DNA of 64,000 nucleotides, from NCBI GenBank assembly GCA_963851265.1, contig CAWKNZ010000010.1, positions 32,001-96,000 of the forward strand. The letters are read 5' to 3'. A program made the position numbers and the translations under genes. Below are positions 1-64,000 of the stretch, piece by piece. Origin of the DNA: an uncultured Gemmatimonadales bacterium. GTDB taxonomy: Bacteria; Gemmatimonadota; Gemmatimonadetes; Gemmatimonadales; Gemmatimonadaceae. How positions within the stretch are numbered: position 1 is the first letter of the stretch; the number at the start of each line of letters is the position of its first letter. The notes beneath the pieces were generated by a model, which had not been told where the DNA came from, did no database searches, and saw nothing but the letters and a program-made list of their open reading frames with translations.

Positions 1-159
1 GTCGTCGATCACGCCCGGCCCACTCGGCATCGCCGAGACGAGCCCCACGGCGTCGGCGCCGTGGGCGACGGCCAGTCGTGCCTCGTCGACCGACGCGATG
101 CAGCAGACCTTCAGGCGGGTTCTCCCCGGGACCAGGGGTGTGCCGTCGGACGTTTTCAC
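1..159 (-). CDS. trpF: Phosphoribosylanthranilate isomerase, N-terminal part (runs off window start)
   Basis: Manual translation of minus strand from GTG at 159: ...RTRLKVCCIASVDEARLAVAHGADAVGLVSAMPSGPGVIDD, matching the TrpF/PRAI N-terminus (K.C....D...A...GADA.G). Not in the ORF track. Confidence 0.8.
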   Translation of the reverse strand, partial: MKTSDGTPLVPGRTRLKVCCIASVDEARLAVAHGADAVGLVSAMPSGPGVIDD

Positions 160-523
160 GGATGGGCCGGGGAGCGGTCACCCGGCGCCTCGATCCGGCG
201 CGGCACGCGGGCGAGTATCAGGTCGTTGCGCATCCAGGAAGGGTGGCCGGTTCGCGCCGGCGAAGGAACCGGTGGGGCGCCCGACGGTCGCCCGCAACAC
301 GTCACGCCACGCAGGTTGCTGTACCCGCAGCCACACATGCCGCTTAGCGCACGCGCCGAAGCACTACTCCGACACTTCGATGTGCGGCGCAGGCCGTTTT
401 GAGTCGCGACGGCCCCGACCGTCACGCGCCGGCCCGATGTGCCGGCCTGCGTGCGATGGGCGCGACCCGCTCGTCGGGACCGAGGGCCCGCCACCTCCGG
501 TGCGCCCGGGGGCGTCGCCCCGA

Positions 524-1621
524 CTACGGTCGTGCCACGACCCGTGGAGCGCGCCACACCTGCCCGCCCCGCAAACGGAGCACCAGGGCCGTCGCCGGGG
601 CGTCGCCCGACCGCTCGAACTCCGCCGTCGTGCCGGACGACAGTGTCGCGGTCGAGAACTGCAGGCCCCCGAGCGAGCGCAGCTCGAAGCGCGGCCACAG
701 CGGCGGGACCATTGCCGCGTAGAGGAGTGCGCCTTCGCCGGTGACGCGCATCGTCACGCCGGGGAGCCCGCCCTCGCCGAACCGGTACTCCCCGACGAGC
801 GCCTCGAGCACGTCGGGCGGCACCGGCGGGTGCGCCTCGACGCGGCGGAGCGTGAGGTCGAAGCGGTACGCCGACGTCGGCACGGCCGGTATTGCCGCCA
901 GCACCTGGGCCACAAGTTGGGCCACCGGTCGGACGCTCGGCGCGTCGGCGGCCGGATTGGCAGCCGGCTGCGGCTCGTGCACCGCGAAGCACCGGGCGCG
1001 CTCCGCCTCCGGCAGCGCGCGCACCAGTAAGTCGGTCGCGTTGAGCGCCTCGCCGGGGAAGAACATCTGCGTGACGAGCTCGTGGTAGCCGCGGCGTGCC
1101 AGCCGGAAGTGGATGTGCGGCGTGCGCCACGCCGTGCCCTCGGCTGGCTTCCCCGCCGCGAACTGCGTCGGGTACGGCCCCGGCTTCACGGTCGTGAACG
1201 CGTACTGCCCGTCCGCGTCGGTGACCAGTTCCGCGCGCCCCTGGAAGTGCGGGTCGACAGGCGTCGGGTTCTGGTCGCGCTCGTGCGAGTAGCGCCCCTT
1301 CGCGTTCGCCTGCCACACCTCCACCACGGCGCCCGCGATGGGGCGGCAGTCTTCGTCGAGCACGCGCCCGTGCACGCGCATGACCTCGCCACTGGCGCGC
1401 TCCGTGTGCCCCCGGATGAGGGTCAGGTCGGCGTCCTTGTCCGCCTGGTCTGTGTCCGGGTAGAACGGCCCCGTCTCCTGAGCGGGCGTCTCGCTCGCGC
1501 ACGTGGCCGCGGTCGCCCCAGGGGGGGCCGCTCGCGCCCCGAGCCCGCCGAGGACGCTCCCGGCCGTCGCGCCGAATCCGAGTTGGAGCAGTGCCCGCCG
1601 GTCCATTCGGTCGCCCGCCAT
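524..1621 (-). CDS. Intradiol ring-cleavage dioxygenase (protocatechuate 3,4-dioxygenase beta-like) with Tat signal and C-terminal DUF3471-like extension
   Basis: Motifs GPFYP, EVWQANAKGRYSH, TVKPGPYP, RTPHIHF (Tyr,Tyr,His,His iron ligands). N-terminal DRRALL twin-arginine motif. GGAGG RBS before ATG at 1621. Confidence 0.85.
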   Translation of the reverse strand: MAGDRMDRRALLQLGFGATAGSVLGGLGARAAPPGATAATCASETPAQETGPFYPDTDQADKDADLTLIRGHTERASGEVMRVHGRVLDEDCRPIAGAVVEVWQANAKGRYSHERDQNPTPVDPHFQGRAELVTDADGQYAFTTVKPGPYPTQFAAGKPAEGTAWRTPHIHFRLARRGYHELVTQMFFPGEALNATDLLVRALPEAERARCFAVHEPQPAANPAADAPSVRPVAQLVAQVLAAIPAVPTSAYRFDLTLRRVEAHPPVPPDVLEALVGEYRFGEGGLPGVTMRVTGEGALLYAAMVPPLWPRFELRSLGGLQFSTATLSSGTTAEFERSGDAPATALVLRLRGGQVWRAPRVVARP

Positions 1622-1771
1622 GTCGCCTCCCGCGCGCGGTGAGAGCACGTCGGCGCGCCACGCCGTACCCGGCGCGCAGGGTGCGCCAACATAGGGCGGG
1701 CCGGAGTGCGGGGCCAGAGGCCGCGGCTCGTGACAACCGGGGCCGAGCGCATGAGATGGGGCGAAGTAGTG

Positions 1772-2476
1772 CTATGCGGGCGCGATCAACTCGAACACAC
1801 CGATCGGGCGCGCGCTCGACTGACGCGCGGCGTCGGCAACGCTCCACTTGGTCACGCGGACGTCCCAGCCGTCGGCCTCCATCGCCTCGAGCATGCGGTA
1901 GCTCAACGGGCGGAACGGGTCCGAGGCGAGCACACGTCCGCCCGGCGCGAGGTTCTGCGCGAAGATGCGGCGCAGGTCGGACTGCGTACCTTCGGCGTAC
2001 AACACGTCCGCGCCGAGGATGTAGTCGTAATGCGTCGCGTCGTCCCACGCCGTCCAGTCCGCGAGACGGTACGTGATGCCACCAACGCCGTTCCGCGCGC
2101 CGTTCTGCTCGCACAGCGTCATCGCGTCGGTGTTGCGATCCGTCTGCACGACGCGCGCACCGAAGGACGCGGCGACGATCCCCGGCAGTCCCGTACCGGC
2201 CCCGAGTTCGAGCACCTGCGCGCCGCGCAACGCCTCGCCGCGCGCAGCGAGGTCGTGGGCCAGCGCGATCGCGGCCGGCCACAGCACCGCACCGTACGGC
2301 GCACGGCCGGCTCCTTCGCTCAGGAACCGTTGTTCGTCCTCGAACGTCAACACCTCGCCGGTGTGCACGACCGTCCACTCGCGCCCGCCGAGTCGAAGGC
2401 GATATTCGTACAGCGGGTAGTCGGCCCCGGCCCCCGGCGCACTCGCCAGGGGCCGACCGTGGTCGGGCGAAGTCAT
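1772..2476 (-). CDS. SAM-dependent methyltransferase, family 16 (METTL21/protein-lysine MTase-like)
   Basis: PYGAVLWPAAIALA, VLELGAGTGLPG, DYILGADVLY motifs. Confidence 0.85.
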   Translation of the reverse strand: MTSPDHGRPLASAPGAGADYPLYEYRLRLGGREWTVVHTGEVLTFEDEQRFLSEGAGRAPYGAVLWPAAIALAHDLAARGEALRGAQVLELGAGTGLPGIVAASFGARVVQTDRNTDAMTLCEQNGARNGVGGITYRLADWTAWDDATHYDYILGADVLYAEGTQSDLRRIFAQNLAPGGRVLASDPFRPLSYRMLEAMEADGWDVRVTKWSVADAARQSSARPIGVFELIAPA

Positions 2477-2564
2477 GCCGTTCGCGTCGCTAGTGTTCGT
2501 TGGCCTGCTTCAGCTTGCGACGCCCGTCGGCGCCGTCGACCACCGTACCCCCTTCATCTCCTCC

Positions 2565-3209
2565 GTGCAACCGCAAACGCTTGCCGTGCTCGGCGCGACG
2601 GGTCGCACCGGCCGCCGCGTCGTCGAGTACGCCCTGTCCGCCGGCGACGCCGTACGCGCCCTCGCACGCGACCCCGCCGCTCTCGACGACCTGCGCGACC
2701 CGCGGCTCACCGTCGTCGGCGGTGAGGCCGAAAACCCGGACGCCGTCGTGAGACTCGTCGACGGAGCCGACGCGGTGATCTCCGCCCTCGGCGGTGGCAC
2801 GACCGCGGCACCCGGGCGGACGCGGTCGGTCGGGGTCGCGAACGTGGCGAAGGCCCTCGCCGCCGGCGGCCGGCCGGACGCGCGTGTGCTGATTGTCGCC
2901 GGCGGCGGCATCCTCGACGCGCCCGGCGGCGGGCTGCGCCAGGAGCAGCCGGGCTTCCCGGCCGTCTTCCGCGCGGTGTCGGAGGAGCACCGCCGCGCGT
3001 GGGAGGCCGTGCGCGACACGGCGCTCGCGTGGACGGCCGTGTGCACCGGCGACATCCTGCCCGGCGAGCGCACCGGCGTCTACCGCGTCGCGGCCGACGT
3101 GATGCCCGACGGCGGCCGGCGGATCTCGGTCGAGAACCTCGCCGACTTCCTGCTTCGGGAGTGGCGGGACGCCCGATTCGTCATGCGCCGCGTCGGGCTC
3201 GCCGACTGA
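2565..3209 (+). CDS. NAD(P)H-binding Rossmann protein (flavin/biliverdin reductase B-like, atypical SDR)
   Basis: AVLGATGRTG, ADAVISALG, ISVENLADF; GTG start at 2565 inferred. Confidence 0.8.
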   Translation: MQPQTLAVLGATGRTGRRVVEYALSAGDAVRALARDPAALDDLRDPRLTVVGGEAENPDAVVRLVDGADAVISALGGGTTAAPGRTRSVGVANVAKALAAGGRPDARVLIVAGGGILDAPGGGLRQEQPGFPAVFRAVSEEHRRAWEAVRDTALAWTAVCTGDILPGERTGVYRVAADVMPDGGRRISVENLADFLLREWRDARFVMRRVGLAD

Positions 3210-3219
3210 CCGCACGACG

Positions 3220-3244
3220 GGCGCGCCGCGGGCCGCGGCGCGCC
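3220..3244. terminator. GC hairpin between convergent genes (possible bidirectional terminator)
   Basis: GGCGCGCCGCG-GGC-CGCGGCGCGCC, 11-bp stem, no U-tract. Confidence 0.35.
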
Positions 3245-3270
3245 TAACGGCGAGGCGCGAGACGCGCCGG

Positions 3271-4686
3271 TCAGTCGCCGAGCGTCGCCGCGAGCGGCGC
3301 GATCCGCTCCGCCGCGAGCCGGCGCACGACGGGGTCGACGTCGTCACGAAGCGACCGGCTGAGCGCATGTCCGGCGGGCGCCCCCGAGTGCCAGAGGGAC
3401 GCGAGCGCCGCCGCGCGCAGCTCGTAGTCGTGCGCCCACCGAGTGCGCCCGGTGACGACCGCGTGCAGGTGGCGAACCGCGTCCGGCGACCCGATCCCGC
3501 CGAGGGCGTCGACGAGGTCGTGCGCCACCTCCGCGTCGGCTTCGGCCTCCAGTCGCGCGACGCACGTCGCGGCGGGCACGGCGACGCCGCGCCGGGCGCC
3601 CCGCGCGACCGCCCGCGCCGCGATTCGACGGACGTCGACGGAGCGGTCGAGTAGGGCCGGAACGAGCGCGCCCGCAGCAGCCGCGGAGTCGATCTGGTCG
3701 AGCGCGCGCGCGGCGGCATCACGCACGCGAGGCTCGGCGGCCATCAGGCAGCGCGCGAGTGGACGCACGGCCTCGTCCAGCCGAAGCTCGCCGAGCACGA
3801 GGGCCACGTTGCGGACCACGTACCACCGCGAGTCCCCGAGCGCCTGCAGCAATGTGTCGACGCCACCACCGACCTCGGCGAGCGCGTCGCAGCAGCGCTG
3901 GCGCTCTCCGATCGATTCCGCGGTCGCGAGCCGTTCGATGAGCAGCGGCACGGCGGCCGACGCGACACACTGCAGCACCGTGGTCGCCTCCGGCGCCGTG
4001 CCGTCGGCGACCGCGTCGACGACCGGGCGCAGGTCGGACCCGACGAGCAGGGCGATGAGTCCGTCGAAACGTCCCGCTGCATCGGGCGCGTCGTGTGCCA
4101 TCACGACCCCGACCGCGCGAGTGAGCACGCGCGCGATGTGCGTTCCCGCGCCCGGCGACGCCGACGCGCGCGTCGCATCGATCCAGGTGGTGAGCGTCTG
4201 GTACGCGCGCGCGACGTCGGCCTCGCCGTCCGACGACTCGAGCCGCGCCAGCGCCGAGTGCACGTCCGCGGTCACCGCGTCACCCGCATCGCCCGCGTCC
4301 GCCGCGTTTGCGACGAGTTGGACGTGCCACGATCGGAGCGCCTCGACTTCGGCCCGCACGTCACGCGCGTCCGGGCCGTCGTACAGCAGCCCGGCGCCGT
4401 GCGCGAGTTCGCGCGCAGGCGCCAGCTGGCGGATGATCAACCGCGCGATGCCGTGGGTGGCGAGCACGCGCGCGACCGCGTCCACCTCGGGCAGCCCCTC
4501 GACCGGCGCGCCGTCGACGGTGAGCCGGGTGCCGTCGACGTGCGCGACGACGCCGGTCCCGCGCGCAACCCGCGCCGCGTCGCGCAGCGCCGACCGCCGC
4601 TCCTCCTGCGACGCGTCGGGTGCGTGGAGCGCCGCGACCAGCCGCGAAAATGCCGCGAGCAGCCGAAGGCCGGCCGGAGGCGTCAC
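3271..4686 (-). CDS. HEAT-repeat protein
   Basis: Repeated LLQALGDSRWYVVRNVALVLGEL / AEPRVRDAAARALDQI / DRSVDVRRIAARAV / DVDPVVRRLA units. GTG start overlaps the GAF gene stop (GTGA). Confidence 0.75.
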   Translation of the reverse strand: MTPPAGLRLLAAFSRLVAALHAPDASQEERRSALRDAARVARGTGVVAHVDGTRLTVDGAPVEGLPEVDAVARVLATHGIARLIIRQLAPARELAHGAGLLYDGPDARDVRAEVEALRSWHVQLVANAADAGDAGDAVTADVHSALARLESSDGEADVARAYQTLTTWIDATRASASPGAGTHIARVLTRAVGVVMAHDAPDAAGRFDGLIALLVGSDLRPVVDAVADGTAPEATTVLQCVASAAVPLLIERLATAESIGERQRCCDALAEVGGGVDTLLQALGDSRWYVVRNVALVLGELRLDEAVRPLARCLMAAEPRVRDAAARALDQIDSAAAAGALVPALLDRSVDVRRIAARAVARGARRGVAVPAATCVARLEAEADAEVAHDLVDALGGIGSPDAVRHLHAVVTGRTRWAHDYELRAAALASLWHSGAPAGHALSRSLRDDVDPVVRRLAAERIAPLAATLGD

Positions 4687-5255
4687 GCGCGCCCGGCGGC
4701 CGCGTCGTCCACCGCCGCGTCCGCTCCGGCACGCGCTTCGAGGTGCCGCGCCAGGGCGTCGGCGAACGCGCGGAGCGCGGCGAGGTCGTCGTCGGTGAAC
4801 GTGCGCGGGTCGGGACCGATCACGCAGAGCGCGCCCACGCTCTGGCCGCGCGACGTGACGAGCGGCGCGCCGGCGTACGACCCGAGGCCGTCCCGGGCTA
4901 CGAGCGGGTTCGCGCACAGCGCCGGTTCGCGCGCGAGGTCGCCCACGGCGAACACTCCGGCGTGCGCCACCGGGTACCGGCAGAAGCTCCACTCGACGGG
5001 AACGCCGCCGGCGTCACGCATCCAACCCTCGAGCCCGTGCGAGCTGAGCACGCCGACCGCGTCGTCGTACACGACGTTCACGAGCGCCGTCGGCGCGTCG
5101 AGTCGTTGGGCCGCGGCGCGCACGGCCGCGCGGAGGATCTCGTCGTCGCTTGCCGTCGCGAGACCGAGGCGGGCCACTTCCGCGAGGCGTTCGGCGGCGT
5201 GGATCGCCGCGTCCTCGGGGGTCGGATCGACGGATGGCAGGGCGGCGGAGGTCAC
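4683..5255 (-). CDS. Stand-alone GAF domain protein
   Basis: ERLAEV..LGL, LDAPTALVNVV, SFC, SYAGAPLVTSRGQSVGALCVIGPDPRTFTDDDLAAL. Confidence 0.85.
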   Translation of the reverse strand: MTSAALPSVDPTPEDAAIHAAERLAEVARLGLATASDDEILRAAVRAAAQRLDAPTALVNVVYDDAVGVLSSHGLEGWMRDAGGVPVEWSFCRYPVAHAGVFAVGDLAREPALCANPLVARDGLGSYAGAPLVTSRGQSVGALCVIGPDPRTFTDDDLAALRAFADALARHLEARAGADAAVDDAAAGRA

Positions 5256-5608
5256 GCGGGGGGGGCTGTGGCGTCGGTGGCGTCAGCGGGCGCGCCGGAG
5301 GCGCGAAGCGCGAGGCAGGTGTACGCCCGGAGCCGGATGAGCATCGACCGGCCGACGATCCCGGTCATCCCCGTCCGCTGGATGAGGTGTTCCGCGATCC
5401 GTTCCAGGTCGGCGAGGGTGTGCGCGTGGGCGTACGCGCCGACGGCGCACGCGCGTAGGGCGGCGTCCCACGCCGCCTCGGCCGCGCTCGCGCCCAGTTG
5501 GCGTCGAAGCGCTACGTGGAAGTCGGTCTCTGACGGGGGCGCGAGCCCGTACACCGGGACGGCGGCAGGGGCGGACACGGGCGCACTCGCGGTCGGTGCG
5601 GCAGGCAT
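5252..5608 (-). CDS. Small alpha-helical hypothetical protein (118 aa)
   Basis: ATG at 5608, ordered helical sequence (YGLAPPSE...GRSMLIRLRAY). Stop overlaps the GAF start (GTGA). Confidence 0.65.
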   Translation of the reverse strand: MPAAPTASAPVSAPAAVPVYGLAPPSETDFHVALRRQLGASAAEAAWDAALRACAVGAYAHAHTLADLERIAEHLIQRTGMTGIVGRSMLIRLRAYTCLALRASGAPADATDATAPPA

Positions 5609-5715
5609 GCAGGACGGCGGCGGGGCGTTCGCGAGTTGCGGGGCTTCGACGCGGCGGGGGACGCGAGGCAGACGACCGCGCACCGAGCCCGCAACCCGAC
5701 GTCCGGCGGAGCGCG

Positions 5716-6519
5716 TCAGGCTAGCGGCAGCGCGAGGCGGTACCCGTCGCGCCGCACCGTGACGATGAGCTCCGGCGTGGACGGCACCCGCTCGACCTTC
5801 CGGCGCAGGTTCGTGACGTGGACGCGCACGCTCTTCACCGCGTCGCCGAACGGCTGACCCCAGACCGCGTCGAAGATCTCCTGGTGCGTCAGTGTCCGCC
5901 CCGCATGGACGGTGAGCGTGCGGAGAATCTCCCACTCGGTGCGCGTGAGACGCAGGTCGCGTCCGTCGCGCATCGCCACGCGGCCGTCCACGTCCAGCTC
6001 GAGGTCGCCGATCCGTAGTCGCGCACGAGGCGGTACCTCGGGCCGTGCGGAGCGCACGCGGGCGGCGCGGAGGCGAGCGCGCACGCGCGCGGCGAACTCG
6101 CCGGCGCCGAACGGCTTCGTGACGTAGTCGTCCGCGCCCGCATCGAGCAGGCGCACCTTGTCCGCCTCGCTCCCGCGCCCGGAGAGCACGAGAACGGGGA
6201 CGTCGGTCCACGCCCGGAGTGCGCCACAGACCGCAGCGCCGTCCATGTCGGGGAGTTCGACGGCGAGCACGACGAGGTCGGGACCGCGCGCTGCCGCGAT
6301 CGCGGGCGCGACGCGCAGCGCCTCGCGCCCGGTGGTCGCTACGTACACCGTCGCTCCGAGCGCCTCGAGGACGTGGCGCACGGAGAGGCGGAGTGCGGCG
6401 TCGTCGTCGACGACGAGGATGGTTGGCGGCGAGGGCGCGTGAGAGAGCATCGCGGGCTCGGCCGCCCGGGGCTCGCCAGCGCCGGGCACGGCGCGCGGCG
6501 TGATCGCATCCGACGGCAT
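5716..6519 (-). CDS. OmpR/KdpE-like response regulator (REC + winged-helix); phospho-acceptor Asp replaced by Ala
   Basis: ILVVDDD, PDLVVLAVELPDMDG, LDAGADDYVTKPF, LTRTEWEIL, VRVHVTNLRRKVE, GYRL. Start uncertain (6519 or 6450). Confidence 0.85.
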   Translation of the reverse strand: MPSDAITPRAVPGAGEPRAAEPAMLSHAPSPPTILVVDDDAALRLSVRHVLEALGATVYVATTGREALRVAPAIAAARGPDLVVLAVELPDMDGAAVCGALRAWTDVPVLVLSGRGSEADKVRLLDAGADDYVTKPFGAGEFAARVRARLRAARVRSARPEVPPRARLRIGDLELDVDGRVAMRDGRDLRLTRTEWEILRTLTVHAGRTLTHQEIFDAVWGQPFGDAVKSVRVHVTNLRRKVERVPSTPELIVTVRRDGYRLALPLA

Positions 6520-6832
6520 CGGGGTCCTTATACAGTAGAAAGTGTCGCCATTCCGGTGGCGTGTCTCGCACTGAAGACGCCCAACGTGGCGCACGCCCGG
6601 ACGCGCGGGTTGCCGCGCGTGTGACGCACGCCGACTTCCGACCGATTTCACGCCGACCTTCCGACGCGTCGACGGTCGGACTTCGATCGCGCGATGCCGG
6701 GTTGACGCGGCCGCGACGGCGCGCGTACCTGTTCGTCGCTCGCGTCGTCGAGTCGGCGACGTAGCCCCGCGCGGGCGCGGGTTCGCAGCGAGAACCCGGA
6801 GAGGGGCCACGATCTCGCCCACGTACTCGCCC

Positions 6833-8221
6833 ATGTACTCGCACGTCGTCGGACACGAGCGGTACCGCTTCGCGGACCTGCGCACGCTCCTCGCCCGCGC
6901 GTCACCGCCGCGGAGCGGCGACCGGCTGGCCGGCCTCGCGGCAACGAGCGAGGCGGAGCGCATGGCGGCGCGCCTCGCGCTCGCCGATCTCCCGCTCGCG
7001 ACATTCCTCACAGAGGTCGTCATCCCGTACGAGGATGACGAGGTCACCCGCCTCATCGTCGACGACCACCACCGCCCGGCATTCGCCCCGGTGGCGCACC
7101 TCACGGTCGGCGGCTTCCGCGACTGGCTGCTCTCGCCGGCCGCCGACGACGTGGCGCTTGCGGCACTCGCCCGCGGCCTCACCCCCGAGATGGTCGCCGC
7201 GGTCACGAAGCTCATGCGACTGCAGGATCTGGTGCTCGTCGCCCGAAAGTGTCGCGTGATCACGCGCTTCCGTACGACGATCGGCCTCGCGGGCCGGCTC
7301 GCGACGCGGCTACAACCCAACCACCCGAGCGACGACGCGCGCGGCATCGCGGCGAGCGTGATCGACGGGCTGCTGTACGGCGCGGGCGACGCGGTGATCG
7401 GCATCAATCCCGCGACCGATGCGCCCGACGCGGTCGCGGGACTCCTCGAGATGCTCGACGCGCTGCGTCAGCGGCTGGATGCGCCCGTGCAGTCGTGCGT
7501 CCTGTCGCACGCGACGACGACGCTCGACCTCGCGCGGCGCGGTGCTCCGGTCGACCTGCTCTTCCAGTCGGTGGCCGGGACGGAGGGCGCCAACCGCGCC
7601 TTCGGCGTCACGCTCGCCCTCCTCGACGAGGCGCACGACGCGGTCCGCTCGCTTGGCCGCGCGCCGCCCGACGGCCAGGTGACGTATTTCGAGACGGGCC
7701 AGGGAAGCGCGCTGAGCGCCGAGGCGCACCGCGGCGTCGACCAGCAGACGTGCGAAGCGCGGGCGTACGCCGTGGCGCGACGCTACGCGCCGCTGCTGGT
7801 CAACACCGTGGTCGGGTTCATCGGCCCCGAGTACCTGTACGACGGCAAGCAGATCCTCCGCGCCGGGCTCGAAGACCACTGCTGCGGCAAGCTGTTGGGC
7901 CTGCCGATGGGCTGCGACGTCTGTCACACCAGCCACGCCGAGGCGGACGAGGACGACATGGACGCGTTGCTCACGATGGTGGCGGCCGCGGGCTGCTCGT
8001 ACGTCATGGGCGTGCCCGGCGGTGACGACGTCATGCTTCACTACCGGAGCACGAGCTTCCACGACGCACTATACCTGCGCGAGGCGCTCGGCCTGCGACC
8101 CGCACCGGAGTTCGAGTCGTGGCTCGACGCGGTCGGGATCTTCGACGGCCACAACCGCCTCGTCGACCCGCGCCGCGGCGCGGGCGCGCTCGCGCGCGAA
8201 CGCGCCCGCCTGCTCCCGTGA
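6833..8221 (+). CDS. eutB: Ethanolamine ammonia-lyase large subunit
   Basis: RLQPNHP, GDAVIGINPA, YFETGQGSALS, NTVVGFIGPEYLYD, AGLEDH..GKLLGLPMGCDVC. Confidence 0.95.
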   Translation: MYSHVVGHERYRFADLRTLLARASPPRSGDRLAGLAATSEAERMAARLALADLPLATFLTEVVIPYEDDEVTRLIVDDHHRPAFAPVAHLTVGGFRDWLLSPAADDVALAALARGLTPEMVAAVTKLMRLQDLVLVARKCRVITRFRTTIGLAGRLATRLQPNHPSDDARGIAASVIDGLLYGAGDAVIGINPATDAPDAVAGLLEMLDALRQRLDAPVQSCVLSHATTTLDLARRGAPVDLLFQSVAGTEGANRAFGVTLALLDEAHDAVRSLGRAPPDGQVTYFETGQGSALSAEAHRGVDQQTCEARAYAVARRYAPLLVNTVVGFIGPEYLYDGKQILRAGLEDHCCGKLLGLPMGCDVCHTSHAEADEDDMDALLTMVAAAGCSYVMGVPGGDDVMLHYRSTSFHDALYLREALGLRPAPEFESWLDAVGIFDGHNRLVDPRRGAGALARERARLLP

Positions 8222-9006
8222 ACACACCGGAGGACGCGAGGCGCGACGACGGACGTGACGACGCGCGCGACCCGTGGCACGTGTTGGCCGCGCTCACGCC
8301 GGCGCGCGTCGCGCTCGGCCGGACGGGGAGCAGCGTGCCCACCGCGCGACACCTCGACCTGCAACTCGCCCACGCCCGCGCGCGCGACGCCGTGTGGCAT
8401 CCGCTCGACGCAGCCGGACTCGCGGCCGCGTTCGCCGCTGACGGGCACCGCGTCGTCCGCGTCCGCTCGGCGGCGCGCGACCGGCGCGAGTTCCTGCAGC
8501 GGCCCGATCTCGGCCGTCGACTCTCGGAGGACGCGCCGGGACCACTGGCCCGCGTGGCCGGCGACTGGGACCTCGCGTTCGTCGTCGCCGACGGTCTCGC
8601 GGCACTCGCCGCGGAGCGGCACGCGCCGGCGCTCGTCCGCGCGGTGTGCGACCGCCTGGCCGGCGGCGCGTGGCGGATCGGGCCGGTCGTCGTCGCGGAG
8701 CAGGCGCGCGTCGCGCTCGGCGACGCCGTCGGCGAGGCGCTCGGGGCGCGACTGGTCGTCGTGCTGTTAGGCGAGCGCCCGGGGATGAGCGCGCCGGACA
8801 GCCTCGGCGCGTATCTCACGTGGGCGCCGCGTCCGGGGCGGACGGACGCGGAGCGGAACTGCGTGTCGAACGTTAGGCCGGAGGGGCTGGCCGTCGGACC
8901 GGCGGCCGACACGATCGCGTGGCTCGCGCGGGCGGCGCGGCAGGGGCGGCTGAGTGGAGTCGGGTTGCGCGGGGTTGCCGGGTTGGCGCAGCGCGCGGGC
9001 CCGTGA
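8218..9006 (+). CDS. eutC: Ethanolamine ammonia-lyase small subunit
   Basis: TPARVALGRTG, HARARDAV, FLQRPDLGRRL, VADGL, GERPG, DAERNCVSN; GTGA overlap with eutB. Confidence 0.92.
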   Translation: MNTPEDARRDDGRDDARDPWHVLAALTPARVALGRTGSSVPTARHLDLQLAHARARDAVWHPLDAAGLAAAFAADGHRVVRVRSAARDRREFLQRPDLGRRLSEDAPGPLARVAGDWDLAFVVADGLAALAAERHAPALVRAVCDRLAGGAWRIGPVVVAEQARVALGDAVGEALGARLVVVLLGERPGMSAPDSLGAYLTWAPRPGRTDAERNCVSNVRPEGLAVGPAADTIAWLARAARQGRLSGVGLRGVAGLAQRAGP

Positions 9007-9029
9007 CCGGGCCTCTTCGCCTCCCCGCG

Positions 9030-11357
9030 TCACCCACCCGGGTGATACACCCGCTCCGTATGCCCCACCAGCTGCGACGGGTAGAAATACACCTCGCGCA
9101 GATTCCCCGTCGTGTACCGCAGCGCCTGGTCTCCGAAGTGCGGCGACCGCGGATCCCCGCTCTCCCCGCCCGCGGTCACCGCGCGCGCCCGCACGCTGTC
9201 GCCGAACTCGACGACCGCGACAAAGCTGTTCCCGCTGGTGCCGTAGTACTTGCGCGTCCCCGGATACGCCCGCGCCCCGAACGACGCGAGCGACCCCCAC
9301 TGCGACGACGTGAACCCGACCGGGATGCTCGGGGCCGAGTCGCTGAACGGCTGCACGATGTCACCCGTTAGGCGCTGGTAACGGTTGATCTCGCCCCAGG
9401 GCGTCTGCCAGCGCCCGAAGCTCCGCTGCAGGCGGTCCGACGCGGCCGCAAGCGCTTCGAGCTTCACGCGCGGCGGCGTGCGCGAGGCCATGTAGTCGTA
9501 GACCGACATCCCGGCCGCGCGCGCGTCGGCCGCCGACCGCGCCCACAGCTCCTCGCCCCAGAAGACGGCGAGCGACGTCGGGACGCTCGCGACGCCCCAG
9601 CGGTAATCCCAGTGGCGGAGGGCCGCGACCTGCGGACCCACGCGGCGGCGCAGCGTGTCGGCGGCCGGCGTGCGGTCGTAGGCGGCGAGCAGCGTCGGGA
9701 CGAGTTGCGCGAAGGCAGTGAGGTACGGGTCGTACGCGGCCGCGATGAGCGACGCGGGCGTGAAGTCGTGGCGGTTGTCCAGGACGCGCCGCGCGTGCAG
9801 GCCGCGCGGGTTCTCGCCCACCTGGTCCATGTAGCGCGGGAAGTCGGCCCGCTTCGGGCTGTACGGGCCCGCCGCGGAGTACGGCCAGTTGTTCGTGTTC
9901 GCGATCCAGCCGTTGGCCGGGTCGAGCAGGTGCGGCACCTCGTCCACGCCGTGCACCCCGTGCCAGTCGGTCGCGGGATCGCTCCCGTCGACCGGGCGCG
10001 TGAAGTCGAACCGGTCGTCGCGCTTCGGGATGAACTGCGGGTGGTCGTACGCGATGTCGCCGTCGGCGTCGGCGAAGATCGTGTTGTTGGAGGAGTTCGC
10101 GTGCAACTCCATCACCTGCCGGAACGCGCGATAGTCGCGAGCCTTCGTGCGCAGGTACGACTGACTGAGCGCCTCGACGGGCCGCTGCATGAGCGCGACG
10201 CTTACCCAGCGGCCGCCCGCAGCGCGGACCACGGGGCCGTGGTGGGTGCGATAGACCGTGAACGTCCGCGACGCCAGCGCGCCGGTCGAGGTCCGGTAAG
10301 GGACGGCGATGGTCGACGTCACGATCGGCCGCTCCTCGCCGCCGTAGCGGTAATAGCGACGCCCCCCACGTTCGACCACCGTCTCCAGATACTCGTCCAC
10401 CGCGTCCACGCCGCTCGACGTGTGCATCCACCCCGCGCGCTCGTTGAACCCCTGGTAGACGAAGAACTGCCCCCAGGTGACCGCGCCGTACGCGTTCAGC
10501 CCCTCGCCGCTCGTCACCTGCACTTCGGCGCGGAAGAAGAAGGACGTGTGCGGGTTGATGAGGAGCAGCGCGCGGCCGCGCGCCGTGTTCGCCGGCGCGA
10601 TCGCGAACCCGTTCGACCCGGTCGGCTCGACGAACCGGAAGTCCGACGCGCGCGCTGCCCCGGCGCCGACTTCCGCATCGCCCGCGCGCGCCGGGCTGAC
10701 GCGCGCCGGAGTCGCCCCGGCCGGGGTGTCGCCGGTGCTCGCGGCCGGGCCGTAGAACGCGGCGAGATCGCCTAACGAGATCCGCTCCACGTCGCCGCCG
10801 ATGCTCCCCTCGCTGAACGCGAGTGGCATCCACGGCTCGAAGCGCGTGATGACGCGCGGCGTCACGCGCGGATGGGTGTGCAGGTAGTAGTTGAGTCCGT
10901 CGGCCCACGCGTCCATCAACCGCCGCAGCCACGCCGGACTCGCGGCGTACCGCGCACGGAGCGTGTCCGGGTCGGCGAACAGCTTCGCGCGCAGGTCGCG
11001 GTAGACGGCGCCCTCGCCCTCCGCCTCGGCCGTGCGCCCGAGGGCCGTCAGGTAGTTCGTCTCGACGCGGTTGAAATCGTCCTCGGCCTGCGCGTAGACG
11101 AGGCCGAACACCGCGTCCGCGTCGGTCGTGCCGCGCACGTGGGGGATGCCCCAGTCGTCCCGCGTGATCGTCACCGCCTCTGCCTCGCGCGACCACCGCG
11201 CGACGTCGGCGGCGCGCGCCGCGCCGGTCGTATCGGGGCGCCCCGGCGCGGCCGCGGCCGCGCGCGTCGCCCCGGACGACGCGCACGCCGCGGCGCTCCA
11301 GACGACGCCGCACCCGGCGATCGCTCGCCGGACGCGGATCGGTCGAATGCGGCGCAC
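9030..11357 (-). CDS. Penicillin acylase-family Ntn hydrolase, probable lipoprotein
   Basis: ITRDDWGIPHV, YAQAED, GSNGFAIAP (autocatalytic Ser nucleophile), LLINPH, SSNNTIFADADG; AAAC lipobox. Start approximate. Confidence 0.9.
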   Translation of the reverse strand: MRRIRPIRVRRAIAGCGVVWSAAACASSGATRAAAAAPGRPDTTGAARAADVARWSREAEAVTITRDDWGIPHVRGTTDADAVFGLVYAQAEDDFNRVETNYLTALGRTAEAEGEGAVYRDLRAKLFADPDTLRARYAASPAWLRRLMDAWADGLNYYLHTHPRVTPRVITRFEPWMPLAFSEGSIGGDVERISLGDLAAFYGPAASTGDTPAGATPARVSPARAGDAEVGAGAARASDFRFVEPTGSNGFAIAPANTARGRALLLINPHTSFFFRAEVQVTSGEGLNAYGAVTWGQFFVYQGFNERAGWMHTSSGVDAVDEYLETVVERGGRRYYRYGGEERPIVTSTIAVPYRTSTGALASRTFTVYRTHHGPVVRAAGGRWVSVALMQRPVEALSQSYLRTKARDYRAFRQVMELHANSSNNTIFADADGDIAYDHPQFIPKRDDRFDFTRPVDGSDPATDWHGVHGVDEVPHLLDPANGWIANTNNWPYSAAGPYSPKRADFPRYMDQVGENPRGLHARRVLDNRHDFTPASLIAAAYDPYLTAFAQLVPTLLAAYDRTPAADTLRRRVGPQVAALRHWDYRWGVASVPTSLAVFWGEELWARSAADARAAGMSVYDYMASRTPPRVKLEALAAASDRLQRSFGRWQTPWGEINRYQRLTGDIVQPFSDSAPSIPVGFTSSQWGSLASFGARAYPGTRKYYGTSGNSFVAVVEFGDSVRARAVTAGGESGDPRSPHFGDQALRYTTGNLREVYFYPSQLVGHTERVYHPGG

Positions 11358-11401
11358 GCGGCGTGCGACCTCGCGTCCGGCTGCGATGCGCGTGCGTGCG
11401 C

Positions 11402-11848
11402 TTACGCGCGCGACACGTGCATGCCCTTGATGCGCTCGTACGCCTGGCGCACCTCGGTGGCCTGCCGCTGTACCACGCTCGCCGCGTGAGCGGAGAGCGG
11501 CGCGGACATCGCGTCGGCGTAGGCCTTCACGGCGTTCTCGTCGCCGCGCTCGCACTCGGCGAGGATGGCCGCGTCGTCGCGCCCGGTGACCACGCTCTTG
11601 AGGTTGATCCAGCCACGGTGCACCGCAGCGCTCACGGAGCCACCCTTGTGCGCGTCGCCGCCCTCGGACGTCACCAGGCCGCGAAGCTCGGTCGCGAACT
11701 GCCCGCGCTGGGCCGCGTACTGCGTGAACACCTGCTTCATCTGCGAATCCTTGACGTCCTCGCTCGCGGCGCGGTAGCCGTCGGCGCCGTCCTGGGCGGT
11801 CTCGATCAGGTAGTTGAGCGCGTCGGGCGCGGACATGGAGTCTGCCAT
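11402..11848 (-). CDS. PA2169-family four-helix-bundle protein (DUF2383, ferritin-like)
   Basis: LNYLIETAQDGADGY, HRGWINLKS, ILAECERGDENAVKAY; GGAG RBS. Confidence 0.88.
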   Translation of the reverse strand: MADSMSAPDALNYLIETAQDGADGYRAASEDVKDSQMKQVFTQYAAQRGQFATELRGLVTSEGGDAHKGGSVSAAVHRGWINLKSVVTGRDDAAILAECERGDENAVKAYADAMSAPLSAHAASVVQRQATEVRQAYERIKGMHVSRA

Positions 11849-12119
11849 GGGAGTTCTCCGTTCGAAGGGTTGAGCTGCGCCGGGCGCGGGTGGCGCCGTG
11901 GGCAGGCGGCCGAGGCCGTCGCAGGTTCGGGACCGCGGGCGTGAGAATGGGCCACGTGTACCTGCGCCGACCGCCGAAACCCCGCGCGGACGGCCGCAAC
12001 GCCCGCCCGTGCCGCGCTCCGAGCGCACGACTTGCGACGCCTCCGCGAATGTAGCAGTGTCGCTCGCCCGCACGGTTTCGCCCGCGGGCACCCCGCCTCC
12101 CTCGACCCGAAGCCGTCCG

Positions 12120-13844
12120 ATGTCCTCGACGCCCCCGCCCCGCCTCGTCGCCCTGCCGGGGACTGAGCGCGACCCCGTCCCCGGCGCGCGCGCGATCGGG
12201 CCCACGCCACCCGACGAGTCGCTCCGCGTGAGCATCCACCTGCGCCCCCGCGCCGAGCTGCCCGACCCTGCACTGCTGGGCGCGGTCCCGGTCGACGCAC
12301 GTCCGGCACCGCTGACGCGGGAGCAGTTCGCCGAGCGCTACGGTGCGAGCGACGAGGACATCGCGGCCGTCCGCCAGTTTGCCGCGGCCGCAGGCCTCCA
12401 CGTCGTGGAGGAGCACGTGGCACGGCGTACCGTCGTCGTCGAGGGGACGGCGGCCGCCGTCGAGCGCGCCTTCGAGGTCCGCCTGAGCCGCTTCGCACAC
12501 CCCGACGGGAGCGAGTACCGCGGCCGGGTCGGCCCCGTGCACGTGCCGGAGTCGCTCGCGCATGCCGTCGACGGCGTGTTCGGGCTCGACACGCGGCGCA
12601 CGGCGCGGTCCAACGCGATCATTCGCCCGCTCCCGGTCGGAACGTCGCACGCGGCGGGCACCGCGCGGCCCTGGTTCACTCCGCCCGAGCTGGGCACCCT
12701 CTACGCGTTTCCGCCGGGCGACGGCGCCGGCCAGTGCATCGGGCTGCTCGAGTTCGGCGGCGGCTTCGACACCGGCGACCTGGCCACCTACTGGAGCGCG
12801 ATCCAGGTCGCCCCGGCGCCCTCCGTCGTCGCGGTCCCGGTGGGGACCTCGACCAACCAGCCGGGCAAGGACCCCGGCTCGGACGGGGAGGTCATGCTCG
12901 ACATCGAGGTCGCCGGCGCGCTCGCGCCCCGGGCCACGATCGCGGTGTACTTCTCGACGTTCACCCAGCAGGGTTGGGTCGACGCGCTGACCACCGCGGT
13001 GCACGACACCACGCACCGTCCGAGCGTGCTGTCCATCAGCTGGGGGTACGCCGAGGGGCACCTCACGTGGACCGCCGCGGCGACGAAGGCCGTCGACGAT
13101 ACGCTCAAGGCCGCGGCGCTGCTCGGCGTGACGGTGTGCGTCGCGTCGGGCGACGACGGGTCGAGCGACGACGTCGAGGACGGGCACGCCCACGTCGATT
13201 TCCCGGCGTCGAGCCCGTACGCGCTCGGGGTCGGCGGGACGGCGCTCGTGGCAGACGCGACGCGCACGCACATCACCGCGGAAACCGTGTGGAACGGCGG
13301 CCCGCGTGCGACGGCCAACGGGGCCGGCGGCGGCGGCGTGAGCAGCGTGTTTCCGCTCCCCGCGTTTCAGGCGCACGCCAACGTGCCCCGGTCGGTGAAC
13401 CCCGGGCACAAGGCCGGGCGCGGCGTCCCCGACGTGGCCGCGGTCGCCGACCCGCGTACGGGCTACTACGTGCGCTCGTCGGGGCAGGACGGGGTCGCCG
13501 GCGGGACGAGTGCATCGGCGCCGCTCTGGGCCGCGCTGCTCGCGCGCATCAACGCGGGCGGCACGCGCCCCGTGGGGTACATCACGCCGCTGCTCTACGC
13601 GTCGGCGGGCGCGGCGGGCTGCCGCGACATCACGCAGGGCAACAACGACACGACGGGGAAGATCGGCGGCTACCCCGCGGGCCGGGGGTGGGACGCGTGC
13701 ACGGGGTGGGGCAGCCCGAACGGGGCCACGCTCGGCGCCGCCCTCCGCGGTGGCGCGGGCGCCGCGCCGGCGGTGGCCGAGCGCGACGGCGCGCGGGCCG
13801 ACACGGGCGTCGTCGCCGGCGTCGGCGCCGGCGCGATCGCCTAA
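12120..13844 (+). CDS. S53 sedolisin/kumamolisin-family serine-carboxyl peptidase with prodomain
   Basis: EVMLDIE (E-x3-D), SISWG, ASGDDGS, RGVPDVA, GGTSASAP, WDACTGWGSP. Confidence 0.93.
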   Translation: MSSTPPPRLVALPGTERDPVPGARAIGPTPPDESLRVSIHLRPRAELPDPALLGAVPVDARPAPLTREQFAERYGASDEDIAAVRQFAAAAGLHVVEEHVARRTVVVEGTAAAVERAFEVRLSRFAHPDGSEYRGRVGPVHVPESLAHAVDGVFGLDTRRTARSNAIIRPLPVGTSHAAGTARPWFTPPELGTLYAFPPGDGAGQCIGLLEFGGGFDTGDLATYWSAIQVAPAPSVVAVPVGTSTNQPGKDPGSDGEVMLDIEVAGALAPRATIAVYFSTFTQQGWVDALTTAVHDTTHRPSVLSISWGYAEGHLTWTAAATKAVDDTLKAAALLGVTVCVASGDDGSSDDVEDGHAHVDFPASSPYALGVGGTALVADATRTHITAETVWNGGPRATANGAGGGGVSSVFPLPAFQAHANVPRSVNPGHKAGRGVPDVAAVADPRTGYYVRSSGQDGVAGGTSASAPLWAALLARINAGGTRPVGYITPLLYASAGAAGCRDITQGNNDTTGKIGGYPAGRGWDACTGWGSPNGATLGAALRGGAGAAPAVAERDGARADTGVVAGVGAGAIA

Positions 13845-13855
13845 CGTCGCCAACG

Positions 13856-13889
13856 GTGGCGGCGGCGCGCCGCTTCGCGCCGCCGCCAC
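13856..13889 (+). terminator. 14-bp perfect hairpin just after the S53 stop
   Basis: GTGGCGGCGGCGCG-CCGCTT-CGCGCCGCCGCCAC, no U-tract. Confidence 0.45.
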
Positions 13890-14008
13890 GGCGCAGTCCG
13901 CCGACCAGTCGCGCGGCCCGCGGCGGCGCGGCACGCGCGGTGCCCCCGGCGGTCACGTCCTGCTACTCCGCCGCCTAACCGCGGCCTGCGACCCCGAACT
14001 TTCACGAG

Positions 14009-15931
14009 ATGGCCTGGAGCCTGACGCTCGGCGCCCGCCCGACGGCGGACGGCGTGTTGTTCCGCGTGTGGGCGCCCGAAGCCGCGCGCGTCGACGTCGT
14101 GTCGTCCGACACGCGGGCGCACGCGGGTGAGGACGCGCACGCCCTCACGCCCGACGGCGGGGGGTACTTCGCCGGACTCGTCCGCGGCATGCGGGCGGGC
14201 GCCCGGTACCGCTACCGCGTGGACGGCGGCGAGTCGTACCCGGACCCGGCGTCGCGCGCGCAGCCGGACGGCGTGCACGGCGCGTCGATGGTCGTCGACT
14301 CCGACGGGTTCGCGTGGACGGACGCGTCGTGGGCGGGCATCGAGCCCGACGACCTGATCGTGTACGAGGTGCACATCGGCACGTTCACGCCCGAAGGCAC
14401 CTTCGACGCCGCGATCGCGCGCCTCGACCACGTCGCCGCGCTCGGCGCGACCGCGGTCGAGGTCATGCCGATCGCCGCGTTCGCCGGCGCACGCAACTGG
14501 GGCTACGACGGCGTCGACCTCTACGCGCCGGCCGCGCCCTACGGCGGCCCCGACGGGTTCAAGCGCTTCGTCGACGCCGCGCACGCGCGCGGCCTCGCCG
14601 TACTCCTCGACGCGGTCTACAACCACTTCGGCCCTGACGGGAACTACCTCCACGCGCTCACCCGCGGCCGATTCTTCACCGACCGGCACCGTACGCCGTG
14701 GGGCGACGCGGTCGCCTACGACGGGCCCGACGGGGCCGCGGTGCGCGACTTCGTCGTCCAGAACGCGCTCTACTGGGCGCACGAGTACCACGTCGACGGG
14801 CTGCGCCTCGACGCGACCCACGCCATCCTCGACGACTCGCCCGTCCACGTCCTGACCGAGATCGCGGCGAAGCTTCACGACCTCGATCGTCCACGGATCG
14901 TGGTCGCCGAGGACGAGCGGAACGAGCGGCGTCTCGTGTTGCCGCCGCGCGAGGGCGGATTCGGGCTCGACGCCGTGTGGGCCGACGACCTTCACCACCA
15001 GGTGCGACGCCTGGCCGCTGGCGATTCGGAGGGGTACTTCGCGGCGTTCGGCGGCACGGTGGCCGACGTCGTCGCGACGCTCGAGCGCGGGTGGTTCTAC
15101 GAGGGGCAGGCGGTCGCCGGCGCGGGGCCCGACGCGCCCGCGACGCGCGGGACGCCGGCGGTCGGCCTGCCACCGCGGGCCTTCGTCCACTGCCTGCAGA
15201 ACCACGACCAGGTCGGCAACCGCCCCTTCGGCGACCGCCTGCACGACGCGATCCCGCTCTCGCTCTACCGCGCGCTCTCCGCGATGCTACTCGTGTCACC
15301 GTACACGCCGCTGTTGTGGATGGGGCAGGAGTGGGCCGCGTCGACGCCGTTTCAGTTCTTCACCGACCACACGCCCGAGTTGGGCGCACTCGTCACGGCC
15401 GGACGCCGCGCCGAATTCGCGGCGTTTTCCGCATTCCACGACCCTGCAGTGCGCGAGCGCATCCCCGATCCGCAGGACGAGGCGACGTTCCTGCGGTCCA
15501 AGTTGCAGTGGGACGAGCTCGCCGAAGCGCCGCACGCCGGCGTGCTCGCGCTCTACCGCGAGCTGCTGGCGTTGCGCCGCACCTCGCCCGCGCTCCGCGC
15601 GCGGGGGCGCGACGGGTTCGCCGTGGTGGCGTTAGGCGACTGCGCGCTCGCGCTCCGGCGCGAAGCGGCCGACGGCGACGCGCTGCTCGCCGTCGTGCAC
15701 TTCGGCGGGTCGCTACACCTCGACGTCGCCGGCACGTCGGTGACGCGCGCGCCGGCGGGCCGCCGGTGGGCGCGCGTCCTCTCGACCGAGGAGCGCCGAT
15801 TCGGCGGCTCGGGCGAGGGGGACGGGAACGACGGGGCGGCGCGGGAGCGCACGCCGGTCGACGTGCTGGATCTCGCCGCGCCGCAGGCCGTCGTGCTGTA
15901 CGCGCGTGCCGAGACGGCCCGGGCGTCGTGA
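14009..15931 (+). CDS. treZ: Malto-oligosyltrehalose trehalohydrolase (GH13)
   Basis: FRVWAP, YEVHIGTFT, RNWGYDGV, DAVYNHFGPDGNY, DGLRLDATHA, QNHDQVGNR, MGQEW. Confidence 0.93.
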   Translation: MAWSLTLGARPTADGVLFRVWAPEAARVDVVSSDTRAHAGEDAHALTPDGGGYFAGLVRGMRAGARYRYRVDGGESYPDPASRAQPDGVHGASMVVDSDGFAWTDASWAGIEPDDLIVYEVHIGTFTPEGTFDAAIARLDHVAALGATAVEVMPIAAFAGARNWGYDGVDLYAPAAPYGGPDGFKRFVDAAHARGLAVLLDAVYNHFGPDGNYLHALTRGRFFTDRHRTPWGDAVAYDGPDGAAVRDFVVQNALYWAHEYHVDGLRLDATHAILDDSPVHVLTEIAAKLHDLDRPRIVVAEDERNERRLVLPPREGGFGLDAVWADDLHHQVRRLAAGDSEGYFAAFGGTVADVVATLERGWFYEGQAVAGAGPDAPATRGTPAVGLPPRAFVHCLQNHDQVGNRPFGDRLHDAIPLSLYRALSAMLLVSPYTPLLWMGQEWAASTPFQFFTDHTPELGALVTAGRRAEFAAFSAFHDPAVRERIPDPQDEATFLRSKLQWDELAEAPHAGVLALYRELLALRRTSPALRARGRDGFAVVALGDCALALRREAADGDALLAVVHFGGSLHLDVAGTSVTRAPAGRRWARVLSTEERRFGGSGEGDGNDGAARERTPVDVLDLAAPQAVVLYARAETARAS

Positions 15932-15973
15932 CCGGCCGCGCCCCGGTCACCGCGCGCGAACGTCCGGTCCGCT

Positions 15974-17356
15974 CTACCGGAGCGCGCCTCTCGTCCAGAT
16001 GAGGACGACCGCGCACACGTTGCGCGTGTGCATGCGGCCGTATTCCGGAGGCGCCCAACCGGCGTCGGGGTAGACCTCGATCGCACCGACCTCGGTGGGG
16101 CTCAGCAGCTCGTCGATCTCGGTCGCACCGTTCGGGATGTACGTGCCGTCGAGGTAGACCTCGGCGGCGCACTCACCGCGGCCGAGGATCTGGGGGCGTC
16201 CGGTCGCGGTCGAACTCGAGACGTGCACGCCCGGCGTCATCACGAGCGCGTCCGCGATCGTCAGCGGAACGCGCCGCGCGATGTCATCGGCCGTGACGAC
16301 GCGAACGAACCCGGACGCGCGCCGCGTGCGCTCCAGGAAGTCCCGCGCCCCCCGTGGACGCGACGCGTAGACGTTCACCGATTGCAGGGCGGTCACGCGT
16401 GTTCCGACCGCCAAATCGAGTGACGCCGGTCGGTCGGCACGCAGGTCGGCCGCGGCACGCGCGGGTGTGAAGCCGATCGCGATCGCCTCGACGGGGTACG
16501 TGCCGCCGGGCAGTTGATCGAGCCGGTACGCGCCGTCGGCGTCGGAGACGGCCACGCTGTCGGCCACGCCCGCGCCGCGCACGACCACGCGCGCGCCGGC
16601 GAGCGGGGTGCCGTCCGGTCGGCGCACGTGACCCGCGAGGCGAGCGGTCCTGCGCTCCCCCGCCGCGGCGACCAGCAGGTCGCGGTGAACGAGTGGCGTT
16701 GCGACCTCGACGTGCATCTCGATCGCGCCGCTCGCCGCGGTAGCGGCACCCGACGCGGTCGCCGTCGCCTGCACCAGCACCGCCACGCCAAGTGGGATGC
16801 CGCACACCGCGTAGCGCCCGTCGGCGCCGGCCGCCCCGCGCACGCTCGGCGTCACGCGGCGGACACCGCCCGCGTCGACGCGGAGTTCGCCCCAGCGCAC
16901 CGCGACGTCGCCCGCGGCCACGGGGTCGCCGTTGGCGTCGAGCACGCGGCCGACGAGCACGCCAGTCGAGTCGCGCCGCGCGCCACACACCGCGGCGGCG
17001 ATCGTGCGTGCACTCGGAACGGCGAGGTCTGCGCGCACGGCCGTCGCGCCGGGGACGACGTCGACCGCGCGCACCGGCGGTTGGATGCCGAGCGAGTCGA
17101 GTCGCTCGTGCACGAACCCGAGCAGGTATCGCCCGGCCGCGACGCCGACGAAGCGGAACACGCCGGCCGAGTCGGCATCCACGCCGCGCGGCGTGCCGCC
17201 CGTCGTGCCCTGCGGTACGAGCTGCACCGTCGCTCCGGCCAACGGGCGGCCGGTGATGCTGTCGACCACGACGCCGGACACCGCCGCCTGCGCGGCGAGC
17301 GTCGCGGGCGCCGCGGCGAACGCGCCGAACAGCAGCGCGGGAACGACGACGCGCAC
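15974..17356 (-). CDS. Secreted protein with tandem carboxypeptidase-regulatory-like (beta-sandwich) domains and C-terminal TonB-plug-like domain
   Basis: Signal peptide ...ATLAAQ; VSGVVVDSITGRPLAGATV, GRVLDANG, GHVRRPDGTPLAGARV; VTADDI...IADAL..TPGV, VYLDG, EVGAIEVY, VVLIWTR. Start approximate. Confidence 0.75.
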   Translation of the reverse strand: MRVVVPALLFGAFAAAPATLAAQAAVSGVVVDSITGRPLAGATVQLVPQGTTGGTPRGVDADSAGVFRFVGVAAGRYLLGFVHERLDSLGIQPPVRAVDVVPGATAVRADLAVPSARTIAAAVCGARRDSTGVLVGRVLDANGDPVAAGDVAVRWGELRVDAGGVRRVTPSVRGAAGADGRYAVCGIPLGVAVLVQATATASGAATAASGAIEMHVEVATPLVHRDLLVAAAGERRTARLAGHVRRPDGTPLAGARVVVRGAGVADSVAVSDADGAYRLDQLPGGTYPVEAIAIGFTPARAAADLRADRPASLDLAVGTRVTALQSVNVYASRPRGARDFLERTRRASGFVRVVTADDIARRVPLTIADALVMTPGVHVSSSTATGRPQILGRGECAAEVYLDGTYIPNGATEIDELLSPTEVGAIEVYPDAGWAPPEYGRMHTRNVCAVVLIWTRGALR

Positions 17357-17457
17357 GCCAGCGGTGACGGAATCGTTTCGCCGGGTGAACGGGAACGTGC
17401 GCGAGCGTGAGATGCGGCGCTGGCCTGCCCCCGGGCGCGTCTTGGACGGCAGCACGA

Positions 17458-18462
17458 TCACGGAGTACCGGGCGCCGCGGGTGCGAGGAACCGGTGCCGG
17501 CGGAGCCACGTCGCGCACAGCGTGGCCCAGGTCGCGAGCGCGGGGTTGCCCGGTGCCAGGCCGAACCCGTGACCGCCCGTCTCGTACACGTGCAGCTCCG
17601 CGGGCACGCCGGCCGCGTGCAGCGCACGGTAGAACAGCAGCGAGTTCTCCACGGGCACGACATCGTCGTCGCTGGCCGCGACGAGGAACGTCGGGGGCGT
17701 CGCGGCCGTGACCTGGGTTTCGAGCGAGAGCGCGCGTACGAGCGTCGCGTCGGGGTGGGCGCCGAGCAGGTTCGTGCGCGAGCCCGCGTGGGCGGAATCG
17801 CCCATCGTGACGACCGGGTAGATGAGCACCGACACGTCCGGTCGCGCGCTCAGCCGGTCGGTCGAGTCGCCGGCTGCCGCGCCGGCCGGGTCGGCGTAGC
17901 GGGTCGTCACCGTTCCGGCCATGTGCCCGCCCGCCGAGAACCCGATCACACCCACACGGTGCACGTCCACGCGCCACTCGCGGGCTCGCGCGCGCACGAG
18001 GCGCACGGCGCGCAGCGCGTCCTGCTCCATCGCGGGGTGGTGGTACCGCGGCCCGAGTCGGTAGCGCACGACGAACGCGGCCACGCCGAGCGAGTTGAGC
18101 CAGCGCGCGACGTCGGTGCCTTCCTTGTCGAATGCCAGGTGCGTGTACCCGCCGCCCGGGTAGACGACCATCGCTGCGCCGGTCGCGCGCCCGGGAGCTG
18201 GGAGGAACGGCGTCAGGTCCGGCCGATCCTCGGGCGCGTCGCCGACGGCGCCGGGCGCGCGCGCGCGCCAGAGCGGGACGGGTGCCGGCAGGGACGCCCC
18301 CGGCTGCGCGCCTAACGTGCGCGCCGCGGCGCTGGACGCCACGCCGGCGCCCAGAGCGGTCCCGAGCGCCACGATGCGTCGGATGCGCCGGAGCTGCCTG
18401 TGGACGGACGCGGTCACGCGCGCGCGGTGTCTCCCTTGAGGATCGGGAACGCGCGACGACAT
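17458..18462 (-). CDS. Secreted alpha/beta hydrolase (BD-FAE / acetyl-xylan or pectin esterase-like)
   Basis: PGGGY, GFSAGGH (nucleophile elbow), DDDVV, GGHGFG; last gene of the uronate operon. Start uncertain. Confidence 0.85.
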   Translation of the reverse strand: MSSRVPDPQGRHRARVTASVHRQLRRIRRIVALGTALGAGVASSAAARTLGAQPGASLPAPVPLWRARAPGAVGDAPEDRPDLTPFLPAPGRATGAAMVVYPGGGYTHLAFDKEGTDVARWLNSLGVAAFVVRYRLGPRYHHPAMEQDALRAVRLVRARAREWRVDVHRVGVIGFSAGGHMAGTVTTRYADPAGAAAGDSTDRLSARPDVSVLIYPVVTMGDSAHAGSRTNLLGAHPDATLVRALSLETQVTAATPPTFLVAASDDDVVPVENSLLFYRALHAAGVPAELHVYETGGHGFGLAPGNPALATWATLCATWLRRHRFLAPAAPGTP

Positions 18463-18532
18463 GGCTGCGCGCGGGTCACGGTGGGTCACGGTGCGTCACG
18501 GTCGAGAATCGGAGAGGAGTGCGCCACGGGGC

Positions 18533-19885
18533 TCACCCGTCCGCGAGCCGCACGATTTCCATCCGCGGCGCGAGCAGGTGCATGATGCCGAGCGCGGTCA
18601 CGTACGCGAGGCCGCAGACGACGAACACGGGCCGGTAGTCGCTGCCGTTGCTCTGCAGCAGCGCGCCGGTCAGACGCTGGAACACGACGCCCCCCACCGC
18701 GCCGGCGAACCCGCCGAGGCCGACGACCGAGCCGACCGCGCGCCGGGGGAACATGTCGCTCGATAGCGTGAACAGGTTCGCGCTCCACCACTGGTGGGCC
18801 GCCGCCGCGACGCTCACGAGCGCCACGGCGGCCCACAGGCTGCTCACCGTCGGCGTGAGTGCGGTCGGGACGATGAGCAGCGCGGCGGCGAGCAGGGTCG
18901 TCTTGCGCGCGCGCGCCACACCCCAGCCGCGGGTGATGAGCGCGCCCGACAGCCAGCCGCCGTAGATCGACCCGACGTCGGCGACGACGTAGACCACGAT
19001 CAGCGGCAGCGCGAGCTTGCCGAGCTTGATGCCGTACCGCGCGTCGAGGAATTTCGGCAGCCAGAACAGGTAGAACCACCAAACGCCGTCGGTCATCACC
19101 TTGCCGACGACGAACGTCCACGTCTGTCGGTGGCGGAGCAGTTCGGCCCACCGCACGCGCGCGAGCGGGCCGGCGGTCTCCTCCTCACGGCCGGCTTCGA
19201 TGTGTCGGCGTTCGGCCGCGCGCAGTCGCGGATGGTCGGCAGGTGCGCGGTACACCGGCAGCCAGAACGCGAGCCAGACGAGGCCGATCGCGCCGGTCGC
19301 GACGAACGCCGCGCGCCAGCCGTGCGTGAGCGTGATCCACGGCACGAGCACCGCGGTCACGATCGCGCCGACGTTCGACCCGGCGTTGAAGATCCCGGTC
19401 GCGAACGCGCGCTCGTGCTTCGGGAACCACTCCGCCGTGGCCTTGATCGCCGCCGGAAAGTTGCCGCTCTCGCCGAGTCCTAACGCGAAGCGCGCGAGCG
19501 CGAAGCCGACCAGCGAATGCGCGAGGCCGTGCGCGGCCGCCGCCACGCTCCACAGCACCACCGCCGCCGCGAACCCGACGCGCACGCCCACCCGGTCGAT
19601 GAACCGTCCGACGAACACGTAGCCGATGGCGTAGGCCGCGGTCCAGTACGAGGTGATGTCGGCGTACTGCTGCTCGCTCCAGCCGAACTCGTGCTGCAGC
19701 GTCGGCGCGAGGATCCCCGTCGTCTGCCGGTCGATGTAGTTGATGGTGGTCGCGACGAAGAGCAGCGCGCAAATCGTCCACCGGTATCGCCCCACGCGCG
19801 CAGCGGCGCGCGCCGCTGCCGCCGCCGGAGCGCTCACCGTCGGGGTCGCAGGCGCGAGCTCCGCCGGACCCGTCGCCGGAGTCAC
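18533..19885 (-). CDS. exuT: MFS hexuronate transporter (ExuT-like)
   Basis: RWTICALLFVATTINYIDRQ, GESGNFPAAIK, AEWFP.HERAFATGIFNAGSNVG, WWFYLFWLP; operon context. Confidence 0.85.
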   Translation of the reverse strand: MTPATGPAELAPATPTVSAPAAAAARAAARVGRYRWTICALLFVATTINYIDRQTTGILAPTLQHEFGWSEQQYADITSYWTAAYAIGYVFVGRFIDRVGVRVGFAAAVVLWSVAAAAHGLAHSLVGFALARFALGLGESGNFPAAIKATAEWFPKHERAFATGIFNAGSNVGAIVTAVLVPWITLTHGWRAAFVATGAIGLVWLAFWLPVYRAPADHPRLRAAERRHIEAGREEETAGPLARVRWAELLRHRQTWTFVVGKVMTDGVWWFYLFWLPKFLDARYGIKLGKLALPLIVVYVVADVGSIYGGWLSGALITRGWGVARARKTTLLAAALLIVPTALTPTVSSLWAAVALVSVAAAAHQWWSANLFTLSSDMFPRRAVGSVVGLGGFAGAVGGVVFQRLTGALLQSNGSDYRPVFVVCGLAYVTALGIMHLLAPRMEIVRLADG

Positions 19886-20904
19886 GCGGCCCCGCCCGCG
19901 ATCCGGTCGACTTCCTCGGCCGTCACGCGGTTGAAGTCGCCGGGGATCGTCAGCTTCAACGCGCTCGCCGCGGTCGCGAAGCGCACCGCGGCGGCGGGCG
20001 ACCGCCCTTCGAATCGCGCGTGCAGCAGCGCGGCCACGAAGCTGTCGCCGCCGCCCACCCGGTCCACCACGCGCACGTCGTACCGCGGGGCGGAGTGCAT
20101 CGCGCCGGTCGCAGCCTCGTAGAGGTGCGCCGTCCACGCGTGCTCGTGCGCCGAGCGCACGTGGCGCTGCGTGAGCGCCACCTCGGCGCAGCCGAACCGC
20201 GCGCAGAGCCGGCCCGCCGTGTCCCGGAGCGCGTCGGGAGGCTCGGGGGCGGTGCCCGCGGTGGGTTCGCCGAGCATGACCTCGACCGCGCCCGGGTTGG
20301 CGACGAGCAGGTGCGCGAACGCGGCGAGCGGCTCGGTCAGCGGTCGCGGATCGCGCCCCTGCCAGAGGGCGGGACGCCAGTTGAGGTCCACGCTCACCGG
20401 CACCGCGTGCGCGCGGGCGGCCGCGAGCGCCGCGTGGAGCGTCCGCCGCGGGCCGTCGCCCAACGCCGGCACGATGCCCGACACGTGGAACCACGCGGCC
20501 CCGTCGAGCGCCGCGTCCCAGTCGACGTCGGCCGGCTCCAGCTCGGCGAAGCCCGAGCCCGCCCGGTCGTACACCGTGCGGAGCGGACGCAGGTCCGCGC
20601 CGCCCTCGACGAAGTAGGCGCCCAGCCGCGCGCCGCCGCGCGCCACGTACCGCACGCCCACGCCCTCCGCGCGCAACGCCGCCACCGCGGCGTCGCCGAC
20701 CGCGTGCGAGGGCACGCGCGTGACGTGCTCCACGGCGGTGCCGAGCTGCGCGAGTCCGGCCGCCACGTTGGCCTCGCTCCCGCCGAAGTACGTCCGGAGG
20801 GCCGGCGACTGGAACAGCCGCTCGTGCGGGTGCGGCGGCGAGAGCCGCAGCAGCACCTCCCCGAACGTCACGACGTGCCCGCCCGCCCGCGGCCCCGCGC
20901 TCAC
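19882..20904 (-). CDS. kdgK: 2-keto-3-deoxygluconate kinase (PfkB family)
   Basis: VVTFGEVLLRL, GGSEANVA, DLNWRPALW, DRVGGGDSF, TIPGDFN. Confidence 0.9.
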   Translation of the reverse strand: MSAGPRAGGHVVTFGEVLLRLSPPHPHERLFQSPALRTYFGGSEANVAAGLAQLGTAVEHVTRVPSHAVGDAAVAALRAEGVGVRYVARGGARLGAYFVEGGADLRPLRTVYDRAGSGFAELEPADVDWDAALDGAAWFHVSGIVPALGDGPRRTLHAALAAARAHAVPVSVDLNWRPALWQGRDPRPLTEPLAAFAHLLVANPGAVEVMLGEPTAGTAPEPPDALRDTAGRLCARFGCAEVALTQRHVRSAHEHAWTAHLYEAATGAMHSAPRYDVRVVDRVGGGDSFVAALLHARFEGRSPAAAVRFATAASALKLTIPGDFNRVTAEEVDRIAGGAA

Positions 20905-21575
20905 CCGCGCGCCTCGACAACGGCGTCGCGGACGCGACGCGCGCGCGCCGCGAGCGCGGCCATGTCGCCCGCGGCCACGAGCGCGGGGTCGACGAGCGAC
21001 GACCCGAGCCCCACCGCCAACGCGCCCGCGCGCAGCCACTCGCCGACGTTGTCGGGCGTGACGCCGCCCGTCGGCATGAGGCGGAGGAACGGCATCGGCG
21101 CGAGCACGCCGCGGACGTGCGCCGCGCCTAACGTGTCGGCGGGGAACACCTTGACCAGGTCCGCGCCGGCGGTGTGCGCCGCGTAGATTTCGGTGGGCGT
21201 GAACGCGCCCGCGAGCACCGGCACCCCGAGCCGGTGCCCCTCGTCGATCAGCCCGGGCACGAACACGGGGCTCACGACGAACGCCGCGCCGGCCCCGACG
21301 GCGCGGCGCGCCGCCTCCGCGTCGAGCACGGTCCCCGCGCCGAGGAGCAGGTCGGCGTCGCGCCACCCGGCTAGGTCCTCGAGCAGGTCGAGCGCGCCCG
21401 GCGTGGTCATCGTCAGCTCGATCGCGGTCACGCCGCCGTCCGCGATCGCCCGTATCGCGTCGAGCGCGCGGCGCGTGTCGGACAGGCGCACGACCGCCAC
21501 GGCAACCCGCGACAGCAGCTCGGCGACGACCCGCTCGCGAGGCACGGCGGGGCGGAGGGGGGCGGTCGGGGGCAC
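20901..21575 (-). CDS. eda: KDPG/KHG aldolase
   Basis: VAVVR, IELTMTTPGA, GAGTVLD, FVVSP, FTPTEI, VKVFPA, MPTGGV. Confidence 0.92.
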   Translation of the reverse strand: MPPTAPLRPAVPRERVVAELLSRVAVAVVRLSDTRRALDAIRAIADGGVTAIELTMTTPGALDLLEDLAGWRDADLLLGAGTVLDAEAARRAVGAGAAFVVSPVFVPGLIDEGHRLGVPVLAGAFTPTEIYAAHTAGADLVKVFPADTLGAAHVRGVLAPMPFLRLMPTGGVTPDNVGEWLRAGALAVGLGSSLVDPALVAAGDMAALAARARRVRDAVVEARG

Positions 21576-21608
21576 GGGCGGGAGGCGGGTGGGGGTTCGT
21601 CGGGAACG

Positions 21609-23180
21609 TTAGGCGCCCGGGGTCGGCTCGAGGGCGTCGAGCGCGGCGGCGGCCCCGCCGTCGCGTAACCGGACGAGGTGCGCGGTCACGGAGTCGGTGA
21701 GCCCGGGCACCGCGTCGAGGTCGTCGCCCCAGAGCGCGACGTCGCCGCAAACCGCGCGCGCGAACGCGCCGAGTGCGTCACCGTCGACACGACCCCCGAG
21801 CGCGTCCCATCGGTCGCGCACCGCCGCGCCCCGGTCGTCCGGAGGGACGGCGAGCCCCGCGGCACGACGCGCATCCTGCAGCGCACCGCGGCAAAACCAG
21901 AGGTGCGCGGCGAAGCCTAGCACGAGCGCCTCGGGCGCGCGCCCCCGGGCGGCCGCGTACCGCGCGATCGTCGGGACGACGCGCACGCGGACCTTCGTCG
22001 TGCCCTGAAGCGTGATGTCCCAGAGCGCGTGGCGGAGGTCGGCGTTGTCGAACCGGTCGAGCACGGCGCGCGCGTACGCGTCCAGCCCGGGCAGCGTTCC
22101 GCCCAACGCGTCGAGCGTCGGCGCGATCTCGGCGAACAGCACGCGCCGCACGAACGCCCCGAGCCGCGGGTCGTGCAGCGCGTCGCGTACCGTCGCGCAG
22201 CCGGCGAGCAGGGCGAGCGGCACCATCGCCGTGTGCGTCCCGTTCAGCAGCCGCAGCTTGCGCTCGCGGTACGGCGCGACGGCCGGGGTCACGAACACCG
22301 AGTCGCCGTGCGCCGCGACGAACCCGAGCCGCGCGCGGAGCGCGTCGTCCCCTTCGATCGCGAACAGGTGATATGGCTCGCACGTCGTCAGCAGCGCGTC
22401 GCGGTAGCCCGTCGCCGCCGCGAGCGCCGCAGCCGCGTCTCCGACCGGCGCGCCCGGGACGATGCGGTCGACGAGCGTGTTGCAGAAAACGACGTCGTGC
22501 TCCACCCAGCGCACGAAGGCCGCGCCCACGTCCCACCGCTCCGCGAGGGCGAGGACCAGCGTGCGCAGTACGTCGCCGTTGCCCTCGACGAGCTCGCACG
22601 GCAGCACGATCACGCCCTTCGACGGCGCGAAGTCGAACGCGCGCCCGCGCTCCAGAAGAAAGCGCGCGAGCTTGGCGGGGAATGAGCGCGGCGGTCGTGC
22701 GTCCACGCGATCGGCATCCGCGTCGGGGTCGTGCGCGAGCCCGACCTCGGTGGTGTTCGAGAACACGAGCGCCAGCAACGGATTCCGCGCGCAGGACAGC
22801 ACCGCGTCCCAGTCGTCCACGGCCGACAGCGCGCGGCTCACCGCGGCCACCACGCGGAGCGCGCGCGCGGGCGCGCCGCCGACGGTCCCACGCACGGCGA
22901 GCGTGTACAGCCCGTCCTGGTCGGCGAAGGCGCGGTCGCGCCCGCTGCCCGTCGATCCGATCACGACCACGCGCCCGCGGAACTCGCCGCGCCGGTTCGC
23001 CTGGTCCAGCGCGTCGTCGACGAGCCCGCGCAGCAGCGCGCCCGTCCCGAACTGCACCGCGCGCTCCGGCAGGTCGGCGAAGCCTTCGGGCGGCGGTGTG
23101 ACGTCGGCGCGCGCGCGAAAGGCAGCGGATTCAGCCAGCGCGCGCGTGAGGCGCGGTGCCCGCGCCTCCGCGCCCGTCAA
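21609..23180 (-). CDS. uxaB: Tagaturonate reductase (altronate oxidoreductase)
   Basis: PERAVQFGTGALLRG, SNTTEVG, SFPAKL, LPCELV, FCNTLVDRIVPG, RKLRLLNGTHT; TTG start overlapping the uxaA stop inferred. Confidence 0.9.
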   Translation of the reverse strand: MTGAEARAPRLTRALAESAAFRARADVTPPPEGFADLPERAVQFGTGALLRGLVDDALDQANRRGEFRGRVVVIGSTGSGRDRAFADQDGLYTLAVRGTVGGAPARALRVVAAVSRALSAVDDWDAVLSCARNPLLALVFSNTTEVGLAHDPDADADRVDARPPRSFPAKLARFLLERGRAFDFAPSKGVIVLPCELVEGNGDVLRTLVLALAERWDVGAAFVRWVEHDVVFCNTLVDRIVPGAPVGDAAAALAAATGYRDALLTTCEPYHLFAIEGDDALRARLGFVAAHGDSVFVTPAVAPYRERKLRLLNGTHTAMVPLALLAGCATVRDALHDPRLGAFVRRVLFAEIAPTLDALGGTLPGLDAYARAVLDRFDNADLRHALWDITLQGTTKVRVRVVPTIARYAAARGRAPEALVLGFAAHLWFCRGALQDARRAAGLAVPPDDRGAAVRDRWDALGGRVDGDALGAFARAVCGDVALWGDDLDAVPGLTDSVTAHLVRLRDGGAAAALDALEPTPGA

Positions 23181-24832
23181 AGCGTCACCCCGGCCTTCCA
23201 GATCGCGATTTCGCGGTCGCCGTTGCGCTCGTTGTTGGTGCGCACGCGCCCCGACGCCACATCGAGCACCAGGGCGAGGAGGTCGGCGGCGAGCGCGTCC
23301 AGCGTGATCCCGGCATCCGGGCCGCCGCCGCACAGCAGGCGTCCGGCGTCGAAGTCGATCCAGTGGGGCTTTCTCGCGGCGATGTCGCTGTTCGAGCTGA
23401 TCTTGAGCGTGGGTACCGGGAAACCGAGCGGCGTGCCGCGGCCGGTCGTGAAAAGGAGCAGCGTCGCGCCGCTCGCCGTAAGCGCGGTACACGACACGGC
23501 GTCGTTCCCCGGCGCTTCCACGAGCGACAGCCCGCCATACGCCGGGCCCACCGGCGCGCCGTAGCGGAGGACGGCGCGCACCGGCGCCCGCCCCCCTTTC
23601 TGGACCGCGCCCAACGACTTCTCCTCCAGCGTGGTCAGGCCGCCGGCCTTGTTCCCCGGCGACGGGTTCTCGTGCACCGGCTGTCCGTGCCGCACGAAAT
23701 ACTCCCTGAAATCGGTCACCATCGCGACGAGCGCGTCGAACGTGCGCTCGTCGGCGCACCGGTCCATCAGCACCTGCTCCGCCCCGAACATCTCGGGCAC
23801 CTCGGTCAGCAGCACGCGCCCGCCGAATCCGCTCACGCGGTCGGCGAGGCGGCCGAGCAGCGGGTTGGCCGTGACCCCGCTGAACCCGTCGGAGCCGCCG
23901 CACTTGTGGCCTAACACGAGGTCGGATGCCGGGCAGGCGTTGCGCGCGTCACCCGCCATGCCGGCGACGAGTTCGCCGACCGCGGCGACGCCCTCCTCCA
24001 GCTCGTCCAGCACGTCCTGCGTGTTGAAGAAGCGGAGCCGCGAACGGTCGACGCCCGGACCGGCCGCCGCGAGCAGCTGGTCCATCTGGTTGTTCTCGCA
24101 CCCGAGCCCGAGCACGAGCACGCCGCCGGCGTTCGGGTGACGCATGAGCCCCGCGAGCGCGCGCTGCGTGCTCCGCAGGTCATCCCCGAGCTGCGAACAG
24201 CCGTACGGGTGCGCGAATGCGTACACGCCGTCGACATAAGGCGCGTCGGCATGGCGCGCACCGGCGGCGCGCGCGATGCGCTCGGCGGCCGTGTTCACGC
24301 AGCCCACGGTGTTGATGATCCACACCTCGTTGCGCGTGCCCACCCGCCCGTCGCGGCGACGGTACCCTTCGAACGTCGGCGTCGCCGCGGGGAGCGATGC
24401 CGGCGTGGCGTGTGCGCCCGGGCGCCGGTACTCGAGCGTTCCGCCGAGTCGTGTGGCGAGGTTGTGCGAGTGGACCCACGCTCCCGGCGCGATCGGCACC
24501 GTCGCCGCACCGATCGGGAATCCGTACTTCGTCACCGCTTCCCCGACGTCGACCGACTGCAGGGCGAACTTGTGCCCGGCCGGCACGTCGTCGCGGAGCG
24601 TCACGCAGGCGCCGTCGACCGCAACGGTAGTGCCCGCCGCGAGGGCGCGTACGGCGACGGCGACGTTGTCCTCCGGCGTCACGCGCAACGCCGACGGCGC
24701 GTCCGAGGACGGCGCGCCGGGTGCGCCACGCCGGAGTTCGGCACCCCGGAGTCCGGTATCCCGCGACTCGATATCCCCGTCCCCGCTGCGGGCCGTCGCG
24801 TCCGCGCGCTCGAACCGCAGCACCCTGCTCAT
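23177..24832 (-). CDS. uxaA: Altronate dehydratase (SAF domain + catalytic domain)
   Basis: DNVAVA, GHKFA, KYGFPIG, GTRNEVW, HPYGCSQLGDD, KCGGSD, NPSPGNKAGG, FTTGRGTP. Confidence 0.93.
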   Translation of the reverse strand: MSRVLRFERADATARSGDGDIESRDTGLRGAELRRGAPGAPSSDAPSALRVTPEDNVAVAVRALAAGTTVAVDGACVTLRDDVPAGHKFALQSVDVGEAVTKYGFPIGAATVPIAPGAWVHSHNLATRLGGTLEYRRPGAHATPASLPAATPTFEGYRRRDGRVGTRNEVWIINTVGCVNTAAERIARAAGARHADAPYVDGVYAFAHPYGCSQLGDDLRSTQRALAGLMRHPNAGGVLVLGLGCENNQMDQLLAAAGPGVDRSRLRFFNTQDVLDELEEGVAAVGELVAGMAGDARNACPASDLVLGHKCGGSDGFSGVTANPLLGRLADRVSGFGGRVLLTEVPEMFGAEQVLMDRCADERTFDALVAMVTDFREYFVRHGQPVHENPSPGNKAGGLTTLEEKSLGAVQKGGRAPVRAVLRYGAPVGPAYGGLSLVEAPGNDAVSCTALTASGATLLLFTTGRGTPLGFPVPTLKISSNSDIAARKPHWIDFDAGRLLCGGGPDAGITLDALAADLLALVLDVASGRVRTNNERNGDREIAIWKAGVTL

Positions 24833-26373
24833 CCGCTTGCCTCCGGGTCGCCGTCGCGCGAGGTGGCGCCGTGCGCGCCGTCCCCAGCATTCGCGGTCGC
24901 GTCGAGCTTGTACGTGCGGCGCACGAGATCGTACGCGAGGGCGCGCGCGATCTGCCGCGCGTCGTCGACGTCCAGCACGTGCCGCGCCACGAGACCCGCG
25001 AGCCAGTTCGCGTCGACGCGGCGGGACAGGTCGTGCCGGGCCGGGATCGAGCAGAACGCGCGCGTATCGTCGTTGAACCCGGCCGTGTTGTAGATCCCCG
25101 CCGTCTCCGTCACGCGTTCGCGGAAGCGGATCATCCCCTGGATCGAGTCGTGGAACCACCACGGCGGCCCGAGTCGCAGCGCGGGGTAGTGCCCGGCGAG
25201 CGGCGCGAGTTCCCGGGCATACGTGCTCTCGTCGAGCGTGAAGAGCACGAGCGTCAGGCGCGGGTCGTTGCCGTACGCGTTGAGCAGCGCCTGCAGGTTG
25301 CGCGTGTACTCGGTCGCGACGGGTATGTCCGACCCCCGGTCGGGGCCGAAGCGCTCGGCGACGCGCGCGTTGTGGTCGCGGAGCGAGCCGGGATGGAGCT
25401 GCATCACCATCCCGTCCTCGGTGCTCAGGCGCGCCATCTCCATCAGCATGTGTGCTTCGAAGCGGCGCTGGTCGACCGTCGAGGCGCGCCCACGCAGCCC
25501 GCGCGCGAACAGCGTTGCGGCCTCCTCATCGGTCAGGCGCTCGGTGTACGGCTCGACGACGGCGTGGTCGGTCGCGGTCGCGCCGAGTGAGCGGAAGAAC
25601 GCCCGCCGGTCGATGAGCGCGCGGACGAACGCCTCCTGATCGCGGATCGCGGCCCCGTGCACGCGTTCCAGCGTCGCGAGCGCGTCGGCCCACCCGGGCG
25701 CGGCGATGCGGAACATCGCGTCCGGTCGAAACGTCGGGATCACCCGTGCACCGTGCGCCCAGCCCGACGCGCGAAGGCGGCGATGCGCGTCGAGCGGATC
25801 GGTCGCCGCGTCGGTGGTCGCGAGGGTCTCGATCTGGAACCGCTCGAACAGGGCGCGCGGCCGGAACTCGGGGCTCGCCAACCGTTCGGCGATCTCGTCG
25901 TAGATGCGCTGGCCCGTCGCTGCGGACAGCTTCGTCCGGACCCCGAACACGTCGTACAGCTCGTGCGTGAGCCACGCGCCGGTCGGAGTCGCGCGGAACA
26001 GGTGCCAGTGCTCCGCGAATCGCTGCCAGGCGCGCCGCGGGTCGCGCTCGACCGGGGTGCCGTCGCGAGTCGCAATGCCGAGTTCCTCCATCGGCACGCC
26101 CTGCGAGTACAGCATCCGGAGGATGTAGTGGTCGGGCACGAGGAGCAGCGCCGTCGGCTCCGGGAACGGGGCGTCGTCCGCCAGCAGCGCGGGATCCACG
26201 TGCCCGTGCGGGCAGACGAGCGGGAGCGAACGGACCTCGTCGTAGAGCGAGCGGGCGACGCGCCGCACAGCCGGATCCGGATCGAAGTACCGGTCCTCGT
26301 GCAGGACGAGCGGCTCGCCGCGACCTGCGCCGTGGACGGCGGGGGCGTGCCGAGTGGCGGGGCTCGAGGTCAC
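24829..26373 (-). CDS. uxaC: Uronate (glucuronate/galacturonate) isomerase
   Basis: CPHGHVDP, PDHY, PTFRPD, MQLHPG, YARELAPLAGHYP, GPPWWFHDS, DDTRAFCSIPARHD. Confidence 0.95.
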   Translation of the reverse strand: MTSSPATRHAPAVHGAGRGEPLVLHEDRYFDPDPAVRRVARSLYDEVRSLPLVCPHGHVDPALLADDAPFPEPTALLLVPDHYILRMLYSQGVPMEELGIATRDGTPVERDPRRAWQRFAEHWHLFRATPTGAWLTHELYDVFGVRTKLSAATGQRIYDEIAERLASPEFRPRALFERFQIETLATTDAATDPLDAHRRLRASGWAHGARVIPTFRPDAMFRIAAPGWADALATLERVHGAAIRDQEAFVRALIDRRAFFRSLGATATDHAVVEPYTERLTDEEAATLFARGLRGRASTVDQRRFEAHMLMEMARLSTEDGMVMQLHPGSLRDHNARVAERFGPDRGSDIPVATEYTRNLQALLNAYGNDPRLTLVLFTLDESTYARELAPLAGHYPALRLGPPWWFHDSIQGMIRFRERVTETAGIYNTAGFNDDTRAFCSIPARHDLSRRVDANWLAGLVARHVLDVDDARQIARALAYDLVRRTYKLDATANAGDGAHGATSRDGDPEASG

Positions 26374-26433
26374 GTCGCGCGCGAGGCGGTATGGGCGGGG
26401 AAGCCGGTGCTCACGAGTCTGACCCGCAGGACT

Positions 26434-26456
26434 TTGTTCGTTCGGCTAACAAACAA
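26434..26456. promoter_or_regulatory. Candidate ROK (XylR-type) operator
   Basis: AT-rich inverted repeat TTGTTCGTT-N5-AACAAACAA (8/9 symmetric) between divergent uxaC and the ROK regulator. Confidence 0.6.
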
Positions 26457-26588
26457 GCGCGCGAGTGTACGGCGGGGTACAACGGAAGGCAACCCGCGCG
26501 CGGCCGGGCGCGGGCCGTCACCGCCACACGTTCACGGCGGTCTCGTGGATTGCGTACGTTCCGTCCCGCCCCCTCGAGCCCTGCCGCC

Positions 26589-27824
26589 GTGCGGAAAATC
26601 AACACCCACCGCTTCGTGCGCGCGACCCGCGCGACCCCGCGCGCGATCAACCGCCAGATCGCGCTCAACCTCGTGCGTGAGCATCAGCCGATCTCGCGCG
26701 CCGACCTCGCGCGCCGCATGGAGATCGGCCGCGGCATGGTCACCGCGCTGGTGGACGAACTCCTCCTCGAAGGCAGCGTCTACGAAGGCGCCGTGGTCGA
26801 CGCCCCCCGCGGCCGCCGACCGAAGATGCTGCACGTGCGCACGCGCGACCGCCTCGTCGTCGCGATCGACGTGCGGTTCAGCCTCACCTACGTGATGCTC
26901 TGCGACTTCGGCGGTGCGGCGCTCGCGCTCGAGACGTTCGAGACGATCACCGACTCGGCGGCCCTCGTCGACGAGCTTGCCGCGCGCGTCCGGCGCCTGC
27001 TCGGCGCGCACGGCGGCGCGGGCGGCCCTCGCGGCCGGTGCGAGGGCGTCGGTGTCGTGGTGCCCGGGATGGTCGACCAGCGTACCGGACGCGTGCTCTA
27101 CGCTCCACAGCTCGGCTGGCGCGACGTCGACCTGCGCTCGGCGCTCGGGACCGCCCTCGCGCTCCCGGTTCACGTCGAGAACGCCCCCATCGCCTGCGCG
27201 CTCGCGCAGATGTGGCTCGGGACGCCGGGCCGCGACACGCCCGCCGACTTCGCGTACATGACCGTGTCGGATGGGGTCGGGGTCGGCCTCGTGGTCAACG
27301 GCGAGGTCGTGCGCGGACACGGCAACACGGCGGGCGAATTCGGCCACGTGCCGCTCAACGCGCTCTCGGGCCCGCGTTGTCTCTGCGGCGCGACCGGATG
27401 TCTCGAGGCGTACACCTCCAACCTCGCCACGCTCTCGCGTTACCTCGGCCAGGAACTCGCGCCCGAGCAGACGCGCCGCCTGCTGCACGACACCGGGCTG
27501 ACGATTGCCGACGTGATCGCGCGGGCGCGCGACGGCGACGTCCGCGCCCGCGCCTCGCTCGACGAGACCGCGCGGTGGCTCGGCATCGGTCTGGCCGTCG
27601 TGATCAACGGCTTCAACCCGGCCGAAATCGTCGTGGGCGGCGAAATCACGGCCGCGTGGGACCAGATCGCCCCGATCATCCGGAGTGCGATCGCCGAACG
27701 CGCGCTCACGACCGCCGCCGCGAACACGCCCATCACGCCCGAGCCTGCGAGCGAGTACCCGCGGCTGCGCGGCGCCACGGCCCTCGTCGCCGCCCCCGTG
27801 TACGCCGCACCGGCGGTCGCATGA
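26589..27824 (+). CDS. ROK-family transcriptional repressor
   Basis: HTH PISRADLARR, GRRP, GVVVPGMVD, VEN, AGEFGH, CLCGATGCLEAY. Confidence 0.92.
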   Translation: MRKINTHRFVRATRATPRAINRQIALNLVREHQPISRADLARRMEIGRGMVTALVDELLLEGSVYEGAVVDAPRGRRPKMLHVRTRDRLVVAIDVRFSLTYVMLCDFGGAALALETFETITDSAALVDELAARVRRLLGAHGGAGGPRGRCEGVGVVVPGMVDQRTGRVLYAPQLGWRDVDLRSALGTALALPVHVENAPIACALAQMWLGTPGRDTPADFAYMTVSDGVGVGLVVNGEVVRGHGNTAGEFGHVPLNALSGPRCLCGATGCLEAYTSNLATLSRYLGQELAPEQTRRLLHDTGLTIADVIARARDGDVRARASLDETARWLGIGLAVVINGFNPAEIVVGGEITAAWDQIAPIIRSAIAERALTTAAANTPITPEPASEYPRLRGATALVAAPVYAAPAVA

Positions 27825-27892
27825 GGCGTCGCGGCGTTCTCAACTAGATCACGCGCGGCGCGTCAGATGAATCCTTGGGGAACCAACGACAA

Positions 27893-27908
27893 TGGCACGC
27901 GGGCTGCT
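27893..27908 (+). promoter_or_regulatory. Candidate sigma-54 promoter
   Basis: TGGCACGCGGGCTGCT with correct -24 GG / -12 GC spacing, about 75 bp upstream of the ATG at 27983. Confidence 0.5.
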
Positions 27909-27982
27909 GTCACGGTCGCGCTACCAGCGTGCGCGTCCGACGCACGAGGGTCCAGACGCCGCCATGCGGCAGGAGACTTTGT

Positions 27983-28411
27983 ATGACGCTTCGCAAGATG
28001 ACTTCGACGCTCGCCGCACTGACCGTCGCTGCCGCGTTCGGCGTCGCTTCGGCGGCCCACGCGCAGCAGCCGACGACGGGCGGGTCGACGGGCAGCGGCT
28101 CGACCGGCGGCACCACGGCAGGCAGCGCGTCGCAGGGCGGCACGGCCGGGTCCAGCAGCGGGAGCTCGTCCACAGGTGCCTCGACCAAGTCGCGCCGGCA
28201 CCGCAGCCGCTCGCACCGGTCCTCGGCGGGCCGCTCGTCGAGTTCTGGAATGTCGGGCAGCGGGAGCATGAGTGGCTCGGGCGGAATGGGCTCAGGTAGC
28301 GCGGGCAGCACCGGCGGTGCCGGCAGCGGCGCCGGTACGGGCACTGGGTCCGGGACGGGCACTGGCTCCGGGTCGGGCACCGGCAGCTCGAGCGGACGTC
28401 CTCCGCGCTGA
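27983..28411 (+). CDS. Small secreted Gly/Ser/Thr-rich low-complexity protein
   Basis: AGGAG RBS, signal peptide ending AHA-QQ, GS/GT-rich body with basic patch KSRRHRSRSHRS. Confidence 0.75.
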   Translation: MTLRKMTSTLAALTVAAAFGVASAAHAQQPTTGGSTGSGSTGGTTAGSASQGGTAGSSSGSSSTGASTKSRRHRSRSHRSSAGRSSSSGMSGSGSMSGSGGMGSGSAGSTGGAGSGAGTGTGSGTGTGSGSGTGSSSGRPPR

Positions 28412-28462
28412 GCTGCGGCACTCCGCCCGACGCGGTCGGCAGCAGACCGCACGCACGACCGG

Positions 28463-28502
28463 CACGACGCCCGGAGCGGAATCCTCCGCTCCGGGCGTCG
28501 TG
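28463..28502 (+). terminator. 18-bp perfect hairpin
   Basis: CACGACGCCCGGAGCGGA-ATCC-TCCGCTCCGGGCGTCGTG, downstream of the Gly/Ser protein gene. Confidence 0.5.
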
Positions 28503-28584
28503 GCGTACACACCCGAACTGGCGACGGCGGACCGCGCCACGCGCGCCCGGCCGTCGCCAGTTCGGAACGCTCGGAGGACGCACG

Positions 28585-29367
28585 GTGGAGCTGACAGGCA
28601 GGGTCGCACTCGTCACGGGCGCCGGCTCGGGGATCGGCGCGGCGACGGCGCGGCGGTTCGCCCGCGCCGGCGCCCGCGTCGCCCTGGTCGGGCGCACCGC
28701 GGACGAACTCGACGAGGTCGCGCGCACGATCCGTTCGACCGGGCAGGAGGTCCGCGTCGCCCTGGCCGACGTCGCCGACGACGAGGCGGTCCGGCACGCC
28801 GTCGACACGACGGCCGCGGAGTGGGGTCGGCTGGACGTGGTGGTCGCCAACGCCGGCGTGAACGGCGTGTGGGCGCCAATCGAGGAGTTGGACGTCGAGG
28901 AGTTCGCGTCGACGCTGCGGACGAACCTCGTCGGCACGTTCGCGACCATCAAGCGCGCGGTCCCGCATCTCCGGGCGCGTGGCGGGTCGGTGATCGTCAC
29001 CGCGTCGGTGAACGGCACGCGCATCTTCAGCAACACCGGCGCGACCGCGTACTCGGCGTCCAAGGCTGGCCAGGTGGCGCTCACCAAGATGCTCGCCGTC
29101 GAACTCGCCAAACACGGCATTCGTGTGAACGTGGTGTGTCCGGGCGCGATCGACACGGCGATCAACGACAACACCGAGAAACGTGACCTCGAGTCGGCCA
29201 GGATCCCGGTCGAGTACCCGGAAGGTCAGATCCCGCTCACGCATGGCCGCCCCGGCACATCCGACGAGGTCGCCGAACTGATGCTGTTCCTCGCGTCCGA
29301 CGCCTCGCGACACGTTACGGGCACCGAAGTGTGGATTGACGGCGCGGAGTCTCTCCTCATGGGGTGA
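28585..29367 (+). CDS. SDR family oxidoreductase
   Basis: TGAGSGIG, ANAG, YSASK, NVVCPGAI; GGAGG RBS. Confidence 0.93.
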   Translation: MELTGRVALVTGAGSGIGAATARRFARAGARVALVGRTADELDEVARTIRSTGQEVRVALADVADDEAVRHAVDTTAAEWGRLDVVVANAGVNGVWAPIEELDVEEFASTLRTNLVGTFATIKRAVPHLRARGGSVIVTASVNGTRIFSNTGATAYSASKAGQVALTKMLAVELAKHGIRVNVVCPGAIDTAINDNTEKRDLESARIPVEYPEGQIPLTHGRPGTSDEVAELMLFLASDASRHVTGTEVWIDGAESLLMG

Positions 29368-29478
29368 TGCGCGGTACTTTACGCGCGGCCCTTTCGGCGG
29401 CGTGCGCGCGTTCGTGCACGCGTCCTGCATGTGCCAACGGTGCTCCCCCTCCCTCCCTCTCATTTCGAAGCGTTTACG

Positions 29479-29853
29479 ATGCGGACGACCGGCACAGTCA
29501 AGTGGTTCAACAACGACAAGGGCTTCGGGTTCATCGCGCCCGAAGACGGCGGAAAGGACCTGTTCGTCCACCACTCCGCGATTCAGGGGTCCGGCTTCAA
29601 GTCGCTCGACGAGGGAGAACGCGTCGAATTCGACATCGTCGAGGGCCAGAAGGGTCCCGCTGCTGAGAACGTGACGCGCCTCGGCGGCGGCAACCCGAGC
29701 AGTGGCGGCGGCGGCGGTGGTAGCCGCGGCGGCTACGGCGGCGGGGGCGGCGGCGGTAGCCGCGGCGGCTACGGCGGCGGGGGAGGTGGTGGCGGTGGCG
29801 GCGGACGTGGCGGGTACGGCGGCGAGGGTGGTGGTCGCCGGCGCGACTACTAA
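29479..29853 (+). CDS. Cold-shock domain protein with Gly-rich RGG/GGYGG tail
   Basis: GTVKWFN..KGFGFI (RNP1), LFVHHSAI (RNP2), [10 protein letters not shown], then a ~55-aa Gly-rich tail. Confidence 0.93.
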
Positions 29854-29928
29854 GTACCCGTAGTCCAGTCCAGCTCCACAGCAGGCGAGCGTGCGCGGAT
29901 GTCCTCCGCGCACGCTTGGCGCGCCCGC

Positions 29929-31115
29929 GTCACCGGATGAACGTCGCCCGAGCGCAGCTTTAGGTCTTGTGCTTGAACAGGTCGTAGCCGCGCACCGCGT
30001 CCTCGAGCGGCAAGGGATGAGTTACGAGGTACGACGGGTCGAGTTCGCCGCGCGATGTGATCGAGCAGCGGCGGCACGTCCGTCTGCCCGTGCTCCTGGG
30101 CGGAGCGCATCGTGAGCCCCTTGTTCACGATCAACCCGACCGTGAACGCGGCCATCAAGCCGTAGACGCCGAGCACCGACACGGTGCCGCCCCTTGGGGC
30201 AGGCGAGGATCGCCTGGCGGAGCGCCGCGCCGCGGTTCGTCTCCCGCGTAGCGCCTGCCTGACGCGGTCGTACGCGTACTCGGCGGGCGTATCGCGCGCC
30301 TCCATCCCGACCGCGTCGATACACGCGTCGGGCCCGCGGCCCCCGGGCATGTCGCGCAGCGCGTCGACCACGTCCACCGCGGTGTAGTCGAGCGTCGCGG
30401 CGCGCGCGGTCGCGTGCGAGACGGAGCCGCTCCGGGAAGCCGTCGATCGCCACGACGCGTTCGGCGCCTAACAGATACGCGCTCTGCATCGCCATCAGGC
30501 CCACGCCGCCCGCACCCCACACCGCGACCATGTCGTCCGGGCGGAGCTGGCAGAAGTCTGCGCCCGCGAACCCCGTCGGCGCCGCGTCCGAGACGAACAG
30601 CACATGGTCGTCGCGCACCCCGTCGGGCACGGGGCAGCGGTCGACCTCGGTGTGCGGCACCCGCACGTACTGGGCTTGCGCGCCCGCGTCCCCGCCGGAC
30701 GCGTGCGTGGATCCGTAGATCCGCGCTGTCGCGTCGCCGAGTAGCGGCTCCTGCTTCGCCGCGTTGGGGTTGGTGTTGTCGCAGCAGGACCAGAGGTCGT
30801 GCTGGCATTACCAGCAGTTACCGCGGCGAATGAAGGACGCGACCACCACGCGGCCGGCGGGGACGCGGGCGCGGACGCCCAGAACGTGCGGACGTCCAGC
30901 CCGCCCTCCTCGACCACGCCCGTGATCTCGTCGCCGATGTTGTCGCCCGCGCGCATCGTCGGGAGATCGCCGCCGATGAAATGCAGGTCCGATCCGCACG
31001 TCGTCGACGCCGTGAAGCCGATGATGATGTCCCGAGGGTCGATGATCTCCGGGTCGGGGACCAGGTCGGCCCACAGATCGTTCACTCCGTGCCAGCACCG
31101 TGCGCGCGCGACGCA
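29929..31115 (-). pseudogene. Decayed Zn-dependent alcohol/formaldehyde dehydrogenase (MDR)
   Basis: Homologous segments split over several frames (CWHG...PDPEIIDPRD...CGSDLH; VSDAAPTG...VWGAGGVG; GGRGPDACIDAVGMEA). In-frame TAA at 30808-30810. GHE motif eroded to GDE. Boundaries approximate. Confidence 0.85.
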
Positions 31116-31500
31116 GTCACCTCTGAATGGGCGCTGGACGGACAGCCGCCGCTCGATTGCTCGGGGCGCAACGAGCGCGCCACGTCGGTGCACCACCGCG
31201 TGTCGGTGAACGGAGATCGCTCGCCCGCTCGGGTCGAGCACACCGGCGGCACGGACGGCGGGCGGCACCGCCGGGGTGACCGGCCCGGATACCGTCGAGC
31301 AATCGGACGCATCCGCATCTGCTGCATATGATATGCAGCTGGTTCACCTGCGTCGTTACCTGACCGCGGCGGGCGACGCGTTGGGCTACCGGGGAGGGGC
31401 GTCCATCATCCGCGCAAGTCTGTGCGGCGTTTTTCACGCGTCAGTTTCATCGTCGTGGCGGTCCGTGACGCCGCTGTAACCGAAAACGGCTACAATCTGG

Positions 31501-31530
31501 ATTGCGTGACTCCTCCGTCATGCATAGCAT
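31501..31530 (+). promoter_or_regulatory. Candidate sigma-70-type promoter of EPS operon 1
   Basis: TTGCGT-N17-TAGCAT in the AT-richer intergenic region; similar element at 53803. Confidence 0.45.
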
Positions 31531-31804
31531 GTGCTTCGAGTTACCTGCCGTCTGATCAGTTCGCTTGCCCCGTGAGCGACTGATGTTTATAGCGACCGTG
31601 GCCTCTTCCCCGTCCACGGTCGCGGCTAGTGCCCTCACGTACCATCGTCGACCGGACGGCCCCCACCGTCCGGCCAGTTAGGCGCGGCCGCATGCGGCGG
31701 CCGCGCCCTGGTACGCCGTCATTCCTCGAGGGGCATGGTATGCCGTCCAGCTGGTGCCGCACCGCAACACGCATCGTCCGCGCGAGCGCCCGGACGGCAC
31801 GCCG

Positions 31805-33409
31805 ATGACGGCTCTGCAAAGCCCGGAGCCCGAGCGCGCCCCGGCGCTGGCGCCCGTGGGCGCCGACGCGTGGTCCGGCGACACGCAGTTCGACCGGCGG
31901 CACGCGCGCGACGACGCGCAGCGCCGTAACCGCGCCCGCGGCGCGGTCGCGGGCCGACGCGCCGGTGACGGCGCGGGTGCGGCGCAGTGGGTGGCCCCCT
32001 GGACTCCGGGCGGCGACGCGCTCGCCGTGGTCGCCGCGCTCACGCTGGTCGTGTTCTTCGTGCACGCGCCGCCATTCCCGCACGGCGTCGGCGAGTTCCT
32101 CGCCATGCGCGTCACGATGCGCAACACGCTCGCCGTGGCGGTCGTCGCCGCGTGGGCGACGACCGTGCTCGGGCTCGTCGGCGCGTACGACCTCGCGCGT
32201 GCGCCTAACGCGGCGGAGCTGTTCGCAAACACGCTCGCCGGGTGCGCGGTCGCCGCGCTCCCGGTGATCCTGCTCGTGCCCGACCGCGGCCGGTGGTTTC
32301 CGCTCGCGCCCGGCCTGCTGTTCGCCGCCGGAACGGCGGCCGGCGTGCTCACGTGCCGCGCCGCGGCCTACGCCGCGCGCCGCGTCCGCCGCCCCGAGGT
32401 GCGCGTCGTGATCGCCGGGACCGGGCCGCGCGCGCAGTCGCTCTGGACGCGGCTGCAGTCCGACCGCACCGTCGCGTATCAACTGCTCGCCGTCGCCGAC
32501 ACGCCCGAGGCGCTGCTCGCGCGCCGCGACCTGCCCGGCGTCTTCGCCGACGCGCCCGGGGGCGTCGCCGGCGTGGCCGTCAGCCGGCTCGACGAGTACC
32601 TCATGCACACCGTCGTCGACGAGGTGTTCGTCGCCCTGCCCCACCGGTCGCGCTTCGGCGAGGTCCACGACGTCCTGCGCAGCTGCGAGCGCGCGGGCGT
32701 CCACGCGCACTACCTCACCGACGCCGTCGCGTCGACGATCGCGCGCCCCCGCCCGAGCAACTCGGGGGGCTACCCCACCGTGAGCCTGCACGTCGTGCCC
32801 GACGGGTCCGCACTCGTCGTCAAGCGCGCGATCGACATCGCGGGCGCCACCGTCGGCCTCGTGCTGCTCGCGCCGGTGTTGCTCGCCGTGGCGGTCGCGG
32901 TGCGGTGCACGAGCCGCGGGCCGGTGTTCTTCACGCAGGAGCGATACGGGTACCGCAAGCGCCGCTTCCGGATGATGAAGTTCCGCACGATGGTCGCCGA
33001 CGCCGAACGCCACCAGGCCGCGCTGGAGGCGCAGAACGAGGCCGCGGGCCCGGTGTTCAAGATCGCGCGCGACCCGCGCCTCACGCGCGTCGGCGCCTTC
33101 CTGCGCCGCTCCTCGCTCGACGAGCTCCCGCAGCTCTGGAACGTGCTGCGCGGCGAGATGTCGCTCGTCGGCCCGCGCCCGCTCCCGACCCGCGACGTGT
33201 CGCGCTTCGCCGAGCCGTGGCTCATGCGCCGCTTCAGCGTGCGCCCCGGGCTCACGTGCCTCTGGCAGATCAGCGGACGCAGCAACGTCGGCTTCGACGA
33301 GTGGGTCTCGCTCGACCTGCGCTACATCGACGAGTGGTCGATCGGGCTCGACCTGCGCATCCTGTTCCAGACGCTGCCCGCGGTGCTCAGCGGGCGGGGT
33401 GCCCGGTGA
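31805..33409 (+). CDS. Priming polyprenyl glycosylphosphotransferase (WcaJ/WbaP-like)
   Basis: N-terminal TM helices; KRAID, FFTQER, KFRTM, DPRLTRVGAFLRRSSLDELPQLWNVLRGEMSLVGPRP, PGLTCLWQI. Confidence 0.93.
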   Translation: MTALQSPEPERAPALAPVGADAWSGDTQFDRRHARDDAQRRNRARGAVAGRRAGDGAGAAQWVAPWTPGGDALAVVAALTLVVFFVHAPPFPHGVGEFLAMRVTMRNTLAVAVVAAWATTVLGLVGAYDLARAPNAAELFANTLAGCAVAALPVILLVPDRGRWFPLAPGLLFAAGTAAGVLTCRAAAYAARRVRRPEVRVVIAGTGPRAQSLWTRLQSDRTVAYQLLAVADTPEALLARRDLPGVFADAPGGVAGVAVSRLDEYLMHTVVDEVFVALPHRSRFGEVHDVLRSCERAGVHAHYLTDAVASTIARPRPSNSGGYPTVSLHVVPDGSALVVKRAIDIAGATVGLVLLAPVLLAVAVAVRCTSRGPVFFTQERYGYRKRRFRMMKFRTMVADAERHQAALEAQNEAAGPVFKIARDPRLTRVGAFLRRSSLDELPQLWNVLRGEMSLVGPRPLPTRDVSRFAEPWLMRRFSVRPGLTCLWQISGRSNVGFDEWVSLDLRYIDEWSIGLDLRILFQTLPAVLSGRGAR

Positions 33410-35238
33410 CTCGTCCGCCCGTTCCGGCGCGCGCCGCGCGCCTCGACACGCGCTTGGCCGAGCCCCCGACCCGGCCGGCACACGCGGGTCCCTATGGGCC
33501 GTACGCGCCGTCGTCCGCTCCGCGGTTAGGCCTGACCGCTTCCGACGACGCGCCACCCGCGCGCGCGCACCTGCTCACGTTCGCGCTCGAGGAGTACTTC
33601 AACAACTTCGACCGGCTCATCGACCGGTCGCACTGGTCGCGCTTCGAGCGGCGCGTCGAGCACGGCACGACCCGGGTGCTCGACCTGCTGGACGCGCACG
33701 GGCAGCGGGCCACGTTCTTCTGCCTCGGCTGGGTCGCCGAACATCTGCCCGAGCTGGTCGCGGAGATCGCGCGCCGCGGCCACGAGGTCGCGAGCAAGGG
33801 TTACGCGCAGCAGCCGCTCTCGGCGCTTACGCCGCCCACGCTGCGCGACGACCTCGCGCGCGCCCGCGATGCGATCGAGGCCGTGACGGGCGTTCGCGTG
33901 CTCGGCTACCGCGCGCCGGGGTGGCTCGGCGCGGACGACGTGTGGGCGCTCGACGTGCTCGCCGACGAGGGCTACGCCTACGACTCGAGCGTGAAACCGT
34001 TCCTGCGCGCGGCGCGCGGCGCCGCGGCCGGCCGGCACCCGACGCTGCTGCAGCGCCCGGCGGGCGCGCTCTGGGAGGTGCCGGTCTCGGCGGTCCGGGT
34101 CGGTGGGATGCTCGTGCCCGTGGGCGCCGGCAACTATTCGCGTCAGCTGCCGCGCTGGATGATGCGCGGCGTCATGGACCGCTGGGGGCGCGCTCACCAC
34201 TCGCCGTTCCTGATGTACTTCCACGCCTGGGAGTTCGACGCCGATCAGCCACAGATCAGTGCCGCGCCGTGGCTGCACCGCGCGCGGTTTTACCGCAACA
34301 TCGCGAAGACGCCGGCGATTCTCGCCGACTACCTCGCCCGCTACCGCTTCACGAGCGTCGCGCAGTACCTCGGCCTCGACGCCACGGCGCCGGCGCCGTC
34401 CGGCGCGCGCCGGCACGTGCTCGCCTCGGGCGTTCCGCACGGTCCCCGGCGGGAGCACGTCGCCGCGCCCACGGGCCCCGCGGTCGGCGTCTCGCTCGTC
34501 GTCCCGTGCTTCAACGAGGAGCGCACCCTGGCCTACCTCGCGAACACGCTCGAGAGCGTGCGCGCGTCGCTCGCCGGGCGCTACGCGCTCGAGACCGTGT
34601 TCGTCGACGACGGGAGCACCGACGGCACGGCGGAGGAGCTGGCCCGACGCTTCGGCGACCGCGCCGACTGCCGCATCGTGCACCACGGGGTGAACCGCGG
34701 CGTCGGGCAGGCGATCCTCACCGGCGCCGCGCGCGCGCGGTACGACGTCGTGGCGTCGATCGACTGCGACTGCACGTACGACCCGCACGAACTCGCGCGC
34801 ATGCTCCCGCTGCTCACCGACGGCGTGGACGTGGTGACGGGGTCGCCCTACCACCGCGACGGCGGGGTTCGCAATGTGCCGCGGTGGCGCCTCGGCCTGT
34901 CGCGCTCGGCGTCGGCGTGCTACCGCGTCGTGCTGCGCCAGAAGCTGCACACGTACACGAGCTGCTTCCGCGTCTACCGGCGCGGCGCGCTCGAAGGCCT
35001 AACGCTCGCGCACGGCGGGTTCCTCGGCGTGGCCGAAACGCTCGGCCGGCTCGACCTGGCGGGCGCGCGCATCGTCGAGTACCCGACCACGCTCCACGTG
35101 CGCGTGCTCGGCCGCTCGAAGATGAAGGTGGCGCGTACGGTCGGCGGCCACGTCGTGCTCCTCGCGGAACTGGTCGGGCTGCGCGCGCGCGCGGCGCTCG
35201 GCCGGACCCGCCGGGCGGCCTGGGCCGTCGTGCGGTGA
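33406..35238 (+). CDS. Polysaccharide deacetylase (DUF3473-type) domain fused to GT2 glycosyltransferase
   Basis: ATFFCLGWVAE, GYRAP, YDSS, YFHAWEFD; then VVPCFNEE, VDDGSTDGT, DCDCTYDP. Confidence 0.85.
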   Translation: MTRPPVPARAARLDTRLAEPPTRPAHAGPYGPYAPSSAPRLGLTASDDAPPARAHLLTFALEEYFNNFDRLIDRSHWSRFERRVEHGTTRVLDLLDAHGQRATFFCLGWVAEHLPELVAEIARRGHEVASKGYAQQPLSALTPPTLRDDLARARDAIEAVTGVRVLGYRAPGWLGADDVWALDVLADEGYAYDSSVKPFLRAARGAAAGRHPTLLQRPAGALWEVPVSAVRVGGMLVPVGAGNYSRQLPRWMMRGVMDRWGRAHHSPFLMYFHAWEFDADQPQISAAPWLHRARFYRNIAKTPAILADYLARYRFTSVAQYLGLDATAPAPSGARRHVLASGVPHGPRREHVAAPTGPAVGVSLVVPCFNEERTLAYLANTLESVRASLAGRYALETVFVDDGSTDGTAEELARRFGDRADCRIVHHGVNRGVGQAILTGAARARYDVVASIDCDCTYDPHELARMLPLLTDGVDVVTGSPYHRDGGVRNVPRWRLGLSRSASACYRVVLRQKLHTYTSCFRVYRRGALEGLTLAHGGFLGVAETLGRLDLAGARIVEYPTTLHVRVLGRSKMKVARTVGGHVVLLAELVGLRARAALGRTRRAAWAVVR

Positions 35239-35284
35239 CCCGCCGGTGACCCGCGCCCGCGTTCCCCACCAACCCGTTGTCGCC

Positions 35285-35968
35285 ATGCCTCTCACGTCCT
35301 CCTTCCTGATCCCGACGCGCGCCACGCTCCGGCTGGCGCTGCTCGTTGCGGGACTTTCGACGGGCGCCGCGGCGTGCGCGGCCCAGTCGGCGTCCGTCGA
35401 CACGGCGCCGGCCGCCGCGCCCCGCGCCGTGTCGATGCGCCCCGTACAGCTGCACGCGGGCGACCTCGTGAAGCTGTACATGTGGCGCGAGCCCGACCTG
35501 TCGCGCGAGTACGAGGTGAACGGCGCGGGCGCGATCGACCTGCCCAAGGTCGGCGCGGTCTCGGTCGCCGGCGTCTCGCCCGACTCGCTGCAGCACATCC
35601 TCGAACAGCGCTACGCGAAGTACCTGCGTACCCCGACCATCGAGGTCACGATGCGGCGCCGCATCTCGGTGCTCGGCGCGGTGCGCAACCCGGGCGTCTA
35701 CCAGGTCGACCCCTACGTGACCGTGGCCGCCGCCCTCGCCCTCGCCGGCGGGACGACCCCGGAGGCCCGCACCGACGAGGTCCGCGTGCTGCGCGGAGAC
35801 CGGACGTTCCGCACGCGCGTGTCGACGCGCACCGTGATCGCCGACTCGCCCGTCGAATCGGGCGACCAGCTGTTCGTACCCGATCGCGGATGGGCGACCC
35901 GCAACATCGCGGTGATCAGCGCGGCCGTCTCGGCCGTCGGGATCATCGTCTTCGCCGCCCGTCGTTAG
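35285..35968 (+). CDS. wza: Polysaccharide export lipoprotein (Wza/OPX-like, SLBB)
   Basis: Lipobox AAAC, LHAGD, G.IDLPKVG, VLGAVRNPGVY, ALALAGG. Confidence 0.8.
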   Translation: MPLTSSFLIPTRATLRLALLVAGLSTGAAACAAQSASVDTAPAAAPRAVSMRPVQLHAGDLVKLYMWREPDLSREYEVNGAGAIDLPKVGAVSVAGVSPDSLQHILEQRYAKYLRTPTIEVTMRRRISVLGAVRNPGVYQVDPYVTVAAALALAGGTTPEARTDEVRVLRGDRTFRTRVSTRTVIADSPVESGDQLFVPDRGWATRNIAVISAAVSAVGIIVFAARR

Positions 35969-35991
35969 GCACCTCCGCGCCGCCGCCCACC

Positions 35992-38409
35992 ATGAGCCTC
36001 TCGGTTCCCCCCTCGTACGCGCCTCGCACCGTCGAGCCCCCATCGCCGCCCACGTCCGACGCGCCCGAGCCGCCCGTCCGGCACCTCGCGGTGTGGGAGG
36101 TCGCGCGCCGCCGCGCGTGGCTCGTCCTCGGCGCGGGCGCGCTCGCCGCGCTGTGCGCCGCGCTCGTCGAGCGGACGATCGACCCGGTGTACGAGTCCGC
36201 GGCCTCGGTGCGCGTGGACGTGAAGGAGTCGCACGTGCCCGGCGTGTACCAGCACGTCGCGACCGGCGCGGAGGTCGGCAACGAACTCGACCTGCTCCAC
36301 AGCCGTACGCTCGCCGAGCAGATCGTCGACTCGCTCGGGCTGCGCGTGCGCCTGCTCGCGCCGAGCCCGGCGCGGGCCGGGCTTGTGAGCGCGGTACGCG
36401 CCGACCAGAGCGCCGACACCGGCACGTTCACCTTCGACCCCGCGCCCGCCGGGTTCGTGGTGTCGACCGGCAAGCCCGTGCGGTCCGTCGCCGTCGTGAA
36501 GCCCGGTGACTCGGTCACCGTGGCCGGAGCCACGATCGTGCTCGCGCCCGCCCCGGCCGCGGCGCGGCGGATCGTCGTCCGCGTCGACGGCTTTCAGGCC
36601 GCAGTCACGGAGCTCGTCGACGCGCTCAAGGTGGATCGCATGAGCCGCGAATCGCAGGTGATCGCGGTACGCTACCAGAGCCTGGACCCGGCCCTCGCGC
36701 GCGACGTGCCCAACGTCGCCGTGGCGAACTTCCTCGCCCTCCGCCGCCGCTCCCAGCAGTTCGAGACCGGCAGCACGGCCGCGGCGCTCCGCCAACAGGT
36801 GCGCGCCGTCAGCGCCGAACTCGCACGGTCGGACTCCACGCTGCTCACCTTCCGCCGCCGGCAGCGCGTCGTCGACCCGCACGACGAGGGCACGACGCAG
36901 ATCGCGCGCGTCGCTCAGCTGCGCACCGAGCGCACGCAGATCGGCACGGAACGCGACGCGCTCGCCGCGCTCATGCAGTCCCTCGCGCAGCGGTCGCGCG
37001 CGGGTGACGGCGGCGAGCTGCCGTACCGCCAGCTCGTCGGCTTCCCGACGCTCATGCGGAACGACGCCGTGTGGTCGTACGTTCGCGCGCTGACATCCGT
37101 CGAGGAACAGCGCGCGGCGCTGCTCGTGCGGCGCACCCCGGAGGACCCCGACGTCATCGCGCTCACCGATCGCGCGCGCACGCTCGAGCAGCAGCTGCGC
37201 GCGACGGCGACCACCTACCTCGACGGCCTCACGCAGCAGACAGCGTCGGTCGACGCGGAGCTACAGCGCGCGGAGGCGAGCCTCGCCCGCCTCCCGGGCC
37301 AGGAAGCGGAGTTCGGCCGCCTTGAGCGCGGCCCGAAGGTGCTCGGCGAGATGCTCACGCTGCTGCAGACGCGGCTGAAGGAAGCGGAAGTGGCCGAAGC
37401 GGTCGCCGACCCCACAGTCCAGCGGCTCGACGTCGCGCCGTTCCCCCTCCACCCCGTCCGACCGAAGCCCGCCCAGGACGTCGCGCTTGCGGCATGTGCG
37501 GGCCTGCTGCTCGGGCTCGCCGGGGCGCTCGTTCGAGACCGGCTCGACCGCACCGTGCGTACCCGCGAGGACGTCCGCCAGTGGGCCGGCCTCCCGGTCG
37601 TCGGGGTCATCCCGCACACGCCCTACGAGCCGGGCAGGGTGCCGATGCGCGATCGGAAGGCGCTGCCGACGGCGCGCCCTCGCGCGCTCGCCCTGCTGCC
37701 GCGCGCCGGACGCCGCGCGTACGACGAGCGCGGGCTGTTTCTCACCGAGGCGATCGCGCGCCTGCACGCGACGATCGCCGTGTGGCAGCCCGGCGGCGAC
37801 CTGCGCCGTCTCGTCGTGACGAGCCCCCTCTCGGGGGAGGGGAAGACGACCACGGCGAGCAATCTGGCGCGCGCCGTCGCGCGCGCCGGGTCACGCACCC
37901 TGCTCATCGACGGCGACCTCCGCCGCGGCACGCTGCACGAGCGCTTCGGCATCCCGCGGTCGCCAGGCTTCTCGGACGTGCTCGCGGGCGTGGCGTCGCT
38001 CGACGCGGTGGTACACCTCGTCGACGTCGGAGACGGCGCCATGCTCGCGGTGGTCCCCGCGGGCACGCCGACCGACGCGGCGCGCCGGATCCTCACAGCC
38101 CCGCGTGCGCGCGCCGTGCTCGGCCACGCGGGCGTGCACTACGACAGCGTCATCGTCGACGCGTCGCCGATCAACGTCACCGCGGACGCGGCGCTGCTCG
38201 CCGCGGAGGCGGACGGCGTGCTCCTCGTCGCGCGCGCGGGGCAGACGCCGCTCGACGCGCTCGCCCACGCCGTCCAGCAGCTCGGACAGACCGGCGCGAC
38301 GCCGCTCGGGGTCGTGGTCAACGACATCGACCCCGTACGCGACGCCGCGTACGACACCGAATACCGGGTCTACGACGACCCGTACTTCCACACGTCCGGT
38401 GCTGCCTGA
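35992..38409 (+). CDS. wzc: Polysaccharide co-polymerase / BY-tyrosine kinase
   Basis: Two TM segments, coiled-coil periplasmic part, Walker A SPLSGEGKTT, LIDGDLR, VIVDASP, C-terminal Tyr cluster AYDTEYRVYDDPYF. Confidence 0.9.
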   Translation: MSLSVPPSYAPRTVEPPSPPTSDAPEPPVRHLAVWEVARRRAWLVLGAGALAALCAALVERTIDPVYESAASVRVDVKESHVPGVYQHVATGAEVGNELDLLHSRTLAEQIVDSLGLRVRLLAPSPARAGLVSAVRADQSADTGTFTFDPAPAGFVVSTGKPVRSVAVVKPGDSVTVAGATIVLAPAPAAARRIVVRVDGFQAAVTELVDALKVDRMSRESQVIAVRYQSLDPALARDVPNVAVANFLALRRRSQQFETGSTAAALRQQVRAVSAELARSDSTLLTFRRRQRVVDPHDEGTTQIARVAQLRTERTQIGTERDALAALMQSLAQRSRAGDGGELPYRQLVGFPTLMRNDAVWSYVRALTSVEEQRAALLVRRTPEDPDVIALTDRARTLEQQLRATATTYLDGLTQQTASVDAELQRAEASLARLPGQEAEFGRLERGPKVLGEMLTLLQTRLKEAEVAEAVADPTVQRLDVAPFPLHPVRPKPAQDVALAACAGLLLGLAGALVRDRLDRTVRTREDVRQWAGLPVVGVIPHTPYEPGRVPMRDRKALPTARPRALALLPRAGRRAYDERGLFLTEAIARLHATIAVWQPGGDLRRLVVTSPLSGEGKTTTASNLARAVARAGSRTLLIDGDLRRGTLHERFGIPRSPGFSDVLAGVASLDAVVHLVDVGDGAMLAVVPAGTPTDAARRILTAPRARAVLGHAGVHYDSVIVDASPINVTADAALLAAEADGVLLVARAGQTPLDALAHAVQQLGQTGATPLGVVVNDIDPVRDAAYDTEYRVYDDPYFHTSGAA

Positions 38410-38477
38410 CAACGGCCGCCCCGTCAGCCGCGCCCTCGGCGCCTCCCTCTCCGCCCCGCCCTCCTCGAGCCCGGACC

Positions 38478-39551
38478 ATGCGCACGACGACTAGCCACAC
38501 GAGCCAAACTCCCCCACGTGTCCTCGTCACGGGCGCCGGCGGGTTCATCGGCCACCACCTGACGAGCTACCTCAAGGGGCTCGGATACTGGGTGCGCGGC
38601 GTCGACGTGAAGGCGCCCGAGTACGAGGACTCGCGCGCCGACGAGTTCATGCTGCTCGACCTGCGTCGCTGGGAGAACTGCCTCGCCGCCACGGCCGGAG
38701 TGGACGAGGTGTACGCGCTCGCCGCTGACATGGGAGGCATGGGGTTCATCTCAAAGCACCACGCGGCGATCCTGCACAACAACATCCTGATCAGCACGCA
38801 CACGCTGGACGCGGCGCGGGAGAACGGGGTGAAGCGCTACCTCTACACGTCGTCGGCCTGCATCTATCCCGAATACCGGCAGCTCACGGCGGACGTCACG
38901 CCGCTGCGCGAGGAGGACGCGTATCCGGCGCAGCCGCAGGACGCGTACGGCTGGGAGAAGCTGGTGACCGAGCGCCTCTGCGCGCACTACAGCGAGGAGC
39001 ACGGCATCGCGACCCGCGTCGTCCGGTTCCACAACATCTTCGGCCCGTTAGGCACGTGGGACGGCGGACGCGAGAAGGCGCCGGCCGCGATGTGCCGCAA
39101 GGTCGCGCTCGCGAAGCTCACGGGGCGCCCGGAGATCGACATCTGGGGCGACGGCGAGCAGACGCGCTCGTTCTGCTACATCGACGACTGCGTCGAGGGC
39201 ATCTACCGCCTCATGCGCTCAGATTACGCGGAGCCGCTCAACCTCGGCCAGGACCGGCTCATCTCGATCAACCAGCTCGCCGACATGGTCGCCGCGGCGG
39301 CCGGCACGGTCATCGAGAAGCGCCACGTGCCCGGCCCTCAGGGGGTGCGCGGGCGCAACTCCGACAACGCGCGGCTCCGTGAGGTGCTCGGCTGGGAGCC
39401 GGTGATCTCGCTCGAAGACGGCGTCGCGCGCACGTACGCGTGGATTGAGGGCCAGGTCCGCGCGCGCACGGCCGACGTCGCTCCGGCCGTGGCGGCGCCC
39501 GCACACGGGCTGCGCGCGGTCCCATCTCGCGCGACGGCGATCACCGCGTGA
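38478..39551 (+). CDS. NAD-dependent epimerase, GDP-mannose 3,5-epimerase-like
   Basis: TGAGGFIG, LAADMGGMGFI, SSACIYP, PQDAYGWEK, GGREKAPAAMCRK, GVRGRNSDN. Confidence 0.85.
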   Translation: MRTTTSHTSQTPPRVLVTGAGGFIGHHLTSYLKGLGYWVRGVDVKAPEYEDSRADEFMLLDLRRWENCLAATAGVDEVYALAADMGGMGFISKHHAAILHNNILISTHTLDAARENGVKRYLYTSSACIYPEYRQLTADVTPLREEDAYPAQPQDAYGWEKLVTERLCAHYSEEHGIATRVVRFHNIFGPLGTWDGGREKAPAAMCRKVALAKLTGRPEIDIWGDGEQTRSFCYIDDCVEGIYRLMRSDYAEPLNLGQDRLISINQLADMVAAAAGTVIEKRHVPGPQGVRGRNSDNARLREVLGWEPVISLEDGVARTYAWIEGQVRARTADVAPAVAAPAHGLRAVPSRATAITA

Positions 39552-40378
39552 GTGTCCCCATCGCGCGCGCCGGCAGCCTGACGCACCCGGCCGACGGAGC
39601 CGGGCCGGCCCGCGTCGACGTGCTTGGCGTGCGCGTCAGCGCCATCGACCCGCCCACCGCGCTCGCAACGTTCGACGGGTGGATCAGGCGCGGGGAGCGC
39701 CGGTACGTTTGCGTGAGCGGCGTGCACGGCGTGATGGAGAGCCTGCGCGACCCGGCGCTGCGCGCCATTCACAACGCGGCCGGCCTGGTCACCCCGGACG
39801 GCATGCCGCTCGTCTGGCTGAGTCGCCTGGCCGGGCACACGCGTGCCGCGCGCGTGTACGGGCCCGACCTCATGCTCGCCGCGTGCGCGCACGGCGTCGC
39901 GCGCGGTTGGCGCCACTACTTCTACGGCGGGGGCGACGGCGTGCCCGAACTGCTCGCCGAGCGGTTGCGCGCGCGCGTGCCCGGGCTCGAGGTCGTCGGG
40001 ACGTACTCGCCGCCTTTCCGCGCGCTCTCCACGGACGAGGACGACGCCGTCGTCACGCGCATCAACGCGACCGGCGCCGACGTCGTGTGGGTCGGCCTCA
40101 GCACCCCAAAGCAGGAGCGGTGGATGGCGGCGCACCGCGAGCGCCTCGCGGCGCCGGTGCTCGTCGGCGTCGGCGCGGCGTTCGACTTCCACGCCGGACT
40201 GAAACGGCAGGCCCCGCGTTGGATGCAGCGGAGTGGGCTCGAGTGGGCGTTCCGGCTCGCGAGCGAGCCGCGGCGGCTCGGGCGCCGGTACCTCGTCAAC
40301 AACCCGCTGTTCGTGTGGCACGTCGCGCGTCAACTGGTCGCGGCGCGTGCGGCGGGCCTGCGGGTCGCGCGCCCGTGA
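39548..40378 (+). CDS. WecG/TagA/CpsF family glycosyltransferase (GT26)
   Basis: PDGMPLVW, RVYGPDLM, WVGLSTPKQE, VGAAFDF, GLEWAFRLASEPRRL. Confidence 0.92.
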   Translation: MSVPIARAGSLTHPADGAGPARVDVLGVRVSAIDPPTALATFDGWIRRGERRYVCVSGVHGVMESLRDPALRAIHNAAGLVTPDGMPLVWLSRLAGHTRAARVYGPDLMLAACAHGVARGWRHYFYGGGDGVPELLAERLRARVPGLEVVGTYSPPFRALSTDEDDAVVTRINATGADVVWVGLSTPKQERWMAAHRERLAAPVLVGVGAAFDFHAGLKRQAPRWMQRSGLEWAFRLASEPRRLGRRYLVNNPLFVWHVARQLVAARAAGLRVARP

Positions 40379-41781
40379 GCGCCGTCCCGGCGGAGAGTCT
40401 GCGGGCGACCGTGCTGCGGGGCGGGACGTACCTCGCGGTGCGTCAAGTCGCGACGCTCGGCATCCACCTCGTCGGCGTGCTCCTGCTGACGCGAATCATC
40501 GGGCCGCGCGCGTACGGTCTCTACGCGGCCGCGTTCGGCATCCACACCTACCTGTACTACATCACGCAGTGCGGGCTCGGGGTGTACCTCATCCGCCGCG
40601 AGGACGACGCGGGGGTCGCCGACTACCACCAGGCCTTCACCCTGTTCCTGCTCCTCGGCATCGGTGGCGCCCTCGCCGCCGAGCTCGCGGTCCCGCTCAT
40701 TCACTGGTGGACGCGGCTCGACGGCCTCACGCCGCTGGCCCGGACGATGTTCGTCGCGCTGCCGATCCAACTCACCGCCCTCACGGCGTCCGCCAAGCTG
40801 GAGCGCGCACTCGACTACCGCCGCGTGGCGATGTCGGAGCTGCTGGGCTACGTGGCCTTCTACGGCGTCGCGCTGCCGCTTGCCGTCGCCGGGCGCGGGC
40901 CGTGGGCCCCCGTCGCGGGGTTCTGGGCGCAACAACTCGTGCTTGCCGCGCTCTACTTCGGGAACGCGAGATATCGGCCCCGGTTCGTCTGGGATCGCGC
41001 GCGCATTCGGCCGATGCTGCGCTACGGCGTGGGGTACTCCGGCGCCACGTGGGTGTGGCAGCTTCGCGACCTCGTGAACGCGCTCGTCGTCGGCCGCTAC
41101 GCGGGCGCGGCGGCCGTCGGCTACGTGGCGTTCACCGTGCGGCTCGTTGACGGGCTGAGCTTCACGAAGACGGCAGCCTGGCGGCTCTCGCTCGCGGTGC
41201 TCGCGCGGCTCCAGCACGACCAGCGGCGGCTCACGGGCGCGCTGAGCGAAGGCATGCAGCTGCAGGTGCTCGCGGGCGGCCCGATGTTGGTCGCATTCGG
41301 GTTCGTCGCCCCGTTCGCCGTCGGCCGGTTCTTCGGCGGGCGCTGGGTCCCGGTACTCGGGATCTATCCGTACATCGCACTGGCGTACCTGACCAACGCG
41401 CTGTTCAACCTGCACTCCTCGGCGCTCTACGTCGTGCGGCGGACGTGGGACGTCGCGGCGTTCCACACCGCGCACGTCGCGCTGTTCGCTGGCGGCGCGC
41501 TCCTCCTCGTCCCGCGCTTCGGAATGGCCGGCTACGGGTGGGCCGAAATGGTCGCGTTAGGCAGCTACGCGGTGGTGCACGCGCGCGTCGCCCGAAACAT
41601 CGGCACGCCGAGCTACGGCGTGGCGTGGCCGTTGTGGCTCGCGTGGGCGACGCTCCTCTTCTGGCGCGAGCTCGGGTGGTGGTGCCTCGTCGGGCCGCTC
41701 ACGGCCGCCGTGTGGCCCGGAGCCGTCCGCCAGCTGCGAACCTACGTCACGAACGTCGCGGGGTTGATCTATGCGCGCTGA
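40375..41781 (+). CDS. wzx: Oligosaccharide flippase
   Basis: Multi-TM MOP-family pattern (LLTRIIGPRAYGLYA; GRYAGAAAVGYV) in EPS operon. Confidence 0.8.
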   Translation: MSAVPAESLRATVLRGGTYLAVRQVATLGIHLVGVLLLTRIIGPRAYGLYAAAFGIHTYLYYITQCGLGVYLIRREDDAGVADYHQAFTLFLLLGIGGALAAELAVPLIHWWTRLDGLTPLARTMFVALPIQLTALTASAKLERALDYRRVAMSELLGYVAFYGVALPLAVAGRGPWAPVAGFWAQQLVLAALYFGNARYRPRFVWDRARIRPMLRYGVGYSGATWVWQLRDLVNALVVGRYAGAAAVGYVAFTVRLVDGLSFTKTAAWRLSLAVLARLQHDQRRLTGALSEGMQLQVLAGGPMLVAFGFVAPFAVGRFFGGRWVPVLGIYPYIALAYLTNALFNLHSSALYVVRRTWDVAAFHTAHVALFAGGALLLVPRFGMAGYGWAEMVALGSYAVVHARVARNIGTPSYGVAWPLWLAWATLLFWRELGWWCLVGPLTAAVWPGAVRQLRTYVTNVAGLIYAR

Positions 41782-42826
41782 GCCGCTCGTGAGCATCCTG
41801 ATCAACAACTACAACTACGGGCACGTGCTCGGCGACGCGATCGACAGCGCGCTCGCCCAGACCTACCCGCGCGTCGAGGTCGTGGTCGTAGACGACGGGT
41901 CGACCGACGATTCGCGCCGCGTGATCGAAAGCTACGGGTCGCGGATCGTCCCGGTTCTGCAGGCCAACGGCGGGCAGTGCGCGGCCGTGAGCGCGGGGTT
42001 CACCGCGAGCCGCGGCGAGATCCTCTGCCTGCTCGACTCCGACGACGTGTTCTTTCCGACGAAGGTCGCGCGCGTGGTCGAGGTGTTCGAGGAGCACGCG
42101 GAGGTCGCGTGGATGAAGCACGCGCTCCAGGTCGCCGACGGGCGTCTGCGTCCGGTTGGCGGGCTCACGCCGCCGATCGCGAAGTCGCGCGTACTGCGCC
42201 CGCGCCCGAGTGCCGCGCTCGAGGACAAGACCCGCTTCGTCGTGTCGTCCGGCGTGTCGGTTCGGCGATCGACCGCGGAGCGCTACCTCCCGATTCCGCC
42301 GGAGCACCTCGCCGAGTGGCGCTTCTGCGCCGACGCATACGTCGGTTTCTGGAGCAGCGTGTACGGCGCCTCGTACGAACTCGCCGAGCCGCTCGGCTAC
42401 TACCGGCGCGAGGATTATCAGCGCGTGCTCACCGACGACGACCTCGTGCTCTGGCTGGAGCGGCAAAACACGCTCGAGACGCGCTTCGCGCGGATGTGGT
42501 CGGAGCACACGGGGCGCGCCGTCCTCGGCTCGGACGTGCGGAAGCATCACTTGATCATCGACACCCTTCGCGGCGCCCCGTTGTTGGCCGGCGCGCGACG
42601 CCGCGAGCTCCTCGCGGGACTCGTCGACCTCTCCCGGATCACACGCGCCGAGCCCGTGCTCGCGGCGCGGCAGGCAGTCGGGCTGCTCGTTGCGTTCGGC
42701 GCTCCGCGCGCCTGGATCGCGCGCCTCTGCCGCGTGCTCGGTGTCGAGCACGCGACGGGCGGCCCACCCGCGAAATCGGGCGAGCGTCCCGCCGTGCCTG
42801 TCAACAGCCTGCATCACTTCACGTGA
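41771..42826 (+). CDS. Glycosyltransferase family 2
   Basis: PLVSILINNYNY, VDDGSTD, LLDSDD. Confidence 0.9.
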   Translation: MRAEPLVSILINNYNYGHVLGDAIDSALAQTYPRVEVVVVDDGSTDDSRRVIESYGSRIVPVLQANGGQCAAVSAGFTASRGEILCLLDSDDVFFPTKVARVVEVFEEHAEVAWMKHALQVADGRLRPVGGLTPPIAKSRVLRPRPSAALEDKTRFVVSSGVSVRRSTAERYLPIPPEHLAEWRFCADAYVGFWSSVYGASYELAEPLGYYRREDYQRVLTDDDLVLWLERQNTLETRFARMWSEHTGRAVLGSDVRKHHLIIDTLRGAPLLAGARRRELLAGLVDLSRITRAEPVLAARQAVGLLVAFGAPRAWIARLCRVLGVEHATGGPPAKSGERPAVPVNSLHHFT

Positions 42827-44427
42827 GTCGAGCCCGGCGCCTCGACGCGCCTCTGGTCGTCGCAGCGGGCGGCGCGATGACCGTGGGTGCCGTGACCGCG
42901 GTCGCGCCCCCGGCCGGACTCGCGGCTGCCGCCGGCGCGCTCGGGCTCACGCTCGTGTTTTCTAACGTCGCGGAGTTCACGCGGCGTGCGATCGCGCTCC
43001 TCGGCTTCACCCTGACCGGGTACGCATTCCTCGGTAAGGGTTTCGCGTACCTCGGTGCGCCACCGCTCTTCATCGGCGAGATCGCGCTCACCGCGATGCT
43101 GCTCGCGGCGCTCCTCCGAGGTGCATGGGGACCCGTCGTGCGCTCGCCGGTGGTCTACGCGCTCGTCGCGTTTGGGCTCTGGGGCGCGAAGCAGACCGTG
43201 CCCTACTGGTCCACCGCCGGGATCGTCGCCCTGCGCGACGCGGTGCTCTGGGGATACGGCGCGTTCGTGATCACGGTGGCGGCGTTGTTCGCCCGCCGCG
43301 ACACGATGGAGGGCGCGATCCGGGCGTACGGCCGCTACTTCATCTGGCTACCGATCTGGATGCCGTTCTACGGCATCGTCGCCCGGGTCGCGGGCGCGTC
43401 GTCGCCGATCATGCCGGGGTCCGACGTTCCCCTGCTCTACTTCAAGCCCGGCGATGCGGCCGTGCACCTCGCCGGCATCGCGGCATTCGTGCTCCTCGGT
43501 CTCGCGGACACCGTCGGCAGCGAGCGGTCGCCGCTCGAGGCGGCGGCGTGGCGCCCCTGGGCGTGGTGGACGCTCTGGTTCGGCGGAATGGCGGTGGCGG
43601 CGTCCGCCTCGCGCGGCGGCTTTCTCGCGGCGGCGCTCGCCGTCGCGCTCTCGGTCGCCCTGGGCCTGTCACGGCGCCGGCGCGTCGCGTGGTGGCGACC
43701 CGCCGTGACGGCGATGGTCGTCGGCACCGTGTTCGTCGCCGCCAACGTCGACATCGATGTCGGACTGCCGCGCAAGATCTCGTCGCGGCAGTTCGTGTCG
43801 AACGTCCTCAGCATCGGCAGCTCGCACAACGCGGACATCGACCTCGCCGGCACCGTCGAGTGGCGGCTCGCGTGGTGGGACGGCATCCGCAACTACACCC
43901 TGCACGGGCCATACTACTGGAACGGCAAGGGCTTCGGCGTGAACCTCTCGGAGGACGACGGGTTCCGCACGTCCGGCGGTCTCGGCGAGGCGCCCAACCG
44001 CAACCCGCACAGCATCCACTACAACGTCCTCGCGCGCATGGGGGTGCCGGGAGCGGTGCTGTGGGCCGTGCTGCAGCTGACGTTCGTCGCTTCGATGGTC
44101 GCCGCCTACGTGCGCGCGCGCCGCCGCGGCTGGGACTGGTGGGAGCGGGTCAACATCTGGATTCTCGCCTACTGGCTGGCGCTCGTCGTGAACGGGTCGT
44201 TCGACGTGTTCATCGAGGGGCCGCAGGGCGGCATCTGGTTCTGGTCGGTGATCGGGCTCGGCGTGGCGGCGCTCGACGCGCAGCGCCGCCACGCCCGGGC
44301 GTCAGGCGCCCGGCCGGTCTCCGCGCCCGGTCACGGCGCGGGCGCCATCGCACCCGACGTCGTGCGCGTCGCGGCCGTGCCGCTCGCGTCGACGCCGTAC
44401 GCGCGCCACTCGGACCATCGGCGGTAG
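42823..44427 (+). CDS. O-antigen ligase / Wzy polymerase-like membrane protein
   Basis: Multi-TM; SASRGG, WRLAWW, GKGFG, NPHSIH..VLARMG. Confidence 0.8.
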   Translation: MSRARRLDAPLVVAAGGAMTVGAVTAVAPPAGLAAAAGALGLTLVFSNVAEFTRRAIALLGFTLTGYAFLGKGFAYLGAPPLFIGEIALTAMLLAALLRGAWGPVVRSPVVYALVAFGLWGAKQTVPYWSTAGIVALRDAVLWGYGAFVITVAALFARRDTMEGAIRAYGRYFIWLPIWMPFYGIVARVAGASSPIMPGSDVPLLYFKPGDAAVHLAGIAAFVLLGLADTVGSERSPLEAAAWRPWAWWTLWFGGMAVAASASRGGFLAAALAVALSVALGLSRRRRVAWWRPAVTAMVVGTVFVAANVDIDVGLPRKISSRQFVSNVLSIGSSHNADIDLAGTVEWRLAWWDGIRNYTLHGPYYWNGKGFGVNLSEDDGFRTSGGLGEAPNRNPHSIHYNVLARMGVPGAVLWAVLQLTFVASMVAAYVRARRRGWDWWERVNIWILAYWLALVVNGSFDVFIEGPQGGIWFWSVIGLGVAALDAQRRHARASGARPVSAPGHGAGAIAPDVVRVAAVPLASTPYARHSDHRR

Positions 44428-45917
44428 TCCCCGGCCCAGTTGTAGGGACGGGGGTTCTGCCCGAGGGTGTACGTGTTCCGCTCGAATCGGTTGTTGCGCG
44501 TGTAGATGGTGCTGTCGACATCGGACACCGCGCCGGCGCTGCGCGCCCACTCCCACGTCGTCCCCACGTCAATGGTGTTGTCGTGCACGTAGACGTTCTG
44601 CACGAGGTACTGGCCGTAGGCGCCGCCGCCGCGCGCCTGCTGAACGAGCGCGATCCCCGTCGCGTTGTCGCGGAGCGTGTTGCCGTAGACCTCGACGTTC
44701 GGCGACGCGTGGACGCCGATGCCCGCGCCCCAGAGCCAGTAGTTCTTGCGCACGTCCTGCTGCCCGTTCCCGACGAGCGTGTTGTTGCGGATCACGCAGC
44801 CCGGCCCGTTGGTCTCGTGCGCGATGCCCTCGCGCACGTTGTACTCGACGCGGTTGCCTTCGTAGAGCACGTCGCGGTTGTCGATGTCGGTCCACAGGCC
44901 GACGCCGCCGTTGTGGTGGCTGTAGTTGTTTCGCACCGCCGCCCAGCGGGTCTTCACGAGCTTCCCGCCCCCGCCCTCGAAGTCCATGTTCGAAGCCGTG
45001 GGGTTGTTGTAGGCGATCTCGTTGCCCTCGATCACGACCGAGTCGCCGATGCCGCCGTAGCCCATCGAGGCGTTGCGGAAGAGCCGCGAGCGGAGCAGGT
45101 GCGTGCGGTTCCCGACGCGGACGCCGAGGTAGCCGTTGTCGCTCACGTCGAGCGAATCGAGTGTCCAGCGCGCGCCGCCGCCGTCCTCCGACAGTCCCGC
45201 CTGGATCGCCCCGGTCTGGAACGGGGGCGCGTACTGCGTCACGACGAGGTTCGTGATCGTGACGTCGTTCGGGTAGGGCTGCTGCTGGCCGAACGTGAAC
45301 GCGAACTGCGTGACACCTTCACCCGTGAGGATCGTGCCTGCGCCCTCACCGCGGAACGTGTCACCGCTCTTCGGAACGACGCTCTGCCGAACGTACCGTC
45401 CGGCCTTGAGCAAGAACGTCGTCCCCGCGGGATTCGCGTCGACGGCCGCCTGGATGCTCTGTTGCGCCGTGAGGACCACCATTGGAGGTACCGGGGCCGT
45501 GACGACCACCCACGTGGTGTCTTGGCGCGTGATCGCGGTCGCGCTCGCGACGACGCGCCCGGTACCGGTACCGATGCCCTTCGCGACGCCGCTCGCGTCG
45601 ACCGTGACGACGGCGGGGTCGATCGACGTCCAGCGAATCGACTTCGCCGCCGCCGTCGGCCCCGAGTAGACGCGGGTGATCGACGTCGTCAGAGCGCGGG
45701 TCGCGCCGACCGAAAGGCGGACGACCACGGCGCCGGGCGGAGGGGTGATCGAGGTGGACGTCACGCCGGCGGCGGTGCCGGACGTCGCGACCGCGCTGAG
45801 CGACGGGGCGACGCCCGCGTGGGGCGCGTCGACGCCGTCCGTCCCGCACGCGGCGGCGACGACGAGCAGGGGAGTCGCGAGGATTGCGGGCACGGGCGCA
45901 AATATGCGCTGGCGCAT
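44331..45917 (-). CDS. Secreted lipoprotein: Ig-like (Big_2) domain + right-handed parallel beta-helix (pectin-lyase fold)
   Basis: Lipobox AAAC; WTSIDPAVVTVDASGVAKGIGTG (Big_2); Asn-ladder repeats (IEGNEIAYN, VRNNYSHHNGGVGLWTD, IRNNTLVGNG, VYGNTL, VHDNTI). Confidence 0.85.
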   Translation of the reverse strand: MRQRIFAPVPAILATPLLVVAAACGTDGVDAPHAGVAPSLSAVATSGTAAGVTSTSITPPPGAVVVRLSVGATRALTTSITRVYSGPTAAAKSIRWTSIDPAVVTVDASGVAKGIGTGTGRVVASATAITRQDTTWVVVTAPVPPMVVLTAQQSIQAAVDANPAGTTFLLKAGRYVRQSVVPKSGDTFRGEGAGTILTGEGVTQFAFTFGQQQPYPNDVTITNLVVTQYAPPFQTGAIQAGLSEDGGGARWTLDSLDVSDNGYLGVRVGNRTHLLRSRLFRNASMGYGGIGDSVVIEGNEIAYNNPTASNMDFEGGGGKLVKTRWAAVRNNYSHHNGGVGLWTDIDNRDVLYEGNRVEYNVREGIAHETNGPGCVIRNNTLVGNGQQDVRKNYWLWGAGIGVHASPNVEVYGNTLRDNATGIALVQQARGGGAYGQYLVQNVYVHDNTIDVGTTWEWARSAGAVSDVDSTIYTRNNRFERNTYTLGQNPRPYNWAGDYRRWSEWRAYGVDASGTAATRTTSGAMAPAP

Positions 45918-45938
45918 GAGCAGGGACCTGATGTGGTG

Positions 45939-46058
45939 TCGTTCGGCAACCCGGCCGGCCTGGCACACAGCGGAAGTGCGTGTGCGGTAGCCCCGTGGCT
46001 TTGCGGCCCCGGCTTTCGCCGGGTGTGCCTTTGTCGCGGCCTCATTAGGCCTAACGAT
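45939..46058 (-). ncRNA. c-di-GMP-I (GEMM-I) riboswitch, copy 1
   Basis: Minus strand GCGACAAAGGCACACCCGGC-GAAA-GCCGGGGCCGCAAAGCCACGGGGCTACC...GGCCGGCCGGGTTGCCGAA, about 20 nt upstream of the 45917 start. Confidence 0.85.
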
Positions 46059-46159
46059 CGAATGCCGTGCTGCGGCGCGGTCGGATCAACCGCACGGCCA
46101 GGACGCGCAATCCGACCCCGCGTCACGGCGCGTCGCGCGCGCGCGGTGTGGCTCGGCTG

Positions 46160-47515
46160 ATGCGGCCCGTGTTCCGCGCGGCCGCGTCTCGGGTTGCGAC
46201 ACGGCTCTCGCGCCGCGTCTGGTTCGCGTCGGCCGCGCCCTCGATCACGACCTGGATCGGGGAGTCGGTGTTCCGGCGATCCGGCCGACGCGTCGCGGCG
46301 GCCGCCGGGCCCGACGTCGCGCACGCGCGGCGGATCCTCGTCGTGCGCCTCGACAAGATCGGCGACGTCGTCCTCACCACGGCCTTCCTGCGGGAACTCG
46401 CGCGGAGCGCGCCGCGCGCGCGCATCACCGTGGTCGTCAGTCCCGGCATGCGCGTCGTGGTCGACGGCTGCAGCGGCGTCGACGAGGTGCTGACCTACGA
46501 CGCGCGCGCGTCACGCTACCTCGGACCGCTCCGGAACGCTCACGCCGCAGCGTACGCGGCCCGACACCTCTGGCCGCGGCGCTTCGACGTCGCGATCGTG
46601 CCGCGCTGGGACGTCGACTACTACCACGCCGCGGCGCTCGCTTACCTCAGCGGTGCACCCATGCGGCTCGGCGTGTCGGAACGGGTCACGCCGATCAAGG
46701 CGCGCCTCAACCGCGGGTACGACCGCTTTTATACGCATTTGAGCGAAGACGCCGAGGCGCGGCACGAGGTCGAGCACGGATTCTCGCTGCTCCGGCGCGT
46801 GGGGGCCACGGTCGAAGCCGAACACCTCGAGGTGCAGCCGCCGCCGGAGGCCGTCACTTTCGCCGCGGATCTCTTCCGCACGCACGACGTCGCCGCCGAC
46901 GATCTCGTGATCGCGTTCGCGCCCGGGGCGGGCGCGGCGCGGCGGCAGTGGCCGGCCGATCGCCTCGCGACCGTCGCGGCCTGGGTCGCCGCGCAGCCGC
47001 GCGCGCGCGTCGTGCTCCTCGGCGGCTCGGCCGACGCACGGCTCGGCGCGGACCTCGCCCGCGCCGTCGGCGCGGGGGTGATCGATCTCGTCGGGCGCGC
47101 GTCGCTGCCGCAGACCGTCGCCGTTCTCAGACGCTGTGCGCTGTTCGTCGGCAACGACTCGGGCCCAATGCACCTCGCGGCAGCGGCGGGCGCGCGCGTC
47201 GTCGCCGTTTCGTGCCATCCCGAAGGTGGCTCCGCGCTGCACGAAAACGCACCGGAGCGCTTCGCGCCCTGGGGCGTACCGTACACCATCGTGCGCCCTG
47301 CTCACGCTGCTGCACCCTGCGTAGACGGCTGCGAGATGCCGCATCCGCACTGCATCCGCGGCGTCACGGTCGATGCCGTCCGCGCCGCGGTCGCCGAACA
47401 CCTCGCCCAGATCACCCCCCAGTCACCGCTCGCGCACCCCAGCGACGCGCGGTGGCCGGACCACGGCCGCAACTCCCCCTCGCTCACCTCGCCGACCGGA
47501 GAAGGGACACGATGA
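46160..47515 (+). CDS. Glycosyltransferase family 9 (heptosyltransferase-like)
   Basis: RILVVRLDKIGDVVL, APGAG...RQWP, FVGNDSGPMHLAAA. Confidence 0.88.
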   Translation: MRPVFRAAASRVATRLSRRVWFASAAPSITTWIGESVFRRSGRRVAAAAGPDVAHARRILVVRLDKIGDVVLTTAFLRELARSAPRARITVVVSPGMRVVVDGCSGVDEVLTYDARASRYLGPLRNAHAAAYAARHLWPRRFDVAIVPRWDVDYYHAAALAYLSGAPMRLGVSERVTPIKARLNRGYDRFYTHLSEDAEARHEVEHGFSLLRRVGATVEAEHLEVQPPPEAVTFAADLFRTHDVAADDLVIAFAPGAGAARRQWPADRLATVAAWVAAQPRARVVLLGGSADARLGADLARAVGAGVIDLVGRASLPQTVAVLRRCALFVGNDSGPMHLAAAAGARVVAVSCHPEGGSALHENAPERFAPWGVPYTIVRPAHAAAPCVDGCEMPHPHCIRGVTVDAVRAAVAEHLAQITPQSPLAHPSDARWPDHGRNSPSLTSPTGEGTR

Positions 47516-48642
47516 GCACACATCTGCAGGCGCTCCGAACCGCGGCTCGGTCGCGGCCGTACTTCCCCGCCCTCGACGGTCTGCGCGCCGTGTGCGTGCT
47601 CCTCGTCATGACGTCGCACGTGCGTCAGGGATGGGCCGAGGCGCGGCCCGGACTCTTCGACGTGCTACACGGCGCACTGGGCGTATCGGTCTTCTTCGTC
47701 CTGTCCGGATTTCTCATCACGCTACTGTGCCTGCGCGAGGAGTCCGAGACGGGCGGTGTCGACTTTCGCGCGTTCTACCTGCGGCGCGCGTTCCGCCTCT
47801 TTCCGCTGTACTACCTCGTCCTCGGCGTCTACGTCGCGCTGGTCCTCGTGCTCCATCTGGACCCGCGGCGCGCGGCGTTCCGCCAGGCGCTGCCGTACTA
47901 CATGACGTATTTGCAGGAGCTGCCGCACTTCTTCGGGAACGGGACGGCCCCGTTCGAAATCTCGTGGTCGCTCGGGATCGAGGAGAAGTTCTACGTGGTG
48001 TGGCCCGCGCTCGCGTTCGCGCTCACGCACGGCGTCACGCGGCGGTTCGGCGTGGCCGCCGGCGTGCTCGCGCTTACGTTAGGCGCCGCCCCGGCGCTGG
48101 GCGCGCCGGTCAACGTCATCGCCGTCTTCCGCGACTACGGCGTGATCGGGCTCGGCTGCGCGCTCGCCCTCGTCGTCTTCGACGACCGGACCCGGGGCGC
48201 AGTGGCGGGGCTGGCGCGGGGGTGGGTGCCGCTCGTCGCGATCGCCGCGGTCGCCCTGAGCCGAGGCGACGTCTTAGTCGTCGGCGTCGCCACCGCCCTC
48301 GCCCTGCCGGCGCTCGTCGTTCAGGCGGGCCGCGTCTCCGGCGCACTCGCGTGCGGCCCGCTCGTGTGGCTCGGGCAGCGTTCGTACGGCGTGTACCTCG
48401 TGCATCAACTGACGCTGGGCATCGCGCGCAAGTTCGTCCGCGTCCCAGCGGGCGACGCGAACGAGTTCCTGACCTTCGTCGTCGGTCTCGCGCTCACCAT
48501 TCCTGTCGTCGCGGTGCTCTACCGCGCCGTCGAGCGGCCACTCATCGGCGTGGGACGACGCCTCGGCCAGCGGCGGGCACGTGCCGCGGCGACGCCCGAC
48601 GTTCCGCTTGCCTCGATGCCGGCGTCGGTTCCATCGGTCTGA
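47512..48642 (+). CDS. Acyltransferase-3 (OafA-like O-acetyltransferase)
   Basis: LDGLRAV, GVSVFFVLSGFLI, FYLRRAFRLFP, WSLGIEEKFY, SYGVYLVH, VERP. Confidence 0.9.
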   Translation: MSTHLQALRTAARSRPYFPALDGLRAVCVLLVMTSHVRQGWAEARPGLFDVLHGALGVSVFFVLSGFLITLLCLREESETGGVDFRAFYLRRAFRLFPLYYLVLGVYVALVLVLHLDPRRAAFRQALPYYMTYLQELPHFFGNGTAPFEISWSLGIEEKFYVVWPALAFALTHGVTRRFGVAAGVLALTLGAAPALGAPVNVIAVFRDYGVIGLGCALALVVFDDRTRGAVAGLARGWVPLVAIAAVALSRGDVLVVGVATALALPALVVQAGRVSGALACGPLVWLGQRSYGVYLVHQLTLGIARKFVRVPAGDANEFLTFVVGLALTIPVVAVLYRAVERPLIGVGRRLGQRRARAAATPDVPLASMPASVPSV

Positions 48643-48760
48643 ACGACTACGCGGCCCACTCGCCGGGATGGCGAGCGGGCCGCGTCGTTCGGGCCGGTTC
48701 CGGGCTCAGCGCCGCGCGCCGGTCACGGCCGCGTCCACGGCGTGAGCCGCGTGGACTACA

Positions 48761-50485
48761 TCACGGCGCGTTGCGGTAGAACGTGCTGTTCGTGTCCATG
48801 CCGAGCCCCTGCCACTGCGGGTCCGTCTTCCAGCCCTGGAACTCGAAGCCCGGGGAGACGTTCGCGGCGATGCGGTGCAGGTAGTAGATGTTGTGCACGA
48901 AGCGGTTATTCCGGCCGTTGAAGATACCCGAGCCGCCGTCGTCCTCGACGAGCCCCGCGGCGACGTCCGCATGGGTCGGCGAGTAGCCCGTTTGCGGGGT
49001 CGTCTGCGTGATCGTGTTGTCGTGCACGTAGAGGTTCTGCACGAGGTATGCGCCGTACGGACCCGATCCCCGGCTCTGCTGAATGCCGGTGATGCCGTTG
49101 AAGTTACCGGACACGGTGTTGCCGTAGATCTCGACGTTGGGCGACGCCGCGATGCCGATGCCCGCGTTCCACAGCCACGCGTTGCCGCGAGGGTCGCGCC
49201 AGCCGTTGTTGGTGACCGTGTTGTTCCGGATCACGGCGTCGTAGCTCTTCTCGCGGAAGATCCCTTCGCACGCGTTGTTGTCGACGCGGTTGTTCTCGAT
49301 GAGGGTGTGGATGTTGCCCTCGTCGGTCCAGAGGCCCACGCCCTGGTTGTCGTGCACGTAATTGCCGCGGATGACCAGGCTGTCGGTGAGCGTCCACTTG
49401 GTGCCGCCCGACTCGAAGTTGAGGTCGCCCGTGCGGCTGTAGTTGCCCCACGCGATCTCGTTGTTCTCCACGAGCACGTAGTTACCCGCGCCCGAGATGT
49501 TCGAGACGTAGTTGTGGTGCACGTTGTTGTTCGTGACGCGCATGCGGTCGCCGACACGGATGCCGAAGTAGCCGCTGTAGCTCACCTCGTTGCTGTCGAC
49601 CACCCAGCCCACGGTCGCGTTGCCCGGGGCACTACCGCCGCTGATCGCGCCGTCCTGGAACGGGGGGGCGTAGTTGGTGATCTTCATCCCGCGGATGGTG
49701 ACGTTGTTCACCCAACCGGTGCCCGCGTAGCCGCGGAATGCCCACTGCGTCCGCCCCTGGCCGTCGAGCACCGTGCCGGGCTCGCCGTGGAACACGTCCC
49801 CGGCTTTCGGGATCACGGTCTGCTGCACGTGCGTCCCCGACTTCAGGATGAACGTGGTGCCGGCCGGCGCCGCGTTCACGGCCGCCTGGATGCTCTGCCC
49901 TGGGTACACCGGCGTGCCGACCAGCACCGGGGCCGGCGGCGGCGCAGCGATGCCCGTACCACCGGTGGTGTTGGCCCACTTCTGATTGCTGCCGCCGCCG
50001 CACGACCAGATCTGCAGTGGGGTGCCGTTCGACGTGCCGAAGTTCGTGGCGTCGAGGCACATGCCGTTGACACCCTTGATCTCGCCGGCCGCCGAAGCGG
50101 TCCACAGCTGGCTCGGCGCGCCCGTACAAGGCCAGATCATCACCGGCGTGCCGTTCGCGCTCAGACCGCCCGACGTGTCGAGGCACATCGTGCCGCCATA
50201 GACGCGGATGGTCTTGTCGCTCTGCCAGGTCCACTGCTGGTTGACGCCGCCGCTGCAGTTCCACAGCTGGAGACCGGCGCCGGCGCTCTGGCTGATGTTG
50301 ACGACGTCCATGCACTGGCCGGACGCGGCAGCGCTGGAGATCGACCCGGCCGTGCCGGTGTTGGGCGTCAGGCTGTAGGCCGGCGCTACTGTGCTGCCGG
50401 TCGGGGCGGTGGCGAGCGTGTGGTCGGAGCACGCCGCACCGCCGAGGGCGAGCACGGCGACCGTTGCTGCACGAGACAACTGCAT
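48761..50485 (-). CDS. Secreted lipoprotein: ricin-B lectin domain + right-handed parallel beta-helix
   Basis: Lipobox GAAC; three QxW ricin subrepeats (CMDV..NQQW, CLDT..SQLW, CLDA..NQKW); beta-helix paralogous to 44331-45917; AGGAG RBS. Confidence 0.88.
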   Translation of the reverse strand: MQLSRAATVAVLALGGAACSDHTLATAPTGSTVAPAYSLTPNTGTAGSISSAAASGQCMDVVNISQSAGAGLQLWNCSGGVNQQWTWQSDKTIRVYGGTMCLDTSGGLSANGTPVMIWPCTGAPSQLWTASAAGEIKGVNGMCLDATNFGTSNGTPLQIWSCGGGSNQKWANTTGGTGIAAPPPAPVLVGTPVYPGQSIQAAVNAAPAGTTFILKSGTHVQQTVIPKAGDVFHGEPGTVLDGQGRTQWAFRGYAGTGWVNNVTIRGMKITNYAPPFQDGAISGGSAPGNATVGWVVDSNEVSYSGYFGIRVGDRMRVTNNNVHHNYVSNISGAGNYVLVENNEIAWGNYSRTGDLNFESGGTKWTLTDSLVIRGNYVHDNQGVGLWTDEGNIHTLIENNRVDNNACEGIFREKSYDAVIRNNTVTNNGWRDPRGNAWLWNAGIGIAASPNVEIYGNTVSGNFNGITGIQQSRGSGPYGAYLVQNLYVHDNTITQTTPQTGYSPTHADVAAGLVEDDGGSGIFNGRNNRFVHNIYYLHRIAANVSPGFEFQGWKTDPQWQGLGMDTNSTFYRNAP

Positions 50486-50519
50486 TCCGAACTTCTCCTG
50501 CTTAGGGCCTTCGGTGGGG

Positions 50520-50650
50520 ACCGTCCGGCAGCTCGACCAGCATGGCCCCCGTCCGCCTGGAACGGGGGTGGTAGCTTCGAAGCTTTGCGACCCCGACTTT
50601 CGCCGGGTGTGCCTTTGTCGCGGCCTTCCGATGTGCGGAGGCCCTACGAC
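50520..50650 (-). ncRNA. c-di-GMP-I (GEMM-I) riboswitch, copy 2
   Basis: Minus strand GCGACAAAGGCACACCCGGC-GAAA-GTCGGGGTCGCAAAGCTTCGAAGCTACC...TGCTGGTCGAGCTGCCGGA, about 35 nt upstream of the 50485 start. Confidence 0.85.
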
Positions 50651-50838
50651 TGCGCCGTCCAGGTGCGTCTTGCGGGGACGGCTGGAGCCTACCCGGGCCG
50701 GTGCCCTCCGCGAAGCGGGCAGATTTGCGCGATTGTGAGCGCAATCACCGATTACGCGGCGTCGCTGATACGGCGTTCTACCCTCAGTGACCGGAAGCTG
50801 CCCGGTGCGTCTTCCGCAGTTTGCGCCGGTCGACCGCG

Positions 50839-52476
50839 TCAGCGGACGGCCGAAGTCGCGCCGTCGCACGATGCGCCCGTGCCCGCGCGCGCGGGACGGG
50901 GCGTACGAACATATAGTATCGCTTCAGAACCATACCCGCGGAATGCGGTGTCGCGCGCGAAGCACGCGTCGGCGTACCTGCGCAGGATGCGCGCTTCCGT
51001 GCGCGACTGCGCGCTCAACTCCGTCCGGCTGAGCAGGAGCCAAACGCGCCGCTCGCCTCCGAGCAGGCGCGCCGCGGCCCGCGAGATGGCGACGGTGTCC
51101 GCGCCGAGCTCCGCGCCCGGGAACGGCACGACGCGGCGCGCCACCCCGCGCGCGTAGGCCCGGCGGTAATAGTAGTCCGTCACCGTCGACGTGTACGACG
51201 CGCTCACCACCACGGGATCAACTCCCAACCGCCCCACGCGCGCGATGAACGCCGTCGCCCCGCGGCTGTCCTCGCGGGCGTAGCGCGGGTCACCGTAGTA
51301 GCCGCGAAGCGACGCGGCGCTCAGCGCGACGAGGGATGCCGCGGCGACCGCGCGCGCCCACGCCGGCCGGAGCGCGCACACGCCGCTCGCGAGCAGCACG
51401 ACGAACGCGGGGAACGCAATCACTGCGTACCGCACGTTGTACGGGTAGCGCGCCGACACCGAGCCGGCCGCCGCGAATGCGACCGGGACGACGCCTAACA
51501 GGACGACGGCCGCGAGCGCGCGCGGCGCGCGACGCCACAACGCCCGCGCGCCAGCCGCGAGCAGCGCGGCCAGCCCGAGCAACACCGGCGCGATCAGCCC
51601 GGCCGCCGCGCGAGCCACCTCGCCCGGCGCGCGGAGGTGGAACTCGGCGACGCTCGGCCCGAGCGAGTACCCCGCGCCGAATACCCATAGCGTGAACCCG
51701 AGCACCGACGGGTCGAACGACCCGTCGGTGTGGTTGGTCGGATAGTGATAGATGGTGAAATACCGCAGGAATCCGGGCACGATCAGCAGGCCCGCGGCGA
51801 CGAACACGGCCGCCCACCGCGGCCAGCGCGACGGCGGCTCGTACAGCGCGACCACGGCCACCGCGATCGGCACGAGCGCGAGCCCGACGGTGTGACAGTA
51901 GAACGAGGCCGTCAGCAGCAGCGCCACACCGACGCGCGGCCACGTCGCATCCGGCCTGTCAATCGCGATCTGGGTCGCGCGCAGCGTGCCGAGGGCGAGC
52001 AGCATCAACGTCGCGTAGGCGCGGGCTTCCTGACTGAACCAGACGTCGAAGGGGGAGATCGCGAACAGCGCCGCGCCGACCGCCGCGGTCGCCGTCCCCA
52101 CCCACCGGCGCGCGACCACGTAGAGCAGCGGGATGCACAGCGTGCCCGCCGCGACCGACACCGCGCGTAAGACCGCTTCCGAGTCGCCGAATCGGAGTGC
52201 CGCGTTGACGAGCAAAAAGTACAGGGGCGGGACCGACCCGTCGTACTCCCGCTGGGTGATCACCCACCACGGCGAGCCCGCCGAACTCAGATACGTGGCC
52301 GCCTCGTCGACCCAGAGGCTCTGCGCGCCAACCCGGTACAGTCGGAGGACGAGGCCCACCAGGGTCGCAGCGACGACCAAGGCGCGGGCGTCGCCGGCGA
52401 GCCTCGCCCAGGGAACACGGTGCCGCACGTCAGCCGGCGTAGCGGGCGGACGCGAATCGCGAGCAGATTCACTCAC
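50839..52476 (-). CDS. GT-C fold membrane glycosyltransferase (GT39/PMT_2-like)
   Basis: LRLYRVGAQSLWVDE, PPLYF, SQEARAY, multi-TM. Start approximate. Confidence 0.85.
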   Translation of the reverse strand: MSESARDSRPPATPADVRHRVPWARLAGDARALVVAATLVGLVLRLYRVGAQSLWVDEAATYLSSAGSPWWVITQREYDGSVPPLYFLLVNAALRFGDSEAVLRAVSVAAGTLCIPLLYVVARRWVGTATAAVGAALFAISPFDVWFSQEARAYATLMLLALGTLRATQIAIDRPDATWPRVGVALLLTASFYCHTVGLALVPIAVAVVALYEPPSRWPRWAAVFVAAGLLIVPGFLRYFTIYHYPTNHTDGSFDPSVLGFTLWVFGAGYSLGPSVAEFHLRAPGEVARAAAGLIAPVLLGLAALLAAGARALWRRAPRALAAVVLLGVVPVAFAAAGSVSARYPYNVRYAVIAFPAFVVLLASGVCALRPAWARAVAAASLVALSAASLRGYYGDPRYAREDSRGATAFIARVGRLGVDPVVVSASYTSTVTDYYYRRAYARGVARRVVPFPGAELGADTVAISRAAARLLGGERRVWLLLSRTELSAQSRTEARILRRYADACFARDTAFRGYGSEAILYVRTPRPARAGTGASCDGATSAVR

Positions 52477-52648
52477 CGGGTCGAAGACCTTGGGACAGGG
52501 CGTGCGCCCCGCATGCGGTACCGGCCGCACGCGGCATCGGCAACATAGTGCGACGACCGAGTTCGGCGACCGCACGGCGCACGACGATCATGCGTCGCAT
52601 TCTTGCTCCGTCTGGCACGAACGCGCCGGCCACCGTATATGCGGGCAT

Positions 52649-53770
52649 ATGAATGTTCCGAGCGCATCGCGCGACGACGCACCCGACCGGCCACCGCTGG
52701 CGCTTTTGTACGGCACGCGCCCGCAGGTGATCAAGGCGTCCATCCTCGCACACGCCCTCGATCCGCACTGGGACGTGCTCGCCGTCGACACCGGCCAGCA
52801 TTACGACTACGCACTCAATGCGTTGCTGTACCAACAGCTCGGCGTACGGTCGCCCGACGTGTGTCTGGACGTCGGCTCCGGGGACCACGCGACGCAGACC
52901 GCGCTCGTGCTCACCCGAGCGGCTGCGGTGCTCGCGGCCCGAGGCGAGCGGCGGCCGCGCGTCGCCGTAGTCATCGGCGACACCAACAGCACCCTCGGAT
53001 GCGCCCTCGCCGCCGCCAAGCTGCGCATCCCCGTCGTACACGTCGAGGCCGGTCTGCGCTGCGGTGACGCGCTCATGGCCGAGGAAATCAACCGGCGTGC
53101 CGTCGACGCGGTGAGTGCCGTGCTCTGCACGCCGTCGGACGCGGCCACGACGCGCCTGCACCAGGAGGGGCCCTCCGGGAACGTCGTGCAGACGGGCGAC
53201 GTCGCGTACGACGTGCTGCTGCGCGCGCTCCCGCGAACCGCCGCGCCGGGCGCGATCGACGGGTGGCCGATTCCGGCGGGGACCGATTTCGTACTCGCCA
53301 CGCTCCACCGATCGGAACTCGTCGACGACGCCGCGCGTCTGACCACCGCGTTCGATGCGTTCCGGCATCTCCCCCTCCCCGTCGTCTTTGCCGCACACCC
53401 GCGCACGCGTACCGCGCTCGCGGCCCACGGGCTCACGCCTCCGCCCGGCATGTACGTGATCCCGCCGCTCGGGTATTTCGAGACGCTCGCTGCCGTGCGC
53501 GGCGCGGCGGTCGTCGTCACCGACTCCGGCGGCCTCCAACGCGAGGCGTACTGGCTCGGGACGCCGTGCGTGACGCTGCGGACCGAGACCGAATGGGTCG
53601 AAACGGTCGCGCTCGGGGCCAACCAGCTCGTCGGACCCGACGTACTCGAACGGCTCCCTACCACGGTCGCTCGCGCGATTCCGGCCCGCAGCCGCGGGTG
53701 GGACCGTAGCGCGTACGGCACAGGGGAGGCAGCAGATCGGGTCGCGGCCGCGCTACAGTCGTTCGCGTGA
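52649..53770 (+). CDS. wecB: UDP-N-acetylglucosamine 2-epimerase (non-hydrolysing), copy 1
   Basis: GTRPQVIK, TGQHYD, GDTNST, HVEAGLR, EEINR, TDSGGLQREA. Confidence 0.9.
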   Translation: MNVPSASRDDAPDRPPLALLYGTRPQVIKASILAHALDPHWDVLAVDTGQHYDYALNALLYQQLGVRSPDVCLDVGSGDHATQTALVLTRAAAVLAARGERRPRVAVVIGDTNSTLGCALAAAKLRIPVVHVEAGLRCGDALMAEEINRRAVDAVSAVLCTPSDAATTRLHQEGPSGNVVQTGDVAYDVLLRALPRTAAPGAIDGWPIPAGTDFVLATLHRSELVDDAARLTTAFDAFRHLPLPVVFAAHPRTRTALAAHGLTPPPGMYVIPPLGYFETLAAVRGAAVVVTDSGGLQREAYWLGTPCVTLRTETEWVETVALGANQLVGPDVLERLPTTVARAIPARSRGWDRSAYGTGEAADRVAAALQSFA

Positions 53771-53802
53771 ATGGGGACGTCCTGTGCCGCGTGTCACATC
53801 CT

Positions 53803-53832
53803 ATTGCGTGAATGACAGGGCAGTCATAGTGT
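53803..53832 (+). promoter_or_regulatory. Candidate promoter of the second polysaccharide operon
   Basis: TTGCGT-N17-TAGTGT; shares ATTGCGTGA and CATAG at identical spacing with 31501-31530. Confidence 0.45.
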
Positions 53833-54048
53833 TGGCGCACCACGACGAGCTTAGCGGCTGATACAGCCGCGGGCCGAGCTGTTTCGTCGCGCGATCCGCC
53901 GGCCCGTTCGCACCCGTTCGGCCGCGCGCCGCGTTCTATCCGGCCCGCGACATCCATGCTCTTTGCGGAAGCGAGTACGGCGGTGGACCCCCCGCAGGGC
54001 GAGACGTGCACCGCTCCGACCGTCGTGCGGGCGGCTGCGTCGGACGAC

Positions 54049-55431
54049 ATGTCGGACGGCAGCGCGCCGTCGATCGGCGTCGTGGGCGGCGGTGTTCTTG
54101 GTCTGACCCTCGCCCTCCGTCTCAGCCAACGCGGGTACCGCGTCACCGTGCTCGAGGGCGGGCCGGCGGTCGGCGGTCTCGCTGCGACGCAGACGCTCGA
54201 CGGCTGGCCGTGCGACCGCTTCTACCACGTCGTGCTCCCGGCCGACACCGCGCTCCACGCGCTGCTGGCGGAGCTCGGCATCGCCGACCGCCTGCGGTGG
54301 GAGACGACACGGACCGGCTTCTATACCGACGGCCGACTCCGCTCGATGTCGAGCGCGATCGACTTCCTGATGTTCCCGCCGCTCGGACCTGTCGACAAGC
54401 TGCGACTCGGGTATACGGTGCTCCACGCATCGCGCGTGCGCGATTGGCGGCGCCTCGAAGCGATTCCCGTGGCCGAGTGGCTCCGCCGCCTCTCCGGCCG
54501 TCGCACGTTCGAGCGGATCTGGCTTCCGCTCCTGCGCAGCAAGCTCGGCGAGAACTACCGCGAGACGAGCGCGACGTTCATCTGGGCGACCATCGCGCGG
54601 CTCTACGGCGCGCGGCAGGCCGGGGCGAAGCGCGAGCGCTTCGGATGGATCGACGGCGGCTACGCCGGCGTGCTCGCGCGGTTCGCTGAGCACCTGGAGG
54701 CGCGCGGCGTGACGTTGAGGTGTGGCGCCGCCGTCGCCGAGGTGCGCGACCGCGCACGTCCGGCGGCAGTTGACGGCGGTGGCGCGACTGGCGTCGACGT
54801 GCGGCTCGCGACCGGCGAGCGGATGTCGTTCGACGCCGTGGCGCTCACGGTCCCGACGGGGCGCATCGCCGCTCTCGCGCCGCAGCTCGGCGACGCCGAG
54901 CGGGCGCGCCTGCGAGGGGTGACGTACCAGGGCATCGTGTGCGTGACCGTGCTCCTGCGCCGACCGCCCGCGGGCGGCTACTACGTCACGAACATCACCG
55001 ATGACGGGCTGCCATTCACCGCCGTGATCGACATGACCGCGCTGGTTGACCCGGCGAGCGTCGGCGGTCACGCCCTCGTGTATCTGCCCCGGTACGCCGC
55101 GCAGGACGATCCGATTTGGTCGCGCTCGGACGACGAGGTCGTGCGCGACTTCCTCGCCGGCCTCGCCCGCGTGCACCCGCACCTGGGGCCCGACGACGTG
55201 CTCGACGTCCGCGTGTCGCGTGCGCGCGAGGTGCTCGCGCTCACGACGCTGCACTACTCGGAGCGGTGGCTGCCGCCGGTCGCGACGTCGCTGCCCCGCG
55301 TATTCGTCGTGACCTCGGCCCAGATCGCCGCTGGCACGCTCAACGTGAACGAGACGCTGCACGTGGCGGAGTCGGGTGCGGCGGCGATCGGCGCGAGGTT
55401 AGGCGCCGCACGGGCGGCAACTCCGTGGTAG
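54049..55431 (+). CDS. FAD-dependent oxidoreductase (amine oxidase/protoporphyrinogen oxidase-like)
   Basis: IGVVGGGVLGL, VLE...VGGLA, DRFYH. Confidence 0.85.
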   Translation: MSDGSAPSIGVVGGGVLGLTLALRLSQRGYRVTVLEGGPAVGGLAATQTLDGWPCDRFYHVVLPADTALHALLAELGIADRLRWETTRTGFYTDGRLRSMSSAIDFLMFPPLGPVDKLRLGYTVLHASRVRDWRRLEAIPVAEWLRRLSGRRTFERIWLPLLRSKLGENYRETSATFIWATIARLYGARQAGAKRERFGWIDGGYAGVLARFAEHLEARGVTLRCGAAVAEVRDRARPAAVDGGGATGVDVRLATGERMSFDAVALTVPTGRIAALAPQLGDAERARLRGVTYQGIVCVTVLLRRPPAGGYYVTNITDDGLPFTAVIDMTALVDPASVGGHALVYLPRYAAQDDPIWSRSDDEVVRDFLAGLARVHPHLGPDDVLDVRVSRAREVLALTTLHYSERWLPPVATSLPRVFVVTSAQIAAGTLNVNETLHVAESGAAAIGARLGAARAATPW

Positions 55432-56492
55432 GCGCGCGCGGCGGGCGGGGGGACCCGGCGCGACCGGTCGCGAGCGTCTCGCTCGACCTCGACGACCTCT
55501 GGACGTACCTCCGGACGCACGGCGACCCCGCGTGGGAGCAGCGCCCGTCGTACCTCGCGGCGTTCGTCCCCGCGGTGCTCGACGCGCTCGACGAGGCGGG
55601 CGCGACGATCACGTTCTTCCTCGTGGGCGAGGACGCGGCGCGCGACGCCGACGCGGGCCGGCTGCGCGCACTCGCCGAGCGCGGGCACGAGATCGCCAAC
55701 CACACGTACGCGCACGACGTCTGGATGCAGACCTACGGCGAGGCGCAGGCCGACGACGAGCTCGCGCGCGCAGAGGCCGCGATCGCGGCGGCGACCGGTC
55801 GGCATCCGTCGGGGTTCCGCGGTCCGGGCTTCAGCTGGAGCCCCGCGCTCCTGCGCGTGCTCGCGCGACGCGGTTACCGCTACGACGCCTCGACGCTGCC
55901 CACGTTCATCGGCCCGCTGGCGCGTCGCTACTTCCTCGCCACCGCGCGGCTCACGCCCGCGGAACGCGCGCAGCGCACCGCGCTTTTCGGCGCGTTCCGC
56001 GACGGATTCCGGCCCAACACACCCTACCGCTGGACGCTGGGCGCCGGCCGCGAGTTGCTCGAGCTACCCGTGACCACGGTGCCGGGTGCGCGCACGCCGT
56101 TCCACCTCAGCTACCTCATGTACCTCGCCGGGTTCTCCGAGGCAGCCATGCTCGGCTACCTCCGCGCGGCGCTCGCGCTCTGCCGCGCCACCGGCACCGA
56201 GCCGAGCTTCCTCCTCCACCCGCTCGATCTGCTGGCCGCCGCGGATGCGCCAGGGCTCGAGTTCTTCCCCGGCATGGCGCTCGGCGCGGCGCGCAAGCGC
56301 CGCCTGTTCGTGCGCGTCCTCGGCGTGCTCGGCGAGCACTTCACGCTCGTACCGATGGCCGCACACGCCGAGCGCGCCGAGCGCGCGTCGCTTCCCCGTC
56401 GCACGCCGGACCGCGACCCCGGCACCAGCACGTCCGGCGACCGGCACGCCGTCGCCCCCGCCCCCAACCCGACCCCCCGCCGTGCGTCGTAA
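55425..56492 (+). CDS. Polysaccharide deacetylase (CE4/NodB-like)
   Basis: SLDLDD, HEIANHTYAH, GFRGPG, YDAS, LLHPLD. Confidence 0.87.
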   Translation: MVGARGGRGDPARPVASVSLDLDDLWTYLRTHGDPAWEQRPSYLAAFVPAVLDALDEAGATITFFLVGEDAARDADAGRLRALAERGHEIANHTYAHDVWMQTYGEAQADDELARAEAAIAAATGRHPSGFRGPGFSWSPALLRVLARRGYRYDASTLPTFIGPLARRYFLATARLTPAERAQRTALFGAFRDGFRPNTPYRWTLGAGRELLELPVTTVPGARTPFHLSYLMYLAGFSEAAMLGYLRAALALCRATGTEPSFLLHPLDLLAAADAPGLEFFPGMALGAARKRRLFVRVLGVLGEHFTLVPMAAHAERAERASLPRRTPDRDPGTSTSGDRHAVAPAPNPTPRRAS

Positions 56493-57450
56493 CCCGTACA
56501 AGGCCCTCGTCATCGGCGCGGCCGGCAACATCGGCACGCGCCTCGTCGCCCACCTCCGTTCCGTGGGGCACGACGTCGTCGAGGCCGACATCAAACCCGG
56601 TCTCCGCGAAGGCTACGTCGTCGCCGACGTCACGCAGCCGCTCGATCTACTTCCCGCGTTCGACTGGGGCCCCGACGTCGTCTTTCACCTCGCGGCGGCC
56701 GTCGGACGCACGACGTGCGAGCAGGCCGGCGCGCTCGCGGTCGCGACCAACCTGATGGGGCTCAGTAACGTGCTGCAGCTCTGCCGCCGCGCGCGGGCCA
56801 CGTGTGTGTACTTCTCGACGTCCGAGGTGTACGGGCCGGGTGACGACGTGCACGACGAGGCGGCCTCGCGCCCGCAGCCGAACAACCGCTACGGCCTCAC
56901 GAAGCACCTCGGCGAGCAGATGGTCGAGTACGAGGTGCGCCACGCCGGGCTGCGTGCCGTCACGCTCCGGCCGTGCATGATCTACGACGAGCGCGAGACG
57001 GTCGGCGAGCACCGCTCGGCGATGATTCGGTTCGCGTCCAACCTCGCGCGCGGCCGTCCGGTGACCGTGCACGCGGGAAGCGAGCGTGGCTGGCTGCACG
57101 CGTGTGATGCGGCACGCGGCATCGAGGCCGCGGCGTTCGTGCCCGAGTACGCGGCGATCAATCTCGGCCACCCCGACGTCGTGCCCATGTCCAGACTCGC
57201 CGCAATGATGTGCGACGAACTCGGTGCGGATCCGGCGCTCGTCGAGGTGCACGCGCTCCCGCCGCGCATGACGCTCGTCAAGCGCCCCGCGCTCGACCGG
57301 CAGCGCCGCTTACTGGGCTTCGTGCCCGAGATCGCGCTGGCCGACGGCGTACAGCGCGTCTGCGCCGTGCAGCGCCGTGGCGCACTGGCCGAACGCGCCC
57401 ACTACCCCACCGCCGATCTCGACACGCGGCGGAGTGCGCTCCCCGCGTGA
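56482..57450 (+). CDS. NAD-dependent epimerase/dehydratase
   Basis: IGAAGNIG, FHLAA, FSTSEVYG, YGLTK. Confidence 0.88.
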   Translation: MRRNPYKALVIGAAGNIGTRLVAHLRSVGHDVVEADIKPGLREGYVVADVTQPLDLLPAFDWGPDVVFHLAAAVGRTTCEQAGALAVATNLMGLSNVLQLCRRARATCVYFSTSEVYGPGDDVHDEAASRPQPNNRYGLTKHLGEQMVEYEVRHAGLRAVTLRPCMIYDERETVGEHRSAMIRFASNLARGRPVTVHAGSERGWLHACDAARGIEAAAFVPEYAAINLGHPDVVPMSRLAAMMCDELGADPALVEVHALPPRMTLVKRPALDRQRRLLGFVPEIALADGVQRVCAVQRRGALAERAHYPTADLDTRRSALPA

Positions 57451-58463
57451 CTCCTGGCGTGGTCGCCCCCACCCCGCACGCTGCGGGAGACCACGACGCG
57501 CTACGGCTCGTCGCGCTGCGATGCGACGTTTGCGGGGCCGACGACGCCGAACCGCTCAGCGTCGGCGAAGACTTCGAGTATCGCACGAGTCGCGACACGT
57601 TTCTCGCCGTACGCTGCCGGCGCTGCGGGCTGGTCTACCTCAACCCACGCCCGGCGTCCGACGAGCTGCCGCGCATCTACCCGCCCGACTACCACGCCTA
57701 CGACTTCTCGAGCGCGCGCTACGGGCTGGCGTATGCGGTCCGCTGCCGACTCGAACGGTACCGCCTCGCGCGCTGGACACGCGCCCTCGCACCCGACGCG
57801 CGCGTGCTCGACATCGGGTGCGGCGACGGATTCCACCTGCGACTGCTCCGCACGTTCGGCGCGCCCACATGGCAGCTCGAAGGCGTCGACGCGAGCGAGA
57901 CGGCCGTGGCCGCCGCGGGCGCGGCCGGCCTGCGCGTGCATCACGGCACGATCGAGGATCTCCCACTCGATCGCGGTGCCTACGACCTCGTCCTCCTCGT
58001 CGCGACGCTCGAACACGTCGGCAGCCCGCGTGACGTGCTCCGTCGCGTGCGCGACGTGCTCCGCCCCGGCGGACGCGTCGTGATCGTCACCGACAACGTC
58101 CGCACGCTCTCGTTCGCCGTGTCGAAGTCGCGACACTGGGGCGGGTACCACTTTCCGCGGCACTGGCATCTGTTCACACAGGAGACGCTGCGCACGCTCG
58201 CGCACGCATCCGAACTCGACGTCGAGCGCATGCGGACGATCGTCACGCCGGTGAACTGGGTGTACACGCTGCACAACGCACTCGCCGACTACGGCGCCTC
58301 GCCCAACGTGCTGCGTCACGTCTCGCTGTCGGCGGCGCCTGCGCTGGCGCTGTTCACCGCCGTCAACGCCGTCGAACAGCTGGTGGGATACGGCGGCCTG
58401 CTCGAAGCGGTGCTGCGGCGCCCTGGCGACGGAGCGCGCGATGCCGCGCACGAACGGGGCTGA
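57447..58463 (+). CDS. Class I SAM methyltransferase with N-terminal Cys (Zn-ribbon) motif
   Basis: CDVCG...CRRCGLVYLNPRP; VLDIGCGDG; LEHV; FPRH. Confidence 0.87.
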   Translation: MTPGVVAPTPHAAGDHDALRLVALRCDVCGADDAEPLSVGEDFEYRTSRDTFLAVRCRRCGLVYLNPRPASDELPRIYPPDYHAYDFSSARYGLAYAVRCRLERYRLARWTRALAPDARVLDIGCGDGFHLRLLRTFGAPTWQLEGVDASETAVAAAGAAGLRVHHGTIEDLPLDRGAYDLVLLVATLEHVGSPRDVLRRVRDVLRPGGRVVIVTDNVRTLSFAVSKSRHWGGYHFPRHWHLFTQETLRTLAHASELDVERMRTIVTPVNWVYTLHNALADYGASPNVLRHVSLSAAPALALFTAVNAVEQLVGYGGLLEAVLRRPGDGARDAAHERG

Positions 58464-59823
58464 CGCGCGCGGCCTGCCGGTCGCGGTCGTGGGCGGGGGC
58501 ATCGCGGGCGTCACCGCGGCCGCCTTTCTGCGGCGCAACGGCGTGCCGGTGGTGCTCTACGAGGCCGGCCCGCGACTCGCGGGGCTGGCGCAGAGTCATC
58601 GCGACGCCGACGGCTTCTCGTCCGACGTCGGGGCGCATTTCGTCACGAATCGGCTCGCCGCCGCGATCGGCGTCGGCGCCGTCTGCCGGACCGTCCGCTA
58701 TTACGGCGAGAGCGTGTGGCTGGGCGGGCGCGCCCACTCGTACCCGTTCGGCCTCCTCGCCAACCCGCGCTTCTCGCTGAGTGGCGCGGCCGCGCGCCTC
58801 AAACTTCCGGGACGCACGCACCACTCCGCGGCCGACGTCTTCCGCGCCTCGTACGGCCGCGCGCTCGCCGACGCCGTCGCCATTCCACTCCTCGAAGCGT
58901 GGTCGGGCGCGCCCGCGAGCGAACTGGCGCCGGCCGTCGCCGAAAAGCTGCAGCACGGCGTGGCCGGGACGGCGTTCCTCAAGCTGGCCGGCCGGCTCAC
59001 ACACCGCGCGGTGACCATCGGTTACAGTCACGTAGCGGCCGAAAACGCGAACGTGTGGCACGTGTACCCCGACGGCGGCGTGAGCCGGCTCGTCGAGCAC
59101 CTCGCCGCCGACGTACGCGACGCCATCGCCTGCGACTCGCCGGTCGAGGCGATCGTCGCCGACGCGCGGGGCGTTCAGGCCGTCCGCGTCCACGGACGCG
59201 AACAGCCGGTGCAGGCCGTGGTGAGCACGGCGCCGGTGAACGCGCTCGCCCGCCTCGTCACCGGCACGGACGGCGTCTCGTACCTCGAGCGCTTCCGCTA
59301 CCGTCCGATGGTGTTCGTCAGCCTGCGGCTCGCCGGGCGCGACCTGATCCCCGACACCGTGCTGTGGACACCGGAACAGGAGTTCCCCTTCTTCCGCGTC
59401 ACGGACACGACGCGGTCGATGCCCTGGCTCGCCCCGGCGGGGAAGAGCATGCTCACCGTCGACATCGGGTGCGAGGTGGGCGATGCGACGTGGCGCATGC
59501 CCGACCCGGCGTTGATCGCACACTGCCTCGACGCGCTCGACGTGCTCATCCCGGGGGTGCACGCCCGCGACCTCGGTGGCGCGCGCGTGGTCCGGACCGC
59601 CGTCGCGTACCCCGTGCTGCTCAACGCCTACGAGGCCGACCGGCAGCGCTTCGTGCGATCGACCGGCGTGCCGGGGCTGTGGAGCGTCGGCCGGAACGGC
59701 GCGTTCTCGCACATGCTCATGGAAGACGTGTACTGGCGCACGCTGGCGTCGATGCGCGAACTCGTCGACGGGCTCGGCGGTCGGCAGCCGAGCGTCGCGC
59801 TCGGCGGGATGATGCGGACGTAA
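58441..59823 (+). CDS. FAD-dependent oxidoreductase
   Basis: VVGGGIAG, YEA...LAGLA, DVGAHF, YPDGG, VGRNGAF. Confidence 0.85.
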   Translation: MPRTNGADARGLPVAVVGGGIAGVTAAAFLRRNGVPVVLYEAGPRLAGLAQSHRDADGFSSDVGAHFVTNRLAAAIGVGAVCRTVRYYGESVWLGGRAHSYPFGLLANPRFSLSGAAARLKLPGRTHHSAADVFRASYGRALADAVAIPLLEAWSGAPASELAPAVAEKLQHGVAGTAFLKLAGRLTHRAVTIGYSHVAAENANVWHVYPDGGVSRLVEHLAADVRDAIACDSPVEAIVADARGVQAVRVHGREQPVQAVVSTAPVNALARLVTGTDGVSYLERFRYRPMVFVSLRLAGRDLIPDTVLWTPEQEFPFFRVTDTTRSMPWLAPAGKSMLTVDIGCEVGDATWRMPDPALIAHCLDALDVLIPGVHARDLGGARVVRTAVAYPVLLNAYEADRQRFVRSTGVPGLWSVGRNGAFSHMLMEDVYWRTLASMRELVDGLGGRQPSVALGGMMRT

Positions 59824-59905
59824 CGGGCGCGTAGCAGTAGCGCGTCGGACCCGGGCGGCGCACGTTTCGGTGTTCGCGCCGCCCCTCCGCCCCCGCGCCC
59901 CGCCG

Positions 59906-61168
59906 ATGCCGTCCCACGTCCTCGACCACATCTCGCTCGGCAAGATCGTTCAGATCCGCGAGCGCCTGCTGAACGCCCAGGCCGCCGGGCGGACGGTGTA
60001 CCGCTTCGAGTCGGGCGACCCGAGCTTCGCCCCCGCGCCGCACGTCGTCGCCGCGATCGCCGACGCCGCCACGCGTGGACAGACGCACTACCCGCCCAAC
60101 AACGGCATCCCGGCGCTCCGCACGGCCGTCCGCCGCAAGCTCGCGCACGTGAACGGCATCGAGCTGGCCGACGAGGACGGCATCTTCGTCACCAACGGCT
60201 CCATGCACGGGCTGTTCGTCACCTTCTCGGCGCTGCTCGACCCCGCCGACGAGGTGATCCTCCCCGACCCGATGTGGACGGAGGTCGCGGAAAACGTGCG
60301 GCTCGCGGGCGGCGTGGCGGCGGGCGTTCCGCTCAGCGCCGGCGACGGGTACGTGTACGACCCCGACGCGATCACGCGCCGCATCACGCTGCGCACGAAG
60401 GCCATCTTCGTGAACACGCCGCACAATCCGACCGGCGCGGTCGCCGACCGCGAGCGGCTGCTCGCCATCCTGCGCCTCGCCGACGAGCGCGGCCTCTGGG
60501 TGGTGAGCGACGAGGCGTACGAAGACGTGATCTACCCGCCGCACGTGCACCACTCCCTGCTCGCGCTCGCGCAGCGCCACGTGCCGGGCGTGGCCGACCG
60601 CGTCGTCAGCCTGTGGTCGTTCTCCAAGAGCCACGCGATGAGCGGGCTGCGCGTCGGCTACACGGTGACGACCAACGCCGAGCTGCGCGACCGCTTCCCC
60701 AAGGTCCTGCGCTGCTCGATCAACGGCGTGAACAGCCTCGCGCAGTGGGGCGCCACTGCGGCCCTCGAGGGGCCGCGCGAGTACGTCGCGATGATGCGGG
60801 CCGAGTACGCCGAGCGGCGCGACGTGATGCTCGCCGCGTTAGGCGACGTCGAGGGCGTGCGCCCGTTCGTCCCGCGCGGCGGCTTCTATCTGTGGTGCGA
60901 GCTGGACCCGTCGCTCTACGGCCGCCTCGGCGTGCGCGACGCCGACGAGCTGTCCGCGCGCCTCGCCGAGGCCGGCGTGGGCAGCGCGCCGGGCGACGCG
61001 TTCGGGGAGCACTGCGCGCACGCGATCCGCTTCGCATACAGCTGCAGCACCGACATGGTTCGGGCCGGGGCGCCGGTGCTGCGCGCGCTGCTCACGGGCG
61101 AGCGGCCGCTCGCGGGTGCGATCGGCGGTGCGGGTGTCGCGGGTCGCGCGACGGTGCCGGTCGCGTGA
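59906..61168 (+). CDS. PLP-dependent aminotransferase class I/II
   Basis: NTPHNPTG, SDEAYE, SFSKSHAMSGLRVGY, GGFYLW, IRFAY. Confidence 0.92.
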   Translation: MPSHVLDHISLGKIVQIRERLLNAQAAGRTVYRFESGDPSFAPAPHVVAAIADAATRGQTHYPPNNGIPALRTAVRRKLAHVNGIELADEDGIFVTNGSMHGLFVTFSALLDPADEVILPDPMWTEVAENVRLAGGVAAGVPLSAGDGYVYDPDAITRRITLRTKAIFVNTPHNPTGAVADRERLLAILRLADERGLWVVSDEAYEDVIYPPHVHHSLLALAQRHVPGVADRVVSLWSFSKSHAMSGLRVGYTVTTNAELRDRFPKVLRCSINGVNSLAQWGATAALEGPREYVAMMRAEYAERRDVMLAALGDVEGVRPFVPRGGFYLWCELDPSLYGRLGVRDADELSARLAEAGVGSAPGDAFGEHCAHAIRFAYSCSTDMVRAGAPVLRALLTGERPLAGAIGGAGVAGRATVPVA

Positions 61169-62022
61169 GCGCGCACTCGCCGGGCGCCCACGCGACGGGT
61201 GGCGACGAGACGGGCGCGCTGCGCGTCGCGCTCGTCCAGCTCGCCGTGCAGGACGGCGACGTGGCCGACAACGTCTCGCGCGCCGCGGCGTTGATCCGCG
61301 GCGCGCCAGCCGCCGACCTGTATCTGCTCCCCGAGCTGTTCACCACGGGCTACGCGCACGACGCGTGGGTGCGCGCCGCTCGCGAGACGACGCGGGACGT
61401 GGTCGCGACGCTGCAAGCGCTTGCCGACGAGCGCGGCGCGTGGGTCGGCGGGTCGATGATCGCGGAGACGGCAGACGGGGGACTCGCCAATCGGTTCCAC
61501 CTGGCCGCCCCGGCGGACGTCGGCGACTTCGGCGTCGTGACGTACGACAAGGCGCACCTGTTTCCGCCGATGGGCGAACCGGAGCGCCTCACCGGTGGTA
61601 CCGAACGCGTGCGGAGCTGCGTCGGCCGCGGCGCTTCGGCGGCGGACGCGTCGCTCAGCATCTGCTTCGACCTGCGCTTCCCCGAGCAGTACCGACTCGA
61701 TGCGCTCGCCGGGTCGACCTTGTTCGCCTGCGTCGCCGAGTGGCCGCACCCGCGCGGCGAGACGCTGCGCCTGCTGGCGCGCGCGCGCGCGGCCGAGAAC
61801 CAGGCGTGGCTGGCGCTCTGTAACCGCGTCGGTCCGGCGAGCGACGGCACCCGCTTCTGCGGCGGCTCGTGCATCATTGCCCCCGACGGCACCGTGGTGG
61901 CCGACGCCGGCGAGTCGGTGGACAGCGTCACCGTCGCGGCGATCGACGTGCAGCTTGCCCACCGTGCGCGCGCGGGTTTCGCGGTGCTCCCGCTGCGCGT
62001 CGCGGGCGTCGACCACGACTGA
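61165..62022 (+). CDS. Nitrilase-superfamily carbon-nitrogen hydrolase (omega-amidase-like)
   Basis: E-K-C triad: LLPELF, YDKAHLF, ICFDLRFPE; ARAAENQ. Confidence 0.9.
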   Translation: MSAHSPGAHATGGDETGALRVALVQLAVQDGDVADNVSRAAALIRGAPAADLYLLPELFTTGYAHDAWVRAARETTRDVVATLQALADERGAWVGGSMIAETADGGLANRFHLAAPADVGDFGVVTYDKAHLFPPMGEPERLTGGTERVRSCVGRGASAADASLSICFDLRFPEQYRLDALAGSTLFACVAEWPHPRGETLRLLARARAAENQAWLALCNRVGPASDGTRFCGGSCIIAPDGTVVADAGESVDSVTVAAIDVQLAHRARAGFAVLPLRVAGVDHD

Positions 62023-62355
62023 CGGCCGTCGCGCGCGCGGACGTGCGCGTGATCGGACGCTCGCGTCGGCCTGAGTGCCCCCGGCGCGGGGGTTGGGCCG
62101 CCCCGCTTCCGGGCGGCTCACCCCCGAACACCAACGACCACGTGCAGACCGCCCTGTTTGGGTCGCCCGATCTCGGCGGCAGTTTCCCCCGCAGCGTGAC
62201 GGAACGATCGCGCACGCGCCCTATCGCGGAGCAGACGTGGTCGGGCTGACGCAGCCGAACGTCGAGTCGCGCGCGTGTACGGTGCGAGTCGTCGGCTCGC
62301 ACGGCTCGTCACGCGTCGTACTCGGGCTGCTACTCGGCGTCGCGGATGCGAGCTG

Positions 62356-62388
62356 ACCCCGCGCGCGCGGACCCCGCGCGCGCGGACC
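62356..62388 (+). repeat. 15-bp tandem duplication just before the wecB-2 start
   Basis: GACCCCGCGCGCGCG x2 followed by GAC. Confidence 0.6.
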
Positions 62389-62390
62389 GC

Positions 62391-63533
62391 ATGCGCGTGC
62401 TCGTGATCGCGGCCGCACGGCCCAACTTCATGAAGGTGGCGCCCATCCTCGCCGCGCTCACGCGCGCCGGGGACGAGGCAGTGCTCGTGCACACCGGGCA
62501 GCACTACGACGCCCGCATGTCGGACGCGTTCTTCGAGGACCTCGCGATTCCGGCGCCGGATCATCACCTCGGGGTGGGTTCGGGCACGCACGCCCAGCAG
62601 ACGGCGCGCGTGATGGAGGCGTTCGAGCCGGTGCTGCGCGCGGCGCGGCCGGACTGGCTCGTCGTCGTGGGCGACGTGAACGCGACGCTCGCGTGCGCGC
62701 TCGTCGCGGCCAAGTTGCGCCCCGAACTCGGCTGCCGCGTCGCGCACGTCGAGGCCGGGCTGCGCAGCGGCGACTGGCGGATGGCGGAAGAGGTGAACCG
62801 CGTCCTCACCGACCGCCTCGCCGACCTGCTGCTCACCCCGTCGCGCGACGCGCTCCCCAACCTCGTGCGCGAGGGGATCGCGGCGGAGCGCGTGGCGTTC
62901 GCTGGGAACGTGATGATCGACACGCTCTTCACGCACCTGCCGCGCGCGCGCGCGGTCGACCTGCCCGCGCGGCTCGGCCTCGCGCGCGGCGGCTACGTCG
63001 CGGCGACGCTCCACCGGCCGTCCAACGTCGACGACCCTAGCGCGTTAGGCATCCTGCTCGACGCGTTCGCGGCCGTGGCCGGCGAGCTGCCGGTGGTGTT
63101 CCCCGTGCACCCGCGCACGCGCAAGCAGGCGGAGGTGTTTGGCCTCACGCCGCGGCTCGAGCGGCTGCGCGTGCTCGAGCCGCTCGGCTACACCGAGATG
63201 CTCTCGCTCACCGAAGGCGCTGCCGTGGTGCTCACCGACTCGGGCGGGCTGCAGGAGGAGACGACGGCGCTCGGCGTGCCCTGCGTGACGCTGCGCGAGC
63301 AGACCGAGCGCCCGGTGACCGTGGCCGAGGGGACCAACCGGCTCGCGCCGTGGCCGCTCACGGTGGAGGGCGTGTTCGGCGCGTACCGCGCGGCGCGCGC
63401 CGCGCCGCGCGCGATCGCCGGCGCACGTCGCCCCGAAGGATGGGACGGGCACGCGGCCGAGCGGATCGTGGCGGCGCTGCGCGCGCACCTGCCCGCGCGG
63501 ACCGACGTCGGCGTCGCGGGCTCGGCGCGCTGA
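62391..63533 (+). CDS. wecB: UDP-N-acetylglucosamine 2-epimerase (non-hydrolysing), copy 2
   Basis: AARPNFMKVAP, HTGQHYD, VGDVNAT, HVEAGLRS, TLHRPSNVD, TDSGGLQEE. Confidence 0.92.
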   Translation: MRVLVIAAARPNFMKVAPILAALTRAGDEAVLVHTGQHYDARMSDAFFEDLAIPAPDHHLGVGSGTHAQQTARVMEAFEPVLRAARPDWLVVVGDVNATLACALVAAKLRPELGCRVAHVEAGLRSGDWRMAEEVNRVLTDRLADLLLTPSRDALPNLVREGIAAERVAFAGNVMIDTLFTHLPRARAVDLPARLGLARGGYVAATLHRPSNVDDPSALGILLDAFAAVAGELPVVFPVHPRTRKQAEVFGLTPRLERLRVLEPLGYTEMLSLTEGAAVVLTDSGGLQEETTALGVPCVTLREQTERPVTVAEGTNRLAPWPLTVEGVFGAYRAARAAPRAIAGARRPEGWDGHAAERIVAALRAHLPARTDVGVAGSAR

Positions 63534-63597
63534 GTGCTGATGTCGCGTGTTCGCGTGGCCCCGGGCCGCAGCGCGACGCGGAAGCACGGCGAGGCGA

Positions 63598-64000
63598 TCA
63601 GGGCAGCGCCGTCACGTCGAAGCCCTGACGCGCGGCGTGTACGCCGACGCGCTCCGCGCCGGCGTACACGTTGAACCGTTGCTGGCGGACGAAGCCGAGC
63701 AGCGTGAGGCCGTAGGCGCGCGCGGTCTCGACGGCGAGACTCGACGGCGCGCCGACGGCCGCGAGGATGGGGATTCCGGCGGCCAGCGCCTTGTGCACGA
63801 GTTCGAAGCTGGCCCGCCCGCTGACGAGGAGCACGCGGTCGTCGAGCGGCAGCCGCCCGGCGAGCAGGGCCGCGCCGACGAGCTTGTCGACGGCATTGTG
63901 CCGTCCCACGTCCTCGCGTACGGCGACCAGGTCGCCGCCGGGGGTGAAGAGGGCCGCGGCGTGCAGCCCTCCGGTTCGGTCGAACACCGCCTGCGCGTCG
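63598..64000 (-). CDS. fdhD: Formate dehydrogenase accessory sulfurtransferase, C-terminal part (runs off window end)
   Basis: [49 protein letters not shown]. Confidence 0.92.

Follow-up and report, generated by a model that had tools for sequence, protein, structure and literature searches.

The question raised by this locus is which process fills it with the heptamer GTTAGGC and its complement GCCTAAC. The window (the whole stretch analysed, 64,000 nucleotides) belongs to the genome of a soil-type bacterium of the Gemmatimonadota (12 contigs, 4,601,510 bp, 73% GC), referred to below as G000. The 14 GTTAGGC and 12 GCCTAAC coordinates given by the first-pass annotation were all recovered exactly and are collected in Table 1, together with the TCCTAAC variant, which is indeed a single mismatch. 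Dinucleotide shuffling of the window yields 2.43 copies on average (standard deviation 1.6, maximum 6), and none of 100 shuffles reaches the observed 26. The gene names proposed earlier agree with Pfam for EutC, penicillin amidase, alpha-amylase/CBM48, esterase, KDPG aldolase, altronate dehydratase, epimerase, Wzx-type, acyltransferase, aminotransferase and WecB-type epimerase, and the S53, uxaB and wza genes, said to take their stop codons from the word, all three end in it.

Table 1. Copies of the word in the window, with their setting and reading frame (G001, G003 and G004 are other genomes of the comparison).
Position	Strand	Setting	Spelling	Gene name from	Other genomes
3242..3248	-	intergenic			
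8766..8772	+	eutC, sense	CTG.TTA.GGC (Leu-Leu-Gly)	Pfam	
8872..8878	+	eutC, sense, rare frame	GTT.AGG.C (Val-Arg)		
9367..9373	+	penicillin-amidase gene, antisense	CGC.CTA.ACG (Arg-Leu-Thr)	Pfam	
10770..10776	-	penicillin-amidase gene (-)	TCG.TTA.GGC		kept in G003, not in G001
13839..13845	-	stop of S53/pro-kumamolisin gene 12120-13844 (+)	GCC.TAA.C	Pfam	
13973..13979	-	intergenic			
15631..15637	+	alpha-amylase/CBM48 (TreZ-like) gene	GCG.TTA.GGC		kept in G001
18310..18316	-	esterase gene (-)	ACG.TTA.GGC	Pfam	
19478..19484	-	variant TCCTAAC, one letter off	GCG.TTA.GGA		perfect word in G001 orthologue
21126..21132	-	KDPG aldolase gene (-)	ACG.TTA.GGC		kept in G001 and G004
21608..21614	+	stop of UxaB-like (mannitol-dehydrogenase family) gene 21609-23180 (-)	GCC.TAA.C	Pfam	kept in G004
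23909..23915	-	altronate dehydratase gene (-)	GTG.TTA.GGC		GCCCAAC in G003
30466..30472	-	intergenic			
31677..31683	+	intergenic			
32203..32209	-	sugar-transferase gene, antisense	GCG.CCT.AAC (Ala-Pro-Asn)	Pfam	
33525..33531	+	deacetylase/glycosyltransferase gene	CGG.TTA.GGC	Pfam	
34997..35003	-	deacetylase/glycosyltransferase gene, antisense	GGC.CTA.ACG (Gly-Leu-Thr)		
35964..35970	+	stop of Wza-like (Poly_export) gene 35285-35968 (+)	CGT.TAG.GC	Pfam	
39047..39053	+	epimerase gene	CCG.TTA.GGC	Pfam	
41556..41562	+	Wzx-type flippase gene	GCG.TTA.GGC	Pfam	
46049..46055	-	intergenic			
48078..48084	+	acyltransferase gene	ACG.TTA.GGC	Pfam	
51493..51499	-	PMT_2 glycosyltransferase gene (-)	CTG.TTA.GGC	Pfam	
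55398..55404	+	amine-oxidase-family gene	AGG.TTA.GGC	Pfam	
60838..60844	+	aminotransferase gene	GCG.TTA.GGC	Pfam	
63044..63050	+	UDP-GlcNAc 2-epimerase (WecB-type) gene	GCG.TTA.GGC	Pfam	

The whole genome contains 1762 copies, about one per 2.6 kb, against 160, 96 and 127 expected under Markov models of order 1, 2 and 3. GTTAGGC ranks first of all 7-mers under each of these orders, and masking the copies in the background lowers the expectation to 19-64. Markov and codon-aware controls do not reproduce the count, and each of the 21 one-letter variants occurs at 0.2-2.9 times its expectation. Since 1762 copies stand against 19-160 expected while all one-letter variants stay within that range, an exact reader is indicated rather than an effect of composition. 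The flanks are constrained as well, position -1 being C or T in 93% and position +1 other than T in 95% of the copies (the same preference is seen in coding copies and in 268 intergenic ones), and the extended consensus is YGTTAGGCV. The longer form CGTTAGGC, at first attributed to most copies, is found in 1396 of the 1762. No published description of the GTTAGGC genome word was found in the literature searched.

Gene frames were taken from our own simple gene caller, an uncurated annotation (3741 genes, 89% coding). In the codon-aware count of G000 the word occupies 993 of the 10,902 xxG-Leu-Gly sites in the sense frame (9.1%) and 201 of the 1467 xxG-Pro-Asn sites in the antisense frame (13.7%), as well as 25 of the 3514 Val-Arg-[LPHQR] sites. 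The CTA-ACG spelling pointed out earlier is present, but the commonest antisense spelling genome-wide is G.CCT.AAC; GC.CTA.AC is found at only 75 of the 1908 [SGRC]-Leu-Thr sites. Of the 1307 in-frame TTA codons, 76% lie inside G.TTA.GGC, a spelling at odds with the usual codon choice of the genome. The word also forms 206 stop codons (123 of 438 TAA and 83 of 749 TAG), and 278 copies are intergenic. Its orientation, described at first as balanced, is so overall, but locally it is that of the gene, and in G000 it is accounted for by gene strand alone. Occupancy is equal in majority-strand (127 of 1492, 8.5%) and minority-strand genes (20 of 242, 8.3%), which bears out the contrast drawn earlier with polarised Chi and KOPS, and in G012 the sense bias is absent (52 of 98 copies). 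The word is a DNA-level, strand-symmetric signal that uses the strands in proportion to the sites permitted by the proteins. A signal in RNA or protein is argued against by the filling of both strands where synonymous spelling allows, by the stop-codon and intergenic copies, and by their common flanks.

Compared with a codon-aware simulation, the copies avoid one another at distances under 300 bp and are spaced over-evenly at 0.75-3 kb: gaps shorter than 200 bp number 46 (137 ± 10 simulated) and gaps of 750-1000 bp number 164 (115 simulated), while gaps of 4-12 kb reach ~0.8 of expectation. The short-range depletion is observed in all four orientation pairs. We know of no documentation of a sharp 300-bp exclusion zone as a property of DUS or USS. 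Only three close inverted pairs, potential terminators, lie within 7-23 bp, and the rarity of such pairs counts against an uptake reading. The word is denser in native-looking DNA, with site occupancy rising from 4.6% in the lowest quintile of gene codon typicality to 12.0% in the highest, and density climbing with local GC, by quintile, from 0.27 to 0.49 per kb. Spacers between convergent genes have 1.26 copies per kb, those between divergent genes 0.36. In genus g1 the parAB/mnmG region is poor in copies (none in 45 kb of G000, and between 1 and 3 over 20-35 kb around parB of G001 and G004), a gap not present near parB of G012.

In relatives, the G000 sites are identical in 12 of 19 cases (G004), 7 of 14 (G001) and 6 of 12 (G012), against fractions of 0.29-0.33 of the control 7-column windows within the genus and 0.10-0.14 in G012. 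Thus, with G000 as the reference, the orthologue check suggested in the first pass finds that word sites outlast control 7-mers between species. In the reverse direction, G000 retains 12 of 39 sites of G004 and 7 of 23 of G001, a share no higher than for control windows, so G000 may be losing copies. Gains are best seen in rpoB, where three genomes of one genus (G060, G160 and G192) have 7-8 copies each and their congener G118 has none (92% amino-acid and 85.6% nucleotide identity over the 728 codons available). Because the motif-poor G118 keeps CTC.GGN, the spelling also found in the other genomes at most of these positions, the rpoB copies are derived; the gains took 2-3 synonymous changes apiece, some with an amino-acid change (Phe to Leu, and in G012 Asp to Asn). 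Motif-rich genomes number 53 of the 201 in the family, and motif-rich genera 20 of its 77; they carry 0.1-1.3 eight-mer copies per kb, strand-balanced in every case. The density contrast among congeners exceeds 50-fold (G118 against G060, G160 and G192), and the word switches on and off inside genera g21 and g54. Motif-poor relatives, sampled at 20-60 kb per genome, showed no replacement word ("dialect"). This uneven spread, the short-range repulsion of copies and the integron core-site identity described below go beyond the first-pass annotation.

The reading that we tentatively prefer, and would call possible rather than probable, is that YGTTAGGCV may be a self-DNA recognition word, similar to an uptake sequence and kept by transfer-biased drive. 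The earlier proposal of a genome-wide selected or drive-maintained signal of the HIP1 or uptake kind gains support from the excess over Markov and codon-aware expectations, the strand use, the conservation and the multi-base gains; among the mechanisms then named, uptake and protein binding are both candidates. The double-stranded word would mark the DNA of the lineage itself. Most likely, fragments bearing it would be preferentially taken up in natural transformation and then enter by homologous recombination, on the model of the Pasteurellaceae USS and the Neisseriaceae DUS. Mutations creating the word at tolerated places (synonymous sites, stop codons, 3' spacers and, at times, where an amino acid changes mildly) would be passed on more often, and long-resident DNA would fill on both strands until about one copy stands per 1-3 kb. 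On this reading the uptake machinery would be the reader, and transformation would take place in these bacteria; no uptake or transformation experiment on them was found in the literature searched. G000 encodes ComEC, DprA, two secretins, ComEA-type HHH_3 proteins and PilM. As all five genomes examined have ComEC, DprA, secretin and HHH_3, PilM occurs in 184 of 201, and the motif-poor relatives are equally equipped, these genes permit the uptake reading without supporting it. The Neisseria-type ComP receptor has no match in G000 and exceeds the cut-off in 4 of the 201 genomes, three of them motif-poor. Also counting against the uptake reading are the dialect-free samples of motif-poor relatives, the 300-bp exclusion zone and the control-level retention of G004 and G001 sites in G000.

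By its letters, flanks included, the word is identical with the integron attC/attI core box: GTTAGGC fits R' (GTTRRRY) and GCCTAAC fits R'' (RYYYAAC), the consensuses being those in the available extracts of PMC12901181. This identity is not predicted by the uptake reading. Two independent 7-mers would match exactly by chance about once in 8000, the family is integron-rich (IntI over the cut-off in 115 of 201 genomes), and the few copies that motif-poor relatives contain belong to cassette arrays as attC boxes (30 attC-like pairs within 36 kb), with flanks that agree with those of the genome word (-1 C or T in 57 of 60, +1 not T in 58 of 60). A tie to integrons, in which the copies would be chromosome-wide R boxes for IntI or a relative, serving as attG-like cassette landing pads, or in which the transfer or uptake reader would be tuned to cassette DNA, is nevertheless unlikely. 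The presence of IntI is not linked to the word: 33 of 53 rich and 72 of 135 poor genomes have it (Fisher p = 0.33). The IntI match is split in G000, partial with a stop in G001 and spread over three frames in G012, and none was found in G002 or G008. Only 8 attC-like pairs, 16 of the 1762 copies, occur in G000, in-frame synonymous copies cannot be written by cassette insertion, and sites cut by a recombinase would be expected to disappear by gene conversion, not to increase. Not very likely either is a role as high-copy binding site for some abundant protein of the chromosome (in nucleoid organisation, condensin-type loading, or scanning for replication or repair), kept by ordinary selection because one site is needed per 1-3 kb. 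The even spacing with its ~300-bp exclusion zone is what a bound footprint or redundant sites would give, and the indifference to orientation, the scarcity in promoter-side relative to 3' spacers and the copy-poor parAB/mnmG region of genus g1 also suit it. Selection alone, however, would hardly fix thousands of weakly selected sites, yet rpoB gained at least five within one genus; the congener contrast comes without sign of lost function, G012 lacks the gap, and no candidate word-binding protein was found.

All drive-type evidence for the uptake reading would fit equally if the word were a signal for packaging or transfer by some other means of DNA exchange (particles like gene-transfer agents, conjugative elements or vesicles), with the same kind of drive but no transformation, and the patchiness at genus and species level, as in g21 and g54, resembles the coming and going of an accessory and possibly mobile determinant; this is quite improbable, and known gene-transfer agents are, to our knowledge, indifferent to sequence when they package DNA. 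An origin of the word as a side effect of methylation, restriction or biased repair of the HIP1 or Dcm-Vsr type, in which a methylase would mark the word and very-short-patch-like repair would turn near-matches into it, is very improbable and already weakened. GCCTAAC has what we take to be the shape of MmeI-family sites, and in G000 an Eco57I/MmeI_Mtase protein of 1141 aa adjoins an SNF2 helicase; cyanobacterial HIP1, read by two methylases, is a precedent (available extracts of PMC13756078). That protein, however, is found in rich and poor genomes alike, equally diverged (~50% identity over the whole length). The methylation and repair branch of the first-pass annotation finds no support in other respects either: no methylase was found that goes with the word in its distribution, the C5 methylase PF00145 occurs in none of five genomes, PF01555 and PF02086 have no match in G000, and PF02384 gives there frame-broken pieces at contig ends and a weak match within the Eco57I-type protein. 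Vsr was not found in G000, genus g1 (0 of 4) or g9 (0 of 5); elsewhere it turns up in scattered genomes, 34 of the 201. None of the one-letter neighbours shows the depletion expected of a conversion source, and the mutual exclusion of copies is not predicted by site-by-site repair. Scarcely credible is a polar Chi- or KOPS-type recombination or segregation signal, or a bldA-like translational device built on rare TTA. The word has Chi-like size and density (non-palindromic, 7-8 bp), and TTA is found in 1060 of 3741 genes with a single tRNA-Leu(UAA) gene in G000; the codon-aware frame occupancy, with antisense frames filled as much as sense, the equal strand-class occupancy with gene strand alone explaining orientation, and the G012 orientation contradict both, and TTA decoding cannot involve intergenic or stop-codon copies.

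Among known systems, Chi and KOPS are likewise short, asymmetric, over-represented words read on DNA, but they are co-oriented with replication and GTTAGGC is not. With integron core sites (attC R' and R'', attI R box) the word has in common its letters and extended consensus. In integron cassettes the TAA inside GCCTAAC ends the cassette genes, and in G000 it also ends ordinary genes. Whereas attC sites form arrays of R''/R' pairs that lie 50-160 bp apart and enclose L boxes, more than 99% of the G000 copies stand alone, dispersed and for the most part in frame within housekeeping genes, without a link to IntI. Cyanobacterial HIP1 (GCGATCGC) is, in the available extracts of PMC13756078, equally hyper-abundant, conserved and quasi-periodically spaced, correlated with pilus genes and now proposed as an uptake watermark. 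It is a palindrome read by two methylases, whereas GTTAGGC is asymmetric and a cognate methylase was not found; a similar pilus-gene correlation is impossible here, as PilM is near-universal. DUS of Neisseriaceae, according to extracts of PMC3868556, PMC2397512 and PMC3630211, also form a genome-wide "watermark" common to related genera, one that is depleted where the DNA is atypical and enriched on the downstream side of genes. They differ in that G000 has no ComP_DUS-type pilin, inverted terminator pairs are rare here and most copies are intragenic, and in that every genus of Neisseriaceae has a dialect, while the present word is carried by only 20 of 77 genera, with no dialects seen. From USS of Pasteurellaceae the word differs in phylum and letters, in being known from sequence alone, in having one informative base on each side instead of AT-rich flanking segments, and in word-less relatives that show no replacement word. 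It shares with them a short non-palindromic core in both orientations at ~0.4-1.3 per kb, spacing more even than random, and a mostly intragenic position in frames and peptides that tolerate it, with some amino-acid changes forced. Such co-evolution of USS with proteomes is described in the available extracts of PMC2817400.

Every one of the 26 copies of GTTAGGC/GCCTAAC that the first-pass annotation had listed in the window (C10:32001-96000) is present at its coordinate, whereas dinucleotide-preserving shuffles give 2.43 ± 1.6 copies, with a maximum of 6 in 100 shuffles. The source genome, G000 (4.60 Mb in 12 contigs, 73% G+C), contains 1762 copies, 885 and 877 on the two strands, so the balanced orientation noted for the window holds for the whole assembly. 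Markov models of order 1, 2 and 3 predict 160, 96 and 127 copies, respectively, with GTTAGGC as the first-ranked 7-mer each time, and the expectation falls to 19–64 when the copies are masked out of the background; the suspected excess is thus borne out. The 21 one-letter variants occur at only 0.2–2.9 times their own expectation. The maximal-order Markov ranking does not flag GTTAGGC because its sub-words absorb the signal; models of lower order, and a background with the copies masked, serve as the proper controls.

Of the bases preceding the heptamer, 79% are C and 14% are T, and only 5% of those following it are T (n = 1761 copies in G000). The identical flank preference is seen in the 268 copies lying wholly between genes and is therefore not a codon effect; judged from these flanks, the recognised unit is about YGTTAGGCV. 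No longer conserved flank was found around the G000 copies, so the word is neither a mobile element nor a REP-type repeat.

The placement of the copies in genes (see the table) is given in frames from a custom caller based on codon log-odds (3741 genes, 89% coding), not from a curated annotation. At least one copy is carried by 1200 of the 3741 genes. Inside GTTAGGC lie 993 of the 1307 in-frame TTA codons (76%), in agreement with the earlier view that the word enters genes through codons otherwise very rare, and G000 has a single tRNA-Leu(UAA) gene. Since occupancy was measured per compatible site, the sense-strand bias can be seen to mirror the frequency of suitable peptides; the signal works at the DNA level, on either strand. 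At gene ends, GCC-TAA-C supplies 123 of the 438 TAA stops (and is used by 123 of the 865 genes ending in Ala), and NGT-TAG-GC supplies 83 of the 749 TAG stops. In the window the copies divide into 14 Leu-Gly, 1 Val-Arg, 2 Leu-Thr, 1 Pro-Asn, 5 intergenic and 3 stop-codon placements, the last as first described, and the genes that host them are unremarkable ones of metabolism and exopolysaccharide synthesis.

Placement, occupancy and spacing of the word in G000, and coordinates of associated loci (window positions or contig positions; L numbers are loci)
Feature	Location	Observation
Sense G-TTA-GGC	G000	993 copies
Antisense G-CCT-AAC	G000	201 copies
Antisense GC-CTA-AC	G000	75 copies
Sense GTT-AGG-C	G000	25 copies
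Spanning a gene end	G000	190 copies
Intergenic	G000	278 copies
Compatible xxG-Leu-Gly		9.1% occupied; 14–21% with preceding Ala, Thr, Ser or Pro
Compatible xxG-Pro-Asn		13.7% occupied
Compatible [SGRC]-Leu-Thr		3.9% occupied
Compatible Val-Arg-[LPHQR]		0.7% occupied; two rare codons needed
Neighbour gaps <200 bp		46 observed, 137 ± 10 simulated
Neighbour gaps <500 bp		193 observed, 316 ± 14 simulated
Neighbour gaps 300–750 bp		as expected
Neighbour gaps 750–1000 bp		164 observed, 115 simulated (ratio 1.43)
Neighbour gaps 1–3 kb		ratio 1.1–1.2
Neighbour gaps 4–12 kb		ratio ~0.8
Long exopolysaccharide cluster	window 31805-63533	sugar transferase, Wza-like exporter, epimerases, Wzx-type flippase, acyltransferase, aminotransferase, UDP-GlcNAc 2-epimerase; word at usual density
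Zero or tiny gene called	window 29853-31805 and 44427-46160	lower-GC part (0.70–0.72)
Largest word-free stretch in G000	C1:182876-227962 (L132-L134)	45,086 bp, G+C normal at 73.8%, 37 genes; holds mnmG, parA, parB and mnmE, an origin-proximal gene set
Methylase-helicase operon	L108:7718-13512 (C7:579717-585511)	1141-aa Eco57I/MmeI_Mtase-type methylase and 759-aa SNF2/ResIII helicase
N6_Mtase (type I HsdM-like) matches	C7:771474-772495 and C9:923-1858	broken over several frames at contig ends
AGGGATAG	G005 (a relative), L088-L090	9 copies in 57 kb, 0.5 expected
Long chromosomal integron cassette arrays, motif-poor relatives of the same order	L001 (G015:C95:1-20000), L002 (G013:C3:1-9000), L003 (G015:C80:1-7000)	R''...R' pairs of attC present; attC sites very uniform
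G000 integron-remnant loci on C6	C6:3005-6044 and C6:1592-1708	outside the window; the IntI match on C6 is split in two pieces ~2 kb apart
Further G000 integron-remnant loci	C10:188936-203792; C9:56165-56285; C11:4066-4221; C6:34252-34324	all outside the window; several attC-like pairs far from intI, those on C10 ~93 kb past the window end

The spacing of the copies was compared with a null of 300 simulations, each placing the same number of copies per class on randomly chosen compatible sites. Gaps below 300 bp reach 0.2–0.56 of the simulated number, and this short-range depletion is found in all four orientation pairs, so that its cause is not two nearby rare TTA codons. Such spacing fits a function or drive for which a single copy in each DNA stretch suffices; it does not fit independent mutation or repair acting site by site. 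When genes are ranked by how typical their codons are, occupancy climbs from 4.6% in the lowest fifth to 12.0% in the highest. Across quintiles of local GC the density goes up from 0.27 to 0.49 per kb, and spacers carry 1.26 (convergent), 0.54 (tandem) and 0.36 (divergent) copies per kb. The word is thus more frequent in long-resident DNA, despite the cost of rare codons. An origin exclusion zone was considered and rejected, the surroundings of parB being dense throughout in the relative G012 and just thinned in the congeners G001 and G004.

Conservation in orthologues agrees with the maintained signal that the first-pass annotation had proposed. Orthologous blocks show ~80% identity within the genus and ~71% to the relatives G012 and G008. 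Copies of G000 are letter-perfect in G004 in 12 of 19 cases, in G001 in 7 of 14, in G012 in 6 of 12 and in G008 in 0 of 4, with control 7-column windows at 0.29–0.33 within the genus and 0.10–0.14 for G012 and G008. For G012, which is very dense, convergent gain at the same permissive sites can account for some of the agreement. In the reverse direction, 12 of 39 G004 copies and 7 of 23 G001 copies are kept in G000, which is the control level only; the density of G000 is the lowest in the genus, and copy loss may be under way there.

Gain is plainest in rpoB: the genes of G060, G160 and G192 (genus g54) hold 7–8 copies in 3.7 kb, and that of their congener G118 holds none (92% amino-acid and 85.6% nucleotide identity, over the 728 codons available). 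At those codons G118 has CTC.GGC, CTC.GGA or CTC.GAT, likewise the other compared genomes at most sites, so the rpoB copies are derived. Each gain comprises 2–3 synonymous changes, all converging on one word, and some gains come with an amino-acid change: Leu replaces Phe at column 204 and, in G012, Asn replaces Asp at column 1186.

The closest named hits of a protein from the window are MAGs of Longimicrobiales and Gemmatimonadaceae, which places the organism in Gemmatimonadota. Among 21 close relatives, a one-base extension of the word (the 8-mer) occurs in 727–2415 copies in all five genomes of the genus, in 605 in G008 and 6360 in G012, and in 6–65 in the remainder. The wider survey took in 201 Gemmatimonadaceae genomes representing 77 genera (including the unpublished G011, G045, G046 and G144), and a genome with at least 0.1 8-mer copies per kb and at least 3 times the reversed-word control was classed as rich. 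It comprises 53 rich, 13 intermediate and 135 poor genomes, with a rich member in 20 of the 77 genera. This is a real, strong and family-wide DNA word. Genera g21 and g54 mix rich and poor members: copies differ ~50-fold between G118 and G060, G160 and G192 (g54), and 5- to 11-fold between G027 and G097, G145 and G182 (g21). No replacement word was found in 7 motif-poor genomes, in small samples of 20–60 kb each (that of G011 from an unpublished genome), where the top words are ordinary codon pairs. In gene-presence profiles none of IntI, ComP_DUS, PilM and Vsr tracks the word. In the RpoB tree G012 adjoins genus g1, that of G000, with weak support (SH-aLRT 81; G009, G014, G016, G018 and G020 disregarded for a wrong long reading frame, G002 and G008 absent); the methylase tree groups G000 with G012 (86/89) and leaves G008 unplaced.

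Several explanations of the word were weighed. An origin of the word in methylation or repair is highly improbable. No C5 methylase (PF00145) was found in 5 genomes including G000, and PF01555 and PF02086 give no match in G000; PF02384 gives frame-broken pieces at contig ends and a weak match inside the Eco57I-type protein. The one intact Eco57I/MmeI-type methylase also occurs in motif-poor genomes and is equally diverged from them, and in an end-to-end comparison of the enzyme from 3 rich and 2 poor genomes no segment is conserved in the rich ones alone. The gene for the 1141-aa methylase is conserved in all 5 genomes checked (the helicase neighbour was checked in G000), and the broken N6_Mtase matches represent pseudogenes, or else a repeat that was misassembled. 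As no cognate methylase tracks the word, a HIP1-type, methylase-linked word was rejected. G000, g1 and g9 yielded no Vsr, and no one-letter neighbour of the word is scarcer than a general avoidance of CTAG-type words would make it, which leaves no source word for a product of Dcm/Vsr very-short-patch repair. Polar or translational signals are barely credible. A Chi-like polarity was suggested by 23 consecutive + copies in G004:C1, a run that may just reflect forward matches being listed first, and was rejected, because copy orientation along contigs tracks the local gene strand. Regions having at least 75% of coding length on one strand served as a leading-strand proxy; there, 127/1492 Leu-Gly sites (8.5%) are occupied in majority-strand and 20/242 (8.3%) in minority-strand genes, and G012 lacks a sense bias (52/98); like the first-pass annotation, we see no Chi- or KOPS-like polarity.

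An integron-linked function is distinctly unlikely, and yet the word has the letters of an integron recombination site, which is unexpected and calls for explanation. In motif-poor relatives the few copies sit in arrays with a period of 550–600 bp, which are integron cassette arrays, where GCCTAAC is the R'' and GTTAGGC the R' box (core sites) of each attC; PMC12901181 gives the attC consensus as RYYYAAC for R'' and GTTRRRY for R'. In 60 such attC boxes the -1 base is C or T in 57 and the +1 base is not T in 58, in agreement with the genome-wide word. If attC-like sites are taken as inverted R''...R' pairs separated by 50–160 bp, with L boxes and forming arrays close to intI or elsewhere, G000 has only 8 pairs (16 of 1762 copies), none of them inside the window, and the genome-wide word as a set of attC sites was rejected on that count. 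The family is integron-rich (IntI over the cut-off in 115 of 201 genomes), and IntI is unrelated to richness (33 of 53 rich, 72 of 135 poor; p = 0.33). It is a proposition, likewise distinctly unlikely and drawn from the shared letters, that the identity of word and core box is no coincidence and that the reader of the drive would recognise the integron R box YGTTAGGCV, favouring cassette-bearing import. Transformation or another import route would then favour DNA with gene cassettes, and the solitary R boxes along the chromosome would be a by-product that could offer thousands of ready landing sites for cassettes. If true, the specificity of DNA uptake would be coupled to the integron system, a coupling not described for any organism in the literature searched. 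A chromosomal binding site is unlikely, and a route of transfer other than DNA uptake is very unlikely.

Transfer-biased drive through DNA uptake, which would keep the word in these genomes, is our tentative choice, quite possibly correct. Competence genes are present in G000 (ComEC, DprA, secretins, HHH_3 proteins of the ComEA type, and PilM) and equally so in motif-poor relatives, hence they do not discriminate. In Neisseria a ComP-type minor pilin is the sequence-specific receptor; the ComP_DUS-type pilin (PF16732) has no match in G000 and exceeds the cut-off in 4 of 201 genomes, 3 of them motif-poor. We know of no receptor for the uptake sequence (USS) of Pasteurellaceae either. Literature searches found nothing on competence in Gemmatimonadaceae and nothing on GTTAGGC as a genomic feature (text matches were only integron sites and a primer), and work on Gemmatimonadota or Gemmatirosa with uptake sequences, methylome or competence yielded nothing on GTTAGGC.

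To our knowledge, hyper-abundant self-DNA words with a proven function come from just two proteobacterial families, with HIP1 of cyanobacteria now a third candidate. The word described here is a clear and strong case from Gemmatimonadota, a phylum widespread in soil for which hardly any genetics exists, and gives a directly testable hypothesis on natural transformation there. Comparison of the natural on/off contrasts within genera (G118 against G060, G160 and G192; G027 against G182) should lead to the gene whose product reads the word, and rpoB makes measurable a DNA-level drive that overrides codon choice and even protein sequence. The word can serve as a binning marker and a flag for foreign DNA, and could help to make these bacteria transformable. 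In respect to known systems, it resembles the uptake sequences of Neisseriaceae (DUS) and Pasteurellaceae (USS) in an exact short form far above compositional and codon-aware expectation, in its occurrence in both orientations with no replication polarity (by the gene-strand proxy), in a spacing more even than random, and in coding-frame behaviour, in its scarcity in atypical DNA and in its effect on proteins. Of the known systems, the word is most like the uptake sequences of these two families.

Follow-up and report, generated by a model that had tools for sequence, protein, structure and literature searches.

Organisation of the locus

Two minus-strand genes encoding beta-helix proteins (P0001 and P0002), each preceded by a c-di-GMP-I aptamer (RS1 and RS2, respectively), were found in the window, i.e. 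the 64 kb stretch of DNA that was analysed. The features of the locus are as follows:

31754..42826, plus strand: core EPS cluster (priming sugar transferase, deacetylase-GT2, Wza, Wzc, NDP-sugar epimerase, WecG, Wzx, GT2)
42877..44427, plus strand: Wzy_C polymerase-like gene, convergent with the P0001 gene
44331..45917, minus strand: P0001 gene, open frame of 528 aa (Pfam Beta_helix, E 4e-19)
45942..46039, minus strand: RS1, c-di-GMP-I aptamer (RF01051, 72 bits, E 6e-14; G20/A47/C92), ending 24 nt before the P0001 AUG
46067..48642, plus strand: GT9 glycosyltransferase and Acyl_transf_3 genes between both predicted lipoprotein genes, divergent from RS1
48761..50485, minus strand: P0002 gene, open frame of 574 aa (Pfam Beta_helix, E 3e-16)
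50524..50623, minus strand: RS2, c-di-GMP-I aptamer (RF01051, 63 bits; G20/A47/C92), ending 38 nt before the P0002 AUG
50842..52575, minus strand: PMT_2 (GT-C type) gene, directly upstream of RS2 and on the same strand

The genes flanking P0001 and P0002 were assigned by Pfam to Bac_transf, deacetylase-GT2, Poly_export, Wzc-like, epimerase, WecG, Wzx, GT2, Wzy_C, GT9, acyltransferase, PMT_2 and Epimerase_2, which bears out the Wzx/Wzy EPS cluster named in the initial annotation. The 3' ends of the Wzy_C and P0001 genes overlap by 97 nt (44331-44427). Antisense insertion of both genes into a plus-strand cluster had also been proposed. Both genes do lie on the minus strand, but so does the PMT_2 gene upstream of RS2, so that the P0002 gene is no isolated antisense insert and may be co-transcribed with the PMT_2 gene. 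Neither a sigma-70 promoter nor a minus-strand terminator was found in 44000-53000.

Aptamers

An Rfam scan of the window returned exactly two RNA-family matches, both from the c-di-GMP-I clan. RS1 and RS2 cover RF01051 model positions 1-87 with scores above the cut-off of 35 bits, and the proposed c-di-GMP-I aptamers before both genes were thereby confirmed. G20, A47 and C92 were read from the alignments in both, with A47 taken here to be a ligand-contact position. RS1 was also matched by RF03167 (65.1 bits at 45941-46038), and c-di-GMP-I-GGC was its Rfam label by best E value; this variant was rejected since its consensus G at position 47, to which we take the name GGC to refer, is A in RS1. 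G20 and C92 are ligand contacts and A20 defines the c-AMP-GMP (GEMM-Ib) riboswitches (PMC6140456). The latter class was discarded because both aptamers carry G20, in agreement with the earlier call of c-di-GMP rather than cGAMP type. A GAAA loop of the GNRA tetraloop type is present in RS1 and RS2, with receptor strands deviating from the consensus (CUAC for CUAA; CAGG in RS1, CAUG in RS2). The leaders share 29 identical nt, which include the common string noticed previously. Their spacing to the AUG was corrected from 20-35 nt to the 24 and 38 nt listed above, and the spacer of RS2 contains a Shine-Dalgarno-like AGGAG. The model scores and contact bases support RS1 and RS2 as predicted canonical c-di-GMP-type aptamers. 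The genome itself has 23 GGDEF matches.

Protein architecture and predicted active site

P0001 and P0002 share 45% identity over 393 aa and were divided into the following predicted parts:

P0001: signal with Cys24, linker, Ig-like strand domain (~65-140), GH120-like beta-helix (~143-528) with E314/K319/W342/D344/E368
P0002: signal with Cys19, ricin-B lectin (46-170), GH120-like beta-helix with E358/K363/W386/D388/E412

Lipoproteins were called by a pattern test for a signal plus Cys, by which both proteins are predicted to be anchored in the envelope. The claim of paralogous beta-helix lipoproteins thus held, by Pfam and sequence identity for fold and paralogy and by pattern for the predicted lipidation. 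The lectin module of P0002 was called by Pfam (Ricin_B_lectin, E 1e-41). Big_2 was not called by Pfam in P0001, and the label Ig-like was taken from strands of the AF2 model together with a motif that we presume to be typical of such domains. The AF2 model of P0001 (pLDDT 85) has a single uninterrupted beta-helix from residue 143.

A PDB search with a single sequence gave no match, and a profile of alignment A1 matched AlgE4 only, weakly. The best PDB sequence match of the cross-phylum profile A2 was the GH120 enzyme XylC (E 4.1e-7), with AlgE4 next (E 4.9e-7). XylC residues E353/K358/W380/D382/E405 were aligned with E314/K319/W342/D344/E368 of P0001, a correspondence of aligned sequences and not of atom distances. 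Mutation of any of these five residues abolishes XylC activity (PMC3507262). The Lys, Asp and Glu are conserved in 120/120 sequences of A1 and in 108, 108 and 107 of 108 in A2. By fold comparison, XylC (3vst) was aligned over 331 residues with Z 27.3, rmsd 2.9 and about 15% structural identity; AlgE4 (Z 35.7; Foldseek rank 1) and several lyases and tailspikes ranked above it.

Other features of XylC are not kept. Its essential W383 corresponds to column 345, which is I in 65/108 sequences of A2, and H360 to column 321 (V, A, S in A2). The inserted beta-sandwich carrying W113 is absent, as the model helix is continuous from 143 and P0001 and P0002 have no such Pfam match. The substrate is therefore expected to differ from that of XylC. 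We describe the beta-helix as GH120-like, without assigning it to GH120 proper; the glycan-active fold suggested at the outset is narrowed to a predicted retaining glycosidase site of this type.

Distribution of the beta-helix family

The family, unannotated so far, comprised 2294 clusters at E <= 1e-30; its members occur close to Wzx/Wzy EPS genes across many phyla and are predominantly encoded on the other strand. At least two EPS markers were present in 24/34 family loci of at least 15 kb, compared with 13/248 tiles of the own genome, and at least one in 30/34 of these long loci. Homologues of genes of the present locus recurred at family loci, namely Wzy (18), WecG (16) and the epimerase (10). 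The family was multi-copy in 31/66 loci; 22/66 had no EPS marker, and many of the marker-free loci are short contigs. These counts support a genuine link between the family and EPS loci. An aptamer was present before only 4/28 related beta-helix genes, so that a fixed, inserted cassette of riboswitch and beta-helix, as first envisaged, was not upheld: the family regularly resides in EPS loci, usually without the aptamer. No description of this arrangement or of the family was found in the paper searches; CAZy and riboswitch-survey supplements may list these RNAs or proteins.

An order-wide aptamer subtype

RS1 and RS2 belong to an order-wide aptamer subtype (n=45). A predicted lipoprotein follows 40/45 of its members, compared with 66/1195 background ORFs (5.5%). 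Three points qualify these counts: the subtype was defined after the sequences were seen, the choice of start codons was biased towards lipobox starts, and the genomes compared are related rather than independent samples. In the own genome, 4/4 aptamers lead predicted lipoproteins with glycan-enzyme-like folds. The predicted lipoproteins carry interchangeable glycan-type domains. Long Big_2 repeats are common among the aptamer targets, and subtilases and GH39-like domains occur as targets at sites remote from EPS genes. The aptamer goes with modular lipoproteins in general and is loosely paired with the beta-helix. EPS-like context was found at 13/20 subtype loci (background 13/248), and fewer than two EPS markers at 7/20. 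Spacing from aptamer to start was 17-38 nt throughout and 17-28 nt in 41/45. The P1 extension covaries, being paired in 28/44 compared with a mean of 15.8 and a maximum of 25 in shuffles. At sister A20 aptamers on similar lipoproteins, hairpins are formed from the aptamer 3' strand, many with U-tracts, in an ON layout. A literature search by title and abstract start found no c-di-GMP riboswitch study in the Gemmatimonad phylum.

Expression platform

An anti-SD model, in which the aptamer 3' strand would pair with GGAGG, was plausible by eye but was rejected (own duplex -6.9, cross -6.8 kcal/mol, p 0.25). Pairing was stronger both with other SD-bearing regions (-8.7) and with shuffles (-8.2) than in the own duplex, and 17 sliding aptamer windows against the own RBS gave a lowest p of 0.08. 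Enforcing the aptamer fold shifted RBS accessibility only slightly, from 0.51 to 0.54 and from 0.52 to 0.56; of 26 cases, constrained folding increased it in 6 and decreased it in 5, with no direction. Whole-leader folding was no better than in shuffles (z -0.4, -0.5), which says little for an aptamer with tertiary fold. As neither an anti-SD helix nor a terminator was found, ON at high c-di-GMP is favoured only slightly over OFF.

Separate from the protein question, the aptamers may bind c-di-GMP and act via RNA stability or Rho access, or as OFF switches, a possibility to be taken seriously though we lean against it. The negative anti-SD and terminator searches at these leaders agree with it, and turning an enzyme that cuts the matrix OFF would suit keeping the matrix at high c-di-GMP. 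The two class I switches of V. cholerae have opposite effects, and both work without termination (PMC6366702); Vc2 is described as an OFF switch linked to RNA stability. The tight start-codon spacing, however, points to the ribosome-binding region, and an ON layout is seen in the sister A20 switches of similar genes.

Interpretation

With modest confidence, we favour P0001 and P0002 as c-di-GMP-gated, envelope-anchored GH120-like glycosidases acting on the polysaccharide of their own locus. Asp344/Asp388 would be the nucleophile, positioned by Lys319/Lys363, and Glu368/Glu412 the acid/base, which would make both proteins retaining glycosidases (or transglycosidases). Since the capping beta-sandwich of XylC is absent, the groove is probably open and the polymer would be cut internally. 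The most likely substrate would be the Wzy-made polysaccharide of the locus, for chain trimming, clearing or matrix remodelling, with the Ig-like or lectin module as spacer or targeting part. Binding of c-di-GMP by each mRNA leader would alter gene expression after transcription start; because the aptamer abuts the ribosome-binding region, ribosome loading is probably the controlled step.

Alternatively, the proteins might be c-di-GMP-regulated matrix lectins or tethers, whose conserved groove would bind EPS and fasten it to the cell while turning over little or none of it. The predicted lipid anchor with Ig or ricin-B modules, the long Big_2 repeats among many aptamer targets and the fold neighbour PfbA, a beta-helix adhesin (Z 28.8), are consistent with this. 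Adhesins are known c-di-GMP riboswitch targets (PMC6366702), and WceF is described as slow and lectin-like. Near-invariance of nucleophile, its Lys and acid/base across phyla is nevertheless expected for catalysis and not for binding alone, and we consider this alternative unlikely. Less likely still, the two enzymes would target glycans of foreign or environmental origin, for scavenging or for attack on competitors' matrix, and would owe their place in EPS loci to a general accumulation of surface-glycan genes. Known GH120 enzymes are catabolic xylosidases, and marker-free family loci and aptamer targets away from EPS genes exist, but the EPS markers in most long loci, the recurring Wzy, WecG and epimerase and the frequent shortness of marker-free contigs argue against it. 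Modification of the polymer by an AlgE-like C5 epimerase or lyase is improbable, since the AlgE4 alignment, despite the best fold match, a near-tied sequence match and Asp178 aligned to D344, begins at residue 156 and leaves uncovered the Tyr149/Asp152/His154 motif of what we take to be the AlgE site (Tyr149/Asp152/His154/Asp178), the family having G-G-x-K at that turn and no conserved Tyr or His, whereas the XylC match runs through five essential residues.

On a wider scale, we tentatively consider riboswitch-only matrix remodelling in Gemmatimonadales, a reading we think possible without expecting it. A portable cyclic-dinucleotide aptamer plus lipoprotein-signal leader would have been recombined onto interchangeable spacers (Big_2 repeats, ricin-B) and glycan-enzyme heads (the undescribed GH120-like family, an undescribed alpha/alpha-toroid family, other beta-helices, lyase-like, GH39-like). 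The G20 c-di-GMP branch would act at the ribosome-binding site without pairing partner and the A20 (cGAMP-type) branch by antitermination, and the GH120-like proteins would form a new cross-phylum glycosidase family for one widespread Wzy-type polysaccharide.

c-di-GMP usually acts on EPS via protein receptors on synthases or transcription factors. The present data suggest that c-di-GMP exerts direct control over enzymes cleaving or remodelling the slime of the cell itself; if true, this RNA-level control would be a different wiring, apparently lineage-wide in a common, little-studied soil group. Since catalytic residues are predicted and a substrate is proposed for this large beta-helix family, a new glycosidase family becomes directly testable, and the conserved aptamer-to-start spacing without anti-SD helix offers a test case for GEMM-I switching without a classical platform.

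Comparison with known systems

Vc1-gbpA (Vibrio cholerae) and Bc2-cap (Bacillus thuringiensis) share aptamer class and contact bases with RS1 and RS2. Their targets are exported glycan-binding or adhesive proteins, whereas RS1 and RS2 lead genes within an EPS synthesis locus that encode predicted enzymes of lipoprotein type. Vc1 acts without terminator. For RS1 and RS2, no expression platform was evident. XylC is a right-handed beta-helix with five active-site residues common to the P0001/P0002 family, which differs in lacking the beta-sandwich (XylC 76-200), in replacing W383 and H360, and in its predicted lipidation, Ig or lectin module and EPS-locus context. The mannuronan C5-epimerases AlgE4/AlgG include the best fold match with one Asp aligned and the presumed Tyr/Asp/His motif unmatched; the present locus has Wzx/Wzy genes and no alginate operon. 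WceF of Pantoea stewartii and RbmB of V. cholerae (fold neighbour, Z 29.4) are beta-helix proteins that cleave EPS produced by their own cells, as is predicted for P0001 and P0002, and WceF is likewise encoded in its own EPS cluster. WceF forms a tailspike-like trimer, and RbmB is a lyase; neither matched profile A2 by sequence, and no riboswitch control was found for them in the literature examined. WceF, RbmB and Vc1-gbpA serve as precedents for the interpretation favoured here.

The beta-helix genes and their EPS locus

The window belongs to contig C10, from a genome of 4.6 Mb. The following features were analyzed:

44331–45917 (−), P0001, predicted beta-helix lipoprotein of 528 aa
45942–46039 (−), RS1, c-di-GMP-I aptamer ahead of P0001
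48761–50485 (−), P0002, paralogous beta-helix predicted lipoprotein of 574 aa
50524–50623 (−), RS2, c-di-GMP-I aptamer ahead of P0002

Both genes proposed in the initial annotation were intact, each with a Pfam beta-helix, and their paralogy held (45% identity over 393 residues). Signal-like N-termini were present in both, with Cys24 (P0001) and Cys19 (P0002). P0002 carried a ricin-B lectin domain. The AF2 model of P0001 had a strand-rich domain at residues ~65–140 with no Pfam call, which we read as Ig-like from a motif. The nearest named relatives of P0001 were labelled Gemmatirosa and Gemmatimonadaceae. An antisense position inside a Wzx/Wzy EPS cluster had also been claimed; the cluster was found, but the PMT_2 gene upstream of RS2 shares the strand of the two genes. 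P0001 overlaps the end of the Wzy (Wzy_C) gene by 97 nt of convergent coding sequence (44331–44427; Wzy tail coding-like, GC3 0.92), which could be a source of antisense interference. Two polysaccharide deacetylases, at 33316–35235 (fused to a GT2) and 55431–56489, resembled the type that belongs to the XrtA (PEP-CTERM) system, with TIGR03006 matches below the cut-off.

Aptamers RS1 and RS2

Rfam searches of the whole window returned two RNA matches, both of the c-di-GMP-I clan. The two leaders scored 72 and 63 bits with RF01051 (cut-off 35), which had matches in 0/14 control genomes. As predicted for c-di-GMP ligands, G20, A47 and C92 were present in both; G20 versus A20 is described in PMC6140456 as what tells c-di-GMP from cGAMP switches. 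The aptamers end 24 nt (RS1) and 38 nt (RS2) before the AUG. The common string noted earlier was recovered within 29 identical bases that make up their 5' halves (46010–46038 and 50595–50623), whereas the proteins are only 45% identical. Both also have a rare C at position 24 (7/106 aptamers). Recent homogenisation or a leader swap is a possible origin of the identity and of C24. As an RNA, each falls squarely within an established class, one that has adhesins and glycan-binding proteins among its targets. The source genome contained 23 GGDEF matches. Since only ~30–120 nt part RS1 from the divergent GT9 gene (46039–46160), the promoter of P0001 is likely to share sequence with that of GT9 or with the 5' end of GT9; a search of 44000–53000 gave no sigma-70 consensus.

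Switching direction

The P1 extension beyond the two-base bulge covaried (30 and 28 of 44 paired; shuffle means 22.0 and 15.8, maxima 30 and 25), which indicates that P1 is real. An SD-like motif typically began 7–14 nt past the model end. Because neither a terminator (minus strand) nor, by folding and pairing tests, an anti-SD helix was found in the leaders, sequence does not fix the ON/OFF direction. Class I switches are stated to act either way and to need case-by-case tests (PMC6366702). Analogy with a sister group carrying A20 and with Vc1-gbpA, as presented in PMC4744006, tilts towards ON. The sister group comprised 19 aptamers from 8 genomes, with a lipobox in 9 of 16 readable genes. 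Its aptamers form strong hairpins in which the 3' strand pairs with sequence further downstream. U-tracts follow many of these hairpins, an arrangement typical of ON switches.

A20 (cGAMP-type) GEMM-I aptamers with a distinct P1 stood ahead of Big_2 lipoproteins at loci L027, L031, L033, L034:15006–15093, L053, L057, L059, L060, L163, L164, L166, L168, L169 and L178, mostly with the hairpin from their own 3' strand and often with a U-tract. In genome G039, two contigs each carried a tandem array of three. The A20 aptamers suggest 3',3'-cGAMP signalling in the order Gemmatimonadales.

Occurrence of the beta-helix family

From 580 GTDB genome matches, 66 loci were kept (Gemmatimonadota, Acidobacteriota, Actinomycetota, Nitrospirales, Dehalococcoidia, Gammaproteobacteria and others). 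With 25 EPS proteins of the source genome as markers, 44/66 loci had at least one and 29/66 at least two; for the 34 loci of at least 15 kb these counts were 30 and 24. Among control 18 kb tiles of the source genome, self-hits included, 13/248 had at least two. Markers lay on the opposite strand 75 times versus 32, and 31/66 loci held two or more family copies. The family is thus normally found as paralogs on the opposite strand of an EPS locus, and the window is no exception in this. Within the order the family was patchy (3/200 other genomes with one query at E ≤ 1e-30; 3/4 in the genus by profile).

Aptamer targets in the order

RF01051 was present in 45/61 related genomes, a tally that takes in one unpublished genome (G011) used nowhere else. 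106 of 124 matches were examined, excluding G011 and 17 of the weakest. A subtype defined by aptamer letters only, but set after data inspection, counted 46 distinct aptamers from 25 genomes (the source genome's four among them), with start codon spacings of 17–38 nt. The lipoprotein pattern occurred in 40/45 readable subtype genes versus 66/1195 background ORFs, and in 64/100 for all 105 distinct aptamers, proportions somewhat inflated by a start picker preferring lipobox starts. At least two EPS markers were found in 13/20 subtype loci (wide flanks, mostly picked for long contigs).

In 41 scanned targets, lipoproteins join Big_2 repeats or ricin-B to a range of C-terminal heads (further beta-helices, lyase-like domains with weak PF14099 matches, GH39-like domains, subtilases, unknowns). 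The protein P0004 combines a ricin-B module with a head 80% identical to that of P0001 and is 44% identical to P0002, a demonstration of module swapping. A fixed riboswitch and beta-helix cassette, as initially envisaged, did not hold up: an aptamer stood directly upstream of only 4/28 beta-helix genes in Gemmatimonadota loci (five with <1 kb upstream DNA included). Beyond these, one such gene was found in a Dehalococcoidia-titled record (L122:6992–7083, c-di-GMP-I aptamer 12 nt ahead of a 941-aa exported family protein). With the bin taken from the record title, aptamer and beta-helix may have come together in another phylum as well. Other GEMM-I aptamers of the order preceded type IV pilin-like genes (L062, with N_methyl motif, L167, L188) and small STAS-domain genes (L065, L069).

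The source genome (G000) has two further aptamers. Each leads a lipoprotein gene, and both proteins belong to a single alpha/alpha-toroid family (profile E 4e-85):

C2:535630–537732 (+) and C2:354148–355669 (−), c-di-GMP-I aptamer loci (L080, L081)

The first of these genes sits in another EPS locus of the genome, which also carries an exosortase-like gene; the other lies in no EPS locus. The family is unannotated, with 109 relatives and invariant Tyr/Arg/Asp residues. Its model (pLDDT 92) had weak best fold matches to GH88 unsaturated glucuronyl hydrolase, and an Atlas lead pointed to GH127/PcRGLX-like clusters.

Conserved residues and proposed enzyme type

The P0001 domain had 1376 relatives among 8000 scored candidates, and the cross-phylum profile gathered 2294 clusters at E ≤ 1e-30. 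K319, D344, E368 and R429 were invariant in 120 close relatives; across 108 sequences from many phyla, K was kept in 108, D in 108, E368 in 107, W342 in 102 and E314 in 92. The top PDB sequence match of the profile was the GH120 beta-xylosidase XylC (E 4.1e-7), near-tied with the C5 epimerase AlgE4 (4.9e-7). The AlgE alignment spans only one of the AlgE catalytic residues. The P0001 model (pLDDT 85) was closest to AlgE4 (Z 35.7), followed by RbmB (29.4) and XylC (27.3); fold rank is uninformative on function among beta-helices.

In the profile alignment, XylC E353, K358, W380, D382 and E405 fall on the conserved residues of the family. All five are reported as essential in PMC3507262, which proposes D382 as nucleophile and E405 as acid-base of a retaining mechanism. 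Two further XylC residues, W383 (essential as well) and H360, have no counterpart in the family, and the beta-sandwich supplying W113 is absent; the family is therefore classed as GH120-like rather than GH120. The absent beta-sandwich would leave an open groove and favor endo action.

Comparison with known systems

No report on the combination of riboswitch, beta-helix and EPS, on riboswitches in the phylum Gemmatimonadota or on the beta-helix family was found in the open-access papers searched. The riboswitch-led lipoproteins are a genuine observation and one case of a broader pattern. The enzyme hypothesis that they lead to is specific and testable, and all functional steps, of RNA and proteins alike, are inferred. 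Beta-helix enzymes cutting the cell's own EPS are already known, as described for WceF (PMC7949094) and RbmB (PMC11637428).
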